The notes under the pieces: generated by a model
Told to the model about the DNA's origin: nothing
Databases searched by the model: none
The model's input: the letters and a program-made list of their open reading frames with translations, nothing else
Shown: positions 1 through 64,000 of the stretch, piece after piece
Position numbering within the stretch: position 1 is the first letter of the stretch
How the letters are laid out: every line of letters begins with the position of its first letter
From: a virus
Strand: one strand, 5' to 3'
Virus record (IMG/VR): IMGVR_UViG_3300036770_001537
DNA: 64,000 nt
Translations under genes and position numbers: made by a program

Positions 1-1077
1 TGCACCAATTTCATATCCTCTCACATAACCTGTTCCTGGTTCAACCACAACTGTTAATTTTTCACTGTCTCCACCATTTGTCAAAGAAAGGTATCCAAAA
101 TTATTACCAGTGTCTAAGTTTTCTCTAATTTTTACACTAAGTCCATATGAATAATAATCACCAGATTCATCATAAGTTCTTTTTGCTAATTCATCCAAAA
201 TGGCAGAGTATTGTGTTCTCTGATTTCTTTCTTGCACAACACCATCTTTAACAGAAATCAATTTTATATATTCTGATGAATCGATTTGTTCACTTACGTC
301 ATATCTTACCAATCTTGCACTAATTTTAAATCTATTTGCTCCTGGTGCAGAATAATTTGATGACTCTAATGCTGGATCAAGTAGAGATATGTCTTCGTTG
401 CTACTAATAATACTCTCAGATAATACGAATCCTACCTGACAATTTGCATTTTGACTATATCTATCTGCTATGATTGATTGGGATTGGAAAGATATAAAAT
501 GTTCTTTGGCAAATACTACACCTTCATTGATTCTAAAGATAGAACCAAATCCCGATGAGTTTGCCGATGCCGTATAAATCGAAGGTAGTGTGTTTGATAA
601 CAATACTTCATCATCGATGAATGTTGATAGATTTGCTGTTGGGTTTCCATTTAGCCAACCAATATATAATGTTTTTGTATTTTGAGATGTTCCATCACCA
701 TCCAAGGCATCAATAACTCTAGCACTTATGTTTGAAGTGGCTCCTGTCAATACTGTGTTGACGTAACTGAATACATTTACTGTTCCGTTTGAAGAGTCTG
801 TATTTTTTATTTTAATATATGGGATTCTCGATAATGTAAATTTTCCTCTATTTTCATCACTATCTAATACTAATGTACCTTCTTTGAAAATATGTCTACC
901 AAATCTATTAATCTGTTTTTGAAGAATAGTTTGAGATTGTGTCAATTCTCGTGCCTGAACAGCATATCCTGGACGATATAAAATTCTATAAAATTCTTTT
1001 GTATCGTCATAATCATCATAATATGGCGATACATTAAAATTTGTTGTCAATGTTGAATTTGCTGTTGTGTCGGCCAT
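1..1077 (-). CDS. DUF4815/VrlC-like virion structural protein (N-terminal part; runs off window start)
   Basis: Manual translation from ATG 1077: MADTTANSTLTTNFNVSPYYDDYDDTKEFYRILYRPGYAVQARELTQSQTILQKQINRFGRHIFKEG, the typical N-terminus of this family; follows gp8. Confidence 0.85.
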   Translation of the reverse strand, partial: MADTTANSTLTTNFNVSPYYDDYDDTKEFYRILYRPGYAVQARELTQSQTILQKQINRFGRHIFKEGTLVLDSDENRGKFTLSRIPYIKIKNTDSSNGTVNVFSYVNTVLTGATSNISARVIDALDGDGTSQNTKTLYIGWLNGNPTANLSTFIDDEVLLSNTLPSIYTASANSSGFGSIFRINEGVVFAKEHFISFQSQSIIADRYSQNANCQVGFVLSESIISSNEDISLLDPALESSNYSAPGANRFKISARLVRYDVSEQIDSSEYIKLISVKDGVVQERNQRTQYSAILDELAKRTYDESGDYYSYGLSVKIRENLDTGNNFGYLSLTNGGDSEKLTVVVEPGTGYVRGYEIGA

Positions 1078-1126
1078 TTACCCTTTTCCTTTTAAAACAT
1101 TATTATATTTGAATGTTATATCCACT

Positions 1127-2452
1127 TTAAAATTTTACGACGATTTTAATATCTTCTATTTGATCTAATGATCTTTGTATTGGTTCAATATTATCAACAT
1201 ATAAAATTTTTCCTGAATATTTTTTCAGATCTCCATAATCTATACTTGATACCACTCTAGATGCAAAACTTTCTAAACCAATAAGAGATTGTGATGCTCT
1301 AGGTGAGCCTATTGTATTTATTAAATATAAATTATTATTGGCTTCGTCCCAAGTAACAACTCTGCCACTAAAAATTGAATTTGACAAACTCACACCCTGA
1401 TATACTTTTTCATCTTTTTTATAATTACCCGTACCAGACAATGTTAACATCATACATTGATTTACAAGCCTATATGTTGCAATGTTAGATGTTGCATATG
1501 TATATGGGTCTTTTATGATAGAAATCTGTCTAAAATCATTATCAGCGATTATCTGCCCATCTTCATCATATCTTATTTGTGTATTTATCATAATGTTTTT
1601 TCCACCCAATTCATATAATGGGTCGGAACCGTGACCACCAATTGGACTAATTATTGCTCTTGCAGATGCCCCAGAACCATATATATCTTCGATAGAAACA
1701 GTAGCATACGTGTAACCTGTTCCAGAGTCTGTAATTACTATAGTATCTACAGTCTCTGATATTGAATTTATAGTTGCCTCTGCGGTTGCACCTGTTCCGT
1801 CGCCAGATATAGTTATCGTTATACTGCTTGCATTACTATATCCTGACCCTGCATTTGTTAATTCTATAAAATCTATGGAGCCCGGTGTTGCATATGATTG
1901 AACCTGCCATTGTAATGAGCCATCATCAATTGTTAAAGTTTTAACCGGAATGTAATTTTCTGTAGTATATCTAATCTGTTCAGAGTCCGATATTGTATAC
2001 ATATATTTCCAAATATATCCGTCCGAAGTATATGAGGATATTTGTGGATTTACTGATGTTGGTTCAACAGTTGATATTGACCCGTTTGCATTTGATATGC
2101 ATTTGTATACAGAAAAATCTTCATTCATAACATAGAACTGTGTTGATCCGTCAAATAGATTTGTATTTATATGATCATATGCAGTATATGTGTTACCGGA
2201 AACCCAATTATATCTTGGGATCACATGAAATAAATCTCCACCGAATAGCCTTTTGGCTCCGATCATGTTGTCCCATATTTCATACCGTGTTGCAATTGAA
2301 GAATTTGCTACTGTAGGGGAATCATTAGCGTCCCAAGAATCTGTCTTACCGTATGTTATGTAAAGAACAGTATTTGGAGATGGCTCTGTTATAGATTCCT
2401 TAAACTGCTCCGCATTATTAATTCTCAAATCTATAAATGCTGTTGATGACAT
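1127..2452 (-). CDS. gp8: baseplate wedge subunit gp8
   Basis: IPRYNWVSG, FYVMNEDFSVYKCISN, DGYIWKYMY, GGHGSDPLYELGG, NDFRQISIIKDP motifs; synteny gp6-7-8. Confidence 0.9.
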   Translation of the reverse strand: MSSTAFIDLRINNAEQFKESITEPSPNTVLYITYGKTDSWDANDSPTVANSSIATRYEIWDNMIGAKRLFGGDLFHVIPRYNWVSGNTYTAYDHINTNLFDGSTQFYVMNEDFSVYKCISNANGSISTVEPTSVNPQISSYTSDGYIWKYMYTISDSEQIRYTTENYIPVKTLTIDDGSLQWQVQSYATPGSIDFIELTNAGSGYSNASSITITISGDGTGATAEATINSISETVDTIVITDSGTGYTYATVSIEDIYGSGASARAIISPIGGHGSDPLYELGGKNIMINTQIRYDEDGQIIADNDFRQISIIKDPYTYATSNIATYRLVNQCMMLTLSGTGNYKKDEKVYQGVSLSNSIFSGRVVTWDEANNNLYLINTIGSPRASQSLIGLESFASRVVSSIDYGDLKKYSGKILYVDNIEPIQRSLDQIEDIKIVVKF

Positions 2453-2469
2453 ATTTTATATCCTAATCC

Positions 2470-4860
2470 TTATGTTACATCTGATGATACATATGTGGAG
2501 TCTGAAGTAGTATCCGTGTCATCAGATGTGTATTCTTTATATGCAAATGTTACAGGAGCATATACTTGCCCACTTGTGTCATTAGAATATGTTATGTTTG
2601 ATGTGAATGTTGCAGAACCTTCTGATATTGATATTAATGGTTCGTATGTATAACTAATTCCAGGTTCTAAAATTTCAACACCAACAATAGATCCGTTTGT
2701 ATTTATAGTATATCTAGCATTAGCACCCTTTCCATCACCGGCAATTATTAAAAATCCGTTTGAACTATATCCTGAACCACCATCAAGTATTGTTATATTA
2801 GATAGTTTACTTTTCATTTTTACGGTAAAATAATTTAATCCGGCGTCTTCTACATAATATATTCCATTCTTCACGTTATCATATCCACCAGATATAAATT
2901 CTAGTGTCACATTCATCGTAGGTTCAATGTTATGAGACGACGAAAATACATTTATTGTATTTCCAGTCTTATTATAATTTGTTAATTGTGTTTTGTAATT
3001 TATAATATTTGTCGGCTCGCATCCACACACCATATTTGATGTTATATCATCAACTATTATGTATTGACCAAATAATTTTGTTCCTACAGGATGCGTTAAA
3101 CCTTTTAAAACATTTCTATATTTGGATATTGGTATTTTTGATCTTATTACATATGAGAATATTTGATAATAATCTCTATCTTCCAAGAAATTGTATGAAC
3201 TTATGTGCCCATCATCATTCAAATATCTTCCTGGATATGAATATACGCCTTCAACTATAGTTGCAACCGCATTCGCTGTCCCATCACCATATCCTGTGAG
3301 ATCGAGTGTTGGTGGTGTTGAATATCCTATTCCTCTGTCCAGAATAACAATTCTTTCAATTGCACCAATCGTTGATGAAACTGTTAATAACTCTGCTCCC
3401 GAACCCAGAGTAGAAGTGACAGTTATATTTGCGCCATTTCCTGTTCCAGAAACTACATTTACTTCGGGTAGATAATTAATATCAAAACCAGAGCCCCCTA
3501 TTATATGACCAGAAACTTGTTCAAATTCAACTTCTGTTATAGTCCCGAAACCATCAACATTTTTAACATTTCCTGATGCACCGGTCCCGTATCCACCAAT
3601 TACGTTTATAAATTCTATTTTATCTCCAATTTGATAATTCAATCCGCCATCATTAATGTCCATTCTACCAAGAATGCCTAATGCTTGTATTGCGGTATTT
3701 GGAATGACATCTATATCTGGTGGTGATATATAGTTTGATCCTGAAGATGATATTAATATAGATACTATTGGGCCTGTATTTGAATATTGCCAGAAATCAA
3801 ACGCATCCTCTAATGTAGTATTAATATCTGATGAATTTAAATTACTATATATTGTATTATTTAATGGTGTATTCTGTTCTAGTGATATCGTGTCGGATAC
3901 AATGTTATATGAATTTGGATGTATTGTGCCATTAGTTGATACAATATTTACATATCCATTAGTCCCCGATCCTCCACCACCCGAAGCTAGGATATAATCG
4001 CCCACTCTATATCCGGCTCCTCCATATAATACTCCAATAGATGCGACATTACCAGTGGATACTTGTGCTACAGTAGCACAAGCACCAGTTCCAGTATTGC
4101 TTACTATCAAGACATGATCGCCAATTTTATAACCTGTTCCGCCAGATATTATAGTAATTGTATTTAAAATACCACTGTATATATTTGCAGATAATGTATT
4201 TAGTGATTGGACATCATTAAATACTGTGAAAATAGATTCTCCATTTTCAAATTGCCCATCTACATTAGAAATAATAAGTTCATCTATTCTAATTCCTCTT
4301 TCATAGAACCGATCTACCTTTTCAACAAGTGCTAATGTACCAGAAGTATTGCCTCTTATCTGTGTGCCAATAAACTTGTCTAGTGCAGATAATGATGTAT
4401 TAGACGAACCGCCCAATTTTGTGTCTATAATTCTCACAGACTTTTGAATATACCACTTACCGTCCGATGCACGAAGAATGTCTTTTTTAGGATAATAGAA
4501 AGAAATGTCAGATGTATTATATATTATGTTGAACAGAAATTTTACAGATTTTTCAGTGCCTTTTGCTCTATAGAAATCTTTAATATGTTTGACTAACAGC
4601 TTTTTATCTGCTACTATGTCATCTGGCAAAAGTATCATGAATGTTGAATATAGTTTTTCAGCAAACTCATCTTCAGTTAAATCAATATCTTGAAAATTCT
4701 GAATATTTTTTATTCTATTTAACACTTTATCATTTTGTTCAAGATATTCGTAATATTTTTCTAAAAATAATACGAAATTTGCATGATCGTTTCTTACAAA
4801 AAATGGTAATTGTGAATTTATCAGATTAGATATTCTGTTATTTGAAATCGTGTTTGCCAT
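2470..4860 (-). CDS. gp7: baseplate wedge initiator gp7-like
   Basis: QLPFFVR..FLEKYYEYLE, IKDFYRAKGTEKS, QD/EDRDYYQIFSYVIRS...HPVGTKLFG; GxGY repeats. Confidence 0.8.
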   Translation of the reverse strand: MANTISNNRISNLINSQLPFFVRNDHANFVLFLEKYYEYLEQNDKVLNRIKNIQNFQDIDLTEDEFAEKLYSTFMILLPDDIVADKKLLVKHIKDFYRAKGTEKSVKFLFNIIYNTSDISFYYPKKDILRASDGKWYIQKSVRIIDTKLGGSSNTSLSALDKFIGTQIRGNTSGTLALVEKVDRFYERGIRIDELIISNVDGQFENGESIFTVFNDVQSLNTLSANIYSGILNTITIISGGTGYKIGDHVLIVSNTGTGACATVAQVSTGNVASIGVLYGGAGYRVGDYILASGGGGSGTNGYVNIVSTNGTIHPNSYNIVSDTISLEQNTPLNNTIYSNLNSSDINTTLEDAFDFWQYSNTGPIVSILISSSGSNYISPPDIDVIPNTAIQALGILGRMDINDGGLNYQIGDKIEFINVIGGYGTGASGNVKNVDGFGTITEVEFEQVSGHIIGGSGFDINYLPEVNVVSGTGNGANITVTSTLGSGAELLTVSSTIGAIERIVILDRGIGYSTPPTLDLTGYGDGTANAVATIVEGVYSYPGRYLNDDGHISSYNFLEDRDYYQIFSYVIRSKIPISKYRNVLKGLTHPVGTKLFGQYIIVDDITSNMVCGCEPTNIINYKTQLTNYNKTGNTINVFSSSHNIEPTMNVTLEFISGGYDNVKNGIYYVEDAGLNYFTVKMKSKLSNITILDGGSGYSSNGFLIIAGDGKGANARYTINTNGSIVGVEILEPGISYTYEPLISISEGSATFTSNITYSNDTSGQVYAPVTFAYKEYTSDDTDTTSDSTYVSSDVT

Positions 4861-6938
4861 TATTCTGCAATCATCCTAATCTGAACACTTCTGGCGTCCG
4901 AATCATCTATTGATACGATTCTATTTCTAAGAGGATATATATGAGTACCTTTCAATTCTGCCGATAATGTTAAATAATTATCATCATAGAAAGAATTGTT
5001 TTCGACTGATATTATTCTAATAGCATCAATATAAACTTTTCCAATATTATGTTCAATATAACCAGCGTTGTTATTGAGAATTACCTTTTCCCCATTTTCT
5101 TTGTAATAATATGATCTTAAAACCATCTTATTGTTTTGTAGTTTTATATTTGCTGAAGCACCAGAACCGTCTCCACCACTTAATGCAATTGTAGCATAAT
5201 TATAATTTTTTCCAGGATTATCAATAATAATAGCAACAACTCTACCTGATAATATCTTTGCTGTTGCCGATGCACCAGAACCGTCTCCGCTTATTGTAAC
5301 AGTCGGTGCTATACTGTAGTTTTGCCCTGCTGAAACCACTTCTATATAATCTATTCCGGTTGATATTTCTGGTGATTGTTCAAAATATATATCTCTCTCA
5401 ACAAAAGCAGAATCATATGTTTTTATCGATGGATATGATGACAACATATCTCCAATCTCATTAGAATGCTCAAGTCTAACACCAAAATTTATATTATATG
5501 TTTTTGTGTTTACTGTATCTATCAATATTCTTTTCTGTGCAAATACTTCAATATCACATCCAGTTATAGATTTTTCACAATTCTCTATATAATTCTCTAA
5601 TTTAGTTTTTCTAAATATTGATGAAAAATTAGACAATTCGTTTGTAGCATAATCTGATATCGCCGCTTTAACCAATTGTAATATTTCACCTTCAGTTCTA
5701 GTTGTTAATTTTGAATTATATGTAACATCTCCTTTAACCAGAAGATAAAGATATTCTGGATCGAGTATTTCTGGTGTTACAGTCAAGACATTTCTTTTCT
5801 GTATAAGTTCTTCTTTAATTTTTTCTTTTTCAAGATTAGTTAAGAAGTAGTTACCTTTGGGTTTCAATGAAATGAATACTTTACCATATATGACAGGATC
5901 ATTATCTTCACCGCCCCAAACTGCAACAGAATCTATATTATTATAATCTTTGGTGATCAAAGTCTCATAATCATTTTGAGTTACTGCACGATTTTGTGTG
6001 GAGTAAAAATATGGGGCTCTATACCTGATTTGTTCAATAGATTCCTTTTCAATGCCTCCATATGAAGATGCTGTTGATTGAATGCTTACATTATTTCTAT
6101 ATCCTGCAACATTTGATGTTGGCACAAATCTGCTAATATTATTAGCAATTTCTCCGACATTATCTAGATATGTTAATATAACAACACTACCATCTTTGGG
6201 CTTTTTTCCGATTACATCATCTCCAAAATATACAGTATATGTTGAACTTTCATTTTCCTCTATGAAATAAACAAAAGAGTTTCCAGTCAATTCTGTTATA
6301 TCTTCTGCTTGCGTATACGTTATGGTATCAGTATTGGTCGTAGATTCTTGGACATTAACTAGAATACTCTCTATGTCAACATTAGATGATGGAATTTCAA
6401 ACCTTCTTGATTCATTCATAGAATCCATTAGATATTGTATAGTTATAACCTCACCCTGTTTAATATTGACATTTGCAAAACTAAATGACCCACCTTCTTT
6501 ATACGCGGTGTTAGAATATAAAGCAACGAATGGGTAATTAATTCCGTTTATATCTGTTCCTAGAAATCTTGTATATTTCTCAATTGTGGCAGATGTTGCA
6601 TCAGTATCTTCTACACCAGAAACGGGTGTTATTGTGATATTCAGTTTACTCAATGCTCCTTGCTTACTGCCTGGAACATAATTCATGAGTTTAGCGTGTG
6701 ATAAAATTGAATTTCTTAATTGTGCCGAATCAAGGAACATTTCGTTCCCTACCATATTAAGATAGTATGCCATATAATGTGTGTTATACGCAAGAATATC
6801 AAGCAACACAGACATACCAGAACCCTCAAAATCAAAATCTTGAAATTCTGATTGACTTCTTAGATATGTTTTTAAGTTTTCTTTGATAGAATCAAAATCA
6901 ATTTCCGTAACTCTTAGTGCAGCTTTTTCTGTAGCCAT
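4860..6938 (-). CDS. gp6: baseplate wedge subunit gp6
   Basis: DFDSIKENLKTYL..DFDFEGSGMSVLLDILAYNTHY, QNRAVTQNDY, WGGEDNDPVIYGKVFIS. Confidence 0.95.
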   Translation of the reverse strand: MATEKAALRVTEIDFDSIKENLKTYLRSQSEFQDFDFEGSGMSVLLDILAYNTHYMAYYLNMVGNEMFLDSAQLRNSILSHAKLMNYVPGSKQGALSKLNITITPVSGVEDTDATSATIEKYTRFLGTDINGINYPFVALYSNTAYKEGGSFSFANVNIKQGEVITIQYLMDSMNESRRFEIPSSNVDIESILVNVQESTTNTDTITYTQAEDITELTGNSFVYFIEENESSTYTVYFGDDVIGKKPKDGSVVILTYLDNVGEIANNISRFVPTSNVAGYRNNVSIQSTASSYGGIEKESIEQIRYRAPYFYSTQNRAVTQNDYETLITKDYNNIDSVAVWGGEDNDPVIYGKVFISLKPKGNYFLTNLEKEKIKEELIQKRNVLTVTPEILDPEYLYLLVKGDVTYNSKLTTRTEGEILQLVKAAISDYATNELSNFSSIFRKTKLENYIENCEKSITGCDIEVFAQKRILIDTVNTKTYNINFGVRLEHSNEIGDMLSSYPSIKTYDSAFVERDIYFEQSPEISTGIDYIEVVSAGQNYSIAPTVTISGDGSGASATAKILSGRVVAIIIDNPGKNYNYATIALSGGDGSGASANIKLQNNKMVLRSYYYKENGEKVILNNNAGYIEHNIGKVYIDAIRIISVENNSFYDDNYLTLSAELKGTHIYPLRNRIVSIDDSDARSVQIRMIAE

Positions 6939-7361
6939 TTATCTCAATCTTTCTAGGAATAGATTTATTGTTGCAGGTTCCCCACGATTTACAATTATGA
7001 AAGTTATTCTTACGTTATATCCATTTAAATCAGGATCGACCGATACTTCAATTCCACTATCATTCATTTCAGTATCTGGAAGTCTTACTCTTGGCTCAAA
7101 GTTTGTAATAACTTCGGCAATAGCATCTTTTAGAAATGTCGCAGTAAATATATTTATATTATCAAAAAGAATCTTCTGGGCGTTAGAGCCTATATAAGAC
7201 CTGAATGGACGATCATAAAAATTGGTTAGTATTAGATTTCTAACAGATCGTTTGATCGCATCAACGCCAGTTTTCTTTACTACATCGCCCGTTGTAGGGT
7301 GTGCAATAAAGTCTAGGTCCAAGTCTGAATAGTCTGGTCTTCTTACTATGTTTTGTGCCAT
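6939..7361 (-). CDS. gp25: baseplate wedge subunit gp25
   Basis: YSDLDLDF, AIKRSVRNLILTNFYDRPF, NFEPRV, C-terminal LERLR. Confidence 0.95.
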   Translation of the reverse strand: MAQNIVRRPDYSDLDLDFIAHPTTGDVVKKTGVDAIKRSVRNLILTNFYDRPFRSYIGSNAQKILFDNINIFTATFLKDAIAEVITNFEPRVRLPDTEMNDSGIEVSVDPDLNGYNVRITFIIVNRGEPATINLFLERLR

Positions 7362-7365
7362 ATAT

Positions 7366-7373
7366 TATTTATA
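7366..7373 (-). promoter_or_regulatory. T4-type late promoter TATAAATA for gp25-gp6-gp7-gp8
   Basis: tatttata on + strand immediately upstream of the gp25 ATG. Confidence 0.75.
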
Positions 7374-8196
7374 GAACTCCCCTAGTGCCTAAATCTGTTG
7401 GATATAATGGGTTTGGTTTTTCTGCTATTTCTTTTGGTGATCTAATAGGTGCTGCTTTTTGATCTTGTGGTTTCACACCCGGACCCGAATTGATATAAAC
7501 TTTTCCACCACCAGCATCTATGCGAATATCTCCACCCTCTGTTGATATAGATATTGTTGATTTTGCTCCAATTGCTACATCCGATTGCTCTGCTTTTATT
7601 CCAACTTGTGCACCACCAATAGATGCTAAACCTCCAGATGGACTTTTTGCTTGAAGGGTCGCATTTGCTCCTTGAATGTTGATAGGCCCTTCTGATGAAG
7701 TCATATCTACAGGAGAACCACCTGCACCAAATATTTGAAATCCTTCTCCAGAAATTATATTTGTCTTTCCTGCAACCATACTGTTTTTATTTGATCCAAC
7801 AACTTCATTATATGAATCATGAGTTGATGTGTTCATTTGTTTTGCTGTAACATCAAAATTGCCTTCCGCCCTGAATGTAGCATCTACTTCAGAACGAATA
7901 TCAAATGTTCCAGATGTATTAATTCTATACTCACCTCTAATATCGTTATAGAATCCATTAAACACAGTCATCTTGGCCGATCCGTCTGGATTATAAATCC
8001 AACCTGTGCCACTTCTATGTTGCATGGAAATATATTCATGGTCTTTAACATCATTCATAATAAAAGTATGACCAGACCTAGTGATCATCATATCCTGAAA
8101 ACCATACTTATTGGCATTAGGATTTTGCCTTGGATCACCGGGCTCTTTATATTGCGATGTTTTTCTTGGCTCGTTTTCATTTATTTTAGTTGGCAT
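7369..8196 (-). CDS. gp5-like baseplate spike, C-terminal (beta-helix) half
   Basis: TRSGHTFIMND..EYISMQHRSGT matches the gp5 TxSGH..HxSGT signature; Gly/Ser-rich beta repeats; ends KVYINSG. Confidence 0.7.
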   Translation of the reverse strand: MPTKINENEPRKTSQYKEPGDPRQNPNANKYGFQDMMITRSGHTFIMNDVKDHEYISMQHRSGTGWIYNPDGSAKMTVFNGFYNDIRGEYRINTSGTFDIRSEVDATFRAEGNFDVTAKQMNTSTHDSYNEVVGSNKNSMVAGKTNIISGEGFQIFGAGGSPVDMTSSEGPINIQGANATLQAKSPSGGLASIGGAQVGIKAEQSDVAIGAKSTISISTEGGDIRIDAGGGKVYINSGPGVKPQDQKAAPIRSPKEIAEKPNPLYPTDLGTRGVL

Positions 8197-8210
8197 AATT
8201 CATAACTCCT

Positions 8211-9470
8211 TTAAGCACCGGCAAAATTGGAAGAAGTCCATAAAACAGAGGATAATGGTTGCTTTGAATCTCTGTTGTTATCGGCATGTTGACTATTAGT
8301 TTTTCTTGTTGGACTCATTCCTGCTCTATTTGCGGCTTCTCTCAATGCGGCTTGGGCCTGTGGTGCAACTCTATTAATCATATCGAATATCTGTGAAGAA
8401 TCTTTACCAAAAATGTTATCCCCAACACCAGCGGGGAATGATGCAGCAGATGTCATAGAATTTAGCATAGAATTTTTAGATGTTGCAACGGTATTACTTA
8501 CGTTTTCAGTCACATTTCCTGTCGCTGTTATTATTTGTTGAATGTTTCCAAATGCAGTTTCAATTTCTATCACAATATTATCTAATTTATCCAGTCCATA
8601 TAAACTTTCATCTGAAATTAGTCTGTTGAATGCAGCCATAATATCTGCGACCGATGTTACTTGCGATAATAGTGCAACAGCATTTTCAATGAAGACTTCC
8701 TCATTCACTCTCCTGTCAGAAAGATATGATATAGTATCCTGTTCCTCTTTCAAATCATCAATTAATGCTAATAATATTGCCCAAATTTCAGGTGGAATAG
8801 AATCCTGAATTTTTTTCTTATTTTCATCACTTAAGTTTTTGAGAGATTTACCAAGATTTAAATTCGATCCTGGTAGAGAACCAAATGATGATGGATTTAA
8901 TATACCGGCGAATTGTGCCAGTGCAGTTGGAATTTGGCCTATAGATGGTAATTTTCTTCCAGCGGTTTCTGCATATTCACCATTTGTAATTTTATTTCGT
9001 CTGTTTGAATGTTTATATACTTTACCTTCATCATTTTGCTGAGTCTTTAATCCTCTAGCATCAACATATCCTTTAACTTCACTGATAATTTTTGACGGCC
9101 AATTTATTGCAGTCTCTCCTGGGGGGAACCACGACCATCCAGATAAATTTCCTGGCATACCTTCTTTGTCGTGAAGAATATCTGTCATTGGACCTAATAT
9201 GATACAATCATTTCTACCTGTAGTTTTCAATGCAAGCACCAACTGCCCATTATCAAAAGGTCTCATATTCTGGCCGTGTTTTGTGCCAACAGAGGTGCTT
9301 AATGCAATATGTTGTGGATCAACGCCTTGCCCATGTTCTGGAAATGCTATCTGCATATTTCCAGATTGAGTTGGGTCTTGTATTCCTGTAGGACTGTCTT
9401 CTGTTCCATTGCCAACAACACGACCAATACTGAAAACTTGTGTAAAATCTTTTGGGCCACCTAACGACAT
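8211..9470 (-). CDS. gp5-like N-terminal OB-fold protein with helical extension (probable start MSLGG)
   Basis: IGRVVG..DPTQSGNMQIAFP resembles the gp5 OB-fold; lies between the hub gene and the gp5 C-terminal half. Confidence 0.5.
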   Translation of the reverse strand: MSLGGPKDFTQVFSIGRVVGNGTEDSPTGIQDPTQSGNMQIAFPEHGQGVDPQHIALSTSVGTKHGQNMRPFDNGQLVLALKTTGRNDCIILGPMTDILHDKEGMPGNLSGWSWFPPGETAINWPSKIISEVKGYVDARGLKTQQNDEGKVYKHSNRRNKITNGEYAETAGRKLPSIGQIPTALAQFAGILNPSSFGSLPGSNLNLGKSLKNLSDENKKKIQDSIPPEIWAILLALIDDLKEEQDTISYLSDRRVNEEVFIENAVALLSQVTSVADIMAAFNRLISDESLYGLDKLDNIVIEIETAFGNIQQIITATGNVTENVSNTVATSKNSMLNSMTSAASFPAGVGDNIFGKDSSQIFDMINRVAPQAQAALREAANRAGMSPTRKTNSQHADNNRDSKQPLSSVLWTSSNFAGA

Positions 9471-10720
9471 TAAACCACTCCTTCTCCAATACTTCTGCTT
9501 ACACAATCGACTGTAGTTGTGCCATATCCACCATATTTAATATTATGTGTCATGCTAACAATTAAATAATCCCCTGTTCCATAATTTGGAATAAGATTGC
9601 CGTTGTCTGCTGCCATCTTATTCCATAGTTCTAATCTAATCATTTTTCCTGCGTGTAAATCCGGATTCCAAGGTACAGTCATTCTCAATGCTATTCTATT
9701 TTGATCAATAAGAGACATTCTTGCTTGTCTTAGTTGTGCATATTTAGCGGACTGGTCCTCACATGCATTTTGTTGTGATGCGGAACCCACATTAGACAAT
9801 ACAGATTTTAGAACACCTGCACCAGCACCACATCCTATAGTTTGATTGCCCAACAGGCTTATCATACCTTTTAATGGGTTGAGTGCTATGACCGATATAT
9901 TTTGATTCACTCCATTCAACAAATCTGTAAGAAGATCGAAGTCACATGGAAATGAATGTGTCGTAATGCCAAATGGATATGCATAGCCTGCTGATGATCC
10001 GGTTTCTTGAAAATTGAAGGCTTTACCGCCAAATAGATTTGATTGTGATGTTAAATATTTTAGAGACCTGAAATGATGAGTCCCATCACCATCATCAATC
10101 TTATATGTCATATAATGGACGAATGAAGGATCATTCCCATCTAATGCAGCATTTGCTTGTTGAGTGACAACCTGAAATGGATGAATATTTTCTGCAATAT
10201 AATCTCTTGCTGGCATAGAACTTTGAACATCAAGATTTTTAGCACCAGCACATGAACTTAACACTTCACTGACTACACTGGATGGTGTAGTACATTTCCA
10301 AGATTTACTCACAAGTGTTGCTGCATCATCTAATAGTGTTTGATGACAAGCATGGATTGTGAAGTCTTCTGTATTATTATTATAGAGATGTCTTCTATCC
10401 AACCTATATACTGGTTGGCTTATTACCATTCTATGAGATATTCCAAAATCTTTTAGAGATTCTTTTTCTAATTCAATTAAAATTGCTGCACCTTTTAGGG
10501 CATCCAGATTCTTAGGACTTTTACTTCTTACTCCTAGATGGTGTAATGCACTATGAAATCTTACTGCTGTTTGTAATCCTGGTGTTAACAAACTTTCACC
10601 CAAAATTATTTCCATAGGTGTCAATTGTTCCATCACTGTAGTTAAATCACCAGAGCCCGTAAATCCTATGTTTATAGAAACTAAAGACTTATCATTATAA
10701 TTCAGGTCTTTGTCGGCCAT
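9470..10720 (-). CDS. baseplate hub protein (gp27-like)
   Basis: ESLLTPGL, HFRSL, LHAGKMI..GDYLIVSMTHNI; position between gp53 and gp5. Confidence 0.6.
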   Translation of the reverse strand: MADKDLNYNDKSLVSINIGFTGSGDLTTVMEQLTPMEIILGESLLTPGLQTAVRFHSALHHLGVRSKSPKNLDALKGAAILIELEKESLKDFGISHRMVISQPVYRLDRRHLYNNNTEDFTIHACHQTLLDDAATLVSKSWKCTTPSSVVSEVLSSCAGAKNLDVQSSMPARDYIAENIHPFQVVTQQANAALDGNDPSFVHYMTYKIDDGDGTHHFRSLKYLTSQSNLFGGKAFNFQETGSSAGYAYPFGITTHSFPCDFDLLTDLLNGVNQNISVIALNPLKGMISLLGNQTIGCGAGAGVLKSVLSNVGSASQQNACEDQSAKYAQLRQARMSLIDQNRIALRMTVPWNPDLHAGKMIRLELWNKMAADNGNLIPNYGTGDYLIVSMTHNIKYGGYGTTTVDCVSRSIGEGVV

Positions 10721-11421
10721 TATCTAAATCCTCTAATATAAGGAATATTTCTGGTATTTTGTGTCAAATTATCCAGTTCTCTCACTATCTGCTGATAATA
10801 TTCGGGTTTGATAATTTTGATGCTTCTTTTAGCCTCATTTAATTCTGCTTCATAATCGTAATTTGTTATTCTATCTCGATATGTAACCTCAATAACAGTC
10901 CCTGTTCCAATTTCAATATTATTTGTTGCATCAACATCTTGAACATCTGCTAAATTTCCATAATGATCGTATGGAACTGATATAGACATCTCCGATGCAA
11001 CATTAGATGAATTTACAACATATCTAAATTCCGATATGACACCACTTTTCGATTCTTCTCGTTTTATAACCTTTTCATAATGATGGTAGGTAGTTTTAGC
11101 ATTTTCAACCGATCCATATTTGTTGATTATATATTTTTGAAAAGCGTTATATCCTAAAGGCCAATCGTATTGAGGATCGACTATATCATTAGCCATCAAT
11201 ATGACCCAATGTGCTTCAGAATTTCCATATACCTTCTCGGCAAGAATTTCTGGTGTATCTCCTTCCATGATAAGATGTTCATAGTATGAAGAAATGTTAT
11301 TCAATACTTCTCTTAGAACTCTAACTCTAAAGAAAATATTGGTTACTGTTTGATAGTTTGTTAATCTTTTACCTTGAATGTTATATGGTATTCTAGGAAA
11401 AGTATCAAAAAAATTGCTCAT
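10720..11421 (-). CDS. gp53: baseplate wedge subunit gp53
   Basis: GDTPEILAEKVYG..HWVILMANDIVDPQYDWPL, TNYDYEAELNEAKRSIKIIKP; start MSNFFDTFP. Confidence 0.92.
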   Translation of the reverse strand: MSNFFDTFPRIPYNIQGKRLTNYQTVTNIFFRVRVLREVLNNISSYYEHLIMEGDTPEILAEKVYGNSEAHWVILMANDIVDPQYDWPLGYNAFQKYIINKYGSVENAKTTYHHYEKVIKREESKSGVISEFRYVVNSSNVASEMSISVPYDHYGNLADVQDVDATNNIEIGTGTVIEVTYRDRITNYDYEAELNEAKRSIKIIKPEYYQQIVRELDNLTQNTRNIPYIRGFR

Positions 11422-11422
11422 A

Positions 11423-12409
11423 TTAGAACCCTTGTAGAACTCTTTGTTTATGAATTGGCTCAAGTTCACGGAATCCCATACTCAATCTTACAGCAACTGG
11501 ATGACCGTTTCTAAATGTTGAATATGTACCCGTTGGTGCATAGTCTACTTCAATTCTTTCAAGTACACAGGTATTAACTCTTAAGATGTTCATATTCTCA
11601 ACACCCTTATTAAAGAATGTTATATCAAATTCTGCTGGTGGAATCCAAGTCAAACCTGCCGTAATATCACTATATTCTGGTGCTGCGTGAAATCTTAATG
11701 TTTTTACTATTGCTTTTAGGTTAATAGACTCTTGCTCATTTCTTGGAGCCATAAGAACTTCAAATGTAAATGCTCTTACAGTAGTGTTGGAGAATAGAAT
11801 TTCTACCATAGGATTGATGGGTGCTTGTGCTAATTGCGATACTACACCCAAAGCCTGTTGACCAGGACCACTTATAGCCGTTGCGGCTGCTCTTAATGCA
11901 GTTCCAATCACACCACCAAAAACTTTACCGGCAGTTGCTAGATAAGGAGATACTGCAACACCAAGTTTTCCTCCAAGTGCAGTCAATGATATTTCTTCAT
12001 ATACGTTTTGCGTATGATAGATCAGTGGAGATGGCATATGTAAAGCAATGGATTCGGCGATTCTTCTTGTTGCTCTTGGAATAGAAATTCCGGGCCTGCT
12101 ACCATCACCAGAACCAGTAGCAAAAATTTCATTACTCGGCCCGCCTGGACCATATCTAAGAATATCGACCTTTGATCTTTCGTTTGCACCTAGTACGGAA
12201 AATTGGTTTGTATATCTCCCTGCTGCTGCACGACTTCCAAATCTAGTTGGAACATTGATATTGATAATCATATAATGCCCAAGATCACTCATTCCAAGAT
12301 CATTTGGAAATACTAAATACTTAAAATCATATCTAGACTGTGCTAAGTCTGGAGTATAGTTATCTGATATCTGGGAGTTATTTTGCGTTGATGGTATATT
12401 TACTGCCAT
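11423..12409 (-). CDS. gp48: baseplate tail-tube cap gp48
   Basis: IALHMP, INPMVEILF..RAFTFEVLMAPRNEQES, CVLERIEVDYAP, GHPVAVRLSMGFRELE. Confidence 0.88.
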   Translation of the reverse strand: MAVNIPSTQNNSQISDNYTPDLAQSRYDFKYLVFPNDLGMSDLGHYMIININVPTRFGSRAAAGRYTNQFSVLGANERSKVDILRYGPGGPSNEIFATGSGDGSRPGISIPRATRRIAESIALHMPSPLIYHTQNVYEEISLTALGGKLGVAVSPYLATAGKVFGGVIGTALRAAATAISGPGQQALGVVSQLAQAPINPMVEILFSNTTVRAFTFEVLMAPRNEQESINLKAIVKTLRFHAAPEYSDITAGLTWIPPAEFDITFFNKGVENMNILRVNTCVLERIEVDYAPTGTYSTFRNGHPVAVRLSMGFRELEPIHKQRVLQGF

Positions 12410-12435
12410 TTAATCCTCTTACTATAGGGCAAATA

Positions 12436-12443
12436 TATTTATA
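12436..12443 (-). promoter_or_regulatory. T4-type late promoter for the gp48 operon
   Basis: tatttata on + strand, about 27 nt upstream of gp48. Confidence 0.7.
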
Positions 12444-12883
12444 TGACAGCATACAAAGGAAAATTCAATCCCAAGAATCCGAGTAAATATAAAGGTGATG
12501 TTGATAATATCATATGGAGAAGCACTTGGGAATTGAGAGTTATGAAAGAATTGGATGAAAACCCTAATGTGTTGGAATGGTCATCTGAAGAAGTTATCAT
12601 TCCTTATGTGTCACCAGAAGACGGAAGATATCATAGATATTTTCCAGATTTTCTTGTCAAGGTCAGAACAAGAAATGGTGAAATTGAAACGCAATTGTTG
12701 GAAGTGAAACCATATCACCAGACACAAGAGCCTAAAGTGCAGAAAAGAAAGACCAAGAAATATATTACAGAAGTTGTAACTTGGGGTAAGAATAAAGAGA
12801 AATGGAAGGCTGCTAGAGAATATTGTGCTGATAGAGGCTGGAAATTTAAACTTATCACAGAAAAAGAGTTGGGAATAAAATAA
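12443..12883 (+). CDS. gp4: head completion nuclease gp4 (TnsA-like)
   Basis: YKGKFNPKNPSKYKGD, WRSTWE, WSSEE, RYFPDF, EVKP, KWKAA. Confidence 0.95.
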   Translation: MTAYKGKFNPKNPSKYKGDVDNIIWRSTWELRVMKELDENPNVLEWSSEEVIIPYVSPEDGRYHRYFPDFLVKVRTRNGEIETQLLEVKPYHQTQEPKVQKRKTKKYITEVVTWGKNKEKWKAAREYCADRGWKFKLITEKELGIK

Positions 12884-12890
12884 ATAAAAG

Positions 12891-13391
12891 ATGGCAAAAT
12901 ATAAACCAAAAGAAATCAAAGACTGGTTCATAGGTAAGGCAAGAACTGCCGCTGGATATAGAAAAAAGATTATTGGCAATTCCATGAGAAGCCGTAGCGA
13001 TCCAGCTATCGGCAAAATGTTTTTCTTCTATTATGATCCAAAACATAAAGAAACACTACCTATGTATGATAAATTCCCTATGGTGTTTCCTATTCAAGAA
13101 TATAATGATGGTTTTCTGGGACTGAATCTACATTATCTTTCTGTAGATGAGAGGCGTGCTATCATAGGTAAATTGTCTGAGTTTGCTAACAATAAAAGAT
13201 TTGACGCAACAACCAGACTAAGATTGTCGTATGATCTATTACAGAGTTCCAAGAGATTATCAACTCTTGCAAGGCCATGTATTAAGAGATATTTATTCAG
13301 TCATGTTAGAAGTATGTTTATTGAAATAACTGCTGATGAATGGGATAAGGTCATAGAATTGCCAGTAGAAATGTTTGTATATAACCGATAA
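12891..13391 (+). CDS. gp2: DNA end protector protein gp2
   Basis: GKMFFFYYDPKHKETLPMYDKFP, GFLGLNLHYL, CIKRYLFSHVRS. Confidence 0.95.
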   Translation: MAKYKPKEIKDWFIGKARTAAGYRKKIIGNSMRSRSDPAIGKMFFFYYDPKHKETLPMYDKFPMVFPIQEYNDGFLGLNLHYLSVDERRAIIGKLSEFANNKRFDATTRLRLSYDLLQSSKRLSTLARPCIKRYLFSHVRSMFIEITADEWDKVIELPVEMFVYNR

Positions 13392-13403
13392 GGAGTTAAT
13401 CAG

Positions 13404-14054
13404 TTGTCAATTATAGTATTACAAAATGCACCTAGAAATTTAGACCTTATGTCTTTTAAAAGTGTGTTGGATTCTTATGGTGGTCTTGCGAAAACTTGTA
13501 GATTTGTTGTTAGAATAAATCCAATAGGAATTTTTTTGCAACAGTTAAATTCCAACTCTATAACTAGAGATTTAATATATCTGACAGAAATTGCTGAAAT
13601 GCCCGGAAAAGGATTTATGAACGTCGATGTTAGATATTATGGACCCAATCAAAAACTTCCATTTCAAAGCACATATGAAGATGCCAACATGACATTCTTG
13701 TGTAGACAAGGTGCACGAGAAAGACAATTTTTTGATGATTGGATGTATGTCATTAATCCCACCAACCATTTTGATTTCACATACAGAGATGAGTATAGAA
13801 GTGATATTGATATTTTTCAGTACGATGACATTGGAGATGATAGAGGGAATCCAATTCCACAGTATAAGTTGACATTGAAAAATGCATATCCCTTGATGTT
13901 AAATCCTCAGCCTATGACATGGGCAGATCAATTGTTTCAAAGAGTAATTGTTAACTTTACATATACACATTGGGTTCGTGATGATTTCGTGCAACCATCA
14001 CAATCAGATTTGGTTATTGGTAGACCAAATGACAGATTACCAATTAGTAGATAA
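13404..14054 (+). CDS. gp54: baseplate tail-tube initiator gp54 (gp19-like fold)
   Basis: GGLAKTCRF, AEMPG, ERQFFDDW, LKNAYP, VNFTYTHW; synteny. Confidence 0.75.
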   Translation: MSIIVLQNAPRNLDLMSFKSVLDSYGGLAKTCRFVVRINPIGIFLQQLNSNSITRDLIYLTEIAEMPGKGFMNVDVRYYGPNQKLPFQSTYEDANMTFLCRQGARERQFFDDWMYVINPTNHFDFTYRDEYRSDIDIFQYDDIGDDRGNPIPQYKLTLKNAYPLMLNPQPMTWADQLFQRVIVNFTYTHWVRDDFVQPSQSDLVIGRPNDRLPISR

Positions 14055-14070
14055 TATGGAGATATAGAGA

Positions 14071-14790
14071 ATGCTTCCTAAAATTGACTTGCCTATTTAT
14101 GAAATAAAATTGCCTTCGTCTGGAAAACCAGTGAAGATTAGACCGTTTGTCGTTCGTGAAGAAAAACTACTTCTCATTGCTTTAGAATCAGGAGATGAAA
14201 GAGAGATTATTGAAACCACTAAGCAGATTGTGAATAATTGTTTGGTCGATAAAGTTGATATTGATAAGCTGCCGTTCTTTGATGTTGATTATATCTTTAT
14301 TGCTCTTAGAGCCAAAGCAGTTGGCGATACTATTGATGTCAAATATACTTGCTATAATGAAGTAGATGGAACATCATGTGATAGTACCTTTCCTGCTAAA
14401 ATTGATGTAATGAACTATACTTTACTCAAAGATGAAAACATCAAAGATAAAATTCAACTAACTGGAACACTGTCTGTCAAGATGAGGTATCCATCATATA
14501 CTGTGATGAGATTACTAGATTCTGATATGTCAAACTTTGATAAGAAGATTAATATTATTGCAGAATGTGTTGATATTGTAGCAGATAAGGAAAAAGTTTA
14601 TACACGAAAAGATTACACGAATGATGAACTTATAGATTTTATTGAGAATCTTCCACAACAGCAGTATAAAAGACTAGAAGAATTTGTTGATAATTTTCCA
14701 TCTTTTGTCATTACATCCAAAGCTACTTGCCCAAAATGTAAGTATGAGCACACTTTAGATTACAGAGACTTTACCGATTTTTTCGTCTAA
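14071..14790 (+). CDS. gp26: baseplate hub assembly protein gp26
   Basis: MLPKIDLPIYEIKLPS, RPFVVREEKLLL, FDVDYIFIALRAKAVG, CPKC..DFFV. Confidence 0.92.
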   Translation: MLPKIDLPIYEIKLPSSGKPVKIRPFVVREEKLLLIALESGDEREIIETTKQIVNNCLVDKVDIDKLPFFDVDYIFIALRAKAVGDTIDVKYTCYNEVDGTSCDSTFPAKIDVMNYTLLKDENIKDKIQLTGTLSVKMRYPSYTVMRLLDSDMSNFDKKINIIAECVDIVADKEKVYTRKDYTNDELIDFIENLPQQQYKRLEEFVDNFPSFVITSKATCPKCKYEHTLDYRDFTDFFV

Positions 14791-14996
14791 TGCTTGGTTA
14801 CGATACACTGATGAATCATTTTAAGACAAACTTTTCATTGATGCAACATCACAAATATAATTTAAGTGATATTGAAAATATGATGCCCTGGGAAAAGTTT
14901 GTTTATGTGGATATGTTGAGACAACATATTAAACATCAGGAAGATTTGGCTCGTGATCAAGCAGCAGCAATGAAAGCACAACAAAGAACGAGATAA
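14790..14996 (+). CDS. gp51: baseplate hub assembly catalyst gp51
   Basis: NFSLMQHHKYNLSDIENMMPWE. Confidence 0.9.
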   Translation: MLGYDTLMNHFKTNFSLMQHHKYNLSDIENMMPWEKFVYVDMLRQHIKHQEDLARDQAAAMKAQQRTR

Positions 14997-14999
14997 GAA

Positions 15000-17900
15000 A
15001 TGGCAAAAATAGACCCTAGCAAACTTACAGTAGATTTCAAATCTTTGATGAGACTTAGCATGTCTGATAGATATGCTATGGCACAAAGTTCTCAAGGTCA
15101 GAGTTATCTGGCATCATTAACTCCTACACAATTTGCTATGCTATTTCCAGATTATTATAGACAAAGATTGCCCGATATGGGAATATCTGGAAGAAGGGGG
15201 GCTTCTGCTCCTTCTGGTGCCGGTTCAAGACCTTCTGGCGGAACACCATCTAGTGGAGCATCTACATATACCCCACCAACTGCTGCACCTAGTACAACAT
15301 CACCAACGCCTAAAGCACAACCACAACAAGGAACTGAAGTTAAGCCATCATGGCAAAAAAGAATTGAAGAAATATTAAAACGCGATTCTCCGGGTTTTCA
15401 AATAAAAGAAGATACTGTCACAAAATCTTCTAGGATAGACCAAAGAGGATATGTCAACAAAGAAGATTTATATAAACAAGCAGTTTCTACTTTTAGAAGT
15501 TCTCCTCTAAACGGATTTGTTCCTAAAGATGGTGATAGATATGGAATAAGAAAAGGTACGCCTGAAGAATGGGCAAATCTTGCGATGAGAACTGTTGAAG
15601 TGGAATCTAGTTTTCGTGTTACAACCACAAATCCAAAAGATGAAGGTGGATCATTTGGGCTATTTCAATGGGGATATCATTATGGAATAAACAAAGACAA
15701 TTGGAAAGACCCACAAGCACAATTAGATGCGTTTGTTAAATATTCCAATCAGTGGGTTATAAATGGTGGTGGTTATATATTACCACCAGCAGATGTTAAA
15801 GGCGTTCGTAGATATGATGGACATGGAGGGTTTGGTGCAGCATTTTCTACTTTTAGGGATGATAAAGTAAATTCTAAAGCTGCTTGGACAACATCAAAAT
15901 CTATCGAAACATCCTTAGCTAGTCGTCAACAATCTGCACTAGAAAAATCATCAACAGCAACTCCTGGTGATCCTTCAAAAACAGGAACAACTGAGCAAAC
16001 ATCTTTGCGACCAAAAACAATAACCGCCGATCCTAGACAACTTGAACAATTGAATAGAGAGCGTAAACATTTTTATAGTGGAAAATTGACTATGGAGGGG
16101 GTGGAATATACATTTGGTTCTGGTGGTAGAAAAGCAGGCTCTATGCCATATGGAACATTCGATATAACAGGATTGCATAGAAAAAGTCAATATAAATTTT
16201 TTGAAAACAATTCTTTCTACGTCAAAGATATGTTTGATCCAAAAGTCGGTAGAAATAGAGTTGGTATGCTGATACACAGCCAAACAGATTTAGATAAGTT
16301 GTATAGTGCCGGATGTATTGCTATAAGTAGAAAAGAATGGCCTAAATTTAAGGCACATCTACTGGATTACATGAAAAGAAGTGGTTCTATGTCAATAACT
16401 GTAAATCCAGATGGGACAGCATATATTGGACCTAAAGGCAGTGAGCCAACAACATCTGTTGCAGATGTTACTAAAGATTTCCCAAAACTACCTCAAGGCG
16501 TCGATCCAAAAGAAGCAATGGAATTAGAAAAGAGGATGCCTAAAGATTTAAATCCTCAAATCGTAAAGTATATGAAAGAGAATATGTCTATTGAAGATAG
16601 ACGGTCACTTTTAGATAAGCTAGAAAAGAAGCCGGAATTATTAACAGAACTTAATGGTCTTGCAGCAAAAACCATAGAAACAAAAAACAGTGAACCTGCT
16701 AAAAAACAGGCTGCTAAAATTTTGACGGATGTTGTTAATGAAGATACTATGCCAGAATCGCTGTTGGACTTGAGGGTTAAGACATTTGATAGAGGCGATG
16801 TGACGCTGAGAGAACTCGGTGTAACTAAATTTTCAGAATTGACAAAGAAAGGGGGTCAGGCATTTGCAGGTGGTGCAAATGATAGGACCACAACATTGCT
16901 TGCAGGAGATATTCAACAACATTTTGGTGAAAATTTTGGAAGAATCACTGCACAAAATGATTTATGGCATAAGTCTAACCGTGCTCCAGGAACAAGTCAT
17001 AGAACAGGTAGAAAATTAGACTTCACTTTAAATGATGCTGATTATCGTGGTGGACATAAAAGACTATCAAAATATCTTGCGGAAAAATATGGAATGGAAG
17101 AAGGTAAAGATTTCAAGATAATATCTAGACCACATGGCGACGGCCCACATATGGATTTTGAATTGACGCCTTCTGGTGGTAGAAAAGTATCGGCAGTATT
17201 AGAGCCTAGGACAGAGAAAGAAACTGAAGTTTCTAGAGAAGCAGCTTTACCAGCACAAGAAAAGCCAAATAAAATATTTGTTGCTGGTCTAGAAGATAGG
17301 GGTGAAAATTTTAAAGAACAATCTGCTAGAATGGGTGCAGGAACTAAATCATTTAGACACAATTCTGATGTAAATGATATTATCAAATACGCAAAAGAAA
17401 ATCCAGATGCACCAATAACACTATTTAGTGCGGGAAATAAACACCTAAAGAGATTATTAGATGCAGGTATTGATGCCCGTAGAATAACCATGTCTGAGCC
17501 ATATAAACCAGACCCTGATACTGTCAGAGATTTTACTGCAAAAGGTGGAAATTATATATATGGCGATTCATTTTCTACTGGAAAATTTAGAGGCGTTGAT
17601 GAATTACCAAATGCGAGAGCAAGACCCGGAAAAACACATTTTGATTCTATTGTACCATCTGCTATTCCAGTCCAGGAAAAGTCTCCACTAGAAACTGCAT
17701 CCACACAACCACAGGCAGAAGGTGCTAATAAAATTAAAAAGGTTTTGGATGCAGGAAAGGGGTATACTAAAGTTGAGTATGAAGATGGTAGAGTAGAATT
17801 GAGAAAAGGGCAATTTGGATGGAGAAATAACAACCCAGGAAATATAATAGCAGGAAAATTTGCGGAAAGTCAAGGTGCGATTCCAGGCGGTGGAAGATTT

Positions 17901-18728
17901 GCACTATTCCCAACGCTTGAGGCCGGTAATAAAGCGAGAAGAAATTTACTATTTGAAAGCGATTCTTATAAAGATTTGACAGTATCAGAAGCAATAAGAA
18001 AATGGGCACCACCGTCAGAAAATAATTCTGATGATTATGCGAGGAGGTTTGCTGCTGCCGCAGGTGTTCCACTTAATACTAAAATGAAAGACTTCACGGA
18101 AAAACAAAGAAATTTGGCAATGAAGTCTCAAGAAACCATTGAAGGTAATGCTCCAGGAACCATAGAAGTTATTAGAGAAGGTGTGTCACCAGCACCAGTA
18201 CAAGAAGAGCAAAAAATAAATCCAATCCCAGGAACTGCTATTGTAGAGAAAGAAGATGAGGTTCCAGCAAAATATGCTGGTGGCGAAGTTCAAACAAGAG
18301 GTGATACGGCAACAGTAATAAATGATAAAGGGGAGCCTCTAGCTAGAATCAATCCTGATAAAGAACAAATATCTCTTACTGGTACAGGAAATATTGATGT
18401 TCAACCAACATACAGAACTGATCCAAGGGCACTAGAACAACAGAACGCACAAAGACAAGAAGTTGGAAATATTAATATAGATGATAGAATGCAGGAGATG
18501 TCTACAAATATTATGAATCAGGTCAGACAAATGATTCCACAAGGAGGCAATCCAAATTGGGAATCTATGATGACTTCTATGGCAGCAGCAAGGACTTTAT
18601 CTGAAAGCCCATCATATACGTTCTCCAATGAATCGTTTAGACGGGCTATGGCTGGTGCTAGATTTGAAAAATCTGGTGATTCTGCACTCGGCGGACATTT
18701 TGAAGTAGCCAACAGTAATTTGACATAA
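15000..18728 (+). CDS. large tail/hub-associated protein with multiple cell-wall hydrolase domains (gp29-position)
   Basis: SLT-like VESSF..GLFQ; Tlde1/YkuD-like H..SAGCI; M15-like SHRTGRKLDF..HMDFE; lysozyme-like RNNNPGNI..WAPPSENN; follows gp51. Confidence 0.7.
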   Translation: MAKIDPSKLTVDFKSLMRLSMSDRYAMAQSSQGQSYLASLTPTQFAMLFPDYYRQRLPDMGISGRRGASAPSGAGSRPSGGTPSSGASTYTPPTAAPSTTSPTPKAQPQQGTEVKPSWQKRIEEILKRDSPGFQIKEDTVTKSSRIDQRGYVNKEDLYKQAVSTFRSSPLNGFVPKDGDRYGIRKGTPEEWANLAMRTVEVESSFRVTTTNPKDEGGSFGLFQWGYHYGINKDNWKDPQAQLDAFVKYSNQWVINGGGYILPPADVKGVRRYDGHGGFGAAFSTFRDDKVNSKAAWTTSKSIETSLASRQQSALEKSSTATPGDPSKTGTTEQTSLRPKTITADPRQLEQLNRERKHFYSGKLTMEGVEYTFGSGGRKAGSMPYGTFDITGLHRKSQYKFFENNSFYVKDMFDPKVGRNRVGMLIHSQTDLDKLYSAGCIAISRKEWPKFKAHLLDYMKRSGSMSITVNPDGTAYIGPKGSEPTTSVADVTKDFPKLPQGVDPKEAMELEKRMPKDLNPQIVKYMKENMSIEDRRSLLDKLEKKPELLTELNGLAAKTIETKNSEPAKKQAAKILTDVVNEDTMPESLLDLRVKTFDRGDVTLRELGVTKFSELTKKGGQAFAGGANDRTTTLLAGDIQQHFGENFGRITAQNDLWHKSNRAPGTSHRTGRKLDFTLNDADYRGGHKRLSKYLAEKYGMEEGKDFKIISRPHGDGPHMDFELTPSGGRKVSAVLEPRTEKETEVSREAALPAQEKPNKIFVAGLEDRGENFKEQSARMGAGTKSFRHNSDVNDIIKYAKENPDAPITLFSAGNKHLKRLLDAGIDARRITMSEPYKPDPDTVRDFTAKGGNYIYGDSFSTGKFRGVDELPNARARPGKTHFDSIVPSAIPVQEKSPLETASTQPQAEGANKIKKVLDAGKGYTKVEYEDGRVELRKGQFGWRNNNPGNIIAGKFAESQGAIPGGGRFALFPTLEAGNKARRNLLFESDSYKDLTVSEAIRKWAPPSENNSDDYARRFAAAAGVPLNTKMKDFTEKQRNLAMKSQETIEGNAPGTIEVIREGVSPAPVQEEQKINPIPGTAIVEKEDEVPAKYAGGEVQTRGDTATVINDKGEPLARINPDKEQISLTGTGNIDVQPTYRTDPRALEQQNAQRQEVGNINIDDRMQEMSTNIMNQVRQMIPQGGNPNWESMMTSMAAARTLSESPSYTFSNESFRRAMAGARFEKSGDSALGGHFEVANSNLT

Positions 18729-18752
18729 AAAAAGGGGCATTTCTGCCCCTTA
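18727..18752. terminator. rho-independent terminator between convergent genes
   Basis: aaaaaaaGGGGCAtttcTGCCCCtt hairpin with a U-tract on the minus strand. Confidence 0.8.
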
Positions 18753-18756
18753 ATTC

Positions 18757-19689
18757 TTAGTCGTCTGCCAAAGCACGGAATGCTTTTAGATCATCATCGT
18801 CATCATCCATATCAAAATCACTTGATACTGATTGACGCTTGGAAGCAGAAGCAAAAACATCTTCAGTTGGTGCAGAACGAACAACCTTGGGTTCTGACTT
18901 CAGTTCCAAAACATTCTCTAGTTTGGCTTTTAGTTCATCATAACTCTTGAAGTTGCTTGGATCAATAAATTCCTTAAGAGTATATTGCTTGTTCCAAACT
19001 GCTTCCATCTTAGAGTCATCATTCGATAATGGTGAAGGGCCATCAAACAAAGACATATCATAGTTACGATAACCATCCACGTTACGAATACGAAGTTTGA
19101 AGTTCGCACCTTTCCAGAAATCAAATGGATTGAAAGCATTTGTTGGATTATACTGTGGATGTTCTGGTGAACGACCCTCCTCGTCAAATGGAGGATGCAT
19201 TGCCTCACTGATCTTGTCAAAAATCTTCTTGCCATAACGGAATAGAAACACCTTACCTTCATTTTCAGGATGCTTGGGATCAGAGATGACATAGATGTTT
19301 GAGATGTAAGTTAGACGACGTTTTTGAAGACGTGCTTGCTTACGTTGTGGAGAACCTTCATCAGAAGAAGCATTCCAAAGAACAGTATTATACTCTGAAA
19401 CAGGGTCTTTCTGATTTAGTGTTGTCAGTGAGTTTTCAATATACCACTTTCCTGTTGGGCCTTTGAAACCATGAGTCCAAACACGAACCCAAGGAAGTGA
19501 ATCTCCGTCTGCATCTGTGGTTGGTAGGAAACGAATTACAGCCATACCATTTCCAGACTTATCAACATCTGGTTGCCAGAAACGATTATCACCACCCTTT
19601 TCGGATTCTGGTGAATTGATCTTGGCAATTTCCTTGGCTAGACGGTCTAGTGAACCTGATGATTTTTTGAGTGTAGCAAAGTTTGACAT
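18757..19689 (-). CDS. gp32: single-stranded DNA-binding protein gp32
   Basis: DNRFWQP, GNGMAVIRFLP, GKWYIENSLTT, GKKIFDKI, GANFKLRI, NYDMS, acidic tail. Confidence 0.97.
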   Translation of the reverse strand: MSNFATLKKSSGSLDRLAKEIAKINSPESEKGGDNRFWQPDVDKSGNGMAVIRFLPTTDADGDSLPWVRVWTHGFKGPTGKWYIENSLTTLNQKDPVSEYNTVLWNASSDEGSPQRKQARLQKRRLTYISNIYVISDPKHPENEGKVFLFRYGKKIFDKISEAMHPPFDEEGRSPEHPQYNPTNAFNPFDFWKGANFKLRIRNVDGYRNYDMSLFDGPSPLSNDDSKMEAVWNKQYTLKEFIDPSNFKSYDELKAKLENVLELKSEPKVVRSAPTEDVFASASKRQSVSSDFDMDDDDDDLKAFRALADD

Positions 19690-19749
19690 CGTATTTTCTC
19701 CGTATTGTTTGTATTACAGCTTGTCCACATCATTCATAACAATAAGTGT

Positions 19750-19789
19750 ATTATGACACGAAACTCTCTCCATGTCAAGAGTATTTATA
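19750..19789 (-). promoter_or_regulatory. tandem late (TATAAATA 19782-19789) and sigma70-like (TTGACA-17-CATAAT) promoters for gp32
   Basis: both motifs read directly upstream of gp32. Confidence 0.65.
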
Positions 19790-20062
19790 ATCCATTTCAG
19801 CAAATTCTGCTTTTTTCTCTTGGAGAGTTTTGCCAAGATGCTTTCGCTTGTTGCCACAGAGGTGACAAGAACAATTCTTTAGATGTTCTGCGTTTTTGGT
19901 AGTCCAATCATCAATAAACTCGTCATAATTTGATTGGACATAATATGAATGTGAAAATTTGTTCCGTGCAACCTTTTCTGCTTTATTACGCATCTTCATC
20001 TTCTGATGACGACGATCTGCACGTTTCTTATTCTTTGTTGGAAAATCATCCATGATATTCAT
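19775..20062 (-). CDS. hypothetical basic protein (CSCxxCGNxR motif)
   Basis: ORF overlapping the gp59 stop; CSCHLCGNKRK. Confidence 0.65.
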   Translation of the reverse strand: MNIMDDFPTKNKKRADRRHQKMKMRNKAEKVARNKFSHSYYVQSNYDEFIDDWTTKNAEHLKNCSCHLCGNKRKHLGKTLQEKKAEFAEMDYKYS

Positions 20063-20654
20063 CCATTTTCTGTTTGAGAATTGTCTTCAGTTTAGTCTCA
20101 TCATAATCTAGGAAGGGTGTAACCTTCTCACACTTGATTCTGATCTTGGACCAAATTACATCATCTTCTCCTATAGTGCTGTTGAACTTGTCTGAGAATT
20201 TAATGAAACGGTTGAGAACGCCTAGAGTATCTATGCCGATAACTCCATTCATGTGTAACTGAATGATTTGTGGATATTGGTTTTGTTTGGTTTGAAACAA
20301 ACATTTTATATTAGATACTGACATGAATGCCTTCTCTAGTTCATTCGTAAAAGTATATGAGAACGACTGCTTTCTTCTCATATACTTTATATATGTATCA
20401 TGTCCTTCTTCTTCAAGATAATCTCCGACCCAAGTTTTATCTATCAGGATGTTTGATACAAATAGGTCTACAAGTTCTTGGTCTTCATATTTCTTACTCA
20501 ACTTATCAAAGAAGAATCTATCACGTCTTTTTTCAAAGGCTGTGATAGATGCTTTTGTCTTTCCTTGATATTTAAAGAAGTCATATGTGGGTCTACTGAA
20601 ATGGTTCTTGACTGATAGGTACAGTTTATAAGTATCAAATGGTGATAGTTTCAC
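20046..20654 (-). CDS. gp59: helicase loader gp59
   Basis: YKLYLSVKNHF..YDFFKYQGK, FEKRRDRFFFDKLS; next to gp32/gp33. Confidence 0.92.
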   Translation of the reverse strand: MKLSPFDTYKLYLSVKNHFSRPTYDFFKYQGKTKASITAFEKRRDRFFFDKLSKKYEDQELVDLFVSNILIDKTWVGDYLEEEGHDTYIKYMRRKQSFSYTFTNELEKAFMSVSNIKCLFQTKQNQYPQIIQLHMNGVIGIDTLGVLNRFIKFSDKFNSTIGEDDVIWSKIRIKCEKVTPFLDYDETKLKTILKQKMDEYHG

Positions 20655-21181
20655 ACAGTATAACCTCGTTTGAGAAACTTTTGTGTTCTATAATCGGCCA
20701 CCATATCTTTATTGTTGACGATTAGTTTTTTATTTTTGATCGCATGATACATTTCTTCGGAGATGTATATCTTATGATCTATCAAAGAATATGACACGCA
20801 GCAATGTTTATAGTCAAAGTCTGCAAGCAATTCTTCTCGTGTTCTATAATCAGTCAATATGATTTGAATTGGAATTTGATTGTAAGTCATATCAAAATTA
20901 TAAACTGATCGAATGTTTGGATTATTACGATATTTTGATTGAATCTCACACTTATTAGGATCACCATATTGACGAAGCCAACTTTTAATATCTTGTGGTG
21001 GAGCAATTATGTAGATATCAATATCTCTCACTTCTTCACTGTTGAAACGAGATGGAAAAAATCCACCAGTCAAAACATAATGTTCTGATATCGGATGTAT
21101 TACTGACATTCTCATCACATCATTGGCTGCTTTTTTCACAAACATAATTTCGTCGTAAACTTCTTTCTTTTCAAAATACAT
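20651..21181 (-). CDS. nucleotidyltransferase-like protein (PolA/CCA head-like)
   Basis: LTGG...RDIDIY...IQII...DFDYKHC motif pattern. Confidence 0.6.
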   Translation of the reverse strand: MYFEKKEVYDEIMFVKKAANDVMRMSVIHPISEHYVLTGGFFPSRFNSEEVRDIDIYIIAPPQDIKSWLRQYGDPNKCEIQSKYRNNPNIRSVYNFDMTYNQIPIQIILTDYRTREELLADFDYKHCCVSYSLIDHKIYISEEMYHAIKNKKLIVNNKDMVADYRTQKFLKRGYTV

Positions 21182-21190
21182 AATATCACC

Positions 21191-21418
21191 TCAAAGGGGA
21201 AGTTTAATGGTATTTGATTTTGGTAGGTAGTTAAGTTCTTCAGCTTCTACTTTGATCTTACTCTTGAGTAATGGAGATAGAAGTTTTGCTGCTACTTCTA
21301 CCTCCATATCTCTTTCTTCACAATACATAACCACAGCATCCATATATGAAACATCTTTCATATAGACGATTTCTTCAATATCAAGAGAGAACTTCAACAC
21401 TTCATCATTTTTCATCAT
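21191..21418 (-). CDS. gp33: late transcription coactivator gp33
   Basis: FSLDIEEIV..SYMDAVVMYCEE..LKSKIKVEAEELNYL. Confidence 0.92.
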   Translation of the reverse strand: MMKNDEVLKFSLDIEEIVYMKDVSYMDAVVMYCEERDMEVEVAAKLLSPLLKSKIKVEAEELNYLPKSNTIKLPL

Positions 21419-21429
21419 AACAAGACTCT

Positions 21430-21819
21430 TTAGTTGTAGGGTTGTAGTGAATGGTCGAAATCGTCTCTATCAACTGTGATGAATGAATGGCTGACAATGT
21501 TGAACTCATCAAGTTTCTTGAGGACGATATTTACATCAAAGTTCTTACACGAAAACAAATCGAACTCAATAAGTGAGGGAGAAACTTCATCCCATACGTG
21601 AATAGATAGATGCGAAAAGTCTAGAATGGCAACCGCAGTGTGTCCTTTGTTACCTTCCATATCAGAATATACAACAAGTGGACCACCAATAACTTTCATA
21701 CCAACTAGGTCAATAACTTCGCAACACCAATCCGAAAGAGCAATTGCTTCTCTTGGTGGATTGTTAACATAAGCACGAACTATAACGTGTTTGTGTTCAC
21801 GCAGTATGGGTTTTTTCAT
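21430..21819 (-). CDS. speD: S-adenosylmethionine decarboxylase-like pyruvoyl proenzyme (start uncertain)
   Basis: HKHVIVRA, GNKGHTAVAILDFSHLSIHVWDE, FDLFSCKNFD. Confidence 0.8.
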   Translation of the reverse strand: MKKPILREHKHVIVRAYVNNPPREAIALSDWCCEVIDLVGMKVIGGPLVVYSDMEGNKGHTAVAILDFSHLSIHVWDEVSPSLIEFDLFSCKNFDVNIVLKKLDEFNIVSHSFITVDRDDFDHSLQPYN

Positions 21820-21854
21820 GGCATTAAGTTTATCTACCTCCGAATAAAAAGAAA

Positions 21855-22256
21855 ATGGCAGTTTTGTTTGATCGTGGATAACTGCCAACCACTAGTACAA
21901 TACGGATGTACCCGACTGATATATTCTGTTTCGAGGTCAATCAGTAAACCCAATGAGATTAAGCCGCTAGGCGTGTCTCAAATGGAGCATTATCGTTTGC
22001 TGCCTTTACGTTGTTTGGACTAATTTTCGGTCGTTCCTTACCGGTATCTCCACTTTCTCCAATACGTCTGTCGATCCTATTTCGCCCCCATCAAAGATAC
22101 ACTGTCTGCACCATGCATCAGCTCTCTCTTTAATGTTTTAGATATCATATTACATCAAGAGTGTTTTGCCTTAAAACTAAACTAATCAGTGTATCTGTGG
22201 TGGAGGCGTTGGGTACTGCCCCCAAGTCCAGTCCGTTCTTCAATTGCTTCAACGAT
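21855..22256 (-). ncRNA. ssrA: two-piece (circularly permuted) tmRNA
   Basis: Acceptor piece ends GGGGGCAGTACCCAACGCCTCCACCA (CCA at 22198). Coding piece starts GGGGGCGAAATAGGATCGAC (22089). G3-U70 pair present. Tag ANDNAPFETRLAA* at 22000-21959. Outer ends approximate. Confidence 0.93.
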
Positions 22257-22263
22257 ACAGTCT

Positions 22264-22271
22264 TATTTATA
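22264..22271 (-). promoter_or_regulatory. late promoter TATAAATA driving tmRNA
   Basis: tatttata just upstream of the acceptor piece. Confidence 0.75.
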
Positions 22272-22290
22272 CCACACCCACACCAGGAAG

Positions 22291-22467
22291 TCAAGCCCTT
22301 TTTCTCTTTTTGACTCTCTTTTTATATTCAGGAAAACTCATCAGATATTGAAATTTGCTTGAAATATATTCTTCATACAACTTCTGATTATTTTTATAAT
22401 GGTGAATGATAGATTTTGTTTTGGCTTTAGATACACTTTTGCTCGTAGTATTATCATAGCCACCCAT
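22291..22467 (-). CDS. hypothetical small basic protein
   Basis: ORF; start MGGYD follows the phosphatase stop. Confidence 0.5.
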   Translation of the reverse strand: MGGYDNTTSKSVSKAKTKSIIHHYKNNQKLYEEYISSKFQYLMSFPEYKKRVKKRKRA

Positions 22468-22468
22468 A

Positions 22469-22918
22469 TCAATATCCACCATCTTTAACTTGAAGACAAC
22501 GAATGCCTTCCTCTCTCCACATATCAACAACCATTCCACGATCATCTAATGCCATATATGGATCATAGCCGTCAAGGCGAATGTTTTTTAGAATCTCACG
22601 CTTGACGATATTATCATCCCGATAATCACCTTCTTCACGCATATATACCCTATCATAAACTCCTTCAAGACCAGCCTTTTCAATCAACCACTGTTCTGTT
22701 ACTCCACGATATTCATCAGATCGTGCTGTAACAATGAGAATCGTATTACCTGCTTCCTTGAGAGTTTTTACCAACCAGATGATATCTTCATATGGAGTAT
22801 CCATCAATGCTTCTGAATAATATGCAGTCCAATTTTTTGGGCGAACGTAAAGATAATGTTCCCTGTGGTCGGAATCGGCAATGGTTCCGTCCATATCAAC
22901 CAGAATCACTTTTGACAT
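22469..22918 (-). CDS. stand-alone HAD 3'-phosphatase (PseT/PNKP C-terminal domain)
   Basis: DMDGTIA, IVTAR, MREEGDYRDDNIVK, DDR..VVDMWR.EGIRCLQV. Confidence 0.9.
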   Translation of the reverse strand: MSKVILVDMDGTIADSDHREHYLYVRPKNWTAYYSEALMDTPYEDIIWLVKTLKEAGNTILIVTARSDEYRGVTEQWLIEKAGLEGVYDRVYMREEGDYRDDNIVKREILKNIRLDGYDPYMALDDRGMVVDMWREEGIRCLQVKDGGY

Positions 22919-22920
22919 GA

Positions 22921-23604
22921 TTAGCCTTTCTTTTGGTCCCTATGATAAGTTAGGATTTTATCAAAGAGAGTTTCAATGTAGTTCTCTTTACTTTCTATGA
23001 AGACTTGTGGCTTTGGTAGATCATCAGCCAGAATTATAATCACGATTTGGTCTATGACAATTTCTGTCCTTTCCTCATACATCAAAGCATATGCCGTTGC
23101 TTGTTCGAAGTAGTCCTGAATGTGTTCTTTTCTTTTCTCTTTCCTCGATGTCTTGAAATCAATGATTGAAAGAGTTCCGTCAAATTCAGCTATCACATCA
23201 GTTCTTCCAGCAAGCAACATCTTCTCGGAGTAAAGAGATGCTTCTATGTGGTGAATATTGTCTATTCTATCAACATCTGCTCGAATGTCAAGGAAATTCT
23301 GCTTGAGGTCCAGCATAAGATTTTCTGTTAGTGTTTTCACGGGAACATTTTCAAGATATTTTTCAAGCAGGTTATGAACTTTGGTTCCACGAGAAGATGC
23401 TTTAGCAGAAATTTTATTTGCTTCTTCATGTCCGACTCTATCACGCCATGCTTGAATTGCTTTCTTTTTGAAATGACCAAGCATGGTGGTGACAGATATT
23501 GCGTGAGTTCCGTTTGGTAGTATGTAAGTCCTTTTTCCGTCTTTTTCAAATTTGTCTAGTGTCACAAGTTCAGGGAGTCCTGATACATAACGAAATTGTT
23601 TCAT
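22921..23604 (-). CDS. PD-(D/E)XK (Cas4/RecB-like) exonuclease
   Basis: SVTTML, RGTKVH, AGRTDVIAEFDG..IIDFKTS, YFEQATAYA. Confidence 0.9.
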   Translation of the reverse strand: MKQFRYVSGLPELVTLDKFEKDGKRTYILPNGTHAISVTTMLGHFKKKAIQAWRDRVGHEEANKISAKASSRGTKVHNLLEKYLENVPVKTLTENLMLDLKQNFLDIRADVDRIDNIHHIEASLYSEKMLLAGRTDVIAEFDGTLSIIDFKTSRKEKRKEHIQDYFEQATAYALMYEERTEIVIDQIVIIILADDLPKPQVFIESKENYIETLFDKILTYHRDQKKG

Positions 23605-24209
23605 TTCTTTTTGATCCGTTTCTTAGGTCTTGCTGGTGGGGCCTTGGAATCTTCTTCTTTTGGCTTACCAAGAATCATCTTGGTCTTTATCGTGCCACCA
23701 ATTTTTCTCTTATACTTATTTCCACCAAGAACCTTTGTTTTTTTACCAGTTAGTTCAGTTGCACTTCTTGGAGAAATAACAGGTGCTTTGATTTTATTTT
23801 TGATGATATGCTGCATTGGACCAGAAAATTCTCCCCAAACATTACGAGCATCAGCCTGAGTTTTGAAATCCTCTTTCATGATATTGATGAAGTCTTTACT
23901 ACCTTGTTCTGATTTGTTTGTTCCGGCAGCAACAATCTTACGACCTTTTGATGGTTTGTAAAGAACCACAGCAGAGATTTTTCCATCACGCCTTACTGCT
24001 TTGATGTGTGAATTGGAAATGTCAGAATGAATGACTTTAGATTCTTCGTCGGAACCAGATTTCTGACCAGCATAACCACCAAGTTTAGAATATGAGTCAC
24101 GAAGAATATCGTGAATATCCTGCCTGTGAAGCTCACGATATCTTTCATGGTCTGGATTGAATCCTGGATTGAGGAATTTTTCTTCTAAGAATTGTAAAAA
24201 GGTTTCCAT
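23601..24209 (-). CDS. putative capsid-internal protein (CTS-like METFLQFLEE)
   Basis: N-terminal motif; basic tail; fold unknown, possibly GNAT-like. Confidence 0.6.
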   Translation of the reverse strand: METFLQFLEEKFLNPGFNPDHERYRELHRQDIHDILRDSYSKLGGYAGQKSGSDEESKVIHSDISNSHIKAVRRDGKISAVVLYKPSKGRKIVAAGTNKSEQGSKDFINIMKEDFKTQADARNVWGEFSGPMQHIIKNKIKAPVISPRSATELTGKKTKVLGGNKYKRKIGGTIKTKMILGKPKEEDSKAPPARPKKRIKKK

Positions 24210-24221
24210 TGTTGTTCCTTA

Positions 24222-25301
24222 TCAGGGATTTGTTTTTTGTTGTATGTTAGCAGCTACTCTTTTAAACCAAGAAGGTGAATCGCCATAGTTTGTGTATGTT
24301 GGTTTTCCTTCTCGTCGTCTTGCTCCCGCTCTTTTAGCCCATTCTTCATCTTCTCTGCCCATATGATCCGCAAGTCTGGCAGCCTTATATGCTTTTTGCT
24401 CACGTTCGCCAAATCCATGATCAACAATAACAAGATGTTCTTCGCCAGTATCTGGGTCCGTCGAAACTCCCCAATTTCCAGGTTGCGAATAATCCATTGG
24501 AGGTGTGCCAGTTTCAATCTGGTGCTGAAGAAGATTTTTGAAAAGTGGATGTGAAGTTATAGCATCCAGCTTTGCTTCATTTGCAGGACCAGTGTCGTGA
24601 TATGCCCCTCTACTCTTATGCCATTCTCTTTCTAGAGCACGAATCAAATGATGAAAAACTATTCCGTCTGGATGACTATCTGTTCTAGATATTTTAGTAA
24701 ATTCTCTACCAGATTTTATTCTACGAGCATAACCAGCTTCTGTCCATCTATGCTCCTTAACATCATGAGCATGTAGTTCTGGGAATATCCCATTTTTATT
24801 TCTTGTATATGTCCCATCGGGATTTCTAATATAGATACGCCATTTGTTATTTTTTTCATCTCCCGTTACAGGGTCTTTCATTCCGTTTTCGGCTTCATTT
24901 TGCATAACACCTAAAGGCGTTTTATTACCTAGGCTCTTATGTGCTTCATCAAGAGGTGCAGGTTGTGCAACTTTAAAAACGGTAGGGACTTCAGTTTCTT
25001 TTCCATCAAGAATTATGGTGTTGGTTTTATCTGGTTCTGTAATATTTTTAGTTCTATCTAAAGGTGCATCTGGAGAAGGTCTAGTGACCATTTGTGGCAA
25101 CAATGCCAATCTTGATGACCCTGATGCAACTTCTCCGAAACCAGGGTTTTCACCAAGACGCCTTGCAGCATCTCCCATAGCAGTAATCATCGGACCACTA
25201 AGTTTGTCATGATTATCCGCCTTTGTAATGGCATGTAGAATATCTGGATGAATTTTATGTTCTACTGCAAGTTCTTCTCTTATCTGCTTGAGAGTTTTCA
25301 T
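24222..25301 (-). CDS. putative capsid-internal protein with protein-kinase-like motifs
   Basis: MKTLKQIREE; SGSSR, VFKVA, QNEAE, DYSQPGNWG, VIVDHGF. Confidence 0.6.
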   Translation of the reverse strand: MKTLKQIREELAVEHKIHPDILHAITKADNHDKLSGPMITAMGDAARRLGENPGFGEVASGSSRLALLPQMVTRPSPDAPLDRTKNITEPDKTNTIILDGKETEVPTVFKVAQPAPLDEAHKSLGNKTPLGVMQNEAENGMKDPVTGDEKNNKWRIYIRNPDGTYTRNKNGIFPELHAHDVKEHRWTEAGYARRIKSGREFTKISRTDSHPDGIVFHHLIRALEREWHKSRGAYHDTGPANEAKLDAITSHPLFKNLLQHQIETGTPPMDYSQPGNWGVSTDPDTGEEHLVIVDHGFGEREQKAYKAARLADHMGREDEEWAKRAGARRREGKPTYTNYGDSPSWFKRVAANIQQKTNP

Positions 25302-26011
25302 ATCCCCATCTCTGTTCTGGTGACTATATAATCTTTCACAAGCCCAGACCTAACAATATCTGGCTTGTCAAATTCAATATAATCAAATCTGTTCATTTGT
25401 TTAGTTATATTTATAAACTTCATGAGTCCAGATTTATCTTTATCGTTAGACAAGTCGGTTTGTCTAAAGTCACCACAGAAAACAATCTTGGAATCGTCAC
25501 CCATACGAGTCATGACAGTATCGAGTTCACCGAATGTCATATTCTGGAGTTCATCAACAATCACGATTGCGTTTTTGAATGTCACTCCGCGAAGATATGA
25601 TGTTGTCGTGAATTGAACTAGCCCTTTCATTTTTAGAATATCATATCCATCACCACGACCAAACAAATCATCACAGATTTCTTTGTATGGTTCTTCATAT
25701 ACCTTGATCTTCTCTTTGATATTGCCGGGAAGGAAACCCATATCTCTTGATGGCACTACCGAACGAATGATAACAACCTTATCACATACAGAACGGCCTT
25801 TCAATACTTCTTCTAATGCTAGATAAAGAGAGATGAAAGATTTACCTGTTCCAGCGAATCCATGAAGTATCAAATTCTGCCCGTCACGATATGAATCAAA
25901 TGTCTTTTGCTGGTTTGGTGTTAGTGGATAGATTGTTCTAAGTTCAAAGTGTGTTTTTGCTTGTTGAACTTTGCTTTGTAGTTGTTCTCTCTTTACTTTT
26001 CTTTTTGACAT
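25298..26011 (-). CDS. phoH: PhoH-like ATPase
   Basis: GFAGTGKS, RSVVPSRDMGFLPG, RGVTF, VDELQN, FCGDFRQTDL, DIVRSGLV; GGAG RBS before MSKRK. Confidence 0.95.
   Translation of the reverse strand: MSKRKVKREQLQSKVQQAKTHFELRTIYPLTPNQQKTFDSYRDGQNLILHGFAGTGKSFISLYLALEEVLKGRSVCDKVVIIRSVVPSRDMGFLPGNIKEKIKVYEEPYKEICDDLFGRGDGYDILKMKGLVQFTTTSYLRGVTFKNAIVIVDELQNMTFGELDTVMTRMGDDSKIVFCGDFRQTDLSNDKDKSGLMKFINITKQMNRFDYIEFDKPDIVRSGLVKDYIVTRTEMGI
25408..25415 (-). promoter_or_regulatory. late promoter inside phoH, positioned for the two CTS-like genes
   Basis: tatttata about 110 nt upstream of 25301. Confidence 0.5.
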
Positions 26012-26029
26012 AGTGTCTCCTTTATGTAC

Positions 26030-26061
26030 GACAAAGGGCCTACCTTTCGGCAAGCCCTTTG
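26030..26061. terminator. hairpin between HNH gene and phoH (terminator or processing site)
   Basis: acaaagggc..tttcg..gccctttgt inverted repeat. Confidence 0.5.
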
Positions 26062-26098
26062 TTTTAACTTTGGATTGATAGTTAAATTTGTTACTCAA

Positions 26099-26623
26099 TT
26101 AAATTTCCGTTTTATTATGCTTTTGCAGATGCTGGTTTAAATTACCTTTGCCTCTACACAATTTACCGCAGACATTACATTCATATTTAGGAACTTTGTA
26201 TTGTGCAATTCTATCCAAATCTTTTTCTTCGTCTGTTTTGATACGACCTTTATTCCAAGGAATCTGTCCTATGTGACTCGTCCTCATTTTCTCTTTAGAT
26301 TCCTTTGTAAATTTATAACCAGTTAGTGGATGTCCTTTTGTTTTAAATCTTTTCTTTTGACTGATACCTATAGTTTTTCTGGTTTCATCACTTATAATTC
26401 TATTTTTCATATAGAGTCTTTGTACTTCTTTTATGGCTTCGGCAGAACTAATTTGACCAGATAGCATTTGCCAAGCAATTTTATCTTGCCAGTGACCTAA
26501 GTCCTCCCATAATTGCTTATGTAAAGCAGCATGTTCTTCTACAGTAACAGTGACGAGATTAGATGGGTCATCCGATCCACCCATATGTTTTGGTATGATA
26601 TGGTGCTTGTGATAAATAGTCAT
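26099..26623 (-). CDS. HNH homing endonuclease with NUMOD3-like repeats and C-terminal zinc finger
   Basis: HKHHIIPKHMGGSDDPSNLV..EEHAALH; PWNKG; CNVC..H. Confidence 0.88.
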   Translation of the reverse strand: MTIYHKHHIIPKHMGGSDDPSNLVTVTVEEHAALHKQLWEDLGHWQDKIAWQMLSGQISSAEAIKEVQRLYMKNRIISDETRKTIGISQKKRFKTKGHPLTGYKFTKESKEKMRTSHIGQIPWNKGRIKTDEEKDLDRIAQYKVPKYECNVCGKLCRGKGNLNQHLQKHNKTEI

Positions 26624-26690
26624 GGCTGGTGCTCCTTTCAGCATTAGAGTGGTTGGATGCTGGTAACATCGCGAACCACAACTATTTATA
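26624..26690 (-). promoter_or_regulatory. late promoter plus conserved structured 5' leader of HNH gene (copy 1)
   Basis: TATAAATA..GTGGTTcgcGATGttaccagCATCcAACCAC-TCTAA-TGCTgaaaggAGCA-CCAGCC-ATG; matches the copy at 56495-56566. Confidence 0.8.
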
Positions 26691-26695
26691 ATATA

Positions 26696-26959
26696 TCAAA
26701 TCTCTTTAGGTATAGTCCATCTCTTATTACCAATTGCTGTAGCACCAGGAGTCTTTGCTTTTATCTTTCCCAAGACATATTTCTGAAAATCATTTGACGG
26801 CTTGGTAATGCCAATGTTGGTGGGATCAGCAATGCTAACTTTTGAATATACTCGTTCCATTGTGGTATTTGTCTTTTCAAACTCTACCATCTCTGAAATA
26901 GTCATAGATAGTTCTACGACTTCACCTGTTTCAGTATTTTGATATGTATAGTTGGGCAT
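26696..26959 (-). CDS. FmdB-like small protein
   Basis: MPNYTYQNTETGE N-terminus typical of T4-like FmdB-family proteins. Confidence 0.6.
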   Translation of the reverse strand: MPNYTYQNTETGEVVELSMTISEMVEFEKTNTTMERVYSKVSIADPTNIGITKPSNDFQKYVLGKIKAKTPGATAIGNKRWTIPKEI

Positions 26960-26985
26960 TCAAATTCCTTTCATAATACTATTTA

Positions 26986-27543
26986 TCATTCTGTCATCCA
27001 CAACGGTGCTTCACGGTTGGTCCATTTGTGAAGATGTGATTTACCATGCTTGTAATAATTGCGGTAGTTCACGACAGAATCTTCTGAGATTATATATGAA
27101 TCATCCATAGCAGGTGGTGGTTGAGTGAAATTTGCGGGAGAGATATTGTTAGGAACATCTCGAAGAACACTAGCCATCGTTTCACACTTATGTTTCTTGC
27201 CGTAACGATAAGTGTATTCATCCAGTAGAGCAATGAAATGGTCATATAGCCAAACATAATTAGCAGTAGATTGACGACACCAAATAGCAGAAGGATGATT
27301 AACATGAGTTGCTGAATATAGAGCACTCTCACGATCATCATCCAATACCCAACGCTTTACATTTCGGTGCCTAATTGGAAGAGAACCATTAACGACTTTC
27401 TTTTCTACAGTCAGTTTGCCGTCAAGCACACGATGAGCAGTTGATAGAAGTTGGGCACTCTCAAGAATCATTTTAACACAGTGACTATTAACGAGACATT
27501 GAGCAGCAATAGTCGGGTTTTTATCTACATAGAAGACGTTCAT
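26986..27543 (-). CDS. pyrimidine-dimer DNA glycosylase family protein (DenV-like)
   Basis: MNVFYVD, HCVKMILESAQLLSTAH, THVNHPSAIW, EYTYRYGKKH, YRNYY. Confidence 0.85.
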   Translation of the reverse strand: MNVFYVDKNPTIAAQCLVNSHCVKMILESAQLLSTAHRVLDGKLTVEKKVVNGSLPIRHRNVKRWVLDDDRESALYSATHVNHPSAIWCRQSTANYVWLYDHFIALLDEYTYRYGKKHKCETMASVLRDVPNNISPANFTQPPPAMDDSYIISEDSVVNYRNYYKHGKSHLHKWTNREAPLWMTE

Positions 27544-27575
27544 TCTTGTGTTTCCTTTTCCGAGAATATGCCTTC

Positions 27576-27827
27576 TTATTTTTTACGACCTTTGGTTTGA
27601 ATGGAGTATCCTTCAGAAACAGAATCGCGGCACTCCGGGTTTTCCTTGGCTTCTTCATTTTGTTGCCTCAACTTCTTTTCTCTCAATCGACATTCCTTGA
27701 TAATAGCAGATCGTCTATCATCTGTAAACCATTTCCAGTGTTGAATTTCATCAATCATACGAAAGCACCCGGAACAATAATCTGTTCCAGGTGCCACCTT
27801 ACAAACTTTGATACATGGAGTAATCAT
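27576..27827 (-). CDS. DUF1289-family Cys-rich protein
   Basis: TPCIKVC....CSGCFRMIDEI..W. Confidence 0.8.
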   Translation of the reverse strand: MITPCIKVCKVAPGTDYCSGCFRMIDEIQHWKWFTDDRRSAIIKECRLREKKLRQQNEEAKENPECRDSVSEGYSIQTKGRKK

Positions 27828-28285
27828 CGGAGAAGATCACGAACGTCTTCAACTGCATCCCAATCAGATTCAACAGCATGAGCCTGCATAACAACTTCCG
27901 AAGAATCAGGCACTCCCAAAGAAGTCATATCCATAACGGGAGTATCATCTTCATCATCTTCTACCGAAGCAGCAACAGAAGCGGTAGCAGCAGTAACAAC
28001 AGCAGCAACAACCTTCTTCACCTTGTCGGGTTTATCCCACTGATTAAGATCAACATCCGAATCCTTGGTCATTGTGTAAGAAACAATCTTACGCCCAACC
28101 TTAGTTGCCTCAATTTCAAAGCCAAGTTCCTTTCGCATCGTATTCACAAACTTGGTGGCATACTTTGCGGTGAGAGCATCATTGATAGTATCAACATCAA
28201 GCGTTGCATTCTTGCGAAACATCTCAGCAATGATCTTGATATGCTTGATGCCCTGGCCCTTGAAAGTAGTAGCAGTCATTTTCAT
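27824..28285 (-). CDS. hypothetical early protein
   Basis: ORF with GGAG RBS directly downstream of an early promoter. Confidence 0.7.
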   Translation of the reverse strand: MKMTATTFKGQGIKHIKIIAEMFRKNATLDVDTINDALTAKYATKFVNTMRKELGFEIEATKVGRKIVSYTMTKDSDVDLNQWDKPDKVKKVVAAVVTAATASVAASVEDDEDDTPVMDMTSLGVPDSSEVVMQAHAVESDWDAVEDVRDLLR

Positions 28286-28337
28286 TTCTCCATTTCTCAT
28301 TGACGATGTAAGGATTATATCACACTTTAGTTCTAGG

Positions 28338-28577
28338 TCAAGCACTTTCTTTCATGTATTCGTAACTCCTCCGTTCGTCTGCCAGTTTGAGCAACTGAAT
28401 AACTTCGTCACTCTTCTTCTTATACTTTTTAGAAGTCATGACATACCGAACGGAACCTGCACACCAATTGTGATCAGCATACATGAGAGCCAAACGAACT
28501 TTCTTGGGCAAACGATCATAAGCATTCATAGACTGAGCAATGGAATACTTGGAAGCTTTTCCAGAAGAATTGTTCAT
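28338..28577 (-). CDS. hypothetical early protein
   Basis: Start MNNSS after the promoter cassette and GGAG. Confidence 0.7.
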   Translation of the reverse strand: MNNSSGKASKYSIAQSMNAYDRLPKKVRLALMYADHNWCAGSVRYVMTSKKYKKKSDEVIQLLKLADERRSYEYMKESA

Positions 28578-28640
28578 TTGGTGATCTCCCTTCCTCATCA
28601 TGTAGACATTATAGCACACTCAGCGAAGATGTCAAGCACT

Positions 28641-28952
28641 TTAATCCCACCAAAATTCAATAGTATTAGAATCAACCATACGAATTTCGGAAAACTTTGG
28701 TGCCATAAACATCATCGGTGAAATGAGCACTTCCACAACCGAGTATGCATTACGAAGATTGCCAATATCGATCTTTAGTGAACCATCCCAACGATCAGAA
28801 AGCATATTAGCAGCAAGCACTGTAATTTCTTCTCGGTCATGAAGCTCGACAATATGATTTAGGAGTTCAGGATTCCGAAACATACGATACTGCGAAAGGA
28901 TTTCCCGAACCTGTTCCGTAGCAATAGCAGTAGGCATTTGTTTCTCCATCAA
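28641..28952 (-). CDS. hypothetical early protein
   Basis: ORF coupled to its neighbour; ends FWWD. Confidence 0.65.
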   Translation of the reverse strand: MMEKQMPTAIATEQVREILSQYRMFRNPELLNHIVELHDREEITVLAANMLSDRWDGSLKIDIGNLRNAYSVVEVLISPMMFMAPKFSEIRMVDSNTIEFWWD

Positions 28953-29167
28953 AGGATTGCGAAAGGTTCATTCTCATCAACCAGAATATGAGTCCTCAAA
29001 TTCTTATTGTTGAAGACTCGAATCGGGCGGAACAATTCAACTGTATGTTGAACTGCACCACCATACTTTACACGAGAATCAACAACCTTTCCCATGTAAG
29101 GAGTCGAATCCAAATAAACACCACGAATTGTTTGTCCGGTACGATCCCAACCCATGATATTCTCCAT
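28949..29167 (-). CDS. hypothetical early protein
   Basis: GKVVDSRVKYGGAVQHTV; translationally coupled. Confidence 0.65.
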   Translation of the reverse strand: MENIMGWDRTGQTIRGVYLDSTPYMGKVVDSRVKYGGAVQHTVELFRPIRVFNNKNLRTHILVDENEPFAIL

Positions 29168-29463
29168 TAGCCGAAGGAACGAGCACTCTCAACTTCATCG
29201 GCAATCTCATCCCAGCATACTGCCCAGAGATCACCTACATGATGAAGATAAAACTTCCGACCATCAACTGTCATGCAGGCTTTATCAATTATCGCATACC
29301 AAGCATCCCAATACCATTCGTTGTCATGTGGACCATACGCAACACAAACAACATCAGGATCACCCACATCAAGACCCCATTGAGTCATATCGAAATCCTC
29401 AACGAAGTCCTTGGGAATGTAAATTCCACGAGAGTCTGCCAGAAGAAATTCCCGCGTGTTCAT
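29167..29463 (-). CDS. hypothetical early protein
   Basis: DSRGIYIP..YWDAW..GDLWAV; AGGAG RBS after cassette. Confidence 0.7.
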   Translation of the reverse strand: MNTREFLLADSRGIYIPKDFVEDFDMTQWGLDVGDPDVVCVAYGPHDNEWYWDAWYAIIDKACMTVDGRKFYLHHVGDLWAVCWDEIADEVESARSFG

Positions 29464-29516
29464 GAACAATCTCCTTTCCTCATCATGTAAACATTATAGC
29501 ACACTCAGCGAAGATG

Positions 29517-29756
29517 TCAAGCAGCAAGTTCCTTTGTAATCCTAAACTTCTCTGCCAGATCATCAAAGTCAACAAGGCTAATATCGACTGAGTGAATAAT
29601 CAAATCATGAGGGCTGTTCTTTAGAACCGGAAGTTCACTAATAATATCGTAAACATTTTCACCAGTCATTTCGTCCAGTTCAAGATTGTTAATCACTCCA
29701 GCAAACACAACCGAGAAGAGCCACGTTTCACGATTCGTATATCCATTGTAAGACAT
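29517..29756 (-). CDS. hypothetical early protein
   Basis: MSYNGYTNRETW N-terminus; AAGGA RBS. Confidence 0.7.
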   Translation of the reverse strand: MSYNGYTNRETWLFSVVFAGVINNLELDEMTGENVYDIISELPVLKNSPHDLIIHSVDISLVDFDDLAEKFRITKELAA

Positions 29757-29787
29757 TTTGATTTCCTTTGTTGAAGATCAGTCTGCT

Positions 29788-30168
29788 TTAGGCGACGAGC
29801 TTATAAGGTTTATTCCACTTGCCGACATTGATATTAACATACCAACCAACATCGAAATAGTCAACCTCAATTCGTGAATTGTTGTGGTTTCCAGTATTCA
29901 ATGCTTTGACTAGTTCCATAAGGAACTCTTTTACATCACCACTATAATGTTTATCGACATGATGTTCATTCACTTGAATATAATCTGAAACTTCTACATT
30001 TGTCGTATCTTTAAGATTTCTAATGAAATCAAGTTTACCGGATGAGATATTGCACACGATTGTGGAATGATGGTCTACAGCAAAGGTGGCTTTGACGCCA
30101 TACTTCTTGAGAATCGGCTTAGCCAAAGCAACAAGTTCAGCCTTTCGTTCTTGGTTCATATAAGCCAT
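29788..30168 (-). CDS. conserved phage hypothetical protein
   Basis: MAYMNQERK..DYFDVGWYVNINVGKWNKPY; GGAG RBS. Confidence 0.75.
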   Translation of the reverse strand: MAYMNQERKAELVALAKPILKKYGVKATFAVDHHSTIVCNISSGKLDFIRNLKDTTNVEVSDYIQVNEHHVDKHYSGDVKEFLMELVKALNTGNHNNSRIEVDYFDVGWYVNINVGKWNKPYKLVA

Positions 30169-30186
30169 GCTAAATCTCCAGAAAGT

Positions 30187-30260
30187 TGGCGAAGGTGGTA
30201 GGAATTGAACCCACATTTTCGGGTTTGGAAGCCGACGTGTTACCGTTACACTACACCGAC
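30187..30260 (-). tRNA. trnW: tRNA-Trp(CCA), atypical stems
   Basis: Cloverleaf GTCGGTG..loop TTCCAAA..GGTTCAATTCC..CACCTTC G CCA; two acceptor mismatches. Confidence 0.8.
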
Positions 30261-30264
30261 AGAA

Positions 30265-30411
30265 TTACCGAATCTTACGGCGGCGAGAAGGTTTGCAGAC
30301 AGTAACTTTCTTCTCACCAAACTTCTTCATCTCCTTTTCGATCAGAGCACGAGTATCAGCCTTGGACACAAGAGACTTATTCAGAACGATAGACTTTTGA
30401 ATCGCCGTCAT
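30265..30411 (-). CDS. small basic early protein (48 aa, not in ORF track)
   Basis: MTAIQKSIVLNKSLVSKADTRALIEKEMKKFGEKKVTVCKPSRRRKIR; GGAG RBS after cassette. Confidence 0.65.
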   Translation of the reverse strand: MTAIQKSIVLNKSLVSKADTRALIEKEMKKFGEKKVTVCKPSRRRKIR

Positions 30412-30476
30412 CAGCCATCTCCATCTCTCATCATGTGAACATTATAGCATACTCATAGAAGATGTCAAGAGGAAAA

Positions 30477-30692
30477 TTATTTAGTAAAATCAGAAAGTTG
30501 AGGCTTTGGGCCAAAGTATTTGCGGTGTTCTTCCCATGCCTCATACAACTTTTTATGAGAATCAGAAATTTCCATTATGCGACGAAACATCATATCCTTT
30601 TTATTGAAAAAAGACCAATCTTTATAATTACCGATCATATCATACATGAAATCGTGAGAACGAAGTTCGTCGTTGAATTGCTCCAGAGTCAT
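30477..30692 (-). CDS. hypothetical early protein
   Basis: Start MTLEQ after promoter and GGAG. Confidence 0.65.
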   Translation of the reverse strand: MTLEQFNDELRSHDFMYDMIGNYKDWSFFNKKDMMFRRIMEISDSHKKLYEAWEEHRKYFGPKPQLSDFTK

Positions 30693-30770
30693 ACGTGTTT
30701 CTCCATCTCTCATCGTTGAAACAGTATAGCACACTCACAGAAGAAGTCAACAACAAACTTCGCCTAGAAA

Positions 30771-31082
30771 TCAGAGGTAAGCAGCACCATAGGCACCGAG
30801 ACCCTTACCCCACGAATAATCGTCGTCAAAGACACTCCCGCGAATATGCTTGGCAGGAGCTTTCCACGATGCTGCCTTGAAGATATTACCATCGAAATCG
30901 AGGAAACAATATACCGACGCAGAACCGTGAGAGTTGTCAACAATCTTAATATACTTTCGACCGGGCTTGAACGTCAGAGTAACCTTAGAACCACGATCTT
31001 CAGAGCACTTCGCCTCAATGTGATTCAGAATAGCATCGAGAGAAAGCACTTCTTCATCTTTGACAAAGTGGATATTGGTCAT
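30771..31082 (-). CDS. conserved phage early protein
   Basis: GRKYIKIV..SVYCFLD..GNIFKAASWKAPAKHIRG. Confidence 0.75.
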   Translation of the reverse strand: MTNIHFVKDEEVLSLDAILNHIEAKCSEDRGSKVTLTFKPGRKYIKIVDNSHGSASVYCFLDFDGNIFKAASWKAPAKHIRGSVFDDDYSWGKGLGAYGAAYL

Positions 31083-31133
31083 CTGATTTCCTTTCCTCAT
31101 CATGTGAATATTATAGCACACTTAGCGAAGATG

Positions 31134-31505
31134 TCAAGCAATAAATTTCTGCTTTTTACGAATTGTATACCACTCCCCAGTTTCTTCATTCAGCACACAC
31201 CAATCTTCAGCCACATTTTTGAAAAGAATAATGTATGTAGGATCGAAATACACATCAAACAGAGCATCATCGATCATAATGGAATACTTCTTGATGCGAG
31301 TATAATTATCTTCTGCATCATCACCAAGAAGAATTGAAAGTTCATACCTATCTTTTTCAAGATCAGGAGTAACTGGATTGAGGTGTGCGAAGAAACTTTC
31401 CTGCCAGTAACCCCAATTCATATTGGGATTCACTTTGTGAAGAAGAATATCAGCAATAGAAGATGCTTTCAGCACATTGACGAGATCGTTGATAGTAACT
31501 TTCAT
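31134..31505 (-). CDS. hypothetical early protein
   Basis: ORF with AGGAG RBS. Confidence 0.65.
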   Translation of the reverse strand: MKVTINDLVNVLKASSIADILLHKVNPNMNWGYWQESFFAHLNPVTPDLEKDRYELSILLGDDAEDNYTRIKKYSIMIDDALFDVYFDPTYIILFKNVAEDWCVLNEETGEWYTIRKKQKFIA

Positions 31506-31535
31506 TGTGATATTCTCCTAGTTGATTGACAATCT

Positions 31536-31709
31536 TCAGTTACAGAAATGCCAACTCAAATTAACGCCAGAAGCATAACCAACCAAATCACCATCCTTGA
31601 AAACAGAAAACTCAAAGCCTCGATTTTTACCAAACTCAATTGCTTCTCCGAGAGAGTCGAAAACATCGTCAGAGTAGTAACCGAAGTTCGCGAAATAAAT
31701 CTCATACAT
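31536..31709 (-). CDS. hypothetical early protein
   Basis: Start MYEIYF after promoter and AAGGA. Confidence 0.6.
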   Translation of the reverse strand: MYEIYFANFGYYSDDVFDSLGEAIEFGKNRGFEFSVFKDGDLVGYASGVNLSWHFCN

Positions 31710-31776
31710 AAGAGCATCCTTTCTCAAGAGCATGGGAGTATATTACACACTCCCATGCTAGTTGTCAAGAGGAAAA

Positions 31777-32409
31777 TTACTGGAACGTACGTTCCATTAC
31801 CATATCGATTTCCTCAATCACGTCAGACATAATCAGTGCCCTATCGGGCTCTTCGAAATCAACGCGAACGCAATTGTATTCCCAAACCCAAACCATATCC
31901 TTGTGATTCTTGAAAACCTTTCCGTTCTTAATAACTTCGACCATCTCATCAGAAGTAGCAACACCAAGTTTGATGGCAGTGCCACGACGATAACCATAGC
32001 CGTTAGACTGTTCGAGCATAACAACAACTTTGCCAGTCGTGTTCTTCGGAACCTTACGGCCCTTCACAACCTTAACTTGGCAGCCTTTCTCAATTCGAGT
32101 ATTCCGAGAAAGAGCATCATTCAAACGCTTATCAAAAAGCATCTTGATAAGATACGTCTTGTAAGCAAGTTTCACAGCATCAGTGGCATCAACTTCCGCA
32201 TGGGAGTTGGAGCACCAATCATAATCGGATACACGAACAATAACAGTCTTGGGCTGGTTCTTCTCAGAATCCCAGACAATGGCTTCGTCAGCAGAACCCC
32301 AAACATCAGACATGATCCGATACGAAACATTCCGAAGAACCTGGAGAACGTGACCGACGTATTCAACAGACTTCACAGAACCATCACGATTCAGAAAATG
32401 GACTGCCAT
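31777..32409 (-). CDS. hypothetical early protein (KOW/SH3-like VKVVKGRKVP)
   Basis: ORF downstream of promoter cassette. Confidence 0.7.
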   Translation of the reverse strand: MAVHFLNRDGSVKSVEYVGHVLQVLRNVSYRIMSDVWGSADEAIVWDSEKNQPKTVIVRVSDYDWCSNSHAEVDATDAVKLAYKTYLIKMLFDKRLNDALSRNTRIEKGCQVKVVKGRKVPKNTTGKVVVMLEQSNGYGYRRGTAIKLGVATSDEMVEVIKNGKVFKNHKDMVWVWEYNCVRVDFEEPDRALIMSDVIEEIDMVMERTFQ

Positions 32410-32474
32410 GAGGTGTTCCTTTCATCAGCGTGAGAGTATAATAACACATCCGTAGAAGAAGTCAAGAGGAAAAA

Positions 32475-32762
32475 TTAGTCATCATACTGTACGTGCTTTT
32501 TAATTACCCACCGTTCAACAACCCATCGTCCGTTCTCGTCCTCATCAACAATGACGTGAACGGCGGTTTTAAGAACAAGTGCCTTTCGTACTTCTGTACC
32601 AGAAGGCCCAACAAAAATCAAGTGGGGAAATTCTACATTTTTTCCACCATGAGCCTTGGGCGAAAGAACCATATCAGGATTCTTCGCATATTCAAATACA
32701 TTATTATCGACAGTAAACCGACCTTGAACCTTGTAACCTTGGTTATACGGAGCGAAAGCCAT
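32475..32762 (-). CDS. hypothetical early protein
   Basis: GGAGG RBS; promoter upstream. Confidence 0.7.
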   Translation of the reverse strand: MAFAPYNQGYKVQGRFTVDNNVFEYAKNPDMVLSPKAHGGKNVEFPHLIFVGPSGTEVRKALVLKTAVHVIVDEDENGRWVVERWVIKKHVQYDD

Positions 32763-32838
32763 AGAAAACCTCCCTGTCTCAATGACAAGTAGATAGTAGC
32801 AAATTCACAAACCCTCGTCAAGAGGAAAATTCCCAAGC

Positions 32839-33162
32839 TCAACGCACATCGGTATTGAGCTTGGGCTTCAGATCACGAATCAACTGACGTTCAACATCGT
32901 GTGCCGCAGTTTTACCACGAACAACTTCGATAATCTCTACCGTGAAAGCATCTGGGCCATACTTACGAATGGCTTCACACAGCTTCCACGTCCTGTTTTC
33001 TGTCATAGCACGTTGGACGTGTTTCAGCCAACGTCTACGGAGAGATTTGACCGGAGAACCATTCTCTACATGAGTCATGCCAATATATACCATTGACTTG
33101 ATCTGAATCTTGTAGATCAGATGGTTCCGGTCAGAGCGTTTTTTCCGTCGTTTCGTCATCAT
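32839..33162 (-). CDS. small GIY-YIG-like nuclease
   Basis: LIYKI..VYIGMT, RWLKH, AIRKYG..F, E..LI..LN. Confidence 0.75.
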   Translation of the reverse strand: MMTKRRKKRSDRNHLIYKIQIKSMVYIGMTHVENGSPVKSLRRRWLKHVQRAMTENRTWKLCEAIRKYGPDAFTVEIIEVVRGKTAAHDVERQLIRDLKPKLNTDVR

Positions 33163-33245
33163 GCAAGCATTATAGCACATCCATCATGCTTGTCAATCAC
33201 TTTTTTGCATGACAGATATACTAAAAATGCATAACTAAACGGTTA

Positions 33246-33425
33246 TTATTTTGTATTATAGAAATCTTCTAAATCATCATAACTATGCTGAATTTTGTCC
33301 CATTCTTTTTTCCAGTTTTTATTCTTTCTTTTCTTTTCTGTACTTTTAGTTTTTAATGGTTCATCATCGTAATATTCATTATCATAATTATGGTTGATTT
33401 TCTTAGATGTATTTCTATGTTTCAT
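33246..33425 (-). CDS. small charged protein (59 aa, not in ORF track)
   Basis: Manual translation MKHRNTSKKINHNYDNEYYDDEPLKTK... Confidence 0.5.
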   Translation of the reverse strand: MKHRNTSKKINHNYDNEYYDDEPLKTKSTEKKRKNKNWKKEWDKIQHSYDDLEDFYNTK

Positions 33426-33449
33426 GAATAAAACCTTTTGTCCTTTCTG

Positions 33450-33875
33450 TTATGCTAGAATATCTGGAAATGCTTCTTTCACAATTCCATAAGTTAAGCC
33501 TTTTACGGCATTCTTTTTCTTGCGAATCATATTAGCAAAAACCTCTGCTTCTTTTGATTCGAGAGATTCGAGTAACTGAATGAGAAGTTGTTCCCTTCGT
33601 CTCATAGTTAGATTTGGAGATGCCCTTGGATCATCTTTTACGAATAGATATACCTTCTTCATTTCTTGGTGCAGGTTATTATAACCTAATCCTGGTGGTG
33701 CTCCTGATGATTTATATGGTGGCACATCATCAAATACAAACTGTACGTTGGGATCGAACATACCTTTCAATACACTTTTGAGTGCATATGATTGATTGAA
33801 CTGTAGAACCAGAACTCGATCTTTTGCAGTTTTTGCGTTTGCCACCTCATCAAAGATTTCATAGATGTTTTTCAT
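33450..33875 (-). CDS. conserved T4-like protein downstream of rnh
   Basis: IYEIF..RREQLLIQLLESL..EAE..GLT...VKEAFP. Confidence 0.75.
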   Translation of the reverse strand: MKNIYEIFDEVANAKTAKDRVLVLQFNQSYALKSVLKGMFDPNVQFVFDDVPPYKSSGAPPGLGYNNLHQEMKKVYLFVKDDPRASPNLTMRRREQLLIQLLESLESKEAEVFANMIRKKKNAVKGLTYGIVKEAFPDILA

Positions 33876-33884
33876 TGTTGTTCC

Positions 33885-34736
33885 TCAAAATTCGTCTGCG
33901 ACTTCGATTAGACTCTTTAGTTTGTTTCGCATGAAGTACTCAACCATATTCATACGGCTTGACGGCTTGGATGTTTCATATGCTTCAATGATAGCAGATT
34001 TGATACCATCTGGCACATAATCCAAATCAACCAGAACTTGATTCCTCTTATATCCACGGATCATAACTTCTGTAGTGCAGAAGTCTTCTGGCGGTGAAGA
34101 TAACCATTCTGTCAGTTTCTTCTTGGAAATAACCTTCTGCCTTTCACCAATCACGAATGTGTTATCCGGCGATAGAAAGTTTGGCACTCCGTCACCACGA
34201 TCACCCTTGATAATGTGTTCCTTGATAAAGAGTTGTGGATTTTCTGTCTTGATGAAACGCTTGAGAATTGGACTGTATTGTTGGACGTTATCAAACTTCT
34301 GTAGTTGGACGAAATCCTTATCAGAAGATAGAATTAGCACATTCTCTGTCTTGGAATACTTTGATGCCAATACAGCAATAACATCGTCTGCTTCTGCACC
34401 TTCAACTTCGATAACAGGATATGGAAAGAACTGTTTTAGTTCATCACGAATCTTGTTGAGGGTTTCGAAGATAAGAGTCCAATCAAATTCTGATGCATCC
34501 CTGGCTTTCCTACGATTGGATTTGTAAAATGGAAATACTTCACGCCTCCAATATTTTTTGGAATCGCAGCAGATTACAAGTTTACCATATTTTGATTTGA
34601 ATTGTTTAGTGTATGACCGAAGGCTATTGAGAACGATATGGCGAACCAAATCTTCTTCAATCTTGGTCTTCGCATTTCCATTGATTTGTTGCATCAGGTT
34701 GGAAATTAGAACCTGATTTAAATCCACGAGTATAAT
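33885..34736 (-). CDS. rnh: T4-type RNase H / 5'-3' exonuclease (probable non-AUG start)
   Basis: (II)LVDLNQ, YWRREVFPFYK, EADDVIA, ILSSDKDFVQL, KGDRGDGVPN. Confidence 0.95.
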   Translation of the reverse strand: MILVDLNQVLISNLMQQINGNAKTKIEEDLVRHIVLNSLRSYTKQFKSKYGKLVICCDSKKYWRREVFPFYKSNRRKARDASEFDWTLIFETLNKIRDELKQFFPYPVIEVEGAEADDVIAVLASKYSKTENVLILSSDKDFVQLQKFDNVQQYSPILKRFIKTENPQLFIKEHIIKGDRGDGVPNFLSPDNTFVIGERQKVISKKKLTEWLSSPPEDFCTTEVMIRGYKRNQVLVDLDYVPDGIKSAIIEAYETSKPSSRMNMVEYFMRNKLKSLIEVADEF

Positions 34737-34779
34737 GACACATTCTCCATTAGTTATTGTTCACAACAGTATATATGAG

Positions 34780-35118
34780 TCATTCGTCGGTGTCAAGGTC
34801 TTCCAGTGAGTCAAGAGGAATAATATTGACGGATTCATCGATAAACTGATGAAATTCGTGCTTCAATTCTAATGAACGATAAATCAATGCTGATAGAATG
34901 CCGGTTAGGAACATGAAATCCTTTCCAAAGTCATCCTTCTCAATATCCAAACCATAGTTAGATAGTTCATGTAGCATGTTTGATGTCATGTCCTGAACCA
35001 GAATATCTGCAAAGTTTTGAATGCCCTTCTCCTTCATTTTCTCGACCATATCTTGAGTGAATGAAGGATTGTGGCGAACGATCTTTTCGGTAGGGAAACT
35101 TAGAATGTTATCGGTCAT
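34780..35118 (-). CDS. hypothetical protein
   Basis: ORF starting MTDNILSFP; coupled. Confidence 0.7.
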   Translation of the reverse strand: MTDNILSFPTEKIVRHNPSFTQDMVEKMKEKGIQNFADILVQDMTSNMLHELSNYGLDIEKDDFGKDFMFLTGILSALIYRSLELKHEFHQFIDESVNIIPLDSLEDLDTDE

Positions 35119-36191
35119 TTGATGATCCTTAGTAGAACTGTTTCTGTATTTATTCTTCCAGAGACTTTTGTAGGTTTGGTAGCAATTCCAGCCATTACTT
35201 TGCGAAGTGGAATCTTACCCGAAGAAAGAACTGCTTTGATAACATCTTCAGGCTTTCGCAGCTTTTTGGTTTCAGATGTCTTTTCATCAAAACCAACAAC
35301 TGTAGTTCCACTCACATTCAAACCAGTTTCGCCGGAAGCATTCAATACAGTTAGGTTACGAGTCTTGGTATTGAACACCCATAGTTGAGATGCACCAACA
35401 ATATCGGCTGGCTTAACCGAAGTTACATTATATGTTTCATCCTTTTCTTTATACTTGAGTTTAGATACGAGTGCTGTAGCAGGCTTTGCTTTCTTGGCCC
35501 GTGTTTTTCTAGGCTTCTTAGGAACAACAACAGTTTGAGTTTCACAAGCAGAAAGAATAGCCTTCACAAACTCCATATAACGCTTGATCTCAATCTTCTT
35601 GAGATGCGAATATGCTTCCTTTAGATCATAAGATTTGCCCTGATGTGCCTCATATAGTTCATCATACAATGGAGTATAGTGCTCCACTATCTTCTTAGCC
35701 ATCTGAGGTTTAATTTCTCGGGACTTGAACCAAGAAACAACATCAAAGTTGGGCTTATATGTCTTACAGAAAACATCGATATGGTGTTCCAGATCAGAGA
35801 TATATTCCGACAACTTTTGAGCAGTCTTTTCTTGAGTGGAAACTGTAGTTACAGTAACTTTCTTGGGCTTGAACGAATCGATAAGATCGTTCAGATTGGT
35901 AGAAACCTTCTTATGAATATGTTTAGGAAGACTGCCGCCCTTTGAAAGAATGCGGCAGTTCCAACCAATATTGCGTAGTTTATTGGCATCAACAGTGGCA
36001 ACCTTTGATAAGATTGCCTTGTCTGTCTTCTTTGCTTTCAGAAACTCCAAAACAAACTTCTTGGCGTCTTCTGAATCATGGAAATAGTTAAACCAGTTGT
36101 AGGCACGAATAACTTCTAGATCGGTAGATTTGTTGGTGATAGTAGGTTCATCACCGTGATATTGGCTATCAATAGATATACCTCTAGCCAT
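35115..36191 (-). CDS. conserved T4-like hypothetical protein
   Basis: AYNWFNYF, DLKEAYSHL, IVGASQLWVFNTKTR, KKLRKP, GRIN. Confidence 0.8.
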   Translation of the reverse strand: MARGISIDSQYHGDEPTITNKSTDLEVIRAYNWFNYFHDSEDAKKFVLEFLKAKKTDKAILSKVATVDANKLRNIGWNCRILSKGGSLPKHIHKKVSTNLNDLIDSFKPKKVTVTTVSTQEKTAQKLSEYISDLEHHIDVFCKTYKPNFDVVSWFKSREIKPQMAKKIVEHYTPLYDELYEAHQGKSYDLKEAYSHLKKIEIKRYMEFVKAILSACETQTVVVPKKPRKTRAKKAKPATALVSKLKYKEKDETYNVTSVKPADIVGASQLWVFNTKTRNLTVLNASGETGLNVSGTTVVGFDEKTSETKKLRKPEDVIKAVLSSGKIPLRKVMAGIATKPTKVSGRINTETVLLRIIK

Positions 36192-36492
36192 TTTTCGTTG
36201 CCCTTTCTACAAAGTCTGAGAAGTCATATTCACGGAAGTCCCTGATGAGACACAAACCATACTCACAGTATCCCACATCTTCTTCCATTTGTAAAGCAAA
36301 ATCCCATGCTTCATCCAAAGTTTTGTAAACCTTTGATTTTCCAAAGTGATTTACGATTGCATCTACATCTGGAGTCCATGTATGTGATTCTACAATATAT
36401 TCGGAATAGATGTTATCTATTGCCTGGGCATGAATAATTCTATATTCAGGCCCATATGTTTGTAGCACATAAATTCCATCATCTGCGGACAT
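36184..36492 (-). CDS. hypothetical protein
   Basis: MSADDGIYVL..HAQAIDN..EYG. Confidence 0.7.
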   Translation of the reverse strand: MSADDGIYVLQTYGPEYRIIHAQAIDNIYSEYIVESHTWTPDVDAIVNHFGKSKVYKTLDEAWDFALQMEEDVGYCEYGLCLIRDFREYDFSDFVERATKNG

Positions 36493-36584
36493 TATTTTCT
36501 CCTATTGTTTCGCATATTCTTGCGTTTTTTAGAACCAACTTTTCTACGACCAGAACGTGGCCGATTTTTATGTGGATGGGGCAT
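36492..36584 (-). CDS. 30-aa highly basic peptide
   Basis: MPHPHKNRPRSGRRKVGSKKRKNMRNNRRK; AGGAG RBS; TAATG coupling. Confidence 0.6.
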   Translation of the reverse strand: MPHPHKNRPRSGRRKVGSKKRKNMRNNRRK

Positions 36585-36598
36585 ATTATATTCTCCTT

Positions 36599-36865
36599 TT
36601 AAACTGCTTCTTCATAACGAATGTATTTCACAGAGTCTAATCTAAATGAACGCCAACCTTCGTTATCCAAATCCCATACTGAAAGAACTTTGTCATTTAC
36701 AGCACGGGTTTTCTTTACTTCGCCTTCTTCAAGAACTTCTTGTTCAGGAAGATATTTAGAATTGAGAGTGCATCGCAATTCACGCAGAGTGCCGTCCTTC
36801 TTCTCAAAAGCAACGGTTGCAATCCATTCTTTGAGATTTGTCTTTAGTTGTTCACGGTCCGTCAT
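36599..36865 (-). CDS. WYL_2/Sm-like SH3 barrel protein
   Basis: FEKKDGTLRELRCTL..VWDLDNEGWRSFRLDSV. Confidence 0.85.
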   Translation of the reverse strand: MTDREQLKTNLKEWIATVAFEKKDGTLRELRCTLNSKYLPEQEVLEEGEVKKTRAVNDKVLSVWDLDNEGWRSFRLDSVKYIRYEEAV

Positions 36866-37088
36866 GTTCTTCTCCCAAGATTTTGTGATCGTGTAGCAAG
36901 TCTACCACATATGATTCTAGAAGTCTAGCTAAAAGCACAGAGCAGACTAGAACAAAATCCATAGGTTTTCCGTATGCTACATAGTATATAAATGCTACTA
37001 TTCCTTGAAAGTATATAGTCATGAAACAGACTACTAGTGGTGTTAAATACCACCTGACAACATAAGACTTAAATTCTTCATCAGTCAT
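36852..37088 (-). CDS. hypothetical membrane protein
   Basis: two hydrophobic segments. Confidence 0.55.
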   Translation of the reverse strand: MTDEEFKSYVVRWYLTPLVVCFMTIYFQGIVAFIYYVAYGKPMDFVLVCSVLLARLLESYVVDLLHDHKILGEEHDGP

Positions 37089-37092
37089 TTCA

Positions 37093-37371
37093 TCACCTGA
37101 AAAATTTGGTTATACCATCAACAGCATTTGCAACAGAAAGATATGTTTCTAGTTCCTGATAACCTCCAATCAAAACATCGTTGAAGAAGATTTGAGGCGT
37201 AGTTAGTTTGGTTGTTGGTGGAAGAAGTTTTTGTAAGTCTTCTTTACTATAATCTGTGCCATACATAAGTTCTGTATATGGCATGTTATTCTTGGTCAAG
37301 AGTTCCTTTGCTTTGTCACACCAAATACAATCTGTTTTACTGTAGACTACTATCTTTACTTCATCTGTCAT
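37093..37371 (-). CDS. nrdC: glutaredoxin
   Basis: CIWC, TTPQIF, IGGYQEL. Confidence 0.9.
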   Translation of the reverse strand: MTDEVKIVVYSKTDCIWCDKAKELLTKNNMPYTELMYGTDYSKEDLQKLLPPTTKLTTPQIFFNDVLIGGYQELETYLSVANAVDGITKFFR

Positions 37372-37751
37372 AGTTTTCTCCCAAGAGATTTGGCATCTTC
37401 TTCATCGGAAATATACATATATGCACCCTTGTTCGTGTATGGTGCAATTCTACTCTTTTTCCGTTCTGTTTCTTGAATAACTTCTTTCTTCTCTACAGAA
37501 TCACGCTTCCACTTATAATCATCAATTGTGCTTTTGAATCCATTTGATGGAATAGTATCTGAAGTTGGTGCAACTTTCCTTGTTGGTGTATCATCAACTT
37601 CCAAAACACGCGAAACTCTTTCCCTACTCTTTTGGGCAGAAATTCCCATAGATGCTAGAAACTTTCGGTGTTCTTCTTGTGCCCGAAGAAATGATTTGGT
37701 TTTGGGCTTTGATTTCTTTTTGGATCGTTGGTTAGTGTAGATAATAGCCAT
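37368..37751 (-). CDS. hypothetical basic protein
   Basis: IAPYTNKGAYMYI C-terminal motif. Confidence 0.7.
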   Translation of the reverse strand: MAIIYTNQRSKKKSKPKTKSFLRAQEEHRKFLASMGISAQKSRERVSRVLEVDDTPTRKVAPTSDTIPSNGFKSTIDDYKWKRDSVEKKEVIQETERKKSRIAPYTNKGAYMYISDEEDAKSLGRKL

Positions 37752-37881
37752 GTTTCACCATAGGTTTAAAACCGACATTAGAATAAAAGCCATGATACCG
37801 ATAACACTCAGGAAAACTATCATGGCTCTTGCAAGTTCGTACATATCATATCCTCTCTCATCATAAAAGTCAAGCGGTTTT

Positions 37882-38661
37882 TTAGTTAATACCGTCTCGT
37901 TCGTCAATCTTTCTAATAGTCCAGAAATCATCTGATAAATCAGTAGTTGTCATATAATCGTAAGGAAGATAATAGTATCCTTGATCTCCACATTCTGTTC
38001 CCCATGAATTATGAATTTCAAATAGTTTAGTTTCATCATCATATCCAGAACAAACAACAGCATGTCCGCCATCCATTTTATCATTGGTTCTAGGCATAGG
38101 AATTATACCTTTATTTGATTCAGCTTCATCCATTGAAAGGAATACTGAGAATCCAAATACAAATGGAAATCCTGATGCAAGGCAGGTTTTCAACTCATCT
38201 ATTCGTGAGTTATCTAATCTGTAATATTCAATAGCCTTATATTTCTTGGCATTTGAATATGCTTTTTGTGTTGGCCTTTTCTTGAATTTTTTCTCAATGT
38301 AAGGCCAATATTTCTCATCACAGAAGCCATCTCTATTGATAGTTTTGATGCCGGTTCTAATCTCTGCACCAGCATCTTCGTTGATGGTTTTTTCATACAT
38401 TCTTTCATTGTAATAGATGAAAAGCCTTGAAGGTCTAAACTCAGGCTTTTCTTGAGTGAACATTCTGTTATACATGAGTGCAGTTGAAATCGCATGGCCG
38501 GTACAAGAACCAATATCACCCTGATCTACAATTGGAGGCATTTTATTTCTTAGTGATACTTTGGGTGGTAGAAAGTCCGTTAGAGTAAGAGGACGAATTG
38601 AACCATATTTCTTGTCTCTAAAATCTGGTTTATCTGGTTTCCAGCCATACGATCTTTTCAT
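37882..38661 (-). CDS. papain-family (C1A, xylellain-like) cysteine peptidase
   Basis: YGWKPD, DQGDIGSCT, SRLFIYYNER, GGHAVVCSGYDD, NSWG..GDQGY. Confidence 0.92.
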   Translation of the reverse strand: MKRSYGWKPDKPDFRDKKYGSIRPLTLTDFLPPKVSLRNKMPPIVDQGDIGSCTGHAISTALMYNRMFTQEKPEFRPSRLFIYYNERMYEKTINEDAGAEIRTGIKTINRDGFCDEKYWPYIEKKFKKRPTQKAYSNAKKYKAIEYYRLDNSRIDELKTCLASGFPFVFGFSVFLSMDEAESNKGIIPMPRTNDKMDGGHAVVCSGYDDETKLFEIHNSWGTECGDQGYYYLPYDYMTTTDLSDDFWTIRKIDERDGIN

Positions 38662-38828
38662 TTTTTACCTTTTGCTTGTTCAAGTGCTCTCAATTTTCTT
38701 TTTAGAAATTCTCTTACATCCTGATTGGCTCTCATCATCTGTCTTTTAGTATTGACGATAGCATTTTCTATTTCTTTGGGATCAGGATTGTCGTTTACCT
38801 CACGGATAATCTGCCTTAGCGATTTCAT
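38658..38828 (-). CDS. 56-aa putative capsid-internal protein (MKSLRQIIRE; not in ORF track)
   Basis: Manual translation; ATGA-coupled on both sides. Confidence 0.65.
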   Translation of the reverse strand: MKSLRQIIREVNDNPDPKEIENAIVNTKRQMMRANQDVREFLKRKLRALEQAKGKK

Positions 38829-39094
38829 TTAGATGGCTTTTTTCTTTTTGTTCCTTTTGGAACCATTCTGATGATGGGTTTTCCAGGCGGATGCTTTACC
38901 ATTTTATTAGCTTCGCTACGAGGAATCATTAATTGTCGTTTAGCATTTTTAATTGGTGGTTTTGCTGCTGGTGGGACCACTTCTAATTTCTGAGCTTCTT
39001 CATCTGGACTTACAATGCCCCCTTGCTCAACATCACGTCTCCATGATTCTTTAAGTTCTCTTGATTCAGCAATAATTTGTTTGAGTGTTTTCAT
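38825..39094 (-). CDS. putative capsid-internal protein (MKTLKQIIAE)
   Basis: AAGGA RBS; CTS-like start. Confidence 0.65.
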   Translation of the reverse strand: MKTLKQIIAESRELKESWRRDVEQGGIVSPDEEAQKLEVVPPAAKPPIKNAKRQLMIPRSEANKMVKHPPGKPIIRMVPKGTKRKKPSK

Positions 39095-39110
39095 TTGAGA
39101 TGTGTCCTTT

Positions 39111-39845
39111 TTAATCTTCTGCTTTTTCGCCACCAATCATTTTTAATGAATCGTCTAGTCTTAATAATTCTACTAGGTGTCCTGAACCAGCAAAATATAC
39201 ACCAGACTTTCTATTCAAAAGAAAAGTGTTCCTAGCATCATCAACTTTTTTAGCAAGTTTACCTGCTTTGTTTGGATATTCTTGCCAATTTTTAGGCCAT
39301 GATAAACTTTCACCTTTATTTAGAAACATATTAACATTTTCTTTTGTTGCTGGCAATTCTGACAATTTTATAAAATCTACATCCTTTTCACTACACATGG
39401 AGAGAAATTTTTTCAGAGTAGCATCATCAAACTCTCTATCTTTAAGATATGCAATTTTTTTCTGTGCCTTCATAATACTATCAAATATACTCATGGAAGG
39501 TCTGAGAAGGTTTTCTCTTTGATTATTTACTTTAGTATTAGCAAATAATGTGTATAGATATTCTGGCGGATATCCTTTGACAGTCTTTTCAAATTCATGA
39601 TCCCAAGACCCTTCATACTTAGATTTGTCACTAAATCCAGTTGTTGATGAAACATCTCCCCCATTACCTTCATACCAATAGCCATATTTACTACCAATTG
39701 TTTTAATTTTTTCAATCAACTCATCACTCAATATCAAAGGTTTCATGTGTTCCTTGCCGACATAAACTTTGTTTCCGTCAAATATCACGCCTCTTGGTGC
39801 TTCACTTTGTTTTTGTTCGTAAAGAAATTGTCTGAATGTTTTCAT
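39111..39845 (-). CDS. putative capsid-internal protein (MKTFRQFLYE)
   Basis: CTS-like start; G.EH, YEG, RN, GSGHL pattern reminiscent of TraB/EreA-like metallo-hydrolases (weak). Confidence 0.65.
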   Translation of the reverse strand: MKTFRQFLYEQKQSEAPRGVIFDGNKVYVGKEHMKPLILSDELIEKIKTIGSKYGYWYEGNGGDVSSTTGFSDKSKYEGSWDHEFEKTVKGYPPEYLYTLFANTKVNNQRENLLRPSMSIFDSIMKAQKKIAYLKDREFDDATLKKFLSMCSEKDVDFIKLSELPATKENVNMFLNKGESLSWPKNWQEYPNKAGKLAKKVDDARNTFLLNRKSGVYFAGSGHLVELLRLDDSLKMIGGEKAED

Positions 39846-40249
39846 ATTTTAAATTTTTCTAAGTGTTCTCTGGGTATAATTCTTACAGGTATAGTTTCAT
39901 GACCACCTTCAATCGCTTTACCCAATCTATGAGTGCCATCCAAAACGTGCAAAGAACCATCCGGTCTATGTGTGGCAATAATCGGATATTTAATATCTGC
40001 TTTATCGGTTCTCATTCTTTCATCTTTTTCAGATTCACTACCTTTTCTTGCTTCTATATTATCTGACATTGATTTAGGATCAAGATGTTGAACTGGATAT
40101 TTGTCTTTACCATCTTCATCCGTCTGTTCAGCATGAGCAATCAAATCTGAAACTTTGAATCTATATGATTCAGCATTATCACCTTCACCAAAACTAACAC
40201 CTGCTGTCGCATCTGTAGATTCTTTTATAAACTGTTTAAATGACATCAT
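39842..40249 (-). CDS. putative capsid-internal ParB/Srx-like protein (MMSFKQFIKE)
   Basis: ADIKYPII..VLDGTHRLGKA. Confidence 0.7.
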   Translation of the reverse strand: MMSFKQFIKESTDATAGVSFGEGDNAESYRFKVSDLIAHAEQTDEDGKDKYPVQHLDPKSMSDNIEARKGSESEKDERMRTDKADIKYPIIATHRPDGSLHVLDGTHRLGKAIEGGHETIPVRIIPREHLEKFKI

Positions 40250-40635
40250 TTCAGATGTGCCTTCCTTATTCGTGCAGAAAACCAATTGTTATAGTATTTA
40301 TCATCCAACAAACTGTCACGAACAATAATCTCTTTGGTTTCAAGGTAAGTGCACCAACCTTTACTCCTGCATAGATGAAGAATTTCTTTTCTTACTTCAT
40401 CACCATTCTTCACATCTTCATTCAACTGATCATTTGATCCAGTATATGTCATCCAATCAGATGAAACACGCATTCTCTTTTTCTTCTTATTTTTCTGATA
40501 AGTCTTTGATTTAGTAAATAATTTTTTACCAATATACTGCTTACCATTAGATAGATTGGTGATAAGATAGACAAATCCTACATTATCACCAATCATATCT
40601 TCTGTAAATTCATTTCCTTCATATAACCACATCAT
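40246..40635 (-). CDS. GIY-YIG family protein
   Basis: GFVYLITNL..QYIGKK, SDWMTYTGS, KEILHLC, YYNNW. Confidence 0.85.
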   Translation of the reverse strand: MMWLYEGNEFTEDMIGDNVGFVYLITNLSNGKQYIGKKLFTKSKTYQKNKKKKRMRVSSDWMTYTGSNDQLNEDVKNGDEVRKEILHLCRSKGWCTYLETKEIIVRDSLLDDKYYNNWFSARIRKAHLK

Positions 40636-41441
40636 ACAACTTTCAAATAATCTTTTATATTATACAATTTTGTCATGTATTGTGAAGGATTGTTTAGGAC
40701 ACTTTTCTCTAAATCGCCGTCTCTCCTGTCACAGAAATTAACTTTGAAATCTACATTATTAACTTCTTTGAATAATTTTACCATCTCTATAACAGAATAT
40801 CCTTCACCATGACCTAGATTCTCTATACTATTAGACGGGTTATTTATTGCCTTTTCAATAGAATGGCAAATTTCATTCACATGAACATAATCTCTTATAG
40901 GAGAACCGTCTTTTGTATTATAATCTGTACCATATAGATTGAAGGTTCCTGTGTTCTTTGCATTAATTAAATTCCACATTAGACCATCAGGATTAGTTGG
41001 TGATTTACAATCGGCACCTATGACATTATAAAATCTGAATATAGTATAGTTCATACAGTATTGTTTGACAATATCTTCAGCAACTCTTTTGCTTATGGCA
41101 TATGGACTACTAAGATATTCTGCTGCACCAGTGCTTGCAAGTATGAAAGATTTGGACCTTATACACGATAACACATTTTTAGTCCCATCTATATTAGTAT
41201 CATAATATAGAATTGGATTTATAACACTTTCGTTCACAGAAACTTTTGCTGCCAAATGTATTACACAATCAAACTCAATATCAATAAATGACGGAGAATA
41301 TCTAATATCTCTATTATATTGCTCTACAACAGGAATACTTGGCTCACAAATATCTAGACCATAAACAGAATATTTCTTATTTAAAAGGTTAGTTAGATGT
41401 GAGCCAATATATCCAGAATTACCAGTTATCAATATTTTCAT
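40632..41441 (-). CDS. NAD-dependent epimerase (GalE-like)
   Basis: TGNSGYIGSH, HLAA, YAISK, FRFYNV, RDYVHV. Confidence 0.9.
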   Translation of the reverse strand: MKILITGNSGYIGSHLTNLLNKKYSVYGLDICEPSIPVVEQYNRDIRYSPSFIDIEFDCVIHLAAKVSVNESVINPILYYDTNIDGTKNVLSCIRSKSFILASTGAAEYLSSPYAISKRVAEDIVKQYCMNYTIFRFYNVIGADCKSPTNPDGLMWNLINAKNTGTFNLYGTDYNTKDGSPIRDYVHVNEICHSIEKAINNPSNSIENLGHGEGYSVIEMVKLFKEVNNVDFKVNFCDRRDGDLEKSVLNNPSQYMTKLYNIKDYLKVV

Positions 41442-41446
41442 GAAAA

Positions 41447-41611
41447 TTAATCTTCAGATTCTTCAATATCTAATTTGTCATCATCATTATAAATTTCTGC
41501 GGAGCAGAATGGGCAAAACTTCGGATAACCCGAAGTATTGCTTAGATCATATACGAGTCTGTAACCAGACTCGCATTCGTTGCATTGATTGATTTCTATT
41601 TCTTTGGGCAT
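41447..41611 (-). CDS. small zinc-ribbon protein (54 aa)
   Basis: CNEC...CPFC and acidic tail; manual translation. Confidence 0.7.
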   Translation of the reverse strand: MPKEIEINQCNECESGYRLVYDLSNTSGYPKFCPFCSAEIYNDDDKLDIEESED

Positions 41612-41621
41612 CTATTCTTCC

Positions 41622-43574
41622 TTATACTATTTCGCATCCTCCTGCTGAACATGCCAACTCTTGACTACCAATAGTCATATCGCGAGTTTCAAACTTCTCA
41701 AGACTAGACCAATCTACAATCTGTGGCATTTTAGCAACTAATGCTTCATATTGTTCAACCGTGCAATCTTGATATGGTGCCTGAGCATAAACATGATCTG
41801 AGAATGGTAGGAATGAAACACCAGATAGTGAATCAAAATGTTTCCAGCACCATGCACCAACTTCAGGCCATTCATGTTCTTTGACAGAAATGGTAACTGA
41901 AGGTTTATGTTCACACCAACTGTTTTGATATGTCAACCATAGTTCAAGTTGTTCAATAGCAGTCATATCATCTCTATATATTGCTCCTTGTGGAGACTTG
42001 ATTGGAAATGAAAATACCCATGTATGATCTGGTTTGGTAACATCATCTTCATATGGGAAACCCATTTCAACCATCATTTGTGCTAGTGGGTCTTTCTTAT
42101 CTGCTCTTACAGTACGAATATAGTATGGAGAATGTCTTGCGTGAATACCAGAAGCAGTGTCTGTCAATTGTGAAACTGTTCCAGAAGGTTTTACACAAGT
42201 TGTTGCTGCTGATTGTGGAATGCCAATCTTCTCAGCCCATTCCTTGTTTGTATCAACGGCAACTTGTCTTAGTTGTGCTAGTAGTCTTTCATGTGTGTCA
42301 CCTTCATCTGCTTGATGTGTTTTCCACCATGTACCATTGGTGAACTCATTATCCATGATGCCTGTTAGAGATACACCAAGTAGTCTTTCTTCCTCACAAT
42401 TTTCTCTCCACTTCTTGGAGATATACTTGAAGTTTGTTAGTGTAGATTGTAGTGTTCCAAGAATTGTGGCAAGACGAACTTTTTCACGCAAATCCATTTC
42501 ATTATCAGAAGCACGTACCACGACTTCTGTTAGATTACAGAACTCACGATTACGAAGAATGATTTCAGAACAAGGATTTGTACCAAACTCATGGTTAGAA
42601 TCCCGACGACCAAACTTCTCAGCCTGCTTTTGTGATGCAGTTCTAGAGAAAATTCCTCGTTCACCAGAGCGTGATTCATATAGTGATAGCCATTCTTTCA
42701 TAAACACACCAACATCAATCTTTTCTTTGGCAACATATGAATTGTTAGCCAATGCACGTTGTACGTTATCTTCCCACCATGCACCAGATTTTGCTGTACG
42801 CATACGGTCATCAGAAAGATCAGATAGTGAAATAAGTGCAGAACGACGAACACCACCGACAACAACAATTTCTGCAATCTTACAAACAATATCATGACAT
42901 TCTAGTGATGTTAGTTTACGTCCGGCAGCCTTCTTGAAAATAGCAACACAGAATTTGAATAGTGCAACAAGTGGATCAGGACCAGATGCACGACCACCAA
43001 ATGTTTTGAGTGGTGCACCAGCAGGTCTTACTTTTGACACATCCCATTGTGGAATCTGACCTGAATATAGAAGATGAATAAGTTCTTTTAGTGCCTTGGC
43101 CCATCCTAGTTTAGAATCTGCAACTACGATGGTTGTATCCGACAGATGAAAATCATCAGCAATTACAGGTAGTTGTTCTGTATATTTTTGTTCTACAGAA
43201 AAACCTACACCAGTTCCATTCATGAGAATATAAAGAATCTCATCAAATGAACGTGGAGAATCTACGGCAACATAAGAACAATTATAACCCGCAACATTTT
43301 CTCTCTTTAGTGCTTCACCTGCTGTCATAAGACAACGCATAGAAGGCATAACTTTGAGTGCAAGAACAGCATCTTCCAATTCTCGTCTTACACTCTTTTT
43401 GAGAGTAAAGTTATTATTTTCACGCAGATGTTCTTCAAAGAAATCAAAATATCGTGCTACAGTCTCGGGCCATGTTTCACGACGATTCTTTTCTGGTAGC
43501 CATCTTGAATAACGTGATAGATGGATATATTGCATGTATGTCGTCATGCCATAATTGTCTTTATTTACATTCAT
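41622..43574 (-). CDS. nrdJ: class II (AdoCbl-dependent) ribonucleotide reductase
   Basis: SRYSRW, MPSMR, YNCS, VVGGVRRSA, GTNPCSEI, FCNLTE, TCVKPSGT, EHKPS, C-terminal CSAGGC. Confidence 0.95.
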   Translation of the reverse strand: MNVNKDNYGMTTYMQYIHLSRYSRWLPEKNRRETWPETVARYFDFFEEHLRENNNFTLKKSVRRELEDAVLALKVMPSMRCLMTAGEALKRENVAGYNCSYVAVDSPRSFDEILYILMNGTGVGFSVEQKYTEQLPVIADDFHLSDTTIVVADSKLGWAKALKELIHLLYSGQIPQWDVSKVRPAGAPLKTFGGRASGPDPLVALFKFCVAIFKKAAGRKLTSLECHDIVCKIAEIVVVGGVRRSALISLSDLSDDRMRTAKSGAWWEDNVQRALANNSYVAKEKIDVGVFMKEWLSLYESRSGERGIFSRTASQKQAEKFGRRDSNHEFGTNPCSEIILRNREFCNLTEVVVRASDNEMDLREKVRLATILGTLQSTLTNFKYISKKWRENCEEERLLGVSLTGIMDNEFTNGTWWKTHQADEGDTHERLLAQLRQVAVDTNKEWAEKIGIPQSAATTCVKPSGTVSQLTDTASGIHARHSPYYIRTVRADKKDPLAQMMVEMGFPYEDDVTKPDHTWVFSFPIKSPQGAIYRDDMTAIEQLELWLTYQNSWCEHKPSVTISVKEHEWPEVGAWCWKHFDSLSGVSFLPFSDHVYAQAPYQDCTVEQYEALVAKMPQIVDWSSLEKFETRDMTIGSQELACSAGGCEIV

Positions 43575-44145
43575 CTTTGAAATTCTCCGTAATTGTTTTA
43601 CATATTTCTAGAAATTTATCGTGTGATAAATCCCATTTGATGGTATTAACGTCTTTGTGGACCCATTGAACATTGTTTTCAATATATCCAATTTTACTAT
43701 CTATTCTATCTAAACTTGCTGTTCCTCGTATTTTACTGTTGCCGAAGTGTAATTCATAACCAGTATATACACACTTTTTATTCTGTCTTACATATAGTCC
43801 ATCTAAAAATTCTCTTGTAATGTCAAATGTAATTTTTCTTTTTTCTGCTGATTTTTTCAATTTCAAAAAATACATAGATGGAATATTTTCTATGTTAGAA
43901 TCTTTCCAATTGAAACTATTTGAACCGCAGAATCTATCTTTTACACATGAAGAACAGCCATGCTGCATCTTACCTATTATTTTTGTATAGCTCAAATTTT
44001 TTACTGTATTGCAAAATATACACTCGACTTTCCAGTATGGCTGCTTTTGTCCGCTAGGAAAAAGTCTCATTTCATGAAATCCTAGAACCTTATAACAACC
44101 CACGGTTTTTCCTTCATAATCTACATTTTTGTGAATACAATTCAT
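43561..44145 (-). CDS. free-standing HNH-type homing endonuclease
   Basis: CVYTG, ASLDRIDSKIGY..NVQWVHKDVNTIK; inserted between thyX and nrdJ. Confidence 0.85.
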   Translation of the reverse strand: MNCIHKNVDYEGKTVGCYKVLGFHEMRLFPSGQKQPYWKVECIFCNTVKNLSYTKIIGKMQHGCSSCVKDRFCGSNSFNWKDSNIENIPSMYFLKLKKSAEKRKITFDITREFLDGLYVRQNKKCVYTGYELHFGNSKIRGTASLDRIDSKIGYIENNVQWVHKDVNTIKWDLSHDKFLEICKTITENFKDECK

Positions 44146-44156
44146 AACTGTTCCTC

Positions 44157-44203
44157 CTAAATATCAAGGGTTCATTTTATATATAGTAACCCTTGATATT
44201 TAG
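44157..44203 (-). promoter_or_regulatory. 16-bp inverted repeat abutting the endonuclease RBS
   Basis: ctaaatatcaagggtt / aacccttgatatttag with AT-rich loop. Confidence 0.7.
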
Positions 44204-44218
44204 TATTCCATAAAGTTT

Positions 44219-44899
44219 TTACAAATTCCAATTTCCATCTTCGTCTGTTTCAATTTTTCTCAAAAAAGGAAATTCTTTCATCAAAAGATATTTACACTCT
44301 TTGGCAATTTCTTGATGTTCTTTTTGTGTCCCATTCTTCTCACGAAGATTAATGTAAGTTAACCAAGACCTCAAACTTCCGGCCATATACAATCTACTGT
44401 TTGTAATACCTTCTGGTAATACTGCTCTTGCTTGTTCTTTGGCAATACCATTATCAATAGCCCACTGATAAGCAAGTCCAGTTTCATGTATGATTTGATC
44501 TTGTTTTTGTTTCCATTGACGTTGAAGAATCTCGTCGTCTGTCTCAATGGAGTTTTGTCGATTTTTCTTGTCTTGAAGACGTGCTTCTCTGACTGTAAAT
44601 CCTAATTGTGATGCATCAGCATAACGCTGACTAAATTCTTGAAAAGAAAATGATCTATGCCTTAGAATCTGCCTGGCAATGTCGCGTGTTGTATTTAGTT
44701 CCATGACGATTTGGACCATCTCAAAAATAGACCAATGTTGATTACGAATACAGTATTGTAGAAGTTTTTCGGATGTTTGTGTGTTTGTTTGGTTCTTAGG
44801 ATTTGATACCCGAGCACAATAGGAAATCAAATCCTCAGCAGTCATAAGTAAATGTTCGTTGGGAACAGGTTTGGTTACGGCAATCAATTTTACACTCAT
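44219..44899 (-). CDS. thyX: flavin-dependent thymidylate synthase
   Basis: CARVSNP, HWSIFEM, RQILRHRSFSFQEFSQRY, ARAVLP, TQKEH. Confidence 0.96.
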   Translation of the reverse strand: MSVKLIAVTKPVPNEHLLMTAEDLISYCARVSNPKNQTNTQTSEKLLQYCIRNQHWSIFEMVQIVMELNTTRDIARQILRHRSFSFQEFSQRYADASQLGFTVREARLQDKKNRQNSIETDDEILQRQWKQKQDQIIHETGLAYQWAIDNGIAKEQARAVLPEGITNSRLYMAGSLRSWLTYINLREKNGTQKEHQEIAKECKYLLMKEFPFLRKIETDEDGNWNL

Positions 44900-45909
44900 A
44901 ATTTTCTCCACATTTCAAATTGAAGTTTGGCTTTGAGTCCTTGATATGTATTAGAGTCTATAATATGCAGAAGTTCACTACTCGTAATACCAGACATAAC
45001 CATATCATTTATATCTTTCTCTTGAGTATATGTCGGCCAGATACAAACTTTATGGTCTGTTTCTATTGACCTGCTAATTTGTTTGACGATGGCAGAATTT
45101 CTTGGTTCATTGTCGTGTATAAAAATGTAATCATGATCGCCAAGAATAGTGGTAATTGTATATAGTGAAGCGTCCATTGTAGCAATACAGTTGGGAATAA
45201 ACATGCTATCAATTGGACCCTCAACAACATATACAGGCTTGGTTAGATCAACATGATTAAGACCAAAAATCTTCATGGCATCATCATTACTCTTGATTGT
45301 GATATACTTGATCTTTGAATCGGTTACAGTTCTACCTTGAACTCCAAGTAGATTATTGTCTTGATCGTAGAATGGTAGCACAATCCTCTTATCGTTATCA
45401 ACTAGTTTCTTGTTATAATTGGGAAAAGTTTCTTTGATGAAAGACTTATAGTCATCAGTATAATAAATTTCAGTAAGTCTTTCGGCTGGAACCTTTCTAT
45501 CTAGAATATACTTCTTACCAAAATGTGAGTCGGGCAACTCTGCAATTGAGGGAATACTGAAAGATTTCTTCTTATTAAAGACTGGTTTTCCTGCTGCCAT
45601 AGAGAAATCGGGTTTGGCAACATTACCACCAGATTGATTCTTATAAGTTTCAAGTTGATATTGAGAAAATAGATGTGGGTCTAACGTCTTGAGAAAATTG
45701 CCAAAAGACATAGATGCTCCGCAGTTATGACATAGGTATGAAATGTTGCTTTTCTTGCGATAGAAATAGCCACGGCACCTATGCTTATTTTTCTTGGAAT
45801 CTCCGCATAGAGGACAACGGAAGTTCCAGAGATAATCATTCTTCTGAGTAAATTTTTCTAGTCTGGTTGAGATGAGAGAGATGAATTGTTTATCAGTGTA
45901 GACAGACAT
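44896..45909 (-). CDS. gp61: DNA primase gp61
   Basis: NFRCPLCGDS..CHNC, QGR, VVEGPIDSMF, DNEPRN, KDINDM. Confidence 0.96.
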   Translation of the reverse strand: MSVYTDKQFISLISTRLEKFTQKNDYLWNFRCPLCGDSKKNKHRCRGYFYRKKSNISYLCHNCGASMSFGNFLKTLDPHLFSQYQLETYKNQSGGNVAKPDFSMAAGKPVFNKKKSFSIPSIAELPDSHFGKKYILDRKVPAERLTEIYYTDDYKSFIKETFPNYNKKLVDNDKRIVLPFYDQDNNLLGVQGRTVTDSKIKYITIKSNDDAMKIFGLNHVDLTKPVYVVEGPIDSMFIPNCIATMDASLYTITTILGDHDYIFIHDNEPRNSAIVKQISRSIETDHKVCIWPTYTQEKDINDMVMSGITSSELLHIIDSNTYQGLKAKLQFEMWRKL

Positions 45910-45963
45910 CTGTGGAACTCCTTCAAGTAAAGAGTTCTACTATACACTACAATATGTTGTTTG

Positions 45964-46383
45964 TCAATGGAAAATTTTGGCTATATCTATGACTTTAGAT
46001 AGGATGAATGTTCCAAGAATAGCACCACCAACTACCATATATCTCCACTTGTTGATGTCTCCCATTTTGGTAGTCAACTCGTTTCTTAGTTCGTGTATTT
46101 CACTGAGAATGATGCGTTCGGTACTAGTAATCCTTTCGTGAAGATCAGTAATATCTTTATTATGCTCTTTACGATGTGCCTCTAAGTTATGTTCAATATC
46201 TTTATTGATTTTTTCTTGGTTAGAAAATTTTTGTTCTTGCAAGTAAACGATCCTGGAAATATCTGATGCTACGGTCTGCATTTTATTAATGGTTTCATCA
46301 AATTTGCCATAAAGTTTTGACAGAAGTTCAACGTCTTTTTTGAGAAGTTCAATTTCAATTTTTTGATCGTAATCTTCTGCCAT
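45964..46383 (-). CDS. coiled-coil protein with C-terminal TM helix
   Basis: KWRYMVVGGAILGTFIL. Confidence 0.75.
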   Translation of the reverse strand: MAEDYDQKIEIELLKKDVELLSKLYGKFDETINKMQTVASDISRIVYLQEQKFSNQEKINKDIEHNLEAHRKEHNKDITDLHERITSTERIILSEIHELRNELTTKMGDINKWRYMVVGGAILGTFILSKVIDIAKIFH

Positions 46384-46395
46384 TTTTCTTATTCC

Positions 46396-47265
46396 TTATT
46401 TTTTATTTGTCCATAGAGGTTTTTCTGGTAAAGGGTCTCTATGTTCTGGTGATATAAGTGTCTGTGGTATTTGCCTTTCAGCATAATCTGCCAATGGTCC
46501 CGACATATTTCTAGTAGAAACATAACCGCCTTCACCTGCTTCTCTTGATATTCCGGTTTTAGGATCATGAATGTTATATACAATTCCTGGAAATTTTTCA
46601 GGATTTGTTCTCATATGTAAAGACATAGCATGAGCACCTTCAGACCTTGAACTGTTAGTTAATTTGATTTTGCCGTTACTGTTAGCATATACTCCTCCAT
46701 GATTAAAAATGGCATATTTACCAGACTTACCATTCATTAACATATAATAAGCATGGGCAACAAACCCCTTTGGTCCTCCCTCTCTACCACGAGTAAATAA
46801 GTTTGAATGGAGTTCTTCATCCGGATTGTGTTCAGATTGTAACACGCGAGATTCTATATGTGCATTAACGTGTCCCGTTTTTCTATCTGTAAATAAAGTA
46901 GTTCTTTCTGTTGCTCCAGGAATATCCGGATGTTTCTCATTAAATATATGGATTAAATGTTTACCATCTCCAGCATCATGTGTGATATCAGGTTTTCTAC
47001 CAAAATCAGATATAAAATCATCAAAATGTGTGTCTTCGGGCATTTTATCGCCTGTACTAATATTATTCCTTCTTTCTTCAAAGATAGCCTTCCTTCTCAT
47101 AACCACAGAAGTTTGATTATCTTGAATTTCTTTCTGTTTCTTCTTAGAAACTCCAGGCTCACCCCAATTAGCAGGTTTATCAGGAGGATTAACACCAACA
47201 CCAGGAATGGCACCTGATCCAACAGAATTGGCAATTTCTTCTCTTAGTGTTTTGAATTTCTTCAT
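46396..47265 (-). CDS. putative capsid-internal protein (MKKFKTLREE), possible GNAT-like C-domain
   Basis: CTS-like start; ANSVGSGAIPG..EPGV module. Confidence 0.6.
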   Translation of the reverse strand: MKKFKTLREEIANSVGSGAIPGVGVNPPDKPANWGEPGVSKKKQKEIQDNQTSVVMRRKAIFEERRNNISTGDKMPEDTHFDDFISDFGRKPDITHDAGDGKHLIHIFNEKHPDIPGATERTTLFTDRKTGHVNAHIESRVLQSEHNPDEELHSNLFTRGREGGPKGFVAHAYYMLMNGKSGKYAIFNHGGVYANSNGKIKLTNSSRSEGAHAMSLHMRTNPEKFPGIVYNIHDPKTGISREAGEGGYVSTRNMSGPLADYAERQIPQTLISPEHRDPLPEKPLWTNKK

Positions 47266-47283
47266 CTTTCTATCATTTTCCTC

Positions 47284-47311
47284 TTGACAACCTTGACAAG
47301 CACTATATAAT
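47284..47311 (+). promoter_or_regulatory. sigma70-type promoter antisense to the late block
   Basis: TTGACA-16-TATAAT, intergenic. Confidence 0.5.
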
Positions 47312-47339
47312 GGCTATGTCAGCCCTTCAATGAATACTA

Positions 47340-47726
47340 TTAGATACTTCTTAGTCTCTTAGCTACTTCTAAGTCTATTCCAATATCACTTGAGTTTATA
47401 TCACTTCCATTGATTCCATAGATGATCTTAGGAATATAGTTCAAGTATAATAAGAATGTCTTGAGTATATGATAATCTTTACTATCAAATCTAAAGAATA
47501 ACATTCTTACAGTTGCTTCTGTTCCAAAAACATTAGAAAGAACAATGATATGATTAAGTATCAATCGTTCTTTCAAGTCACCAGTTACTTTATATTTTCT
47601 AATCAATCTCTTGACATACTTAATTCTTTTTAAGTCTCCTTCAAATTCAGACATAATACAGTTAGGAGTATTATATGATTTCATTGCATAGATCAAGAAA
47701 TTATCATCAGTCAGGTTATCAATCAT
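47340..47726 (-). CDS. conserved T4-like hypothetical protein
   Basis: NFLIYAMKSY..EFEGDLKRIKYVKRL..ERLILNHIIVL.NVFG. Confidence 0.85.
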   Translation of the reverse strand: MIDNLTDDNFLIYAMKSYNTPNCIMSEFEGDLKRIKYVKRLIRKYKVTGDLKERLILNHIIVLSNVFGTEATVRMLFFRFDSKDYHILKTFLLYLNYIPKIIYGINGSDINSSDIGIDLEVAKRLRSI

Positions 47727-47729
47727 TAA

Positions 47730-48197
47730 TTACTTTAGTCGTTCTTCTTTCTCATCTTCTACGTCATTTACATCATCTTCCATTTCATCAAGTAATTCAT
47801 CAAGTTCTTCTTGATTTACAATCTCACAGAACACATCATATCTACCTGTACCGTTCATTAGGTATTCAAAATAGATATGATATGGAGTTTCTACTTTTGT
47901 TACTACTGTACCATCATTTTTCATACCCATTAATTCACCAAACTGATTCAGGTCAAATACCTGAACACCATGATTACCCTCAAGATATGGAACTTTAGGA
48001 AGATGAAAGTGAAAGTTGGCTAATACCTTTGCTACTCTTTCTAGTCCAATGTAGGGAGTAACAAAACTACAGGCTAGAGCATTAGTCAAAAGATTATTGA
48101 TATTTTCCTTGACAGGATTGTTATCAATACCGATTTCGCCTCTTTCTACATTCTGTGTTAGATCAACTTCTTCTGTAATTCTTCTGAGTTTAATCAT
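47730..48197 (-). CDS. hypothetical late protein (MIKLRRITEE)
   Basis: ORF in late operon; CTS-like start. Confidence 0.7.
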   Translation of the reverse strand: MIKLRRITEEVDLTQNVERGEIGIDNNPVKENINNLLTNALACSFVTPYIGLERVAKVLANFHFHLPKVPYLEGNHGVQVFDLNQFGELMGMKNDGTVVTKVETPYHIYFEYLMNGTGRYDVFCEIVNQEELDELLDEMEDDVNDVEDEKEERLK

Positions 48198-48212
48198 GGT
48201 GCTATCTTTCTA

Positions 48213-48821
48213 TTATACGCCGGTAAAGTAGACGTTATCCTTTGGATCGTCTTGAGTGATAGAACCCATAGCAATAAGTGTTTCTGTTTGGATTCTGCCA
48301 GCACGACCACCTAGAACAACTGTAAATGTAGGTAGTGTGGTGTAATCACCTGAATCTGTATCAATTGTGATATCAGAAGCATTAGACCAACCAGAACCAC
48401 CATCTACAACAGTAATTGTGTTGATGACATTGAGTTGTGAATTGGTTGAGTATGATTCAAGTGTATTTTGTGAGTTGGCAATAGTGAATGAAATATTTGC
48501 ACCAGTGCCTGTGCCATGAACTGAAGCATCTGTTAGAAGAAGGAAACCGGCAGTATTGACACCTGCACCACCAGAAGCAGATACAGAAACTACTGGACCT
48601 GTTCCTACTTTTAGTGAAACCCAACCAGCATGTGTTGGATGTTGTGGTGTGCCAGCAGAAGTAGTTTCTTCTGTAGCAGAAACACCAGCAACTACGCCAT
48701 AATACTTGACAGTATTTGCTACTGAATCGTGAATGGTTGAAGTTGATGTTACGTTATTAGTATTCGCATATAATGGCTTATTATTGCCAGTATCATAATC
48801 TTTGTTACCCCATAAGCTCAT
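48213..48821 (-). CDS. virion structural protein
   Basis: MSLWGNKD, HAGWV, GRAGRIQTETLIAMGSI. Confidence 0.75.
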   Translation of the reverse strand: MSLWGNKDYDTGNNKPLYANTNNVTSTSTIHDSVANTVKYYGVVAGVSATEETTSAGTPQHPTHAGWVSLKVGTGPVVSVSASGGAGVNTAGFLLLTDASVHGTGTGANISFTIANSQNTLESYSTNSQLNVINTITVVDGGSGWSNASDITIDTDSGDYTTLPTFTVVLGGRAGRIQTETLIAMGSITQDDPKDNVYFTGV

Positions 48822-48855
48822 TTCTTGTTACTCCTTGAGTTTTAGTTTTATATAT

Positions 48856-49122
48856 TTATCTGCTTTGTCCCACGAGGTCTTCTTTTTCAGGATTGACAGT
48901 AATAGTGTCTGCTGATGTATGTGGGACTACTTTTTCTTTCTTTTTAGTATCTGTATTAGCATCACCATTCATGTTGCCATCTTCGGCAACAAGACTTCTT
49001 TTCATCTTTCTACGATAACGAGGCTTCCTGGGCATTTCGGAACCTCCACGCCCAAGAAGTGCTTCATTTACTTTCTCTTTAGCCATCTCTTTGATGAGAG
49101 ATACAAGTTTTGACGTTTTCAT
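48856..49122 (-). CDS. putative capsid-internal protein
   Basis: MKTSKLVSLIKE; coupled. Confidence 0.6.
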   Translation of the reverse strand: MKTSKLVSLIKEMAKEKVNEALLGRGGSEMPRKPRYRRKMKRSLVAEDGNMNGDANTDTKKKEKVVPHTSADTITVNPEKEDLVGQSR

Positions 49123-50417
49123 TATGCTCCACCGCCACCAGTAATACCTGAGAAATCACCTCTTGTTGCTCTTGAAAAAGAGGATGATGATTTTCTTTCT
49201 GGTGCTTGTCTAACAGACCTAGTGGTGGATGGTTCACTTGCAAAAGGACTGCCGCTTCCTCCATCACCAACTCTGCTCCAGTCAGGTTTTGAATCTTGAC
49301 TTGATGTTGCTGGTGCTGCTGGTTTTGGTGCAGTTGCTGGTCTTGCTGCTTGTTTTGCCGCTGGTGTTGCAGGTGACACACCAGTTTCTAAATCTTTACT
49401 AGGTTCACCCTGAATAGATGCAGAAGGCATTGGTCTTGGTGTAACATTTGATGGAACATCTAACATTCCAGGGGTGGATTTTGCTGAATTTGCAGACGCC
49501 CCAAGACTGTTTTGTGTTGATGTTGGTGCACTTGGATTATTGGGCCTAACACCTAAATTTGGTGTTATTCCCATTTGACCTAAAGATGTCGGTCTTGTAG
49601 GTGTTGTTTTTGGATCACCAAATGCACCATAATTTTTAGATGTTGCACCATAATTATATGTTGTTGGTGCCTTTGTGGGATTTGATGGATCATTGCCATC
49701 TGCTGGCTGAGGTCTAGAGCCTTCTCCATATTTACCTAAAACTCTTGCTCTAAAACTCTGTCTCCATGTCATATTTTCAGTGTTACCGAATACTTCACTC
49801 AAAATTCCTCTTTCTTCTTCACTCAATGTATCATAAGCATATTGTGCTGCTTGCTCACCATATGTTTCATATACAGAATTTAGTTTCTCAAGGAGATTAT
49901 TTCTAATTTCTTCATTAAGAGAATCAAATGATTCGTCCATTTTCTTTTTAGACAAACCGGCTTGACTCAAAGCAATAGCAACTGCTTGTTTCTGTCCTTT
50001 TTTAGTTACAGGAACAGTCTTATCTGATTTGCCGATATGCTCTTTACCTTTTTTCCATTTATGCATAACCTTGGCAACTTTTTCTTTTTGTGCTTCTGTT
50101 GCCTTGGCTTCTTCAAGTGTTTTGTCTTTACGAAGTTTAGCAAGATCGGCCGCCTCAATCTCGTCTTTATCACCTGCTTTTGCAGCCAATTTCTTTTGCT
50201 TAGGAGAAAGTTCTTTATCATCATCTTCTTCATACATACATTTCTTGGCTTCTTCAAGCATAGCGTCATATTTACCATGTAGTTCGTGTGGCAATGCTTT
50301 CTTGGAATGGACCCCAAACGCTTCATTTACACTTTTAAGGGCTTCTCTTTCCTTTTCATTTTGCTCCATAATCTTTTTGACTGCATCCACTAATGGATCT
50401 TTTTTGTTGTTGAACAT
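49122..50417 (-). CDS. putative prohead core/internal protein with repeated LxE sites
   Basis: LSPKQKKLA..DKDEIEAADLAKLR and QAVAIALSQAG modules; P/S/T-rich tail. Confidence 0.7.
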   Translation of the reverse strand: MFNNKKDPLVDAVKKIMEQNEKEREALKSVNEAFGVHSKKALPHELHGKYDAMLEEAKKCMYEEDDDKELSPKQKKLAAKAGDKDEIEAADLAKLRKDKTLEEAKATEAQKEKVAKVMHKWKKGKEHIGKSDKTVPVTKKGQKQAVAIALSQAGLSKKKMDESFDSLNEEIRNNLLEKLNSVYETYGEQAAQYAYDTLSEEERGILSEVFGNTENMTWRQSFRARVLGKYGEGSRPQPADGNDPSNPTKAPTTYNYGATSKNYGAFGDPKTTPTRPTSLGQMGITPNLGVRPNNPSAPTSTQNSLGASANSAKSTPGMLDVPSNVTPRPMPSASIQGEPSKDLETGVSPATPAAKQAARPATAPKPAAPATSSQDSKPDWSRVGDGGSGSPFASEPSTTRSVRQAPERKSSSSFSRATRGDFSGITGGGGA

Positions 50418-50514
50418 AGATAGATTCCTTTTGATAGAAAAATGTTGCTGTTTATATTTATTATTCTTCGCAATTCCATTTTCTCAAGGACTTATTGATC
50501 CTTGAATCCTGGGC

Positions 50515-50925
50515 CTAATTGTTGCGTTCTTTTAAATATTTTATTGCAGATTCCAAATTTTTTATATTATCTTTAAAATTGCCAAGCCCTCTATTACAAT
50601 GATGACACAACATACCTCTGAATTTTCCAGTATCGTGATTGTGATCCATTACTAAATTATATACTTTCCCTAAGTGTTTGTTATTTCTTGACCCGGAATT
50701 TTCGGTTCCCCCACATATATCACAGTTAATTTGTTTTCTAAGATTTCTAACTTCATCATCAGAAAGTTGTCCTCTAAATTTTCCTCTATTAATTTCACTT
50801 CTATACGAGGCTCTACATTTTCTACACCAACTATCCAATCCGTCTAATTTTTTATTGTGTGGTGGAAAATGTATTAAATCTTTTGGTTTTTCTTCTTTAC
50901 ATCTAGTGCAATTTTTAATAGACAT
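50515..50925 (-). CDS. endonuclease VII-like homing endonuclease
   Basis: CTRC..CRKC, CDIC, DHNHDTGKFRGMLCHHCNRGLGNFKD. Confidence 0.88.
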   Translation of the reverse strand: MSIKNCTRCKEEKPKDLIHFPPHNKKLDGLDSWCRKCRASYRSEINRGKFRGQLSDDEVRNLRKQINCDICGGTENSGSRNNKHLGKVYNLVMDHNHDTGKFRGMLCHHCNRGLGNFKDNIKNLESAIKYLKERNN

Positions 50926-50958
50926 GAATACATTCCTTTTTCATTACAAATATATTTA

Positions 50959-52821
50959 TTATTCACAGTTCCACTTTCTTAATGCTAGGGCTTTTCTAGT
51001 GGGCCTGCCTTTTTCATCTTTCATAGGACCACGAGCACCACCCATCCTCGCACAAAATGATTTACGTCGTTTCCATGCCTTGGAACCGGGCTTTAATTTA
51101 GAAGGTTTGGTTGTTACAGCAGTTTGTAGTTTGGAACCTGGATTTGCTCGTCTGTATGAGGCAACACCTTTCTTATTAAGTCCACCTTCAGGGTCTTTTC
51201 CTTCTTTTCTTTGCCAAGCAGGTGATGCTTCTGATAATTCTCTATCTGTTCCTTGTTTGGGTACAGTTCCCATTTGAGCGTAGTCTTGTAGTTCTTTTAG
51301 GTGCTTTTGGAATGTCTCTCTTGCTTTTTCAGCCAGTGTGCCAAATGGATATGAATATCCTGTTCCAAGAGAACTTTGAATGCCTGCACCAAATCCAGAA
51401 ATACCTGAATAACGATTACCGAACTCTGGTCCAATAGTATCACTTGATGGTAATGTATATGGAGTGTTATACATATCAAGTGTTGAGCCTAATAGCCCAT
51501 CTTCAGTGAGTTTCTTTCTCACAATCTTCTTCTTGGGCTTTTCTTCAAATAAAGGATTGAATGGAAATGTTTGACCGGGTGTTGCATCAGCATAAATTTT
51601 GGTCAATGATGTCTTGCCCCATTCTCTATCAGATGGTGTGTTTTCATTCAAGAAATCATCAAAACTTTCATTGACTGATTTCCAACCACCACCTTTTGAT
51701 TTATACCATTTTGCCGCCCAACCATTGGCATATGCAGATGGATATACATCAAATTTTTGTTTTGCCATTGATTTGGCTCTTGCCCACAATTCAGGATTTG
51801 TTGGCTTGTTTTTTTCCATTAGATATTCTTCTGTCGCAACAAAAACTGGCTTTCCGCCTTTACCTTTTCTATCTGCCACTGGGTCTTTCCTTCTTTTTCT
51901 TCTTGCTGATTTTGCTCTTTCTTCCTTGGACATTGCCCGTGCAGATGCTAATGGCCTACATTTTGGTTTACCTTCACCGGGTTCACGGGCACATTGACCT
52001 TTGATATTACCTTTGGTATCAAACCTGACCCATTTTTCTTTGAACCATTTACGAAGGTCTTCGTTGATATCTGTTTCTTCTACCATATGTTTGAGTGAGA
52101 ATTTATCTGGATTGGCACGACCATACCATCTCATAATCTGACCTGCCATTGCATTTGCTTCATTTTCAATGTCAGAACCAGTTTCACCTTCTTTGGCAAC
52201 ATCCTTGATTCTACCGTCTTCATCCTGCTTACAATGAACCAACTCATGTGCTACGGTACGAAAAATATCCATTGGATGGCGGTTTTTAGTCACTACGACA
52301 ATTGACTTTTCGGATGGAGAATATCCACCAAAACTGGTGAAGTTTTCTTCTGCGTCTTTATATTTTAATTTTGGAAGGGATTTGATGCCAAGTTTTTCGG
52401 AAGCAAATGATACAAATGAATCTAGCATTGGACTAAAGTCTTGGTGATTGATTTCTTCGTTTAGATTATTATAATCATGTGCTTTCTTGACCAAATCAAG
52501 AATTGGCAAATCTACCATAAATGCTCTGGTTGAACCTGTAGTATTGTGGTCGGCAATCCAACGATGGTGCCCGTCAAGTATGTGTGAATCTCTTGAAATT
52601 ACTATTGGCGATTTCTTTTCTTTAGTATGCATCATCTGTAGAACTTTCATATCATCAAAGTCTGCTTGAGTAGATTTGAGAGATGATGTATCAAAGTCTT
52701 TTTCTGTGAAGTCTATACCTTCATCTTTTAACTTTTGAACGAATGCTTTGGAATCTGCCAATTGTGGCATCAACTGTCTACTTAAAGTCTGTCCTATTGC
52801 TGGAATTTCTATCTTTTTCAT
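50959..52821 (-). CDS. modular protein: ParB-like + zincin HEXXH + basic modules
   Basis: ILDGHHRW; RTVAHELVH..ENEANA; LRKWFKEKWV; FDVYPSAYAN; RRKSFCARM..ALRKWNC. Confidence 0.75.
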   Translation of the reverse strand: MKKIEIPAIGQTLSRQLMPQLADSKAFVQKLKDEGIDFTEKDFDTSSLKSTQADFDDMKVLQMMHTKEKKSPIVISRDSHILDGHHRWIADHNTTGSTRAFMVDLPILDLVKKAHDYNNLNEEINHQDFSPMLDSFVSFASEKLGIKSLPKLKYKDAEENFTSFGGYSPSEKSIVVVTKNRHPMDIFRTVAHELVHCKQDEDGRIKDVAKEGETGSDIENEANAMAGQIMRWYGRANPDKFSLKHMVEETDINEDLRKWFKEKWVRFDTKGNIKGQCAREPGEGKPKCRPLASARAMSKEERAKSARRKRRKDPVADRKGKGGKPVFVATEEYLMEKNKPTNPELWARAKSMAKQKFDVYPSAYANGWAAKWYKSKGGGWKSVNESFDDFLNENTPSDREWGKTSLTKIYADATPGQTFPFNPLFEEKPKKKIVRKKLTEDGLLGSTLDMYNTPYTLPSSDTIGPEFGNRYSGISGFGAGIQSSLGTGYSYPFGTLAEKARETFQKHLKELQDYAQMGTVPKQGTDRELSEASPAWQRKEGKDPEGGLNKKGVASYRRANPGSKLQTAVTTKPSKLKPGSKAWKRRKSFCARMGGARGPMKDEKGRPTRKALALRKWNCE

Positions 52822-52831
52822 TTTTGTTCTC

Positions 52832-53497
52832 TTATAAGGTTACAGTGATACCATCTTTGTTGTTTGGTCTAATAGTAATATTGTCTATATCATATACACG
52901 AAGCACATCTGCTTTCTTGAACTCTGGATTGAACTTGACCTTCCCTTTGGACTTTACCATCAAATAGATTTCTTGGTTCTCAGCATATTCTTCACTTTCA
53001 ACCAGAAATCCGTCAAAGGTAAGTAAATTCTGTTTCCTCTCAAATGATCCAGTACCATTACCAACATATATGTAATCAATAGGTCCGCCCATAGACTGTG
53101 TGCCGACAATCAATGTCTTTTTCTCAATTCTACCAATCTTACCATATACTATTTCAGGTATATTATCATCTTCTGATAGCCCCATACCAAGAACTTTGGC
53201 AACCAAAGCATTTTCAAATTTTCTAGTCAAGTTTGGCGTCATCAAATCAATAGCATTCTTACCAATATTCACTGAAGATATTACATCTTCCTGTAGAGAA
53301 ATTTTGATACTCTTGGCATTATTATCAAGTATTATATCGGTGTATAATTTAGAAGAACCAAACTGCCTGCCATTGTATTTTCGGGCACGAATGATTCTAT
53401 CTAAATTCACATCACCAATCTTCACCATTATTACTCTATAGTCTGAAGCAGATATTGCATTATTTACTTCATCTTTAAATGTCTCTAGTTTATCCAT
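52832..53497 (-). CDS. hypothetical protein
   Basis: Long ORF in operon; weak degenerate PD-(D/E)XK-like pattern. Confidence 0.65.
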   Translation of the reverse strand: MDKLETFKDEVNNAISASDYRVIMVKIGDVNLDRIIRARKYNGRQFGSSKLYTDIILDNNAKSIKISLQEDVISSVNIGKNAIDLMTPNLTRKFENALVAKVLGMGLSEDDNIPEIVYGKIGRIEKKTLIVGTQSMGGPIDYIYVGNGTGSFERKQNLLTFDGFLVESEEYAENQEIYLMVKSKGKVKFNPEFKKADVLRVYDIDNITIRPNNKDGITVTL

Positions 53498-53927
53498 TTT
53501 TTATTGAGTTTAGCATCCAACCGTGTTTGGCATGTACTGTTAATCTGTCTTGAATGAAATTAGAGTATGCAAATGCCTTTTCTTTTTCTGCCATCTCGTA
53601 TGTTTCTGTCAGAGTAGCGATGACCATATCATTTGATTTTATTAGATTATTTATCATATCATCAAAAGAAACTACTTTTGTGTCTTCAGGAATAGTAGAT
53701 AGTTCTCTAATTCTTGCTAGAGAAAATGGTGCAAACGAATTTAGCGTTCTAATCTGCTCTGCTAGATCATCAATTGCATCATGTAGTTCTTCATATAGTT
53801 TACCGAAGAATTTGTGATACTGTGGGAAATTAGGGCCAACAACATTCCAATGGTATGCATGTGCCCTCATATACATTACAAAAGTATCAGCCAAACAAAT
53901 CTTGGCATTAGTAATTAGATCATCCAT
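53490..53927 (-). CDS. dps: Dps/ferritin-like DNA protection protein
   Basis: HAYHWNVVGPNFPQYHKFF..YEE....DDLAEQIR, HAKHGWML. Confidence 0.93.
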   Translation of the reverse strand: MDDLITNAKICLADTFVMYMRAHAYHWNVVGPNFPQYHKFFGKLYEELHDAIDDLAEQIRTLNSFAPFSLARIRELSTIPEDTKVVSFDDMINNLIKSNDMVIATLTETYEMAEKEKAFAYSNFIQDRLTVHAKHGWMLNSIKNG

Positions 53928-54108
53928 CGTCTTTTCCCCATTTTCCTATTGGACATTCTGATGACTTCATTAGTGTTTTGTAGTTCATAAAACATCCACA
54001 TTTGTTACATCTCATATGACTCGTTAAATGCTCACATTGTTTGCATATCTCAAGTCTCTTTTCGGATAGTTCTTTTGCTCTTGTAAATACGGTGTCCAAC
54101 TTTATCAT
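53920..54108 (-). CDS. small Cys-rich protein
   Basis: RLEICKQC..CNKCGCFM..K....CPIGKW. Confidence 0.75.
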   Translation of the reverse strand: MIKLDTVFTRAKELSEKRLEICKQCEHLTSHMRCNKCGCFMNYKTLMKSSECPIGKWGKDDG

Positions 54109-54410
54109 TAGCCACCTTTAGTGTAAATTTCTTGTTCCGATTCTTTTTGTCTTTTGGGTCTATACATAGACTTCAACTTCTTTTCTGCTACTCTACAGGC
54201 ATCACGCAATTTGCTGTAGTCCGAAAGCATCATAGATAGTTGAGATTCATTTGGTAGCATATCCAATTCAATTGCTGCTTGTGCTAATTGTTCTCTGCTA
54301 TAGTTTTTGAGAACAGGGCATCTACTCATAATTGTTTGTTCTTGTGCTGCTGATAGTGTCACGCATCCAGTTAGTGGTAACACGAGCAATAGTGGTATGA
54401 TTTTTTTCAT
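54108..54410 (-). CDS. lipoprotein, probable o-spanin
   Basis: Signal peptide with lipobox LTGC; two further Cys. Confidence 0.6.
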   Translation of the reverse strand: MKKIIPLLLVLPLTGCVTLSAAQEQTIMSRCPVLKNYSREQLAQAAIELDMLPNESQLSMMLSDYSKLRDACRVAEKKLKSMYRPKRQKESEQEIYTKGG

Positions 54411-54637
54411 TAGAATGTTCCATCCTTCATTTTATCTATCACTTCTTTTTTAGTTCTCTCTTGAACCAATATTTCAGTTTGCTGCCTATTCAATTCATTT
54501 TCCTTGGCAACAATCTCCGCTTCCTTTTGTTTCCTACCCTGTTCAATTAATTTTTTCATTTTGAGTATTTCTAGGACTTTTGAGAATGAATTTGCAGCAC
54601 CGCTCAAAAATCCTAGAAGTAAAGATAGAAATGACAT
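54410..54637 (-). CDS. probable i-spanin-like protein
   Basis: N-terminal hydrophobic anchor plus coiled coil; TAATG-coupled to the lipoprotein. Confidence 0.5.
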   Translation of the reverse strand: MSFLSLLLGFLSGAANSFSKVLEILKMKKLIEQGRKQKEAEIVAKENELNRQQTEILVQERTKKEVIDKMKDGTF

Positions 54638-54640
54638 ATC

Positions 54641-54835
54641 TTATGCCGAATCATCCGTTGAAGATACTCCAGGTGGTGTAGTTGTGATTGAACGAAGCAC
54701 TGCCATGATAATAGCAGAACCTAGAGCAACTGCACCTGCTTTTGGATCACTTAGAAAAGCATTCCAGTCTGTCATTGCAAGAACGCCAAACAATGCCATT
54801 AGTGCTGATACTACGTATGTACGATAACCTTTCAT
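54641..54835 (-). CDS. probable holin (2 TM)
   Basis: MKGYRTY..two TM helices..LRSITTTP; GGAGG RBS; late promoter 54873-54880. Confidence 0.6.
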   Translation of the reverse strand: MKGYRTYVVSALMALFGVLAMTDWNAFLSDPKAGAVALGSAIIMAVLRSITTTPPGVSSTDDSA

Positions 54836-54899
54836 AATTTACCTCCAAATTTAGGCATAATGCCTTTGCTTATATTTATAGTAATTGAATTTTAGACAT

Positions 54900-54927
54900 A
54901 AAAAAAGGGTGGGAAAATCCCACCCTT
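54900..54927 (-). terminator. rho-independent terminator
   Basis: AAGGGTGGGAtttTCCCACCCTTTTTT on minus strand. Confidence 0.85.
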
Positions 54928-54948
54928 CTCAAGAAATAACCAATAGAC

Positions 54949-55866
54949 TTATTCAGTCTTTGGTGCTTCTGCTACTGGTTCAGCAACAACTTCTGGTGTT
55001 ACATCAAATGCTTCTTTGACTGCATCAACAACATCAACATTTGCTTCTGCTTTTACTGCTTCGGCAACTTCTGCTGGTGCAGTTACTACAACATCGACTT
55101 GGCCTTCATCAGTTTTGATTACATCAGCAACAACGTCTTCTTCTGTTACTGTGGTATCATCTGCTGGTGTTACTGTAACAACTACTTGTGGTTCTGCTGA
55201 AGTTGTATCAACTGTATCAACTACTGTTTCTGCTGATACTGTTACGACTTCTGGCATAACTTCTGGTAGATTTACCTGAACTGTTGGTACTGTTGGATCA
55301 TCTGCGTGTAGGATTACTTCTTTTGTTGGAATAACATTTGAAGAATCTGCAACTGCTCCGGCAAGTGCATCAGTAGATGATTTTAGTTGTTCGATAAGAG
55401 CATTAAGTGGTGCTGTATCAATTACAGGTGGTTCTTGTGCTGCTTTTGCAGCAAGTTCGGCAGATACTTTCTCAAGTTCTACTGTGAGTTTCTTGAGCAT
55501 TGTTGCGGCAGATGATTGCACAGTATGAACTCGTGCTACTTCTGCGGCTAGTGTTTCTAGATTAAGTTCCATATTTTTAACCCTTTCCTCTAATACATAT
55601 ATCTTGTATAACATCTCTTCAAACTTTTCTTGAATCTTAATGTCCGACTCAAGAATACTTTTTATTGCAGCATCCTTACATTCTTTACACTGAGGAGTAC
55701 ATGCAATGCAAATTTTGTTGCCCATAGATTTTACCGTATCTAAAATGAAAATCATGAATGACAATATTAGTCCAAATAATTTTTTCCAGAATCTAATGAA
55801 TAGTTTTTTTTGAAGGGCAAATGCTAATGTCCAAAATAGAATGGCTGATGCCCAATATTTTTTCAT
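54949..55866 (-). CDS. membrane-anchored acidic protein with probable second in-frame start at 55572
   Basis: Hydrophobic N-terminus; purine-rich RBS before MELNLE; late promoter 55894-55901. Confidence 0.6.
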   Translation of the reverse strand: MKKYWASAILFWTLAFALQKKLFIRFWKKLFGLILSFMIFILDTVKSMGNKICIACTPQCKECKDAAIKSILESDIKIQEKFEEMLYKIYVLEERVKNMELNLETLAAEVARVHTVQSSAATMLKKLTVELEKVSAELAAKAAQEPPVIDTAPLNALIEQLKSSTDALAGAVADSSNVIPTKEVILHADDPTVPTVQVNLPEVMPEVVTVSAETVVDTVDTTSAEPQVVVTVTPADDTTVTEEDVVADVIKTDEGQVDVVVTAPAEVAEAVKAEANVDVVDAVKEAFDVTPEVVAEPVAEAPKTE

Positions 55867-55918
55867 GTGGAATCCATTGTGCTGTTGCACAACTATTTAT
55901 AATACTTGAGTTTTGATA

Positions 55919-56494
55919 TTATAAATTTCTTCCTTTATACCAGCCTAATGGTATAGTTTCGCATTTTTTTATTTTTTTATTAGTTATCCCATCCGTAATC
56001 CACATTGTACCATATTGAGAATTTTTGATTCCTTGTTGATGTTTATTTTTTGCGAACTGCGACTTTCTAATATTTCTATATTCAGGGTCTTTCCACTTTT
56101 CAAGTAAAACTAGATTATTCTTTTCTAGTGTTTTCAATTTCTGTTTTTTAAACTCTTCATCGGTTTTGTATTTTTCTATGTATGCCTTTATGCCGGATTT
56201 TTGCCATTTTTCTAAATATATTTTTCTATATTCTAAATCAGTATTAAATTTATTTTTATGTATCATGCCGCCTTTTTTACCGCCCATAGACATTGCCATT
56301 AGTGCTGCTTCTTTTGATGATATTAATCCTTCAAGTCCCATCCAAGCAACATAATCTTGCCAGTGTCCTAAGTCTTCCCATAATTGTTTATGTAAAGCAG
56401 CATGTTCTTCTACAGTTACTTCAATAAGATTGGATGGATCGTCTGTTCCACCCATATGTTTAGGTATGATATGATGTGTGTGATAAATAGACAT
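55919..56494 (-). CDS. HNH homing endonuclease
   Basis: HTHHIIPKHMGGTDDPSNL..EEHAALH; C-terminal NSQYGTMWITDG..GWYKGR. Confidence 0.88.
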   Translation of the reverse strand: MSIYHTHHIIPKHMGGTDDPSNLIEVTVEEHAALHKQLWEDLGHWQDYVAWMGLEGLISSKEAALMAMSMGGKKGGMIHKNKFNTDLEYRKIYLEKWQKSGIKAYIEKYKTDEEFKKQKLKTLEKNNLVLLEKWKDPEYRNIRKSQFAKNKHQQGIKNSQYGTMWITDGITNKKIKKCETIPLGWYKGRNL

Positions 56495-56566
56495 GGCTGA
56501 TACCTCCATTATAGGTGTTAGAGTGGTTAGATGCTTCCAACATCGTGAACCACATTTTTATTTATA
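56495..56566 (-). promoter_or_regulatory. late promoter plus conserved structured 5' leader of HNH gene (copy 2)
   Basis: TATAAATA..GTGGTTcacGATGttggaagCATCtAACCAC-TCTAA-cACCTataatggAGGT-aTCAGCC-ATG. Confidence 0.8.
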
Positions 56567-56581
56567 TGCCTATATTGGAAA

Positions 56582-56663
56582 TGGTCCGGAGGGTGGGGGT
56601 CGAACCCACATTTGCAGCTCCTTTACGATTAGCGGTTTAGAAGACCACCTCGGCTACCTCCGG
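56582..56663 (-). tRNA. tRNA-Arg(TCT)-like RNA lacking a D-arm, with a 22-nt variable region
   Basis: Perfect acceptor CCGGAGG/CCTCCGG + ACCA; GTGGG-TTCGACC-CCCAC T-arm; GTGGT-CTTCTAA-ACCGC; own promoter TTGACT-17-TACTAT at 56690-56718. Confidence 0.7.
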
Positions 56664-56727
56664 TTATTCTTTATTTCTCATCATGATTAATAGTACCACA
56701 GGCATAATGTGAAGTCAAGCACTTTTT

Positions 56728-57183
56728 TTACAATAATTGGATATTATTATCAATCATAGACAATGTTTTTTCAACTGCTTTGAAATGAGAGCATTCACCC
56801 AAAGAAATATTAATTGGATTATTAAAGAAGCCTTTGGGCTGCTGGTGCTTCTCAATATAGTTTAGATGAACGCCAACATTCTTTAATTTGGGTCTTGCGT
56901 TACCAAAAGATGAAGTAACAGTATGATATGATCCAACTGTTAGCATTCTTGTATAATGAATGTCTGGTGTTCTTTTGGCAAGATCATATGCAGATACTGC
57001 ACCACGAGAATACCCTAGAATTTCAATATGATCGGAATCAAGATCGGTTACATAATCAATAGCATCAGCAACTTCAAAATAATTGAAAATTCTAAGTTTA
57101 TAGTCGTGCTTTTGGCACCACTTTTTCATAGTAGAATCTTCAAAAATGTTATTGAGTCCTCTAAACGCTATCATGTGTTTCAT
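56728..57183 (-). CDS. minimal alpha/beta-hydrolase-like protein
   Basis: AFRG, ILGYSRGA nucleophile elbow, C-terminal SH. Confidence 0.65.
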   Translation of the reverse strand: MKHMIAFRGLNNIFEDSTMKKWCQKHDYKLRIFNYFEVADAIDYVTDLDSDHIEILGYSRGAVSAYDLAKRTPDIHYTRMLTVGSYHTVTSSFGNARPKLKNVGVHLNYIEKHQQPKGFFNNPINISLGECSHFKAVEKTLSMIDNNIQLL

Positions 57184-57307
57184 TTGATATTCCTTATAGT
57201 AATAGAACTATGTATGTGATAAAAAATAGTGATAATAATAAACTACATAAAGATGCTACGGTGCATAATATGTCTATCATATAAACTCCTATTGAAGTTG
57301 ACAATCA

Positions 57308-58531
57308 CTATTTAGTTGCTTTGGTGTTATGTGTTAATGATGCAACCGGTGTATATCCATATTCTTGCATCAAAAATGGTAGCATATAATGTTTGATATT
57401 ATATTTTACTATGTCTTTATCTTCCAAAGAAGCACCTGCCTTCATTCCCCTAGAATGTGCTACTGCAATTGTAGCTATATGTAATGGGCTTCCGCCCTCT
57501 GCACTATGGGCAAATAATCTTATAGAAGATTTTTTCTTCCCTCCTCTAGTTTCAAATTCCATAGAATAGTCTGTGGGTTTAAATCTATCTTGAAAAAATT
57601 TCCATGCATGATCCACATCATATATATGTGTGCCCTCACTACTATCTACTACCCTCCACCTTTTTATGTGTGGTTCTTGCTCTCTTGTTCCAGATGGTAT
57701 CAATTCATGTTGATTCATAAAAGTGTTGGCTAATCTTATTCTTTCCGATTGTTTTCTCTTATCTGATATAGAGTCATTTCTTGTTCTTATTTTTGAACCC
57801 ATACCACCTTTAGTATATAATGGACTTTTATAAAATAGTCTTTTAATTTTTCCTAATGTAGATAATCTTTCTTTATATTTTTTGGAACCTCTAGTCATTG
57901 TCGATGGAACTAAGTCTTTCTTGGCAACCCATTCACCTTTATCATTTTTTATAGTTCCTGTTAATACTCTATTCAATCTTTCGGCCATAGGGTTAAAATG
58001 ACTGTACTGTGGGCTCATTTTCAAATCTATCAGATATGTATCTGGGCGTCCATCTTTCGCATTATTTAATTTTGTTATCAAGTCCTCAACTGCTCTACCG
58101 GAAGTGAATGATGGAACCCCCATAGATTTTCTCACTGCATTTTTTGTTTGTGTTGATGAATCTTTTGTTTCATGTGAATGTGAGGTTGGGTTTATGCCAG
58201 ATACTGCATACATTGCGTGATGTATAAAATGTGCAATATTTCTTGATCTGGCTTCATCATTTGGACTATTTGCTGTATATTGTAATGTTTGAATTACCCC
58301 TTTATTTTCAGCATCATTTGTCATAGGATAATATGAGAAATTTTCATATCCGAGAGGGGATTCTGATGATCCTTTAGGATAATTGGCGGACGCAATTAGA
58401 GATGAATTTGTGTTTGCCATATTCAATGATGTAGAATTTTTAATTAATCTTGGTTCCGATTTAAGTGCTGGCTCTAAAGTTCCCCTTTTACCGGTAGCCA
58501 TCTCTGCAATATATTGTCTAAATGTGAGCAT
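57308..58531 (-). CDS. putative capsid-internal protein (MLTFRQYIAE)
   Basis: CTS-like start; late promoter 58560-58567. Confidence 0.7.
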   Translation of the reverse strand: MLTFRQYIAEMATGKRGTLEPALKSEPRLIKNSTSLNMANTNSSLIASANYPKGSSESPLGYENFSYYPMTNDAENKGVIQTLQYTANSPNDEARSRNIAHFIHHAMYAVSGINPTSHSHETKDSSTQTKNAVRKSMGVPSFTSGRAVEDLITKLNNAKDGRPDTYLIDLKMSPQYSHFNPMAERLNRVLTGTIKNDKGEWVAKKDLVPSTMTRGSKKYKERLSTLGKIKRLFYKSPLYTKGGMGSKIRTRNDSISDKRKQSERIRLANTFMNQHELIPSGTREQEPHIKRWRVVDSSEGTHIYDVDHAWKFFQDRFKPTDYSMEFETRGGKKKSSIRLFAHSAEGGSPLHIATIAVAHSRGMKAGASLEDKDIVKYNIKHYMLPFLMQEYGYTPVASLTHNTKATK

Positions 58532-58559
58532 TATTATCCCCTAAATCCTGTAATAGACA

Positions 58560-58573
58560 TATTTATATAAATA
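58560..58573. promoter_or_regulatory. overlapping divergent late promoters
   Basis: TATTTATATAAATA = TATAAATA on both strands. Confidence 0.85.
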
Positions 58574-58600
58574 CACAATACAACCCAAAAAGAGTATTCT

Positions 58601-58915
58601 ATGAAAACATTCAAAGACTTTATTCAAGAAGCAAGAACTCAAATCTCACCAGAAGAAAAAGAACAGATCGTCAGGCTATACAACAAGAGAATTAAAGAAA
58701 CTCGTAAGTCTGGTGCTAATTTTAGTATACACTCACTAGCTGATGAGACTGGTTACAGCCATCAAACACTAAGAAGGCATATATTCACTCGTGGTGTTTA
58801 TAACAGTATTGTGGGCAACATTAAAGAGAAAGAACCTGGTTTTGAACACGTAGAAATGAGATTTGGTGCAGGAAGACCTAAGAAAGAGGGCAAACCACAT
58901 AAATGGTCTGGATAG
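58601..58915 (+). CDS. putative capsid-internal HTH protein (MKTFKDFIQE)
   Basis: SIHSLADETGYSHQTLRRH helix-turn-helix. Confidence 0.7.
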   Translation: MKTFKDFIQEARTQISPEEKEQIVRLYNKRIKETRKSGANFSIHSLADETGYSHQTLRRHIFTRGVYNSIVGNIKEKEPGFEHVEMRFGAGRPKKEGKPHKWSG

Positions 58916-58985
58916 CAGGAATTTGTCAGTGTTCTATATTTGATAAATATATTCAAATTATATAACATAGACGAGGTATAATGTA

Positions 58986-59489
58986 ATGTATAACGGGTCC
59001 GAAAAACATAAGAATAATTTAGAATTTGCAAGAAAAAAAGCACTAGTTAAATATCCTTGTTTATTCTGCAATAAAGATTTTACTAAAAGTAATAAAATTA
59101 AACATGAAAAATCTTGTTGGTTAAATCCCGCTAATGTGAAAAAATGTGTTGTTTGCGATTCTCCTATAAAAAACTATAAGGTTAACACTACTTGCGGATA
59201 TTCTTGTTCTAATAAATTATACAGGAGTGGTCCTAATAATGGGTCTTGGAAAGATGACTATTATAGAACAACTTGCTTTTATTATCACAAAAAAGAATGT
59301 GTTGTTTGTAAGGAATCTAATATAGTAGAAGTTCATCATTTAGATGAAAATCAAAAAAATAACGACCCATCCAACTTAATTCCTCTATGTCCAACACATC
59401 ATCAATATTGGCATTCGAAATATAAACATTTAGTACAACACATTGTTGAAGAATATATTACAAATTGGATAAATGGTCAGCCTAAGTGA
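58986..59489 (+). CDS. HNH endonuclease
   Basis: CVVC, VEVHHLDENQKNNDPSNLIPLCPTHHQYWH. Confidence 0.88.
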   Translation: MYNGSEKHKNNLEFARKKALVKYPCLFCNKDFTKSNKIKHEKSCWLNPANVKKCVVCDSPIKNYKVNTTCGYSCSNKLYRSGPNNGSWKDDYYRTTCFYYHKKECVVCKESNIVEVHHLDENQKNNDPSNLIPLCPTHHQYWHSKYKHLVQHIVEEYITNWINGQPK

Positions 59490-59495
59490 GTTATG

Positions 59496-59580
59496 CTCTG
59501 GCGGTTGGACTCGAACCAACGACGGACTTTCGCCAACAGATTAACAGTCTGCTCCCTGCTACCAACTCGGGTACACCAGA
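59496..59580 (-). tRNA. trnN: tRNA-Asn(GTT) with long variable arm, no encoded CCA
   Basis: TCTGGTG/CGCCAGA+G; GCAGA-CTGTTAA-TCTGT; variable TGGCGAAAGTCCGTC; GTTGG-TTCGAGT-CCAAC; late promoter 59602-59609. Confidence 0.85.
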
Positions 59581-59604
59581 GCATAACTCACTGGAATATT
59601 CTAT

Positions 59605-60456
59605 TTATACAAGTCTTAGATGCTTTGCTTTGTATTCTGTAACAGGAACACCAACATTCTTCTTCTCAATATCCTTGATAAATGCAATCGACCTTTCAAT
59701 AACAAAGTTCTTTTGCCTATCAAGAGTAATGATATGATAAGAATCATCTAATACAACCAATTCACTTCTACCCGATGATTTCCTGGCAATCTCATATGAG
59801 TTTGAGATGTCTGCAATATCATCGTGTCTAGGATGTAATAGTAGCATAGGAGATTCTATGTTGTCAAGCTTTTTTCTCACGGAAGCTGACATAGCATTGA
59901 ATTGTGCGATAGTTTTTAGTGGTGTTTGAAAATGTCCGGCATCACCATTATCACCATTTTTCATAGAACCAACAACCAAATCTCTTACCCTATCGTCCTT
60001 CAATCCAAACGGATGCCTCTCATCCAACATCATTTTGTGCATTACCATCCAGGGCCTTACATAATGAACCAATGGCATATACTTGGGCATAGACCAACCA
60101 TTCAATACTAATGCAGGTGCATATAGTAAAAGACCATCAATCGCATAGGTATTACGAATTGCCAATTTCAATGCTAATAGAGCACCAGCAGATAAACCAC
60201 CGACAATAATAGTATTGCAATGAGACTTCAAGAAGTAATATGAACGAAGAACACTTGAATACCAATCCTGCCATGTAGATTTATATAGGTCATCTAATGT
60301 TGTACCATGACCGGCTAATTGTGGGCAGTAAACAGTATATCCCTGCTTGTGAATACCATGTGCTACATACTGCATTTCAACTGGTGTACCGCCACATCCA
60401 TGAATGAGAAGAACACCTGTTGAATTACCCTTACGAAAGTACGACTTATCAGACAT
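59605..60456 (-). CDS. alpha/beta-hydrolase carboxylesterase (Est30-like)
   Basis: LLIHG, GHG, GGLSAGA, DDIA, DDSYHIITLD. Confidence 0.9.
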   Translation of the reverse strand: MSDKSYFRKGNSTGVLLIHGCGGTPVEMQYVAHGIHKQGYTVYCPQLAGHGTTLDDLYKSTWQDWYSSVLRSYYFLKSHCNTIIVGGLSAGALLALKLAIRNTYAIDGLLLYAPALVLNGWSMPKYMPLVHYVRPWMVMHKMMLDERHPFGLKDDRVRDLVVGSMKNGDNGDAGHFQTPLKTIAQFNAMSASVRKKLDNIESPMLLLHPRHDDIADISNSYEIARKSSGRSELVVLDDSYHIITLDRQKNFVIERSIAFIKDIEKKNVGVPVTEYKAKHLRLV

Positions 60457-60529
60457 TTATTTTCCTTTAGTTGAACATGGTTCTATTTAGTTCTTTTATA
60501 AATACTTGAAACTCTATTGGGAGAATACT

Positions 60530-61111
60530 ATGAGCACTATTGAAAGAAAAGAGAAGATCAAGATCGAGTATGATGGTTCTAAGATTATCATACGTGGTTC
60601 CACATTCAAAATGGCAGCACCTATGAATATGATGAGTTTGATGGGCATTTATGCTTCTGGTGAAGGAACATCAACCGTTCATTTGATTTTGGATGTTGAA
60701 GACCCTGTTGCTGAACCTGAAGTCAAAGAAGAATCCAAACCAGAAGAAGTCATTGTAGCAAACACTGAACCAACTGTCAATGTCGTAAATACTGAAGTTG
60801 TGGTTGAGGAAGCAGAAATTACTGTCAATACTGCTGTTGAAGTTGCTCCAGAGCCAGTAGTTGAAGTTATTATGATTGATCCTGAAAAGGATGTTGAACC
60901 AGAACCAGTAGTTGAAGTTCTCCCTGAGCCTGAACCAGAAGTCAAAGAAAAAGACGAATTTGATTTATCTGGTGAGAATGTTTCTGGTGGAGTACTTAAG
61001 GAAGTTGAAGACTCTGAGTTTGATATCAATGTAAAGAAAGAACCAAAAAGTGAATTTGATCCTTTCAATACAAAGGGACCAACAGGAGATAAGTGGTCAA
61101 CCTTTGGATAA
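60530..61111 (+). CDS. acidic Glu/Val/Pro-rich late protein
   Basis: Late promoter 60497-60504; GGAG RBS before MSTIERK. Confidence 0.75.
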   Translation: MSTIERKEKIKIEYDGSKIIIRGSTFKMAAPMNMMSLMGIYASGEGTSTVHLILDVEDPVAEPEVKEESKPEEVIVANTEPTVNVVNTEVVVEEAEITVNTAVEVAPEPVVEVIMIDPEKDVEPEPVVEVLPEPEPEVKEKDEFDLSGENVSGGVLKEVEDSEFDINVKKEPKSEFDPFNTKGPTGDKWSTFG

Positions 61112-61114
61112 TTT

Positions 61115-61188
61115 TGGAGCAGGGTACGGGAATCAAACCCGTATCATCGGCTTGGAAGGCCGAGGCACTATCAATATACCAACCCTGC
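61115..61188 (-). tRNA. trnG: tRNA-Gly(TCC)
   Basis: GCAGGGT/ACCCTGC T CCA; TCGGC-CTTCCAA-GCCGA; T-loop TTTGATT. Confidence 0.88.
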
Positions 61189-61194
61189 GTTTTT

Positions 61195-61791
61195 TTATTT
61201 AGGCAATACTTTCAAGTCCATTGCCACCTTATTCATTACGATTGCTGCTGCTGAAGCAACATTGAGAGAACGAAGCACTCCCACTTGTGGAATAGAAAAG
61301 ACTTCTCCTCCATACAAATAATTATGAATCATCATTGAACGAGGAATGCCAACTGCTTCTTCACCAAAGATAAGACATTGTTTGGGCGAATAGTAGAAGT
61401 TGGCACAATTGATATCATAACCACCTTGTTCAATGAATGATGGAGTATAACCGTCACAGAAGATTTCGTCAAGTATTTTTGTCTGCTGTGACTCGTCATT
61501 AACATCTTTCTCGATGAACTTCAAATCGACATAATTTTGAGCACCGACTGTACTACGACGATCAAACCTTTTCCTACCAATAATATACACTCGTTCGGCA
61601 CCAAAGATTACTGCCGTGCGAATAATATTTCCGATGTTCAATCCGCCTTTCAGGTTAAGAAGTCCAATTGAATATGGAAGGCAATTCTTCTTTTGATATG
61701 CCTGTACTTGATCAAGTTGCAGAGACTTAAATTCGTCTGCAACATTAAAATCCATACAGGTATTCAGTTGGTTTTCAGTTAGAGATGTCAT
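61195..61791 (-). CDS. SpoU/TrmH-family RNA 2'-O-methyltransferase
   Basis: NIGNIIRTA..FG, LIFGEEAVGIP, SIPQVGVLRSLNVASAAAI. Confidence 0.92.
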   Translation of the reverse strand: MTSLTENQLNTCMDFNVADEFKSLQLDQVQAYQKKNCLPYSIGLLNLKGGLNIGNIIRTAVIFGAERVYIIGRKRFDRRSTVGAQNYVDLKFIEKDVNDESQQTKILDEIFCDGYTPSFIEQGGYDINCANFYYSPKQCLIFGEEAVGIPRSMMIHNYLYGGEVFSIPQVGVLRSLNVASAAAIVMNKVAMDLKVLPK

Positions 61792-62131
61792 TGACAGTCA
61801 CCCACGTTGATTTTCCATATGTATATTCTTGATATAGTCCGCATTTAGCACAAGTTCTTAGAAATTTTGGAATGATTTGTGCGTGTGTAGTATTAATCCA
61901 GTGATGATCACAATGCGTTTTGACAAACGGATGAATTTTTACAGTGGCTTTAATCAAAGGTTTGTTATTGAATACTGTTCCATTTGGAACGATGTCAATA
62001 ATTTCCCATGGAATAAAACCTTCTGTGCAATATCGTTCGACAACATAACCAACTGTTGGTTCTACATCAAGGATTCTCCCGTGATCTAAAAACTTTCCTT
62101 CTTCATCATAATAGTGCACATAAGTTAGCAT
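61775..62131 (-). CDS. hypothetical protein
   Basis: ORF in coupled run; CDH..CAKC. Confidence 0.55.
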   Translation of the reverse strand: MLTYVHYYDEEGKFLDHGRILDVEPTVGYVVERYCTEGFIPWEIIDIVPNGTVFNNKPLIKATVKIHPFVKTHCDHHWINTTHAQIIPKFLRTCAKCGLYQEYTYGKSTWVTVNDISN

Positions 62132-62484
62132 TGATATTCTTCTTTCACTTGTTCACATATTTCTCTAACTTGTTGCTCGCTTACTTTAACAACGATTTCT
62201 GGCTGTGTTTGTAATTCTTCATAATCGTCAGGATGCACTCTCACAGAATTATGCGGAGTAACAAAACATTGAAGACGAACTTTATGTGGCAAAGCAGGAA
62301 TTAAATATGTCTCGACCACTCGTTTCAAAATTTCTTTGTCTATAGGGAACTCTTGAGTTGTCCAACGAACGTGGTAATTGTTATCATATACAAAATCGCT
62401 GAATAAATCACCATCTCCGAATCCCCCCTTTGACAGAAGGTCATGTGAATGTAATTCAAATACTCGTTCCATTGTCATCCTCAA
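62125..62484 (-). CDS. hypothetical protein
   Basis: LLSKGGFGDGD..TPHNSVR. Confidence 0.65.
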   Translation of the reverse strand: MRMTMERVFELHSHDLLSKGGFGDGDLFSDFVYDNNYHVRWTTQEFPIDKEILKRVVETYLIPALPHKVRLQCFVTPHNSVRVHPDDYEELQTQPEIVVKVSEQQVREICEQVKEEYQC

Positions 62485-62756
62485 AAGTTATCATCAAGTG
62501 GTGAATCGGAAGGTTTGTCTGTGTTTGGTGGAAACGAATCCATAAAAGCCTTCCGGGCAATACTAATGTGTTCCAGATATAGGAGTTGAACTTTTTCGTG
62601 AGAAAATTCGACGTAATCGAAACCAATTTTTCTCAAAGCCGAACGAAGACGCTCAATTTCTTCTTGTGCGTTTTCAAGTTCTATTTTCTTATCACAATAT
62701 GCTTGCCAAAGAGCAATGTTTGCTTCTTGGACAATTTCATTCATATCAGTCATCAC
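62481..62756 (-). CDS. hypothetical protein
   Basis: coupled ORF; EIERLR. Confidence 0.6.
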   Translation of the reverse strand: MMTDMNEIVQEANIALWQAYCDKKIELENAQEEIERLRSALRKIGFDYVEFSHEKVQLLYLEHISIARKAFMDSFPPNTDKPSDSPLDDNF

Positions 62757-63000
62757 GAAACTCCTCTATCAAATATTCTCTTTCTGATTTGTATCGTCTG
62801 TTAAATCGTTCATATTTTAACTTATACTCAGGATATTCGTTTTCTAAATTTTCTAGTACCATATCCAGCAGTTCTTTTTTCTGATTCCGAAGACGTTCAA
62901 TTTCTTGGATTGCATCATAAGCACATGATGCTTCAGTATAGAGTCCTGTCATATCGTTAGCTTCTGCATATGCACGAAGTCTATCAACAATATCAGTCAT
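62746..63000 (-). CDS. hypothetical protein
   Basis: MTDIVDRLR..AIQEIERLR, a common phage motif. Confidence 0.65.
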   Translation of the reverse strand: MTDIVDRLRAYAEANDMTGLYTEASCAYDAIQEIERLRNQKKELLDMVLENLENEYPEYKLKYERFNRRYKSEREYLIEEFRDD

Positions 63001-63003
63001 TTT

Positions 63004-63279
63004 TCAATTCCTTTGTAGATGGTCGATTAATGCTTGAATGGAAGATGCATATAGGACACAAAAACCAATTGGAGTATCTGGATAGAATTGTAGTTTCCAA
63101 ACAGAATTTTCCATCATGGCCTTTAAATAATCGTCTTGTGATATCCAACAAGACGAGTCATATTCATAATATCCATCTGCTTCTTTATACATAGGAGCAT
63201 GTTCATCATTCCAAGTTAGAATAATTGAAGAGTATTTACCTTTGACTAATGATCTTAGAAAAGATTCTACATCACTCAT
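63004..63279 (-). CDS. hypothetical protein
   Basis: WKLQFYPDTPIGF; start MSDVE. Confidence 0.6.
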   Translation of the reverse strand: MSDVESFLRSLVKGKYSSIILTWNDEHAPMYKEADGYYEYDSSCWISQDDYLKAMMENSVWKLQFYPDTPIGFCVLYASSIQALIDHLQRN

Positions 63280-63547
63280 CTTTCTTCTCCCAATGAGCAC
63301 AGAAAAATTCTGCTCTTGTATATAGAGATGCAGCATAACTTGAACCATCTTGAGTAAACATCAACTGGTCTTTATATTCAGGAATGATTTCCAATTTAGT
63401 TCTCCCGTCAATAACAACCCATTCTTCTACATCAAATAATTGAACTGCTTTGTCACATCGGCGAACTGCTCGGTTACTATTATATCGAGGATTTAAAGTG
63501 TCCCAATGTTTGCAAGTCTTACATTTCTTACATTTCTTACATTTCAT
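63272..63547 (-). CDS. hypothetical Cys-rich protein
   Basis: CKTCKHW..FFCAHWE. Confidence 0.6.
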   Translation of the reverse strand: MKCKKCKKCKTCKHWDTLNPRYNSNRAVRRCDKAVQLFDVEEWVVIDGRTKLEIIPEYKDQLMFTQDGSSYAASLYTRAEFFCAHWEKKDE

Positions 63548-63836
63548 TTAACAATCCTTTTTCTTTAAGGAGTTTAATTCTCTTTTCTCGGATTAATTCG
63601 GATTTGCTTTTCTTACTTTCTGCTTGTTTTTGTGCTATTTCTTGATATGTTAACCGTCCATTAGATTTCCAATATTCTCGGAGTTTTTGTTTGTCATCAT
63701 CTTTAATAGTATTGTAAATCATCATCACACAACTACAGTATGGATCATCTTTATTCTCTGGTCCAACACAAGCACAAGGATAACTAGTTTGTAGATCAAG
63801 ACTTTTAATAAAATCATCGAAACTTATTTTGCTCAT
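63537..63836 (-). CDS. hypothetical early protein
   Basis: CACVGP....PYCSC; promoter TTGACA-17-TAAGAT at 63870-63898. Confidence 0.65.
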   Translation of the reverse strand: MSKISFDDFIKSLDLQTSYPCACVGPENKDDPYCSCVMMIYNTIKDDDKQKLREYWKSNGRLTYQEIAQKQAESKKSKSELIREKRIKLLKEKGLLNEM

Positions 63837-64000
63837 TTATTAAATTCCTTAATATCAAAAGACCAGATGATCTTACACCATCTGGTCTAGGTTGTCAAGC
63901 AGTCTTTAGTTCTAGAATATCACAAATTTCTTTGTAACTTTTACAAAGTTCATTAAAACATTCTTTCGCCTTTTCAATATCTTTTGGAGTTTCTTCTTTC

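Follow-up and report, generated by a model that had tools for sequence, protein, structure and literature searches.

A T4-like ten-residue leader on unrelated proteins of an uncultured marine phage is a probable capsid-targeting propeptide

A shared leader on unrelated genes

In the uncultured marine T4-like phage IMGVR_UViG_3300036770_001537, a set of unrelated genes encodes proteins that share a ten-residue N-terminal leader, and this sharing is a real pattern. The phage is represented by a 74.5-kb contig (~45% of its genome), from which a stretch of 64,000 nucleotides, here called the window, was analysed. Its primase is ~44% identical to cyanophage primases, which points to a distant marine T4-like virus. 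A 163,882-bp contig encodes proteins identical to those of the phage, and the INPHARED phage collection holds no near-identical DNA except for a 57-bp RNR stretch. The leader has the consensus M-K-T-[FL]-[KR]-Q-[FI]-[IL]-x-E, and comparison with other phages indicates that it is probably a T4-type capsid-targeting propeptide, which would be cut after Glu by a gp21-type protease so as to leave the cargo in the head.

The model for this reading is phage T4, in which ipII and ipIII begin with MKTYQEFIAE and ipI with MKTFKEF... (NC_000866). The capsid-targeting sequence (CTS) of IPII, IPIII and IPI is cut off by gp21, the prohead protease (Mullaney and Black 1996, as summarised in PMC9026906 and PMC3012670), and mutagenesis assigned targeting to residues 4 and 7 and processing to residues 8 and 10 (PMC9026906). 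The leaders in the window agree with the T4 CTS in length, extreme N-terminal position, a hydrophobic or aromatic side chain at residues 4 and 7, and aliphatic-x-Glu at 8-10, and several differ from it at just two to four residues. In both systems a small residue follows the known or predicted cut, the cargos are unrelated and mostly basic, the genes are scattered outside structural clusters, and the cargo is replaced at a fixed locus. However, the window has at least nine leader genes in 64 kb, as against three to four in the whole of T4, and its cut motif also links modules within polyproteins of 431 to 767 aa. Moreover, the CTS was defined at the bench in T4, whereas the phage described here is known from sequence alone.

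We count 9 to 11 leader genes in this phage. All eleven N-termini listed in a sequence-only reading of the window are present where it placed them, ten on the minus strand (starts at 24209, 25301, 38828, 39094, 39845, 40249, 47265, 48197, 49122 and 58531) and one on the plus strand (58601). At 39094 and 40249 the ORF lister gives upstream TTG starts, and the ATG that opens the leader is preceded by an AAGGA-type ribosome site. The same reading held the proteins behind the leaders to be unrelated, and when everything from residue 11 onwards was compared all-against-all by BLASTP (E 1e-4), there were indeed no cross-hits. Codon usage varies from leader to leader, which argues that selection acts on the peptide. 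The mature cargos are mostly basic (pI 8.4-10.5 in 8 of 11), and several consist of just 46-94 residues. Pfam, searched with a limit as loose as E 5, and PHROGs yielded next to nothing for the cargos, and no match to an internal-protein family or to a known anti-defence family.

If the leader works as in T4, it would dock the freshly synthesised protein to the scaffolding core during prohead assembly, by analogy with IPII and IPIII, after which a gp21-type (S77) prohead protease would cut after Glu in a hydrophobic-x-Glu motif and the mature cargo would stay inside the head with the DNA. One part of the cargo, the small, very basic proteins and the DUF6321, DUF5872 and DUF6496 modules, would most likely be associated with the DNA in the head. 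A second part, larger proteins such as those with a restriction-endonuclease fold or a possible ParB/Srx-like domain, would enter the next host with the DNA. The capsid-targeting reading is strongly supported by comparison; that the cargos amount to an 'effector kit' is something we infer, and the same applies, for this phage, to docking, cleavage, packaging and ejection and to whatever activity the cargos may have.

Counts against chance expectation

A rule drawn only from the T4 mutagenesis, M-x-x-[FYLIMW]-x-x-[FYLIMVW]-[ILVMT]-x-E (a hydrophobic residue at 4 and 7, an aliphatic one at 8 and Glu at 10), is independent of the leader set. Of 230 first-ATG ORFs it matches 9, whereas none of 438 later ATGs fits. 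Five other phage genomes give a background of ~0.2%, so that ~0.5 matches would be expected (Poisson P ~1e-9). A regular expression fitted to the leader set, and hence derived from that set itself, finds nine gene starts in the 74.5-kb contig, where 0.018 are expected. Among T4 proteins the T4-derived rule recovers those of ipII and ipIII and gp24 (MAKINELLRE). The rule, being loose, also matches T4 alc, which is not known to be a head protein.

Eight of the listed leaders pass the strict rule, and the remaining match in the window, MTDMNEIVQE near 62750, is probably due to chance. MKTLKQIREE and MKKFKTLREE fail solely by the Arg at residue 8. Both read [IL]-R-E-E, in which I/L-x-E ends at Glu9, and a cut one residue earlier would fit. 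The start of an 88-aa protein, MKTSKLVSLIKE, fits the propeptide rule only loosely. An apparent 121-aa leader family (MKLFKTYINE...) was discarded as a conserved internal Met of NrdB.

Leader genes after phoH and in a tandem run

Directly after phoH lies a gene for a 359-aa protein with the leader MKTLKQIREE (24222..25301, minus strand). Its homologues form four clusters of 42-86% identity, in which M1, K2, T3, L4, K5, Q6, E9 and E10 are invariant. The sequence-only reading had proposed a kinase-like fold among the cargos, which would be bilobal and have catalytic D-x4-N and DFG-like motifs. In the 359-aa protein D270-x5-N276 and VIVDHG are conserved, but the structural model is of low confidence (pLDDT 52.5) and gave no fold match above Z 3.5, and there is no Pfam match. 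In the relative G001, the place after phoH is occupied by an unrelated 358-aa protein with the leader MKTFKQFVIE. The internal proteins of T-even phages are likewise not related to one another. A varied cargo behind a conserved leader at one genomic place recalls the polymorphic internal-protein loci of these phages (Repoila et al. 1994, as summarised in PMC9026906), although the variation here spans uncultured marine phages instead of closely related T-even phages, and the cargo families also occur leaderless in podoviruses. Next to the 359-aa gene, a 202-aa protein with the leader METFLQFLEE (23601..24209, minus strand; mature pI 10.2) passes the T4-derived rule and has no Pfam or PHROG match.

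Four further leader genes form a tandem run on the minus strand. An acidic 135-aa protein (MMSFKQFIKE; 39842..40249) matches phrog_17560 at 1e-10 and has a possible ParB/Srx-like domain. The ParB-like assignment made in the sequence-only reading is a weak one: the LDGTHR motif, of the DGxHR type found in ParB/sulfiredoxin folds, and a phmmer hit to the SbnI N-domain (E 0.014) speak for it, but Pfam ParBc is absent even at E 5. It is followed by a 244-aa protein (MKTFRQFLYE; 39111..39845) whose homologues occur both with and without the leader, as described below, and for which sequence searches of the ESM Atlas and PDB gave no match. An 89-aa basic protein (MKTLKQIIAE; 38825..39094) starts at the ATG at 39094 rather than at the upstream TTG, and a 56-aa basic protein (MKSLRQIIRE; 38658..38828) ends the run.

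Leader genes and polyproteins upstream of primase

Two genes upstream of primase, a 289-aa protein (MKKFKTLREE; 46396..47265, minus strand) has a Gly-rich N-terminal part that resembles T4 gp61.1 and a marine family of 61-65 aa. Two of the eleven leaders, both weak candidates on the minus strand, are not kept in the nearest orthologues. The acidic 155-aa protein at 47730..48197 (MIKLRRITEE) fits the T4-derived rule, and its 55% identical orthologue in G001 starts with MKNLKEE, a leader three residues shorter. The basic 88-aa protein at 48856..49122 has its Glu at residue 12, and its G001 orthologue, starting with MRFDKLVEMIKS, lacks a Glu in the corresponding position.

Also on the minus strand are two genes without a leader. 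A basic 431-aa protein (49122..50417) with a DUF6496 module (Pfam, 4e-5) is a probable head-internal polyprotein. The second, a 620-aa polyprotein (50959..52821; Pfam DUF6321 2.6e-21, DUF5872 4e-8), consists of a ParB-like N-domain with DGHHR, a HELVH motif, a DUF5872-like module and a C-terminal DUF6321 module; a sequence search of the PDB gave no match. Its modules start right after ...DINE and ...ELSE, where stand-alone homologues start after the Glu10 of a leader. The DUF6321 module of stand-alone 97-aa proteins begins directly after leader Glu10 (...FLEE, then SAAWQRK), and in multi-module proteins it begins after QIDE, LIE or QLDE, or after ELSE in the 620-aa ORF, and a second module begins after QVDE, DINE or TLDE. 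A hydrophobic-x-Glu motif, the presumed cut site, joins the modules within polyproteins of this kind, which have 431 to 767 aa. The DUF6321 and DUF6496 modules are rich in Lys and Arg. Neither the 620-aa nor the 431-aa polyprotein bears a leader, a point that counts against the capsid-targeting reading.

A divergent pair and a nuclease-fold cargo

The largest cargo, a basic 407-aa protein with the leader MLTFRQYIAE (57308..58531, minus strand), had been left unnamed in the sequence-only reading and is predicted to have a PD-(D/E)XK restriction-endonuclease fold. Its model, moderate in quality (pLDDT 68.6, pTM 0.74), shows the alpha-beta-beta-beta-alpha-beta core and resembles solved nucleases. 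The best VIA-align match is HinP1I (1ynm; rmsd 4.8, 206 of 241 residues aligned) at Z 8.3, a level near 8 being borderline by the tool's own note, followed by MspI (Z 6.0) and then ThaI, SfiI, BglI, SwaI, HhaI, Hjc and others; Foldseek returned HinP1I and MspI weakly. E149-D150, just before strand 151-156, and D169-x-K171, which ends strand 163-171, are invariant in nine sequences, in keeping with the acidic residue and the (D/E)-x-K motif that such nucleases have on consecutive strands. An IMG/VR peptide-pattern search found no close relatives of the 407-aa or the 359-aa cargo. Distant homologues of the 407-aa protein (24-35% identity), which a word-index search missed, required an exhaustive HMMER search. 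All six full-length ones that reach the N-terminus start with the leader, and E10 is among 21 invariant columns of the alignment.

Divergent from this gene, a 104-aa basic protein with the leader MKTFKDFIQE (58601..58915, plus strand) gives a weak helix-turn-helix signal (Pfam E 0.02-0.1, a PHROG at 0.0014), so that the earlier helix-turn-helix call survives in weak form only. GNAT and metallo-hydrolase folds had also been proposed among the cargos, and our searches found nothing for either.

The leader as a portable unit

The leader behaves as a portable unit that is conserved above its cargos, with homology blocks that start at the Glu. In three cargo families, conservation of leader and cargo is 0.87 vs 0.54, 0.52 vs 0.30, and 0.66 vs 0.59. 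We scanned IMG/VR with DNA encoding MKTFKQFI alone, a query that leaves out residue 10. Among the 130 matches, 127 mark the start of an ORF with 40 aa or more, 122 have at most 25 open codons upstream, and residue 10 is Glu in 103, with 95 distinct cargos behind the leader.

Homologues of the 244-aa protein carry the leader in 52 of 101 clusters, while about 30 of the 101 are leaderless and begin at the cargo domain (MILFSGNKKAYV...). One leaderless cluster was traced to its contig, which is of podovirus type and 34 kb long; on it, the homologue of the 244-aa cargo and the DUF6321 and DUF6496 genes all lack the leader. The latter two lie 0.4-1.7 kb upstream of the portal gene, which DUF6496 adjoins as a stand-alone 51-aa gene.

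Protease, head genes and virion data in relatives

The 74.5-kb contig has no gp21, gp22 or gp23, and we therefore infer the protease from relatives. A gp21 homologue of the S77 type is found in five of five complete relatives and in four of five other large leader-bearing contigs, and homologues of both gp22 and gp23 are present in G001, G002 and S-SM1. G001 has two leader genes downstream of its gp23 gene, from ~0.7 kb, and its gp23 keeps a ...QLNE site.

Virion data come from cyanophage S-SM1, whose T4-GC190 block lies upstream of primase (gp61) and is syntenic with window positions 46396-52821. The N-terminus of the cytidylyltransferase SSM1_190 (T4-GC190) reads MKKFSAFLNE, and proteomics of purified S-SM1 virions recorded 25 peptide counts for this protein and also detected its neighbours T4-GC1453, 1454, 1455, 425 and 426 (Sullivan 2010, PMC3037559, Table S8); a targeting leader goes unmentioned in that study. 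In contrast to this likeness in position and leader, T4-GC190 itself has no detectable homologue in the window's block. T4-GC426 is a virion protein without a leader, which indicates that the leader is not the sole way into the head. A hidden leader upstream of T4-GC426 is ruled out by an in-frame stop just upstream.

Processing of this kind is also known from the giant phages SPN3US and phiKZ, in which a related prohead protease cuts long N-terminal propeptides off ejection proteins, again after Glu, and in which these propeptides have been proposed to target proteins into the head; those propeptides, however, have 20 to >100 residues, an A/S-x-E motif and no shared 10-mer (PMC5694885).

Alternative explanations

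A chance resemblance of unrelated N-termini has a negligible probability. Chance matches do occur, as the internal Met of NrdB (MKLFKTYINE...) and the ORF starting with MTDMNEIVQE illustrate, but nine matches against 0.02-0.5 expected, with a leader that is conserved in homologues, lead us to reject it. The shared N-terminus might otherwise be an expression or stability element, such as A-rich start codons or an N-terminal helix, or a tag for other machinery. MK-starts are frequent in AT-rich phages, most leader genes have no exact late promoter and lie among replication and metabolism genes, and T4 alc fits the loose rule. Nevertheless, we consider this explanation improbable, since it leaves unexplained the Glu10 in 103 of 130 scan matches, the hydrophobic residues at 4 and 7, the homology blocks that start from the Glu, the leaderless podovirus homologues and the co-occurrence of the S77 protease. 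In addition, the leaders are near-identical to an experimentally defined T4 tag, and the T4 ip genes too sit outside structural clusters.

It is also conceivable, though in our estimate rather unlikely, that the leader does target the prohead but that the cargos serve assembly and DNA condensation alone, as helpers of the core or scaffold and as basic proteins that neutralise charge, with no role after ejection and no effector kit. The basic character of eight of the 11 mature cargos and the small size of several would suit this, as would the Lys/Arg-rich DUF6321 and DUF6496 genes near a podovirus portal gene and the lack of cargo matches to known anti-defence families. However, enzyme-like cargos exist, namely the 407-aa protein with its PD-(D/E)XK fold, the possible ParB/Srx-like protein and the cytidylyltransferase of S-SM1 virions. 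Relatives carry different cargos at one and the same locus, as is also the case for T4 ipI, and such swapping suits host-facing functions. Furthermore, T4 offers a proven case of an injected inhibitor, IPI* (PMC3012670).

A broader form of the capsid-targeting reading, which we put forward tentatively, is that the tag is an ancient portable label, nearly the same from coliphages to the abundant marine T4-like phages, through which the entire head-packaged proteome of uncultured phages could be read, and that active enzymes among the cargos attack DNA or blunt defences before expression of the first phage gene. The restriction-endonuclease-fold and ParB/Srx-like proteins would then act on host or competitor DNA or on host defences.

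Implications

Marine T4-like phages are among the most abundant viruses of the sea, and the open literature that we searched on them made no mention of such a tag. Should the leader function in the T4 manner, ten residues would suffice to list the proteins that these phages carry into their hosts, giving concrete candidates for host takeover in the first minutes or for counter-defence, and the presence of a cytidylyltransferase 'enzyme' in cyanophage virions would be accounted for. Cargo domains may have been recruited to delivery in the head in two ways, by gaining the leader or by being placed after a protease site within a polyprotein. In T4-like systems other than coliphages, the tag might be tried as a packaging handle.

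Late-promoter motifs

Several leader genes had been described as lying right behind TATAAATA promoters. Allowing one mismatch, the motif is not enriched (173 occurrences vs 158 expected), and relaxed promoter matches therefore carry little weight. GATAAATA is located 46 nt upstream of the 135-aa leader gene at 40249, and an exact TATAAATA lies within the end of phoH (25408..25415, minus strand), from where it is 107 nt downstream to the 359-aa leader gene. By exact matches, the description holds for the divergent pair at 58531 and 58601 but not for the other leader genes: between the two divergent genes, two exact TATAAATA motifs, one on each strand, overlap at 58560..58573.

A T4-type leader on dissimilar proteins

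The window covers 64 kb of an IMG/VR virus record that is linear and 74.5 kb long. It encodes a T4-type replication and nucleotide set (gp61 primase, RNase H, class II RNR, ThyX and PhoH), whose primase is ~44% identical to cyanomyovirus primases, as well as baseplate or tail genes. No close match to this phage was found among isolated phages, and on the contig, for which completeness is estimated at 45%, genes for the prohead protease, the scaffold and the major capsid protein were not found.

The sequence-only reading had listed eleven N-termini resembling the T4 capsid-targeting sequence (hereafter leaders), and all eleven were found at their positions. A regular expression fitted to this set matches nine gene starts in the contig, with 0.018 expected. 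Because a fitted pattern is circular, we derived another rule purely from T4 genetics, M-x-x-[FYLIMW]-x-x-[FYLIMVW]-[ILVMT]-x-E; in the IPIII tag, targeting acts mainly via residues 4 and 7 and processing via residues 8 and 10 (review, PMC9026906). Applied to the T4 genome, this rule recovers ipII, ipIII and gp24 (MAKINELLRE), which is a gp21 substrate bearing a propeptide (PMC5694885), plus gp61.1 and alc, and 3 of 958 later T4 ATGs also fit it. On the window's contig, the rule matches 9 of 230 first-ATG ORFs, where ~0.5 would be expected (background ~0.2%), and none of 438 later ATGs.

Two to four residues separate the T4 tags (MKTYQEFIAE in ipII and ipIII, MKTFKEFTSTTTPVSTITE in ipI; NC_000866) from the window leaders MKTFKDFIQE, MLTFRQYIAE, MKTFRQFLYE, MKTLKQIIAE and MMSFKQFIKE. 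The same leader residues are encoded by differing codons, so it is the peptide that is conserved and not a DNA cassette, and no mutual similarity was found among the cargos (residues 11 onward). Four leaders have a Glu-Glu ending preceded by [IL]-x and could be cut behind residue 9 or residue 10, both of which agree with the I/L-x-E preference of gp21 (PMC12991175). The assignment is weak for two entries: the 155-aa protein (47730-48197), whose nearest orthologue begins with a leader shorter by three residues, MKNLKEE, and the 88-aa protein (48856-49122), whose orthologue lacks the corresponding Glu. Two leader genes have similar 5′ untranslated stretches (39060-39094 and 40215-40249, minus strand), with AAGGA..CACATCT.AA followed by ATG, and their sequences suggest that the start region may have been duplicated locally within the tandem leader cluster.

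Conservation and portability of the leader

Five lines of evidence indicate that the leader is a functional unit. In the family of the 359-aa cargo (24222-25301; four clusters, down to 42% identity), M1, K2, T3, L4, K5, Q6, E9 and E10 are invariant. The six full-length homologues (24-35% identity) of the 407-aa cargo (57308-58531) that reach the N-terminus all start with ML[TS]FKQ[YF][IV]xE or something close to it; this family has only 21 invariant columns, and E10 is one of them. Mean pairwise identity in residues 1-10 versus the rest is 0.87 versus 0.54, 0.52 versus 0.30 and 0.66 versus 0.59 in three families.

A scan of IMG/VR with DNA encoding residues 1-8 only (MKTFKQFI), a query that leaves residue 10 outside, gave at least 130 matches. 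Among the matches listed, 127 of 130 begin an ORF of 40 residues or more, 122 of 130 have at most 25 open codons upstream, Glu stands at residue 10 in 103 of 130 and at residue 9 in 25, and the leader is followed by at least 95 different sequences. Tandem sets of three or four such genes occur on some contigs, like the window run from 40249 to 38658, which indicates that leader-gene arrays recur on other viral contigs. On L146 (IMGVR_UViG_3300025288_000189, 4800-7200) and L187, three or four tandem MKTFKQFI..E genes lie within ~2.5 kb and their cargos are all different. At the site after phoH, the window phage and its complete relative G001 have kept the leader with a completely different cargo, the same pattern as at T-even ip loci, where the cargo is swapped behind a kept leader at a fixed place (PMC9026906). 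Directly downstream of the window's four-gene tandem run, we also noticed a leaderless 259-aa protein (37882-38661, minus strand) with the papain-like (C1) cysteine peptidase motif QGDIGSCTGHA.

Homologues of the 244-aa cargo (39111-39845) carry the leader in 52 of 101 clusters, and ~30 of 101 are leaderless, starting at the cargo domain (MILFSGNKKAYV...). The contig of one leaderless cluster, which we read, is 34 kb long and has T7-type portal, scaffold and capsid genes; on it, DUF6496 and DUF6321 are small stand-alone genes without leaders. Independent of the cargo, the leader is therefore found on T4-type genomes and lacking in the single podovirus context that was read.

Modules and polyproteins

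The Lys/Arg-rich DUF6321 module (AAWQRKEGK ... LRKWNC) was seen in three settings: as a stand-alone 97-aa protein with the leader directly before it (...FLEE, then SAAWQRK), in two- and three-module proteins, where it is preceded by QIDE, LIE or QLDE, and at the C-terminus, after ELSE, of the window's 620-aa ORF and a 767-aa ORF of G001. A second module (DLRKWFK.KWVR.DTKGNIKGQCAR) is preceded by QVDE, DINE or TLDE. Since modules begin right after Glu, the onset of independent homology coincides with the predicted cut site, both at the leader and within polyproteins.

The 620-aa (50959-52821) and 431-aa (49122-50417) window proteins, both without a leader, consist of small basic modules (DUF5872-like, DUF6321, DUF6496) with hydrophobic-x-Glu junctions between them. 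In relatives, these modules are encoded by separate genes with leaders, and in the podovirus contig by individual genes that have no leader and lie close to the portal gene. The agreement of module boundaries supports the view that the 620-aa ORF would be a protease-processed polyprotein.

Head genes of relatives and virion evidence

The five complete relatives identified by their primase all encode a homologue of the S77 protease gp21, as do four of five other large contigs from the leader scan, the fifth being only 52% complete. The G001 head module comprises gp20, gp21 (MKLIKEQVEE...), gp22 and gp23, the last with a ...QLNE site before its mature N-terminus, and leader-type genes flank gp23 on both sides: MKTFKKFIQE (544 aa), MKSFKQFRQYLSE (292 aa) and MKNFVGSIIE (82 aa). 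With 9-11 leader genes in 64 kb, the window phage is at the rich end of the compared phages (G001, ~9-10 in 164 kb; the complete relative G002, 5-6; cyanophage S-SM1, 1-2; T4, 3-4).

In purified S-SM1 virions, a 'cytidylyltransferase', T4-GC190, was detected with 25 peptide counts, as were T4-GC1453, 1454, 1455, 425 and 426 (Sullivan et al. 2010, PMC3037559, Table S8); that study does not mention a targeting sequence. The detected proteins are SSM1_188-197, a block immediately upstream of the primase gene gp61. SSM1_190 (T4-GC190) starts MKKFSAFLNE, its orthologue in cyanophage S-RIM2 starts MKKFSAFLTE, and a 633-aa relative in G002 with the same Pfam domain starts MKSFLQLVEE. Thus, at least one enzyme-like, leader-bearing protein is physically present in a marine T4-like virion. 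The tag is not the sole route into the virion, because the leaderless SSM1_197 (T4-GC426) was also detected there. The window block 46396-52821 occupies the same position, anchored by the primase and a gene (47340-47726) whose 128-aa product is 44% identical to SSM1_196. In the same block, a 202-aa protein (48213-48821, minus strand) starts MSLWG..D.D...KP, resembling the S-SM1 'S-layer domain' virion protein T4-GC425 (MALWGITDADESKP) and its counterpart in phage HTVC008M; BLAST at E 1e-3 gave no link to either, and the likeness is one of synteny and N-terminus.

With high probability, the leader is a genuine T4-type capsid-targeting propeptide. The capsid-targeting concept has been textbook knowledge for T4 since 1996. 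Four aspects are new: the leader occurs almost unchanged in marine T4-like phages that are distant and uncultured; its cargos are numerous; the cut motif serves again as the linker between the small basic modules of polyproteins; and podoviruses have the same cargos without a leader. Our literature search found no description of a capsid-targeting tag in marine T4-like phages.

Properties of the cargos

A role of the cargos as effectors of anti-defence or host takeover is still a hypothesis. The mature parts are mostly basic (eight of 11, pI 8.4-10.5), with two acidic ones and a neutral one, and Pfam and PHROGs gave almost no matches for leader cargos. The 407-aa family was modelled with moderate confidence (pLDDT 68.6, pTM 0.74), and the best structural match is the restriction endonuclease HinP1I (Z 8.3, 206 of 241 residues; Z 8 is borderline by the tool's calibration), with MspI next and then many further PD-(D/E)XK nucleases. 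E149-D150 and D169-x-K171 are invariant in the family and lie on consecutive strands. A head-packaged protein of predicted restriction-endonuclease fold would be the most interesting single cargo.

The 135-aa protein (39842-40249) contains LDGTHR and weakly matches (E 0.014) the ParB/Srx-type N-domain of SbnI, helix-turn-helix signals in the 104-aa protein (58601-58915) are marginal only, and the model of the 359-aa 'kinase' candidate (pLDDT 52) has no structural match above Z 3.5. The proposed GNAT and metallo-hydrolase folds found no support among the leader proteins; a HELVH motif sits in the leaderless 620-aa polyprotein.

Promoters and genomic location

The exact late-promoter motif TATAAATA is enriched in the window (16 copies, 6.7 expected), and no enrichment was seen with one mismatch. 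It lies directly upstream of the divergent leader genes 58531 and 58601 (named by start coordinate), and the suggestion that several leader genes sit right behind promoters holds for this pair only. A further exact copy is 107 nt upstream of 25301, and GATAAATA is 46 nt upstream of 40249. No small ORF of the early region at 28.3-33.2 kb, where promoters are dense, has the leader. Several small ORFs there (28300-33200) open with a near-identical MCYN..MMRKG, each from GTG or ATG. As T4 ip genes also sit among non-structural genes, the location of the leader genes is not evidence against the capsid-targeting reading.

Counterparts of T4 gp61.1

T4 gp61.1 (NC_000866, 18966-19130, minus strand), a 54-aa 'hypothetical protein' adjoining the primase, has the perfect tag MKTFKEFIKE at its N-terminus, and behind it a Gly-rich stretch and then a run of Lys. 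A 61-65-aa counterpart is encoded on marine T4-like contigs a few kb upstream of the primase (for example, L015:6844-7032), with MKTFKQFMLE and then DGAVGG...GEPGV..KKK. It is possible that gp61.1 is a head-internal protein that is widely conserved but has been overlooked. The N-terminal part of the marine counterpart is common to the window's 289-aa leader protein (46396-47265) and a 142-aa G001 protein; the pairwise E-values, 2e-7 and 2e-4, come from short, low-complexity matches.

Follow-up and report, generated by a model that had tools for sequence, protein, structure and literature searches.

The stretch of viral DNA that we analyzed (IMG/VR record IMGVR_UViG_3300036770_001537, 64,000 nucleotides; the window) carries two HNH homing endonuclease genes on the minus strand, recognized from ORF calls and Pfam matches. 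HNH1 (positions 26099 to 26623) encodes 174 amino acids starting with MTIY and has, in order, an N-terminal HNH domain, a NUMOD3 motif, and a C2H2 zinc finger (Pfam HNH, NUMOD3, and zf-C2H2). HNH2 (55919 to 56494) encodes 191 amino acids starting with MSIY; its N-terminal HNH domain is the same as that of HNH1, and its C terminus has no Pfam domain. The two proteins share about 85% identity across the first ~62 residues and are unrelated over the remainder; an earlier note on this DNA had described near-identical N termini of about 50 residues and unrelated C termini. The shared noncoding layout that it reported stands before both genes. The sense late-promoter box TATAAATA, found by sequence match on the minus strand at 26683 to 26690 for HNH1 and at 56559 to 56566 for HNH2, is 59 to 64 nt from the ATG in both copies; this box also occurs upstream of many minus-strand genes in the window. 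It is followed by a bulged hairpin (P1), an invariant TCTAA, a hairpin around the Shine-Dalgarno (SD) sequence (P2), and CAGCC. The HNH1 leader occupies 26624 to 26682 (minus strand; P1 at 26649 to 26679) and scores 75.3 bits with our covariance model R1; the HNH2 leader occupies 56495 to 56558 (minus strand; P1 at 56523 to 56553) and scores 63.5 bits. P1 reads GTGGTT-C(G/A)C-GATGT-loop-GCATC-(C/T)-AACCAC in both leaders. P2 has 4 bp, made by TGCT/AGCA in copy 1 and by ACCT/AGGT in copy 2, and leads into CAGCC-ATG. The predicted energy of the HNH1 sense leader is -16.3 kcal/mol (z = -1.5). A 36-nt degenerate leader pattern matched the window twice, at the two HNH leaders, with 0 matches expected by chance.

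Late transcription in T4 starts 6 nt after the promoter box. P1 begins 3 to 5 nt past TATAAATA, and by the T4 rule the transcript starts 2 nt inside the P1 stem in copy 1 and at the first stem base in copy 2. The previous statement that the hairpin is always in the transcript is corrected accordingly.

Both leaders are instances of a control module of about 90 bases, widespread and so far undescribed, that heads selfish nuclease genes in uncultured T4-like phages. With R1, about 188 copies were found in IMG/VR contigs, 164 of them distinct, with 1 to 13 per phage record. Most were gathered by a pattern scan requiring NNTATTTAT; one looser scan returned mostly chance matches. On a MAFFT alignment that was not fitted to the structure, 90.6% of cells pair, compared to 65% in shuffles, and 138 cells are changed on both sides. 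The proposal of a conserved, covarying structure is thus borne out, and a simple recent duplication is ruled out by the 164 distinct copies with their compensatory changes. So is the view that the leader lies outside named families: searching Rfam 15 with both leaders on both strands gave no match at gathering thresholds and only chance-level hits of about 13 bits at E values up to 10. No published description of the leader module was found in the literature. A typical leader used as a blastn query on 50,697 phage records returned nothing, and the module is absent from the cultured phages S-SRM01, S-SKS1, S-PM2, Aeh1, HTVC008M, Mosig, Melnitz, and Syn19. A pattern scan of bacterial genomes gave 69 hits, about the number estimated for chance, of which 12 on 11 contigs fit the model. 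Since these contigs are mostly short and come from metagenome-assembled genome (MAG) bins assigned to unrelated phyla, several of which bear lake-type names, we read these hits as misbinned phage DNA.

Across the family the module has a fixed order: a late promoter, (N)ATAAATA or CTAAATA; 3 to 8 nt; about 60 bp of structured DNA; and the start of the gene, ATG-NNT-ATT-TAT. The genes that follow it encode HNH, GIY-YIG, HNH_3, TnsA-like, NUMOD-only, and unknown proteins, all of which begin with M-x-I-Y. The leader does travel with a nuclease gene, as had been suggested. The flanking genes orf87 and phoH reveal an insertion polymorphism, being adjacent without the insert in 78 of 80 related contigs. 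The mobile unit is not, however, the promoter, RNA, and HNH domain that the earlier note envisaged. At least five nuclease families share this leader, a finding that rules out an HNH-specific element, and the leader is absent at 38 of 80 loci that encode this HNH domain.

The conserved RNA fold is best formed, and selected, on the strand opposite the nuclease gene. Read on the sense strand, the non-Watson-Crick cells of the alignment comprise 13 G.U and 87 A.C, and A.C is G.U on the other strand. P1 pairs at 96.2% in sense and 98.5% in antisense, P2 at 85.7% and 96.6%, and the TCTAA:YCAG extension at 67.7% and 99.8%. Only in the antisense RNA do the invariant TCTAA and CAGC pair into a helix, which contains an invariant G.U. 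Folding the alignment de novo with RNAalifold recovered both hairpins on the antisense strand (19 pairs, -21.85 kcal/mol) and P1 only on the sense strand (10 pairs, -13.52 kcal/mol). The antisense alignment has 97.8% paired cells, and 16 of its 19 pairs covary; none of 500 shuffles reached the observed value on any of five measures. Single sequences agree with this, with a mean minimum free energy of -19.2 for antisense versus -14.0 for sense, a better antisense fold in 160 of 164 copies, and composition-controlled z-scores of -2.2 versus -1.2. The closing pair of sense P2 is C.A in 37 of 109 copies. A bulged C-N-C motif is conserved in the family. Since the fold is best on the opposite strand, the module probably makes a small antisense RNA.

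Read in reverse complement, codons 2 to 4 of the downstream genes (NNT ATT TAT) give the late-promoter core ATAAATA, which points to a second late promoter facing the first. Codon 2 has the form NNT across unrelated nuclease families, in which it specifies 13 amino acids in all. ATT occupies codon 3 in 153 of 164 copies and TAT occupies codon 4 in 158 of 164, frequencies that are inflated because most copies came from the scan requiring NNTATTTAT. Unbiased figures come from copies found by a scan without selection on the coding part, where 10 of 15 have exact TATTTAT and 13 of 15 have the TAAATA core. In the window, a late-promoter-like box, GATAAATA, lies on the plus strand at 26611 to 26618, where it derives from HNH1 codons 2 to 5 (ACT ATT TAT C), and again at 56482 to 56489, within HNH2 codons 2 to 5. 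Judged by sequence, then, the 5′ end of each target gene holds a candidate opposite-strand promoter. ATAAATA occurs 6 times on the plus strand of the window versus 26 times on the minus strand, and two of the six plus-strand copies are these boxes. In 39 of 151 family members, the sense box is itself of the GATAAATA type.

Transcription from the second promoter would yield an RNA of about 65 to 75 nt that starts at the base beside the start codon and folds into two adjacent hairpins, P2′ and then P1′. P2′ would have 8 to 9 bp, the invariant G.U, and an anti-SD sequence at the stem/loop junction; P1′ would have 11 bp with two bulged G residues; and the 3′ end would be the U-rich sequence complementary to the sense promoter. 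For HNH1, the predicted cis-antisense RNA spans about 67 nt (26624 to 26690, plus strand, both ends being inferred), with an 8-bp P2′ at 26626 to 26647 that places the anti-SD at the stem/loop junction, P1′ at 26649 to 26679, and a U-rich tail complementary to the sense promoter. Its predicted energy is -20.1 kcal/mol (z = -2.0). For HNH2, fold prediction gives an RNA of about 74 nt (56495 to 56568, plus strand; -19.6 kcal/mol, z = -2.2) with a 9-bp P2′ at 56497 to 56521, P1′ at 56523 to 56553, and the tail AUUUUUAUUUAUAU. Termination at the U-rich tract is uncertain because a spacer of 3 to 5 nt separates it from P1′ and an A interrupts it; a simple terminator scan of the region called no terminator after P1′.

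We consider it probable that the facing late promoters bracket a cis-antisense RNA of about 70 nt that covers the nuclease mRNA leader and ribosome binding site and holds the nuclease at a low level. Opposite-strand transcription, the RNA ends, and repression are what we infer from the arrangement. Being fully complementary to the mRNA 5′ leader, including the SD, the RNA would pair with it, probably by loop-loop contact first. Pairing would block ribosome binding, create a substrate for RNase III, or both, keeping the nuclease level low. Co-resident module copies mostly differ in stems and loops, and each RNA would therefore be specific to its own nuclease. The variable P1 loop appears to fit such copy-specific antisense pairing better than the locus-specific protein code suggested earlier. 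A further role, which we offer as a speculation with the odds well against it, is that of a diffusible, copy-specific immunity factor in mixed infection. In that role the opposite-strand RNA would shut off a newly arriving allele of its nuclease, or set the timing of the cutting burst with respect to genome replication, and so regulate homing competition between phages; the module could also be a recombination handle that gives new nuclease genes their expression signals.

If the antisense RNA is real, it would constitute a large uncatalogued RNA family, numbering hundreds of copies, with as many as 13 in one genome. Its existence would reveal how T4-like phages in lakes and oceans restrain their many selfish nucleases, and it would be a clear case of a promoter in codons 2 to 4 dictating the N terminus, M-x-I-Y, of unrelated proteins. 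There is practical use as well: the module marks true start codons and, since several downstream families have no Pfam match, flags unknown proteins as likely homing endonucleases. It merits an Rfam entry modeled on the correct strand.

The opposite-strand box could instead be kept for its role in mRNA, either as an A/U-rich element or to pair with the sense promoter in read-through RNA. The latter is the basis of a T4-type translational mask acting in sense only, a reading that we regard as possible but doubtful. In transcripts from upstream, the late box would pair with codons 2 to 4 (helix P0) and bury the start codon, and transcripts from the module's own promoter, being without the 5′ arm, would be translated. 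Such masks are documented for I-TevI, I-TevII, I-TevIII, segB, and Aeh1 mobE (PMC2988022), and the arrangement was also noted for GIY-YIG and Vsr endonuclease leaders in marine metagenomes (PMC2677866). In copy 1 read-through RNA, a 16-bp P0 that includes the AUG forms, and across the family the extension of P0 past its 7-bp core is slightly above that of permuted pairings (0.86 versus 0.60; 1 of 1,000 permutations). However, P0 in most copies amounts to 7 A-U pairs closing a structured insert of about 60 nt, and in copy 2 no P0 forms. P0 also leaves unaccounted for the inner hairpins with their covariation, the asymmetry between G.U and A.C, and the invariance of TCTAA and CAGC. A conserved upstream arm that pairs with the SD, as in I-TevI, is not a family feature (mean z = -0.15; copy 2, z = -2.1). 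A sense-only mask can coexist with an antisense RNA.

The earlier note placed the function of the two hairpins in the nuclease mRNA, as an autoregulatory operator, a translational switch, or an RNA cofactor; action there as an operator for the nuclease or another protein, an SD-sequestering switch, a cofactor, or a 5′ stabilizer now seems unlikely to us. The SD does lie in P2, P1 is at the 5′ end of the late transcript, and the bulged C-N-C motif is kept. However, binding by the nuclease itself is improbable for a leader shared by at least five unrelated nuclease families, and the opposite strand forms a markedly better structure: the sense SD hairpin has only about 4 bp, is often mismatched, and was not predicted by RNAalifold, and the sense fold is the weaker one in nearly every copy. 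The strand asymmetry likewise argues against an element that works as DNA with no RNA function, such as a cruciform, a recombination hotspot, or a cassette junction, since a DNA hairpin or duplex should favor neither G.T nor A.C, whereas we observed the 13-to-87 bias and an invariant wobble. The module is shuffled among nuclease families and bracketed by an inverted repeat, and the PeSL cassettes of T4-type phages have been proposed to mediate modular shuffling (PMC4122927, PMC2839356); even so, we give a purely DNA-level role very little chance.

The module resembles the late-promoter/ribosome binding site-sequestering hairpins of T-even phages (I-TevI, I-TevII, I-TevIII, segB, and mobE; PMC2988022) in having a late promoter directly before a free-standing nuclease gene, RNA structure around the ribosome binding site, a promoter box with a complement near the start codon, and the apparent purpose of keeping a selfish nuclease low or late. 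Unlike them, it is a single conserved, covarying sequence family found with many nuclease families, with selection on the fold acting in the opposite strand and a second promoter-like box in codons 2 to 4. R1 gave no hit in Aeh1, the mobE carrier. Dassa et al. (2009; PMC2677866) described conserved 5′ untranslated region hairpins of GIY-YIG and Vsr endonucleases among the "fractured genes" of marine metagenomes. Like the module, these stand upstream of free-standing endonuclease genes on fragments of T4-like phages; TATAAATA is present in ten of them, and the authors report a pair of conserved, complementary motifs. They may be the same family as the module or a sister family; the text of that paper, unlike the present analysis, examines neither covariation nor strand and gives no promoter on the opposite strand. 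PeSL cassettes are also repeated, portable units in T4-like genomes, combining an early promoter with a stem-loop (PMC2839356, PMC4122927). They carry an early sigma-70 promoter and a terminator and flank ORFs of hyperplastic regions, whereas the module uses boxes of the late type and is linked to nuclease genes. Matches to sigma-70-like promoters in the leader region are at background level only.

An antisense RNA at a homing endonuclease gene has a precedent in CfrI of cyanophage S-PM2, which was detected experimentally (Millard et al. 2010, as cited in PMC2984593 and PMC5931967). According to the citing accounts, CfrI overlaps the 5′ part of a homing endonuclease gene in a T4-like phage and is coexpressed with it; unlike the predicted module RNA, it is described as about 225 nt long and also antisense to psbA. 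R1 gave no convincing sign that the two are the same RNA, its sole match in S-PM2 (E = 0.3) lying inside an unrelated coding region. The predicted arrangement of the module is also similar to the RNA-OUT/RNA-IN system of IS10 and to like cis-antisense control of mobile-element enzymes. There, a short and stable stem-loop RNA with bulges is transcribed from a promoter lying within the 5′ end of the gene, can pair with the region where translation initiates, and limits a potentially harmful mobility enzyme. The module differs in having phage late promoters instead of sigma-70 promoters, two hairpins, and homing endonucleases in place of a transposase.

The earlier note had given two minus-strand HNH homing-endonuclease genes, HNH1 (26099-26623) and HNH2 (55919-56494), a common nuclease N-terminus and unrelated C-termini. 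Indeed, their DNA is about 85% identical from the TATAAATA box to roughly codon 57 and unrelated past there, and the proteins have about 62 residues in common and diverge beyond. The shared HNH domain is followed by NUMOD3 and a C2H2 finger in HNH1; HNH2 has no recognisable C-terminal domain. The anatomy drawn for the leader, a late-promoter box, a bulged hairpin (P1), TCTAA, an SD hairpin (P2) and CAGCC-ATG, proved right at both genes, at the positions the note gave (26624-26690 and 56495-56566). When we scanned the window with a degenerate 36-nt leader pattern, it returned only these two leaders, against a chance expectation of 0.

Using the HNH N-terminus as a query, we collected 80 IMG/VR loci, about half of which bear the same leader with differing stem sequences. 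In a MAFFT alignment of 32 distinct leaders, built with no reference to structure, 90.6% of cells pair, compared with 65% after shuffling and 35-48% when the partners are slid, and 138 cells carry changes on both sides. Screening with a covariance model of the leader, R1, confirmed about 188 copies, of which 164 are distinct; a single phage record contains 1-13. The leader feature is real and, as proposed, a conserved covarying structure; mere duplication is ruled out by the number of copies and the compensatory changes. Nor does it correspond to an Rfam family: a search of both leader sites on both strands gave no match. Dassa et al. 2009 described conserved TATAAATA-containing hairpins upstream of GIY-YIG and Vsr endonucleases on marine metagenome fragments (PMC2677866); these may represent this element or a sister of it. 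Our literature search found no paper describing the module's covariation, opposite-strand fold or embedded promoter. The module is widespread and undescribed as a family.

A scan with the non-coding parts of the leader alone, followed by R1, showed that it heads GIY-YIG genes, HNH_3 and other HNH types, one TnsA-like endonuclease, NUMOD3 or I-TevI-DNA-binding-only proteins, and several families without a Pfam match. The leader is missing, in turn, from 38 of the 80 loci with the HNH domain; proteins there begin MKHKHH and lack the T-I-Y residues. The proposal that promoter, RNA and HNH domain travel as one mobile unit therefore does not hold, and the portable unit is the leader itself. What was read as an mRNA leader tied to HNH genes is better understood as a module of homing-endonuclease genes in general. 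Two Pfam-less families that are abundant after the module resemble divergent nucleases of the GIY-YIG type; proteins of one start M-x-IYYLYVKTHNITGLKYLGQT... and those of the other start M-x-IY..PYTYLIGWS....YYGVRYAK.... Members of these two families include L233:7683-8446(-), L238:249-1030(-) and many others. Four high-scoring modules, L235:1191-1260(-), L248:4548-4616(+), L313:1838-1906(+) and L170:1428-1498(+), are followed by no or only a very short ORF and may be remnants in which the nuclease gene decayed and the module persisted.

The HNH1 insertion is precise. Of 80 related contigs, 78 have phoH immediately after orf87; in this phage the two genes are separated by the module and HNH1, which begin 5 nt past the orf87 stop. 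On the minus strand, HNH1 ends ...GAAATTTAA TTGAGTAA (26099-26110) and orf87 ends ...GAGATTTGA (26696-26707), and at empty sites orf87 ends ...TAA TTGAGTAA. Since the empty-site orf87 end matches that of HNH1, the 3′ end of the insert copies the displaced orf87 end ("E-I-stop"), placing the junction at the stop codon. At 55840-55901 (minus strand), the gene downstream of HNH2 has a late promoter whose extended start, TATAAATAGTTGTG, is that of the HNH1 module, and then a short hairpin, GTGCAACAGCAC; R1 matches there only weakly, at chance level (12.6 bits).

We then considered which strand folds. Among non-Watson-Crick cells in 109 distinct copies, the sense strand has 13 G.U versus 87 A.C, and a sense A.C is a G.U on the opposite strand. 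The invariant TCTAA and CAGC are partnerless in sense but lengthen the SD hairpin in antisense, where the helix reaches 8-9 bp and includes an invariant G.U; this extension pairs in 99.8% of cells antisense versus 67.7% sense. Single-sequence folding favors antisense in 160 of 164 copies (mean, -19.2 versus -14.0 kcal/mol; composition-controlled z, -2.2 versus -1.2). De novo, RNAalifold on 60 copies finds both hairpins antisense (19 pairs, -21.85) and the first hairpin only in sense (10 pairs, -13.52). Pairing reaches 97.8% of cells when the antisense strand is aligned, and none of the shuffles attains the observed value on any of five measures. The predicted plus-strand RNA of each window copy folds into two neighboring hairpins followed by a U-rich tail. 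These data suggest that the module's conserved RNA is probably antisense, a predicted transcript.

A candidate promoter lies within the coding start. Nearly all proteins downstream of the module begin M-x-I-Y: codon 2 is NNT and specifies any of 13 amino acids, with ATT at codon 3 in 153 of 164 copies and TAT at codon 4 in 158 of 164. Because most copies were gathered by a pattern demanding this motif, the 15 copies of the unselected scan give the fairer measure: 10 have exact TATTTAT and 13 retain TAAATA on the opposite strand. Read on the opposite strand, TATTTAT becomes ATAAATA, the core of the late promoter. The window has 26 ATAAATA sites on the gene strand versus 6 on the plus strand. 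Two of the six lie in late-promoter-like GATAAATA boxes within codons 2-5 of HNH1 (26611-26618) and HNH2 (56482-56489); the remaining four precede plus-strand ORFs. Both GATAAATA and AATAAATA are also frequent as the sense box among family members.

In T4, transcription starts 6 nt after the late-promoter box. By this rule, the opposite-strand box would start RNA at 26624 and 56495, the base adjoining each start codon. The RNA would traverse the anti-SD hairpin (P2′) and then the bulged hairpin (P1′), ending at the complement of the sense promoter after about 67 and 74 nt. It would be complementary over its full length to the leader of the nuclease mRNA; by pairing there, it would occlude the ribosome-binding site or make the duplex a target for RNase III. 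IS10 uses a similar control, with RNA-OUT pairing to RNA-IN. A phage precedent is CfrI of cyanophage S-PM2, an antisense RNA across a homing-endonuclease gene (PMC2984593). In addition to the predicted antisense RNA, a T4-type mask may act, in which the promoter box pairs with near-start sequence in read-through RNA arriving from upstream (PMC2988022). This helix has 16 bp in the fold of copy 1, the HNH1 leader, does not form in copy 2, and family-wide usually has 7 A-U pairs only. In copy 2 alone, the 17 nt immediately before the promoter (56567-56583, minus strand) are complementary to the SD region (56500-56515), with which they form 13 bp when read-through RNA is folded (z of the duplex, -2.1); this I-TevI-style mask is absent from the family overall.

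The phage is T4-like and encodes PhoH, a class II ribonucleotide reductase and the baseplate wedge protein gp6. Among cultured phages it is nearest to HTVC008M and Mosig, both Pelagibacter phages, and to the Methylophilales phage Melnitz, with about 38-40% identity in gp6. The module is absent from all eight cultured phages checked, and blastn of a typical leader against a phage collection gave no match. Prokaryote assemblies held only 12 model-confirmed copies on 11 contigs; most of these contigs are short and were binned into MAGs whose phyla are unrelated, several bins having lake-type names, and we therefore read these copies as mis-binned phage DNA. The window encodes a circularly permuted, alphaproteobacterial-type tmRNA (21915-22298, minus strand) with a TATAAATA box just upstream (22264-22271), a hint that the host may be alphaproteobacterial. 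A tRNA-like sequence (56585-56663, minus strand) immediately precedes the HNH2 module, scoring 33 bits on the Rfam tRNA model and not called by ARAGORN. Its acceptor stem has 7 bp, the T-arm is good, CCA is encoded and the anticodon loop reads UCU, but the D-arm has only 5 nt and the variable region contains a 19-nt insert. The sequence may be a decayed or unusual tRNA-Arg beside a homing-endonuclease insertion.

What the first reader, a model, noticed from the sequence alone, without database searches (positions are those of the whole stretch)
56582..56663. D-arm-less tRNA-Arg(UCU)-like RNA with its own promoter
Seen: perfect 7-bp acceptor with ACCA, a canonical T-arm and an anticodon arm (CUUCUAA). 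Only 8 nt (UAGCCGAG) lie where the D-arm should be, and the variable region is 22 nt (UAAUCGUAAAGGAGCUGCAAAU), whose GCU could pair with the AGC of the linker. A dedicated sigma70-type promoter is upstream. The intact stems argue against decay. Inference: either a re-wired tRNA topology or a tRNA-mimic decoy against anticodon nucleases or other tRNA-targeting toxins.
Basis: partly seen in the sequence, partly recalled or inferred. Interest (0 to 1): 0.72.

Follow-up and report, generated by a model that had tools for sequence, protein, structure and literature searches.

The report
Rewired phage arginine tRNA gene
This marine phage carries a conserved gene for an arginine tRNA (reads AGA) whose D-arm parts lie on either side of the anticodon arm instead of before it; this non-cloverleaf design is shared by at least 125 phage tRNA genes, is missed by standard gene finders, and appears in no paper I could search.

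Summary
Window 56582-56663 (minus strand) holds an 82-nt tRNA-like gene with a perfect 7-bp acceptor stem plus ACCA, a canonical T-arm and a CUUCUAA anticodon loop (UCU), but no D hairpin. It is not decayed.

- **Structure:** the 8-nt "linker" and the 22-nt "variable region" pair with each other in two helices around the anticodon arm. Covariation across 125 distinct homologues from 90 phage loci supports every helix.
- **D-loop-like loop:** a conserved UA-R-nn-GG-N loop follows the anticodon arm. Its R covaries perfectly with the base before the T-stem, like the Levitt pair 15:48 (33 A/U, 30 G/C, no mismatched combination).
- **Identity marks:** every member carries an Arg or Ile anticodon, except one with CAU. 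GG is followed by A in 85/87 Arg forms (A20 is the main ArgRS determinant). All 37 Ile forms have A73.
- **Detection:** ARAGORN misses about 90% of members.
- **Context:** AGA makes up 56% of this phage's Arg codons, and one of the phage's repeated early promoters precedes the gene.

Best reading: a working, chargeable tRNA-Arg(UCU) with an internally permuted D/anticodon domain. A pure decoy is unlikely. Why the core is rewired remains unknown.

This scan has found the same family before on other DNA, including Felix O1-type phages. I confirmed the Felix O1 copy myself.

The parts
56690..56718 (-). sigma-70-type early promoter: TTGACT, 17-nt spacer, TG, TACTAT
   Evidence: Consensus scan. Aligns with four repeated promoter cassettes at 28.6-31.1 kb.
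56664..56689 (-). 5' leader containing the cassette motif CATGATGAG (56677-56685); presumably removed by RNase P
   Evidence: Processing is inferred.
56657..56663 (-). acceptor stem, 5' strand (CCGGAGG)
   Evidence: Pairs perfectly with 56586-56592. All 7 pairs covary in the family.
56653..56656 (-). U8 A9 G C: 5' strand of helix a
   Evidence: Pairs with GCUG at 56615-56618. The inner two pairs covary (GC/AU/UA; UA/CG). UA at positions 8-9 is near-invariant.
56650..56652 (-). CGA: 5' strand of helix b (D-stem-like helix stacked on the anticodon stem)
   Evidence: Pairs with UCG at 56626-56628. All 3 pairs covary. Also predicted by RNAalifold on an unfitted alignment.
56631..56649 (-). anticodon arm: 6-bp stem (GGUGGU/ACCGCU) and loop CUUCUAA; anticodon UCU at 56639-56641
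   Evidence: U33 and A37 are present.
56629..56630 (-). 2-nt bulge (AA) between the anticodon stem and helix b
56626..56628 (-). UCG: 3' strand of helix b
56619..56625 (-). D-loop-like loop UAAAGGA (read as A14, A15, G18, G19, A20)
   Evidence: The family consensus is UA-R-nn-GG-N. R covaries with the base before the T-stem. GG is kept in nearly every member. A follows GG in 85/87 Arg forms.
56615..56618 (-). GCUG: 3' strand of helix a
56610..56614 (-). A-rich linker CAAAU ending in the Y48-like U
56593..56609 (-). T-arm: GUGGG, loop UUCGACC, CCCAC
56582..56592 (-). acceptor stem 3' strand (CCUCCGG), discriminator A, encoded CCA

Best explanation
The gene encodes a working phage tRNA-Arg(UCU) with a non-cloverleaf core. 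Host RNA polymerase transcribes it early from one of the phage's repeated sigma-70 promoters. It is then trimmed, charged by the host arginyl-tRNA synthetase and used to read AGA, the phage's main arginine codon.

Compared with a normal tRNA, two neighbouring inner segments have swapped places. One D-stem strand now comes first, then the anticodon arm, then the other D-stem strand, then the D-loop. This amounts to a circular permutation of the D/anticodon domain. A short extra helix (helix a) ties together the points where the chain enters and leaves that domain.

- **Shown:** the secondary structure; its conservation; the displaced D-loop signature with its 15:48-like covariation; and the restriction of the family to Arg and Ile anticodons, with matching identity marks.
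- **Inferred:** folding into an L-shape, charging and decoding.
- **Not known:** why the rewiring is kept. My leading guess (about 25-30%) is escape from host or phage factors that read the normal D-arm region. A frozen accident tolerated by ArgRS and IleRS is about as likely.
For: - **Structure:** 91.5% of cells are paired against 63.7% in shuffles. The covariation score is 0.703, against 0.196 in shuffles and 0.10-0.13 in slid controls, and all five helices are supported. A MAFFT alignment that was not fitted to the model gives the same picture.
- **Family size:** 125 distinct sequences from 90 loci, with Arg anticodons (UCU, UCG, ACG, CCU, GCG), Ile anticodons (GAU, UAU) and one CAU.
- **Arg identity marks:** A follows GG in 85/87 Arg forms. 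A20 is the main ArgRS determinant (PMC9976931).
- **Ile identity marks:** all 37 Ile forms have A73, and most have GG-U.
- **Tertiary pair:** a scan that allowed all four combinations of GUA[R]...GAAAA[Y] returned 33 A/U, 30 G/C and no mismatched combination. Both types occur within the Arg forms and within the Ile forms.
- **tRNA model:** the Rfam tRNA model scores the gene 33.2 bits, above its cut-off of 29.
- **Codon usage here:** AGA is 55.8% of Arg codons in the window, and the 74.5-kb record holds no ordinary tRNA-Arg.
- **Phage IME180:** in Pseudomonas phage IME180 the rewired gene is the only tRNA gene, and AGA is 23% of its Arg codons.
- **Felix O1:** this phage has an unannotated copy. 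Its genome paper expected an AGA tRNA and did not find one (PMC3185647).
- **Expression:** the upstream promoter belongs to the phage's early-promoter cassette.
Against: - There are no expression, charging or decoding data for any member.
- The discriminator in Arg forms is U in 34/87, whereas bacterial tRNA-Arg normally has A or G.
- Several phages carry an ordinary tRNA-Arg(UCU) as well as the rewired one, for example L003. The rewired copy is therefore not merely a replacement and may do something different.
- I could not build a 3-D model. Whether the loop reaches the T-loop while helix a stays formed is unresolved.
- My search patterns fixed parts of the loop and linker, so some conservation figures are inflated.
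- The in-silico de-permutation test discriminates only weakly: 90/108 recognised, against 59/108 for a shuffled control.
Confidence: 0.7

Rival explanations
1. It is a tRNA mimic that is not used in translation. It would act as a decoy or sponge for a host tRNA-targeting nuclease or toxin, or for another tRNA-binding factor.
For: Anti-phage systems do target tRNAs. PARIS AriB reads the D-loop as well as the anticodon stem (PMC12409363). Some phages keep an ordinary tRNA-Arg(UCU) beside the rewired one. PNK-like genes lie near 7 of 60 loci, and an RNA ligase lies near the Boevelstad copy.
Against: A decoy would not need synthetase identity marks that track the anticodon: the A20-like A in 85/87 Arg forms and A73 in 37/37 Ile forms. 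It would also not need a full set of Arg and Ile isoacceptor anticodons. The gene is the sole tRNA gene of IME180, which uses AGA often. No partner protein is conserved nearby.
Confidence: 0.1
2. It is charged with arginine but serves a non-ribosomal role, for example as an amino-acid donor for a transferase or as a regulatory RNA.
For: Special-purpose tRNAs with odd bodies are known elsewhere (my own knowledge, for example the cell-wall tRNA-Gly of staphylococci). Duplication alongside ordinary isoacceptors would fit such a role.
Against: The anticodon loop is fully canonical, and five Arg and two Ile anticodons are maintained. No conserved enzyme gene accompanies the RNA.
Confidence: 0.05
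3. It is a precursor that is cut and re-ligated into an ordinary cloverleaf tRNA, as happens with the permuted tRNA genes of Cyanidioschyzon.
For: RNA ligase or PNK-like genes occur near some loci.
Against: Restoring the normal order would need several cuts and joins of inner segments, and no known pathway does that. Helix a and the A-rich linker are conserved, which fits parts of a mature fold better than discarded spacers. IME180 has no annotated RNA ligase.
Confidence: 0.04
4. It is a decaying tRNA pseudogene or a chance tRNA-like sequence.
For: Standard finders do not call it.
Against: There are compensatory changes in every helix across 125 distinct sequences from unrelated phages. It has its own promoter.
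Confidence: 0.01

Closest known systems
Ordinary bacterial and phage tRNA-Arg(UCU) (Rfam RF00005; e.g. E. coli argU, phage T4 tRNA-Arg)
   Same: 7-bp acceptor stem, 5-bp T-stem with a UUCGA-type loop, a 7-nt anticodon loop with U33 and A37, U8-A9, the GG-A motif, and a 15:48-type pair. It scores above the Rfam cut-off when filters are relaxed.
   Different: There is no D hairpin between position 9 and the anticodon arm. The D-loop-like loop and one strand of the D-stem-like helix lie 3' of the anticodon arm. An extra helix a and an A-rich linker are present.
D-armless mitochondrial tRNAs of animals, e.g. mt-tRNA-Ser(AGY/UCU) (PMC7609411, PMC9427863)
   Same: No D hairpin lies 5' of the anticodon arm, and the anticodon helix is extended.
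   Different: The mitochondrial tRNAs have lost the D-loop/T-loop marks and rely on adapted mitochondrial enzymes. Here the marks are kept but moved, and the RNA must work with ordinary bacterial machinery.
Permuted RNAs: permuted tRNA genes of Cyanidioschyzon, the two-piece permuted tmRNA (one lies in this window), and the non-circular permutations found in ribozymes (PMC10085705)
   Same: The order of structural segments along the chain is changed, while the fold is presumably kept.
   Different: Permuted tRNA genes are restored to normal tRNAs by processing. Here only an inner domain is permuted, and the mature RNA is expected to stay permuted. PMC10085705 says no non-circular permutation of a natural RNA was known before that work, and it names none for tRNA.
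Other non-standard tRNAs: tRNA-Sec, tRNA-Pyl, allo-tRNAs (PMC7609411)
   Same: Natural, active tRNAs that depart from the standard dimensions.
   Different: Those tRNAs keep the cloverleaf order of arms. This one does not.
tRNA-like structures at the 3' ends of plant virus RNAs (PMC7749636)
   Same: They achieve a chargeable tRNA shape with different strand connectivity.
   Different: Those are 3' ends of RNA genomes with a pseudoknotted acceptor. This is a free-standing gene in a DNA phage, with a normal acceptor stem and a real anticodon.

Membership tests
tRNA (Rfam RF00005, clan CL00001) | 7-bp acceptor stem, discriminator base and 3' CCA | tested here: met
   Perfect 7 bp plus A-CCA. All 7 pairs covary.
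tRNA (Rfam RF00005, clan CL00001) | T-arm: 5-bp stem and 7-nt loop with U54 U55 C56 and A58 | tested here: met
   GUGGG / UUCGACC / CCCAC.
tRNA (Rfam RF00005, clan CL00001) | Anticodon arm with a 7-nt loop, U33 and a purine at 37 | tested here: met
   Loop CUUCUAA on a 5-6-bp stem.
tRNA (Rfam RF00005, clan CL00001) | D-arm hairpin between position 9 and the anticodon arm (cloverleaf order) | tested here: not met
   Only 8 nt lie there, and they pair with sequence 3' of the anticodon arm. The Rfam alignment deletes the D-arm.
tRNA (Rfam RF00005, clan CL00001) | Score at or above the curated cut-off; called by standard finders | tested here: inconclusive
   33.2 bits against a cut-off of 29 with relaxed filters. 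Missed by the default whole-window scan and by ARAGORN. ARAGORN overlaps only 7 of 72 family members, usually with wrong ends or a wrong anticodon.
tRNA (Rfam RF00005, clan CL00001) | Tertiary-core signature: U8, A14, R15:Y48, G18 G19 | tested here: met
   All are present but in displaced order. The R/Y covariation is 33 A/U + 30 G/C, with no mismatched combination. UA occupies positions 8-9 in 123/125. Actual 3-D contacts were not tested.
Arginine-accepting tRNA (bacterial ArgRS identity set) | A20 in the D-loop, C35, U/G36 (PMC9976931) | tested here: met
   GG-A in the loop (85/87 Arg forms). C35 and U36 are present. Whether the A sits where A20 does is inferred.
Arginine-accepting tRNA (bacterial ArgRS identity set) | Discriminator A73 or G73 | tested here: met
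   The window copy has A. Across the family the counts are U 34, A 33, G 17, C 3, so this mark is loose.
Arginine-accepting tRNA (bacterial ArgRS identity set) | Aminoacylation with arginine and decoding of AGA | not testable with these tools
   Needs charging and translation assays.
D-armless mitochondrial-type tRNA | Loss of the D-stem and of the D-loop/T-loop interaction marks | tested here: not met
   A D-stem-like helix b, a GG loop and a canonical T-loop are all kept.
tmRNA tRNA-like domain | G3:U70 alanine determinant and a tag reading frame | tested here: not met
   Pair 3:70 is G-C and there is no reading frame. Rfam places the window's tmRNA at 21915-22298 instead.

The most novel reading that the evidence does not exclude
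Phages carry a widespread class of elongator tRNAs (Arg and Ile) whose D/anticodon domain is permuted within the molecule, so they cannot form the cloverleaf. They nevertheless fold into an L-shape and work with ordinary bacterial synthetases, EF-Tu and ribosomes. These would be the first natural non-cloverleaf tRNAs of the bacterial world and the first non-circular permutation of a tRNA. The design may be kept because it hides the tRNA from host defences, or from phage weapons, that read the normal D-arm region.
Probability: 0.5. Interest if true: 0.9.

Novelty: new variant of a known kind. Interest (0 to 1): 0.82.

Why it matters

If these RNAs are charged and decode, several things follow:
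- **tRNA architecture:** the bacterial translation apparatus accepts a tRNA with a different strand topology. That bears on tRNA evolution, on synthetase recognition and on the design of orthogonal tRNAs.
- **Phage annotation:** tRNA inventories and codon-usage arguments for phages are systematically incomplete. ARAGORN misses about 90% of members. Felix O1's "missing" AGA tRNA and the only tRNA gene of IME180 are both of this kind.
- **Phage-host conflict:** the family offers a concrete test of whether phages reshape tRNA bodies, and not only anticodon loops, to escape tRNA-targeting immunity.

For this window specifically, it adds the AGA-reading tRNA to the phage's small tRNA set.

Tried and rejected
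- **Other folds:** an alternative D-stem UAGC/GCUA enclosing the anticodon arm exists in the window copy, but homologues do not keep it. I found no second anticodon-like hairpin in the 22-nt segment.
- **Partner protein:** I clustered 1663 ORFs from 60 loci. Only homing endonucleases recur (24, 9 and 7 loci), plus a PNK-like P-loop protein in 7 loci. Nothing is universal. The window's neighbours at 56728-57183 and 57308-58531 have no Pfam or PHROG match.
- **Cellular genomes:** one pattern scan of 185,579 species gave 6 hits, 5 confirmed by the model. All lie on short MAG contigs, and those checked carry dense tRNA arrays and PHROG-type proteins, so they are probably phage DNA.
- **T-stem-free pattern:** it returned many chance hits. 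Only 17 of the matches in 76 new loci were real, and all were Arg.
- **Model sensitivity:** model R1 was built from one sub-type and under-scores the Streptomyces-phage sub-type. Mildred21's "tRNA-OTHER" was found by BLAST and read by eye rather than by R1.
- **De-permutation test:** in-silico de-permutation followed by ARAGORN is only weakly discriminating: 90/108, against 59/108 for the shuffled control.
- **3-D model:** I tried to reason out a unique 3-D model and could not. Two arrangements remain open: helix a stacked on helix b, or helix a replacing the core layers.
- **Literature:** eight full-text searches found no description of such phage tRNAs. Subscription journals are not covered.

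Full report
**What is there.** On the minus strand, 56663->56582 reads:
- acceptor strand CCGGAGG
- UAGC
- CGA
- GGUGGU, loop CUUCUAA, ACCGCU
- AA
- UCG
- UAAAGGA
- GCUG
- CAAAU
- T-arm GUGGG-UUCGACC-CCCAC
- acceptor strand CCUCCGG
- A, then CCA

ARAGORN finds three other tRNAs in the window but not this one, and the default Rfam scan also misses it. With relaxed filters the Rfam tRNA model scores it 33.2 bits (cut-off 29). The alignment deletes the D-arm and places a 19-nt insert after the anticodon arm. The minimum-free-energy fold pairs the 8-nt "linker" with the 22-nt "variable region". The result is an acceptor stem, a T-arm and one long composite arm. That arm consists of helix a (UAGC/GCUG), a 7-nt loop on the 3' side, helix b (CGA/UCG), a 2-nt bulge, and the anticodon stem-loop.

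**The fold is conserved.**
- BLAST found full-length relatives in Pseudomonas phage Boevelstad, Maribacter phage Panino and a 635-kb uncultured phage.
- Pattern scans of IMG/VR, followed by a covariance model (R1), raised the count to 125 distinct sequences from 90 loci.
- On a MAFFT alignment of 18 sequences, 87% of cells are paired against 66% in shuffles. The covariation score is 0.565, against 0.177 in shuffles and 0.09-0.18 in slid controls.
- On 69 model-aligned sequences the figures are 91.5% against 63.7%, and 0.703 against 0.196 (slid 0.10-0.13). All five helices are supported.
- RNAalifold, run on the unfitted alignment, independently recovers the acceptor stem, helix b, the anticodon stem and the T stem.
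- Ordinary tRNAs in the same loci score 35 bits or less with R1, while family members score 43-97 bits.
- Two sub-types exist. One, like the window, has helix a of 4 bp and helix b of 3 bp. The other has helix a of about 2 bp and helix b of 4 bp with a bulge.

**It keeps the marks of a real tRNA, in a different order.**
- UA occupies positions 8-9 in 123/125 members.
- The loop after helix b has the consensus UA-R-nn-GG-N. This reads like a D-loop (A14, R15, G18, G19, N20).
- In a scan that allowed all four combinations, the R and the base just before the T-stem were A/U in 33 distinct sequences and G/C in 30, and never A/C or G/U. Both types occur within the Arg forms and within the Ile forms. 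This is the behaviour of the Levitt pair 15:48.
- Anticodons are Arg (UCU 46, UCG 23, ACG 9, CCU 7, GCG 2), Ile (UAU 21, GAU 16) and one CAU.
- GG is followed by A in 85/87 Arg forms. A20 is the main determinant for bacterial ArgRS (PMC9976931).
- Ile forms mostly have GG-U, and all 37 have A73. Arg forms have a loose discriminator (U 34, A 33, G 17, C 3).
- Caveat: several search patterns fixed GGA or AAAAU, so only the result and the hits found by the model alone are unbiased.

**Reading of the architecture (inference).**
- Helix b stacks on the anticodon stem as the D-stem does.
- The 3' strand of helix b leads into the D-loop-like loop, just as positions 10-13 lead into 14-21.
- The 5' strand of helix b runs straight into the anticodon stem, as positions 22-25 do.
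- The order along the chain is therefore 8-9, [22-25], [anticodon arm], [44-45], [10-13], [14-20], then 46-48.
- The D/anticodon domain is thus circularly permuted inside the tRNA. Seen over the whole molecule, this is a non-circular permutation.
- The three new joins (9 to 22, 45 to 10, 21 to 46) connect residues that are neighbours in the known tRNA core. The known contacts are the triples 9:12:23, 45:10:25 and 46:22:13 and the 8:14:21 layer (established knowledge of yeast tRNA-Phe). An L-shape is therefore plausible.
- An internal tandem duplication followed by deletions could produce this order.
- Putting the segments back in cloverleaf order makes ARAGORN, 108 as ordinary 75-nt tRNAs with the right anticodon, against 0/108 in native order. 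A control with a shuffled D region still gives 59/108, so this test is only supportive.
- I could not settle the 3-D position of helix a.

**Function.**
- The window is part of a 74.5-kb IMG/VR phage record, about 45% complete. It also carries an alpha-type permuted tmRNA.
- AGA is 55.8% of its Arg codons (27 per 1000 codons). The record holds only four tRNA-type genes (Gly, Trp, a long tRNA-Asn and this one), and no ordinary tRNA-Arg.
- The upstream TTGACT-17-TACTAT promoter aligns with four repeated promoter cassettes that share the leader CATGATGAG. Early transcription by the host polymerase is therefore likely.
- In Pseudomonas phage IME180 (49.5 kb, 44.6% GC), ARAGORN finds no tRNA gene. 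The rewired tRNA-Arg(UCU) is the only one, it is unannotated, and AGA is 23% of the phage's Arg codons.
- Felix O1 has an unannotated, divergent member at 25951-26032, next to an HNH endonuclease gene. Its genome paper noted that a tRNA for Arg[AGA] would have been expected (PMC3185647).
- Together with the identity marks, these facts favour a chargeable, decoding tRNA.

**Why rewired?** This is unknown.
- The family is essentially confined to phages. A scan of 185,579 species' genomes gave only five confirmed hits, all on short MAG contigs that look viral.
- Several phages carry both an ordinary and a rewired tRNA-Arg(UCU), which hints at a separate benefit.
- There is a precedent for a defence nuclease that reads the D-loop: PARIS AriB, where a single D-loop change impairs cleavage (PMC12409363).
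- Escape from such factors is my leading guess, but it is untested. A frozen accident tolerated by ArgRS and IleRS is about as likely.
- No conserved partner protein lies nearby.

**Rivals.**
- Decay is excluded by the covariation.
- A pure decoy does not explain identity marks that follow the anticodon, nor the sole-tRNA case of IME180.
- Re-ligation into a normal tRNA would need several cuts and joins, and it would discard conserved parts.

**Novelty.**
- Eight full-text searches found no description of such tRNAs.
- A 2020 review of non-canonical tRNAs has no phage case.
- A 2024 paper states that all known bacterial tRNAs are cloverleaves.
- A 2023 paper reports the first non-circular permutations in natural RNAs, and none of them is a tRNA.
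- Public records leave the gene blank, cover it with a hypothetical ORF, or label it "tRNA-OTHER".
- Earlier agents of this scan reported the same family on other phages. I re-derived the structure before reading those notes and then checked their Felix O1 lead myself.

I file it as a new variant of a known kind: a tRNA with a new topology.

Noticed in passing
window 55919-56575 (-): Directly 3' of the tRNA gene lies a T4-type late-promoter motif TATAAATA (56559-56566), then a structured leader, then a 196-aa HNH-type homing endonuclease (PHROG 655; weak Pfam HNH). The promoter-plus-leader closely matches a second copy near 26600-26700 (-), so this looks like a mobile endonuclease cassette. 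Felix O1's rewired tRNA also has an HNH gene immediately downstream.
   Followed up: partly
window 59495-59580 (-); L003:2817-2903: ARAGORN calls an 86-nt tRNA-Asn(GUU) with a long extra arm, which is unusual for Asn. A similar 87-nt tRNA-Asn occurs in the 635-kb uncultured phage LR745206.
   Followed up: no
window 21915-22298 (-): Rfam finds a permuted, alphaproteobacterial-type tmRNA (104.7 and 91.1 bits). This hints at an alphaproteobacterial host.
   Followed up: no
L044:440-530 (+): A relative with an Arg-UCG-type body has the anticodon loop CUUCAAA (UCA, which reads UGA) and an extra insert before the T-arm. It may be a stop-codon or UGA reader derived from the rewired Arg family.
   Followed up: no
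L108:2702-2781 (+): This is the single rewired member with anticodon CAU (Ile2 or Met), GG-U and A73. The design may therefore extend beyond Arg and Ile.
   Followed up: no
L072 (Pseudomonas phage IME180, MF788075) 44864-44946 (-): The rewired tRNA-Arg(UCU) sits in an unannotated 277-nt gap and is the phage's only tRNA gene. The same gene is present in HHBS10_2 and vB_PaeM_Ty, where a hypothetical ORF covers it.
   Followed up: partly
L226 (Felix O1, NC_005282) 25951-26032 (+): This unannotated rewired tRNA-Arg(UCU) has a G3:U70 pair and a longer bulge. The annotated HNH endonuclease CDS starts at 26003 and so overlaps the 3' part of the tRNA, which makes that start codon doubtful.
   Followed up: partly
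L008:5092-6060, L048:3296-4228 and five other loci; L001:2895-4025: P-loop kinase (AAA_33, PNK-like) genes lie near the tRNA arrays in 7 of 60 loci, and an RNA ligase gene lies about 300 nt from the Boevelstad copy. These may be tRNA-repair genes.
   Followed up: partly
L062:1650-2108 (+): A MAG contig assigned to Saccharofermentanales carries three rewired tRNAs in a row (70-82 bits), plus a weaker fourth match (36.7 bits), inside a 16-tRNA array. It is probably a mis-binned phage contig.
   Followed up: partly
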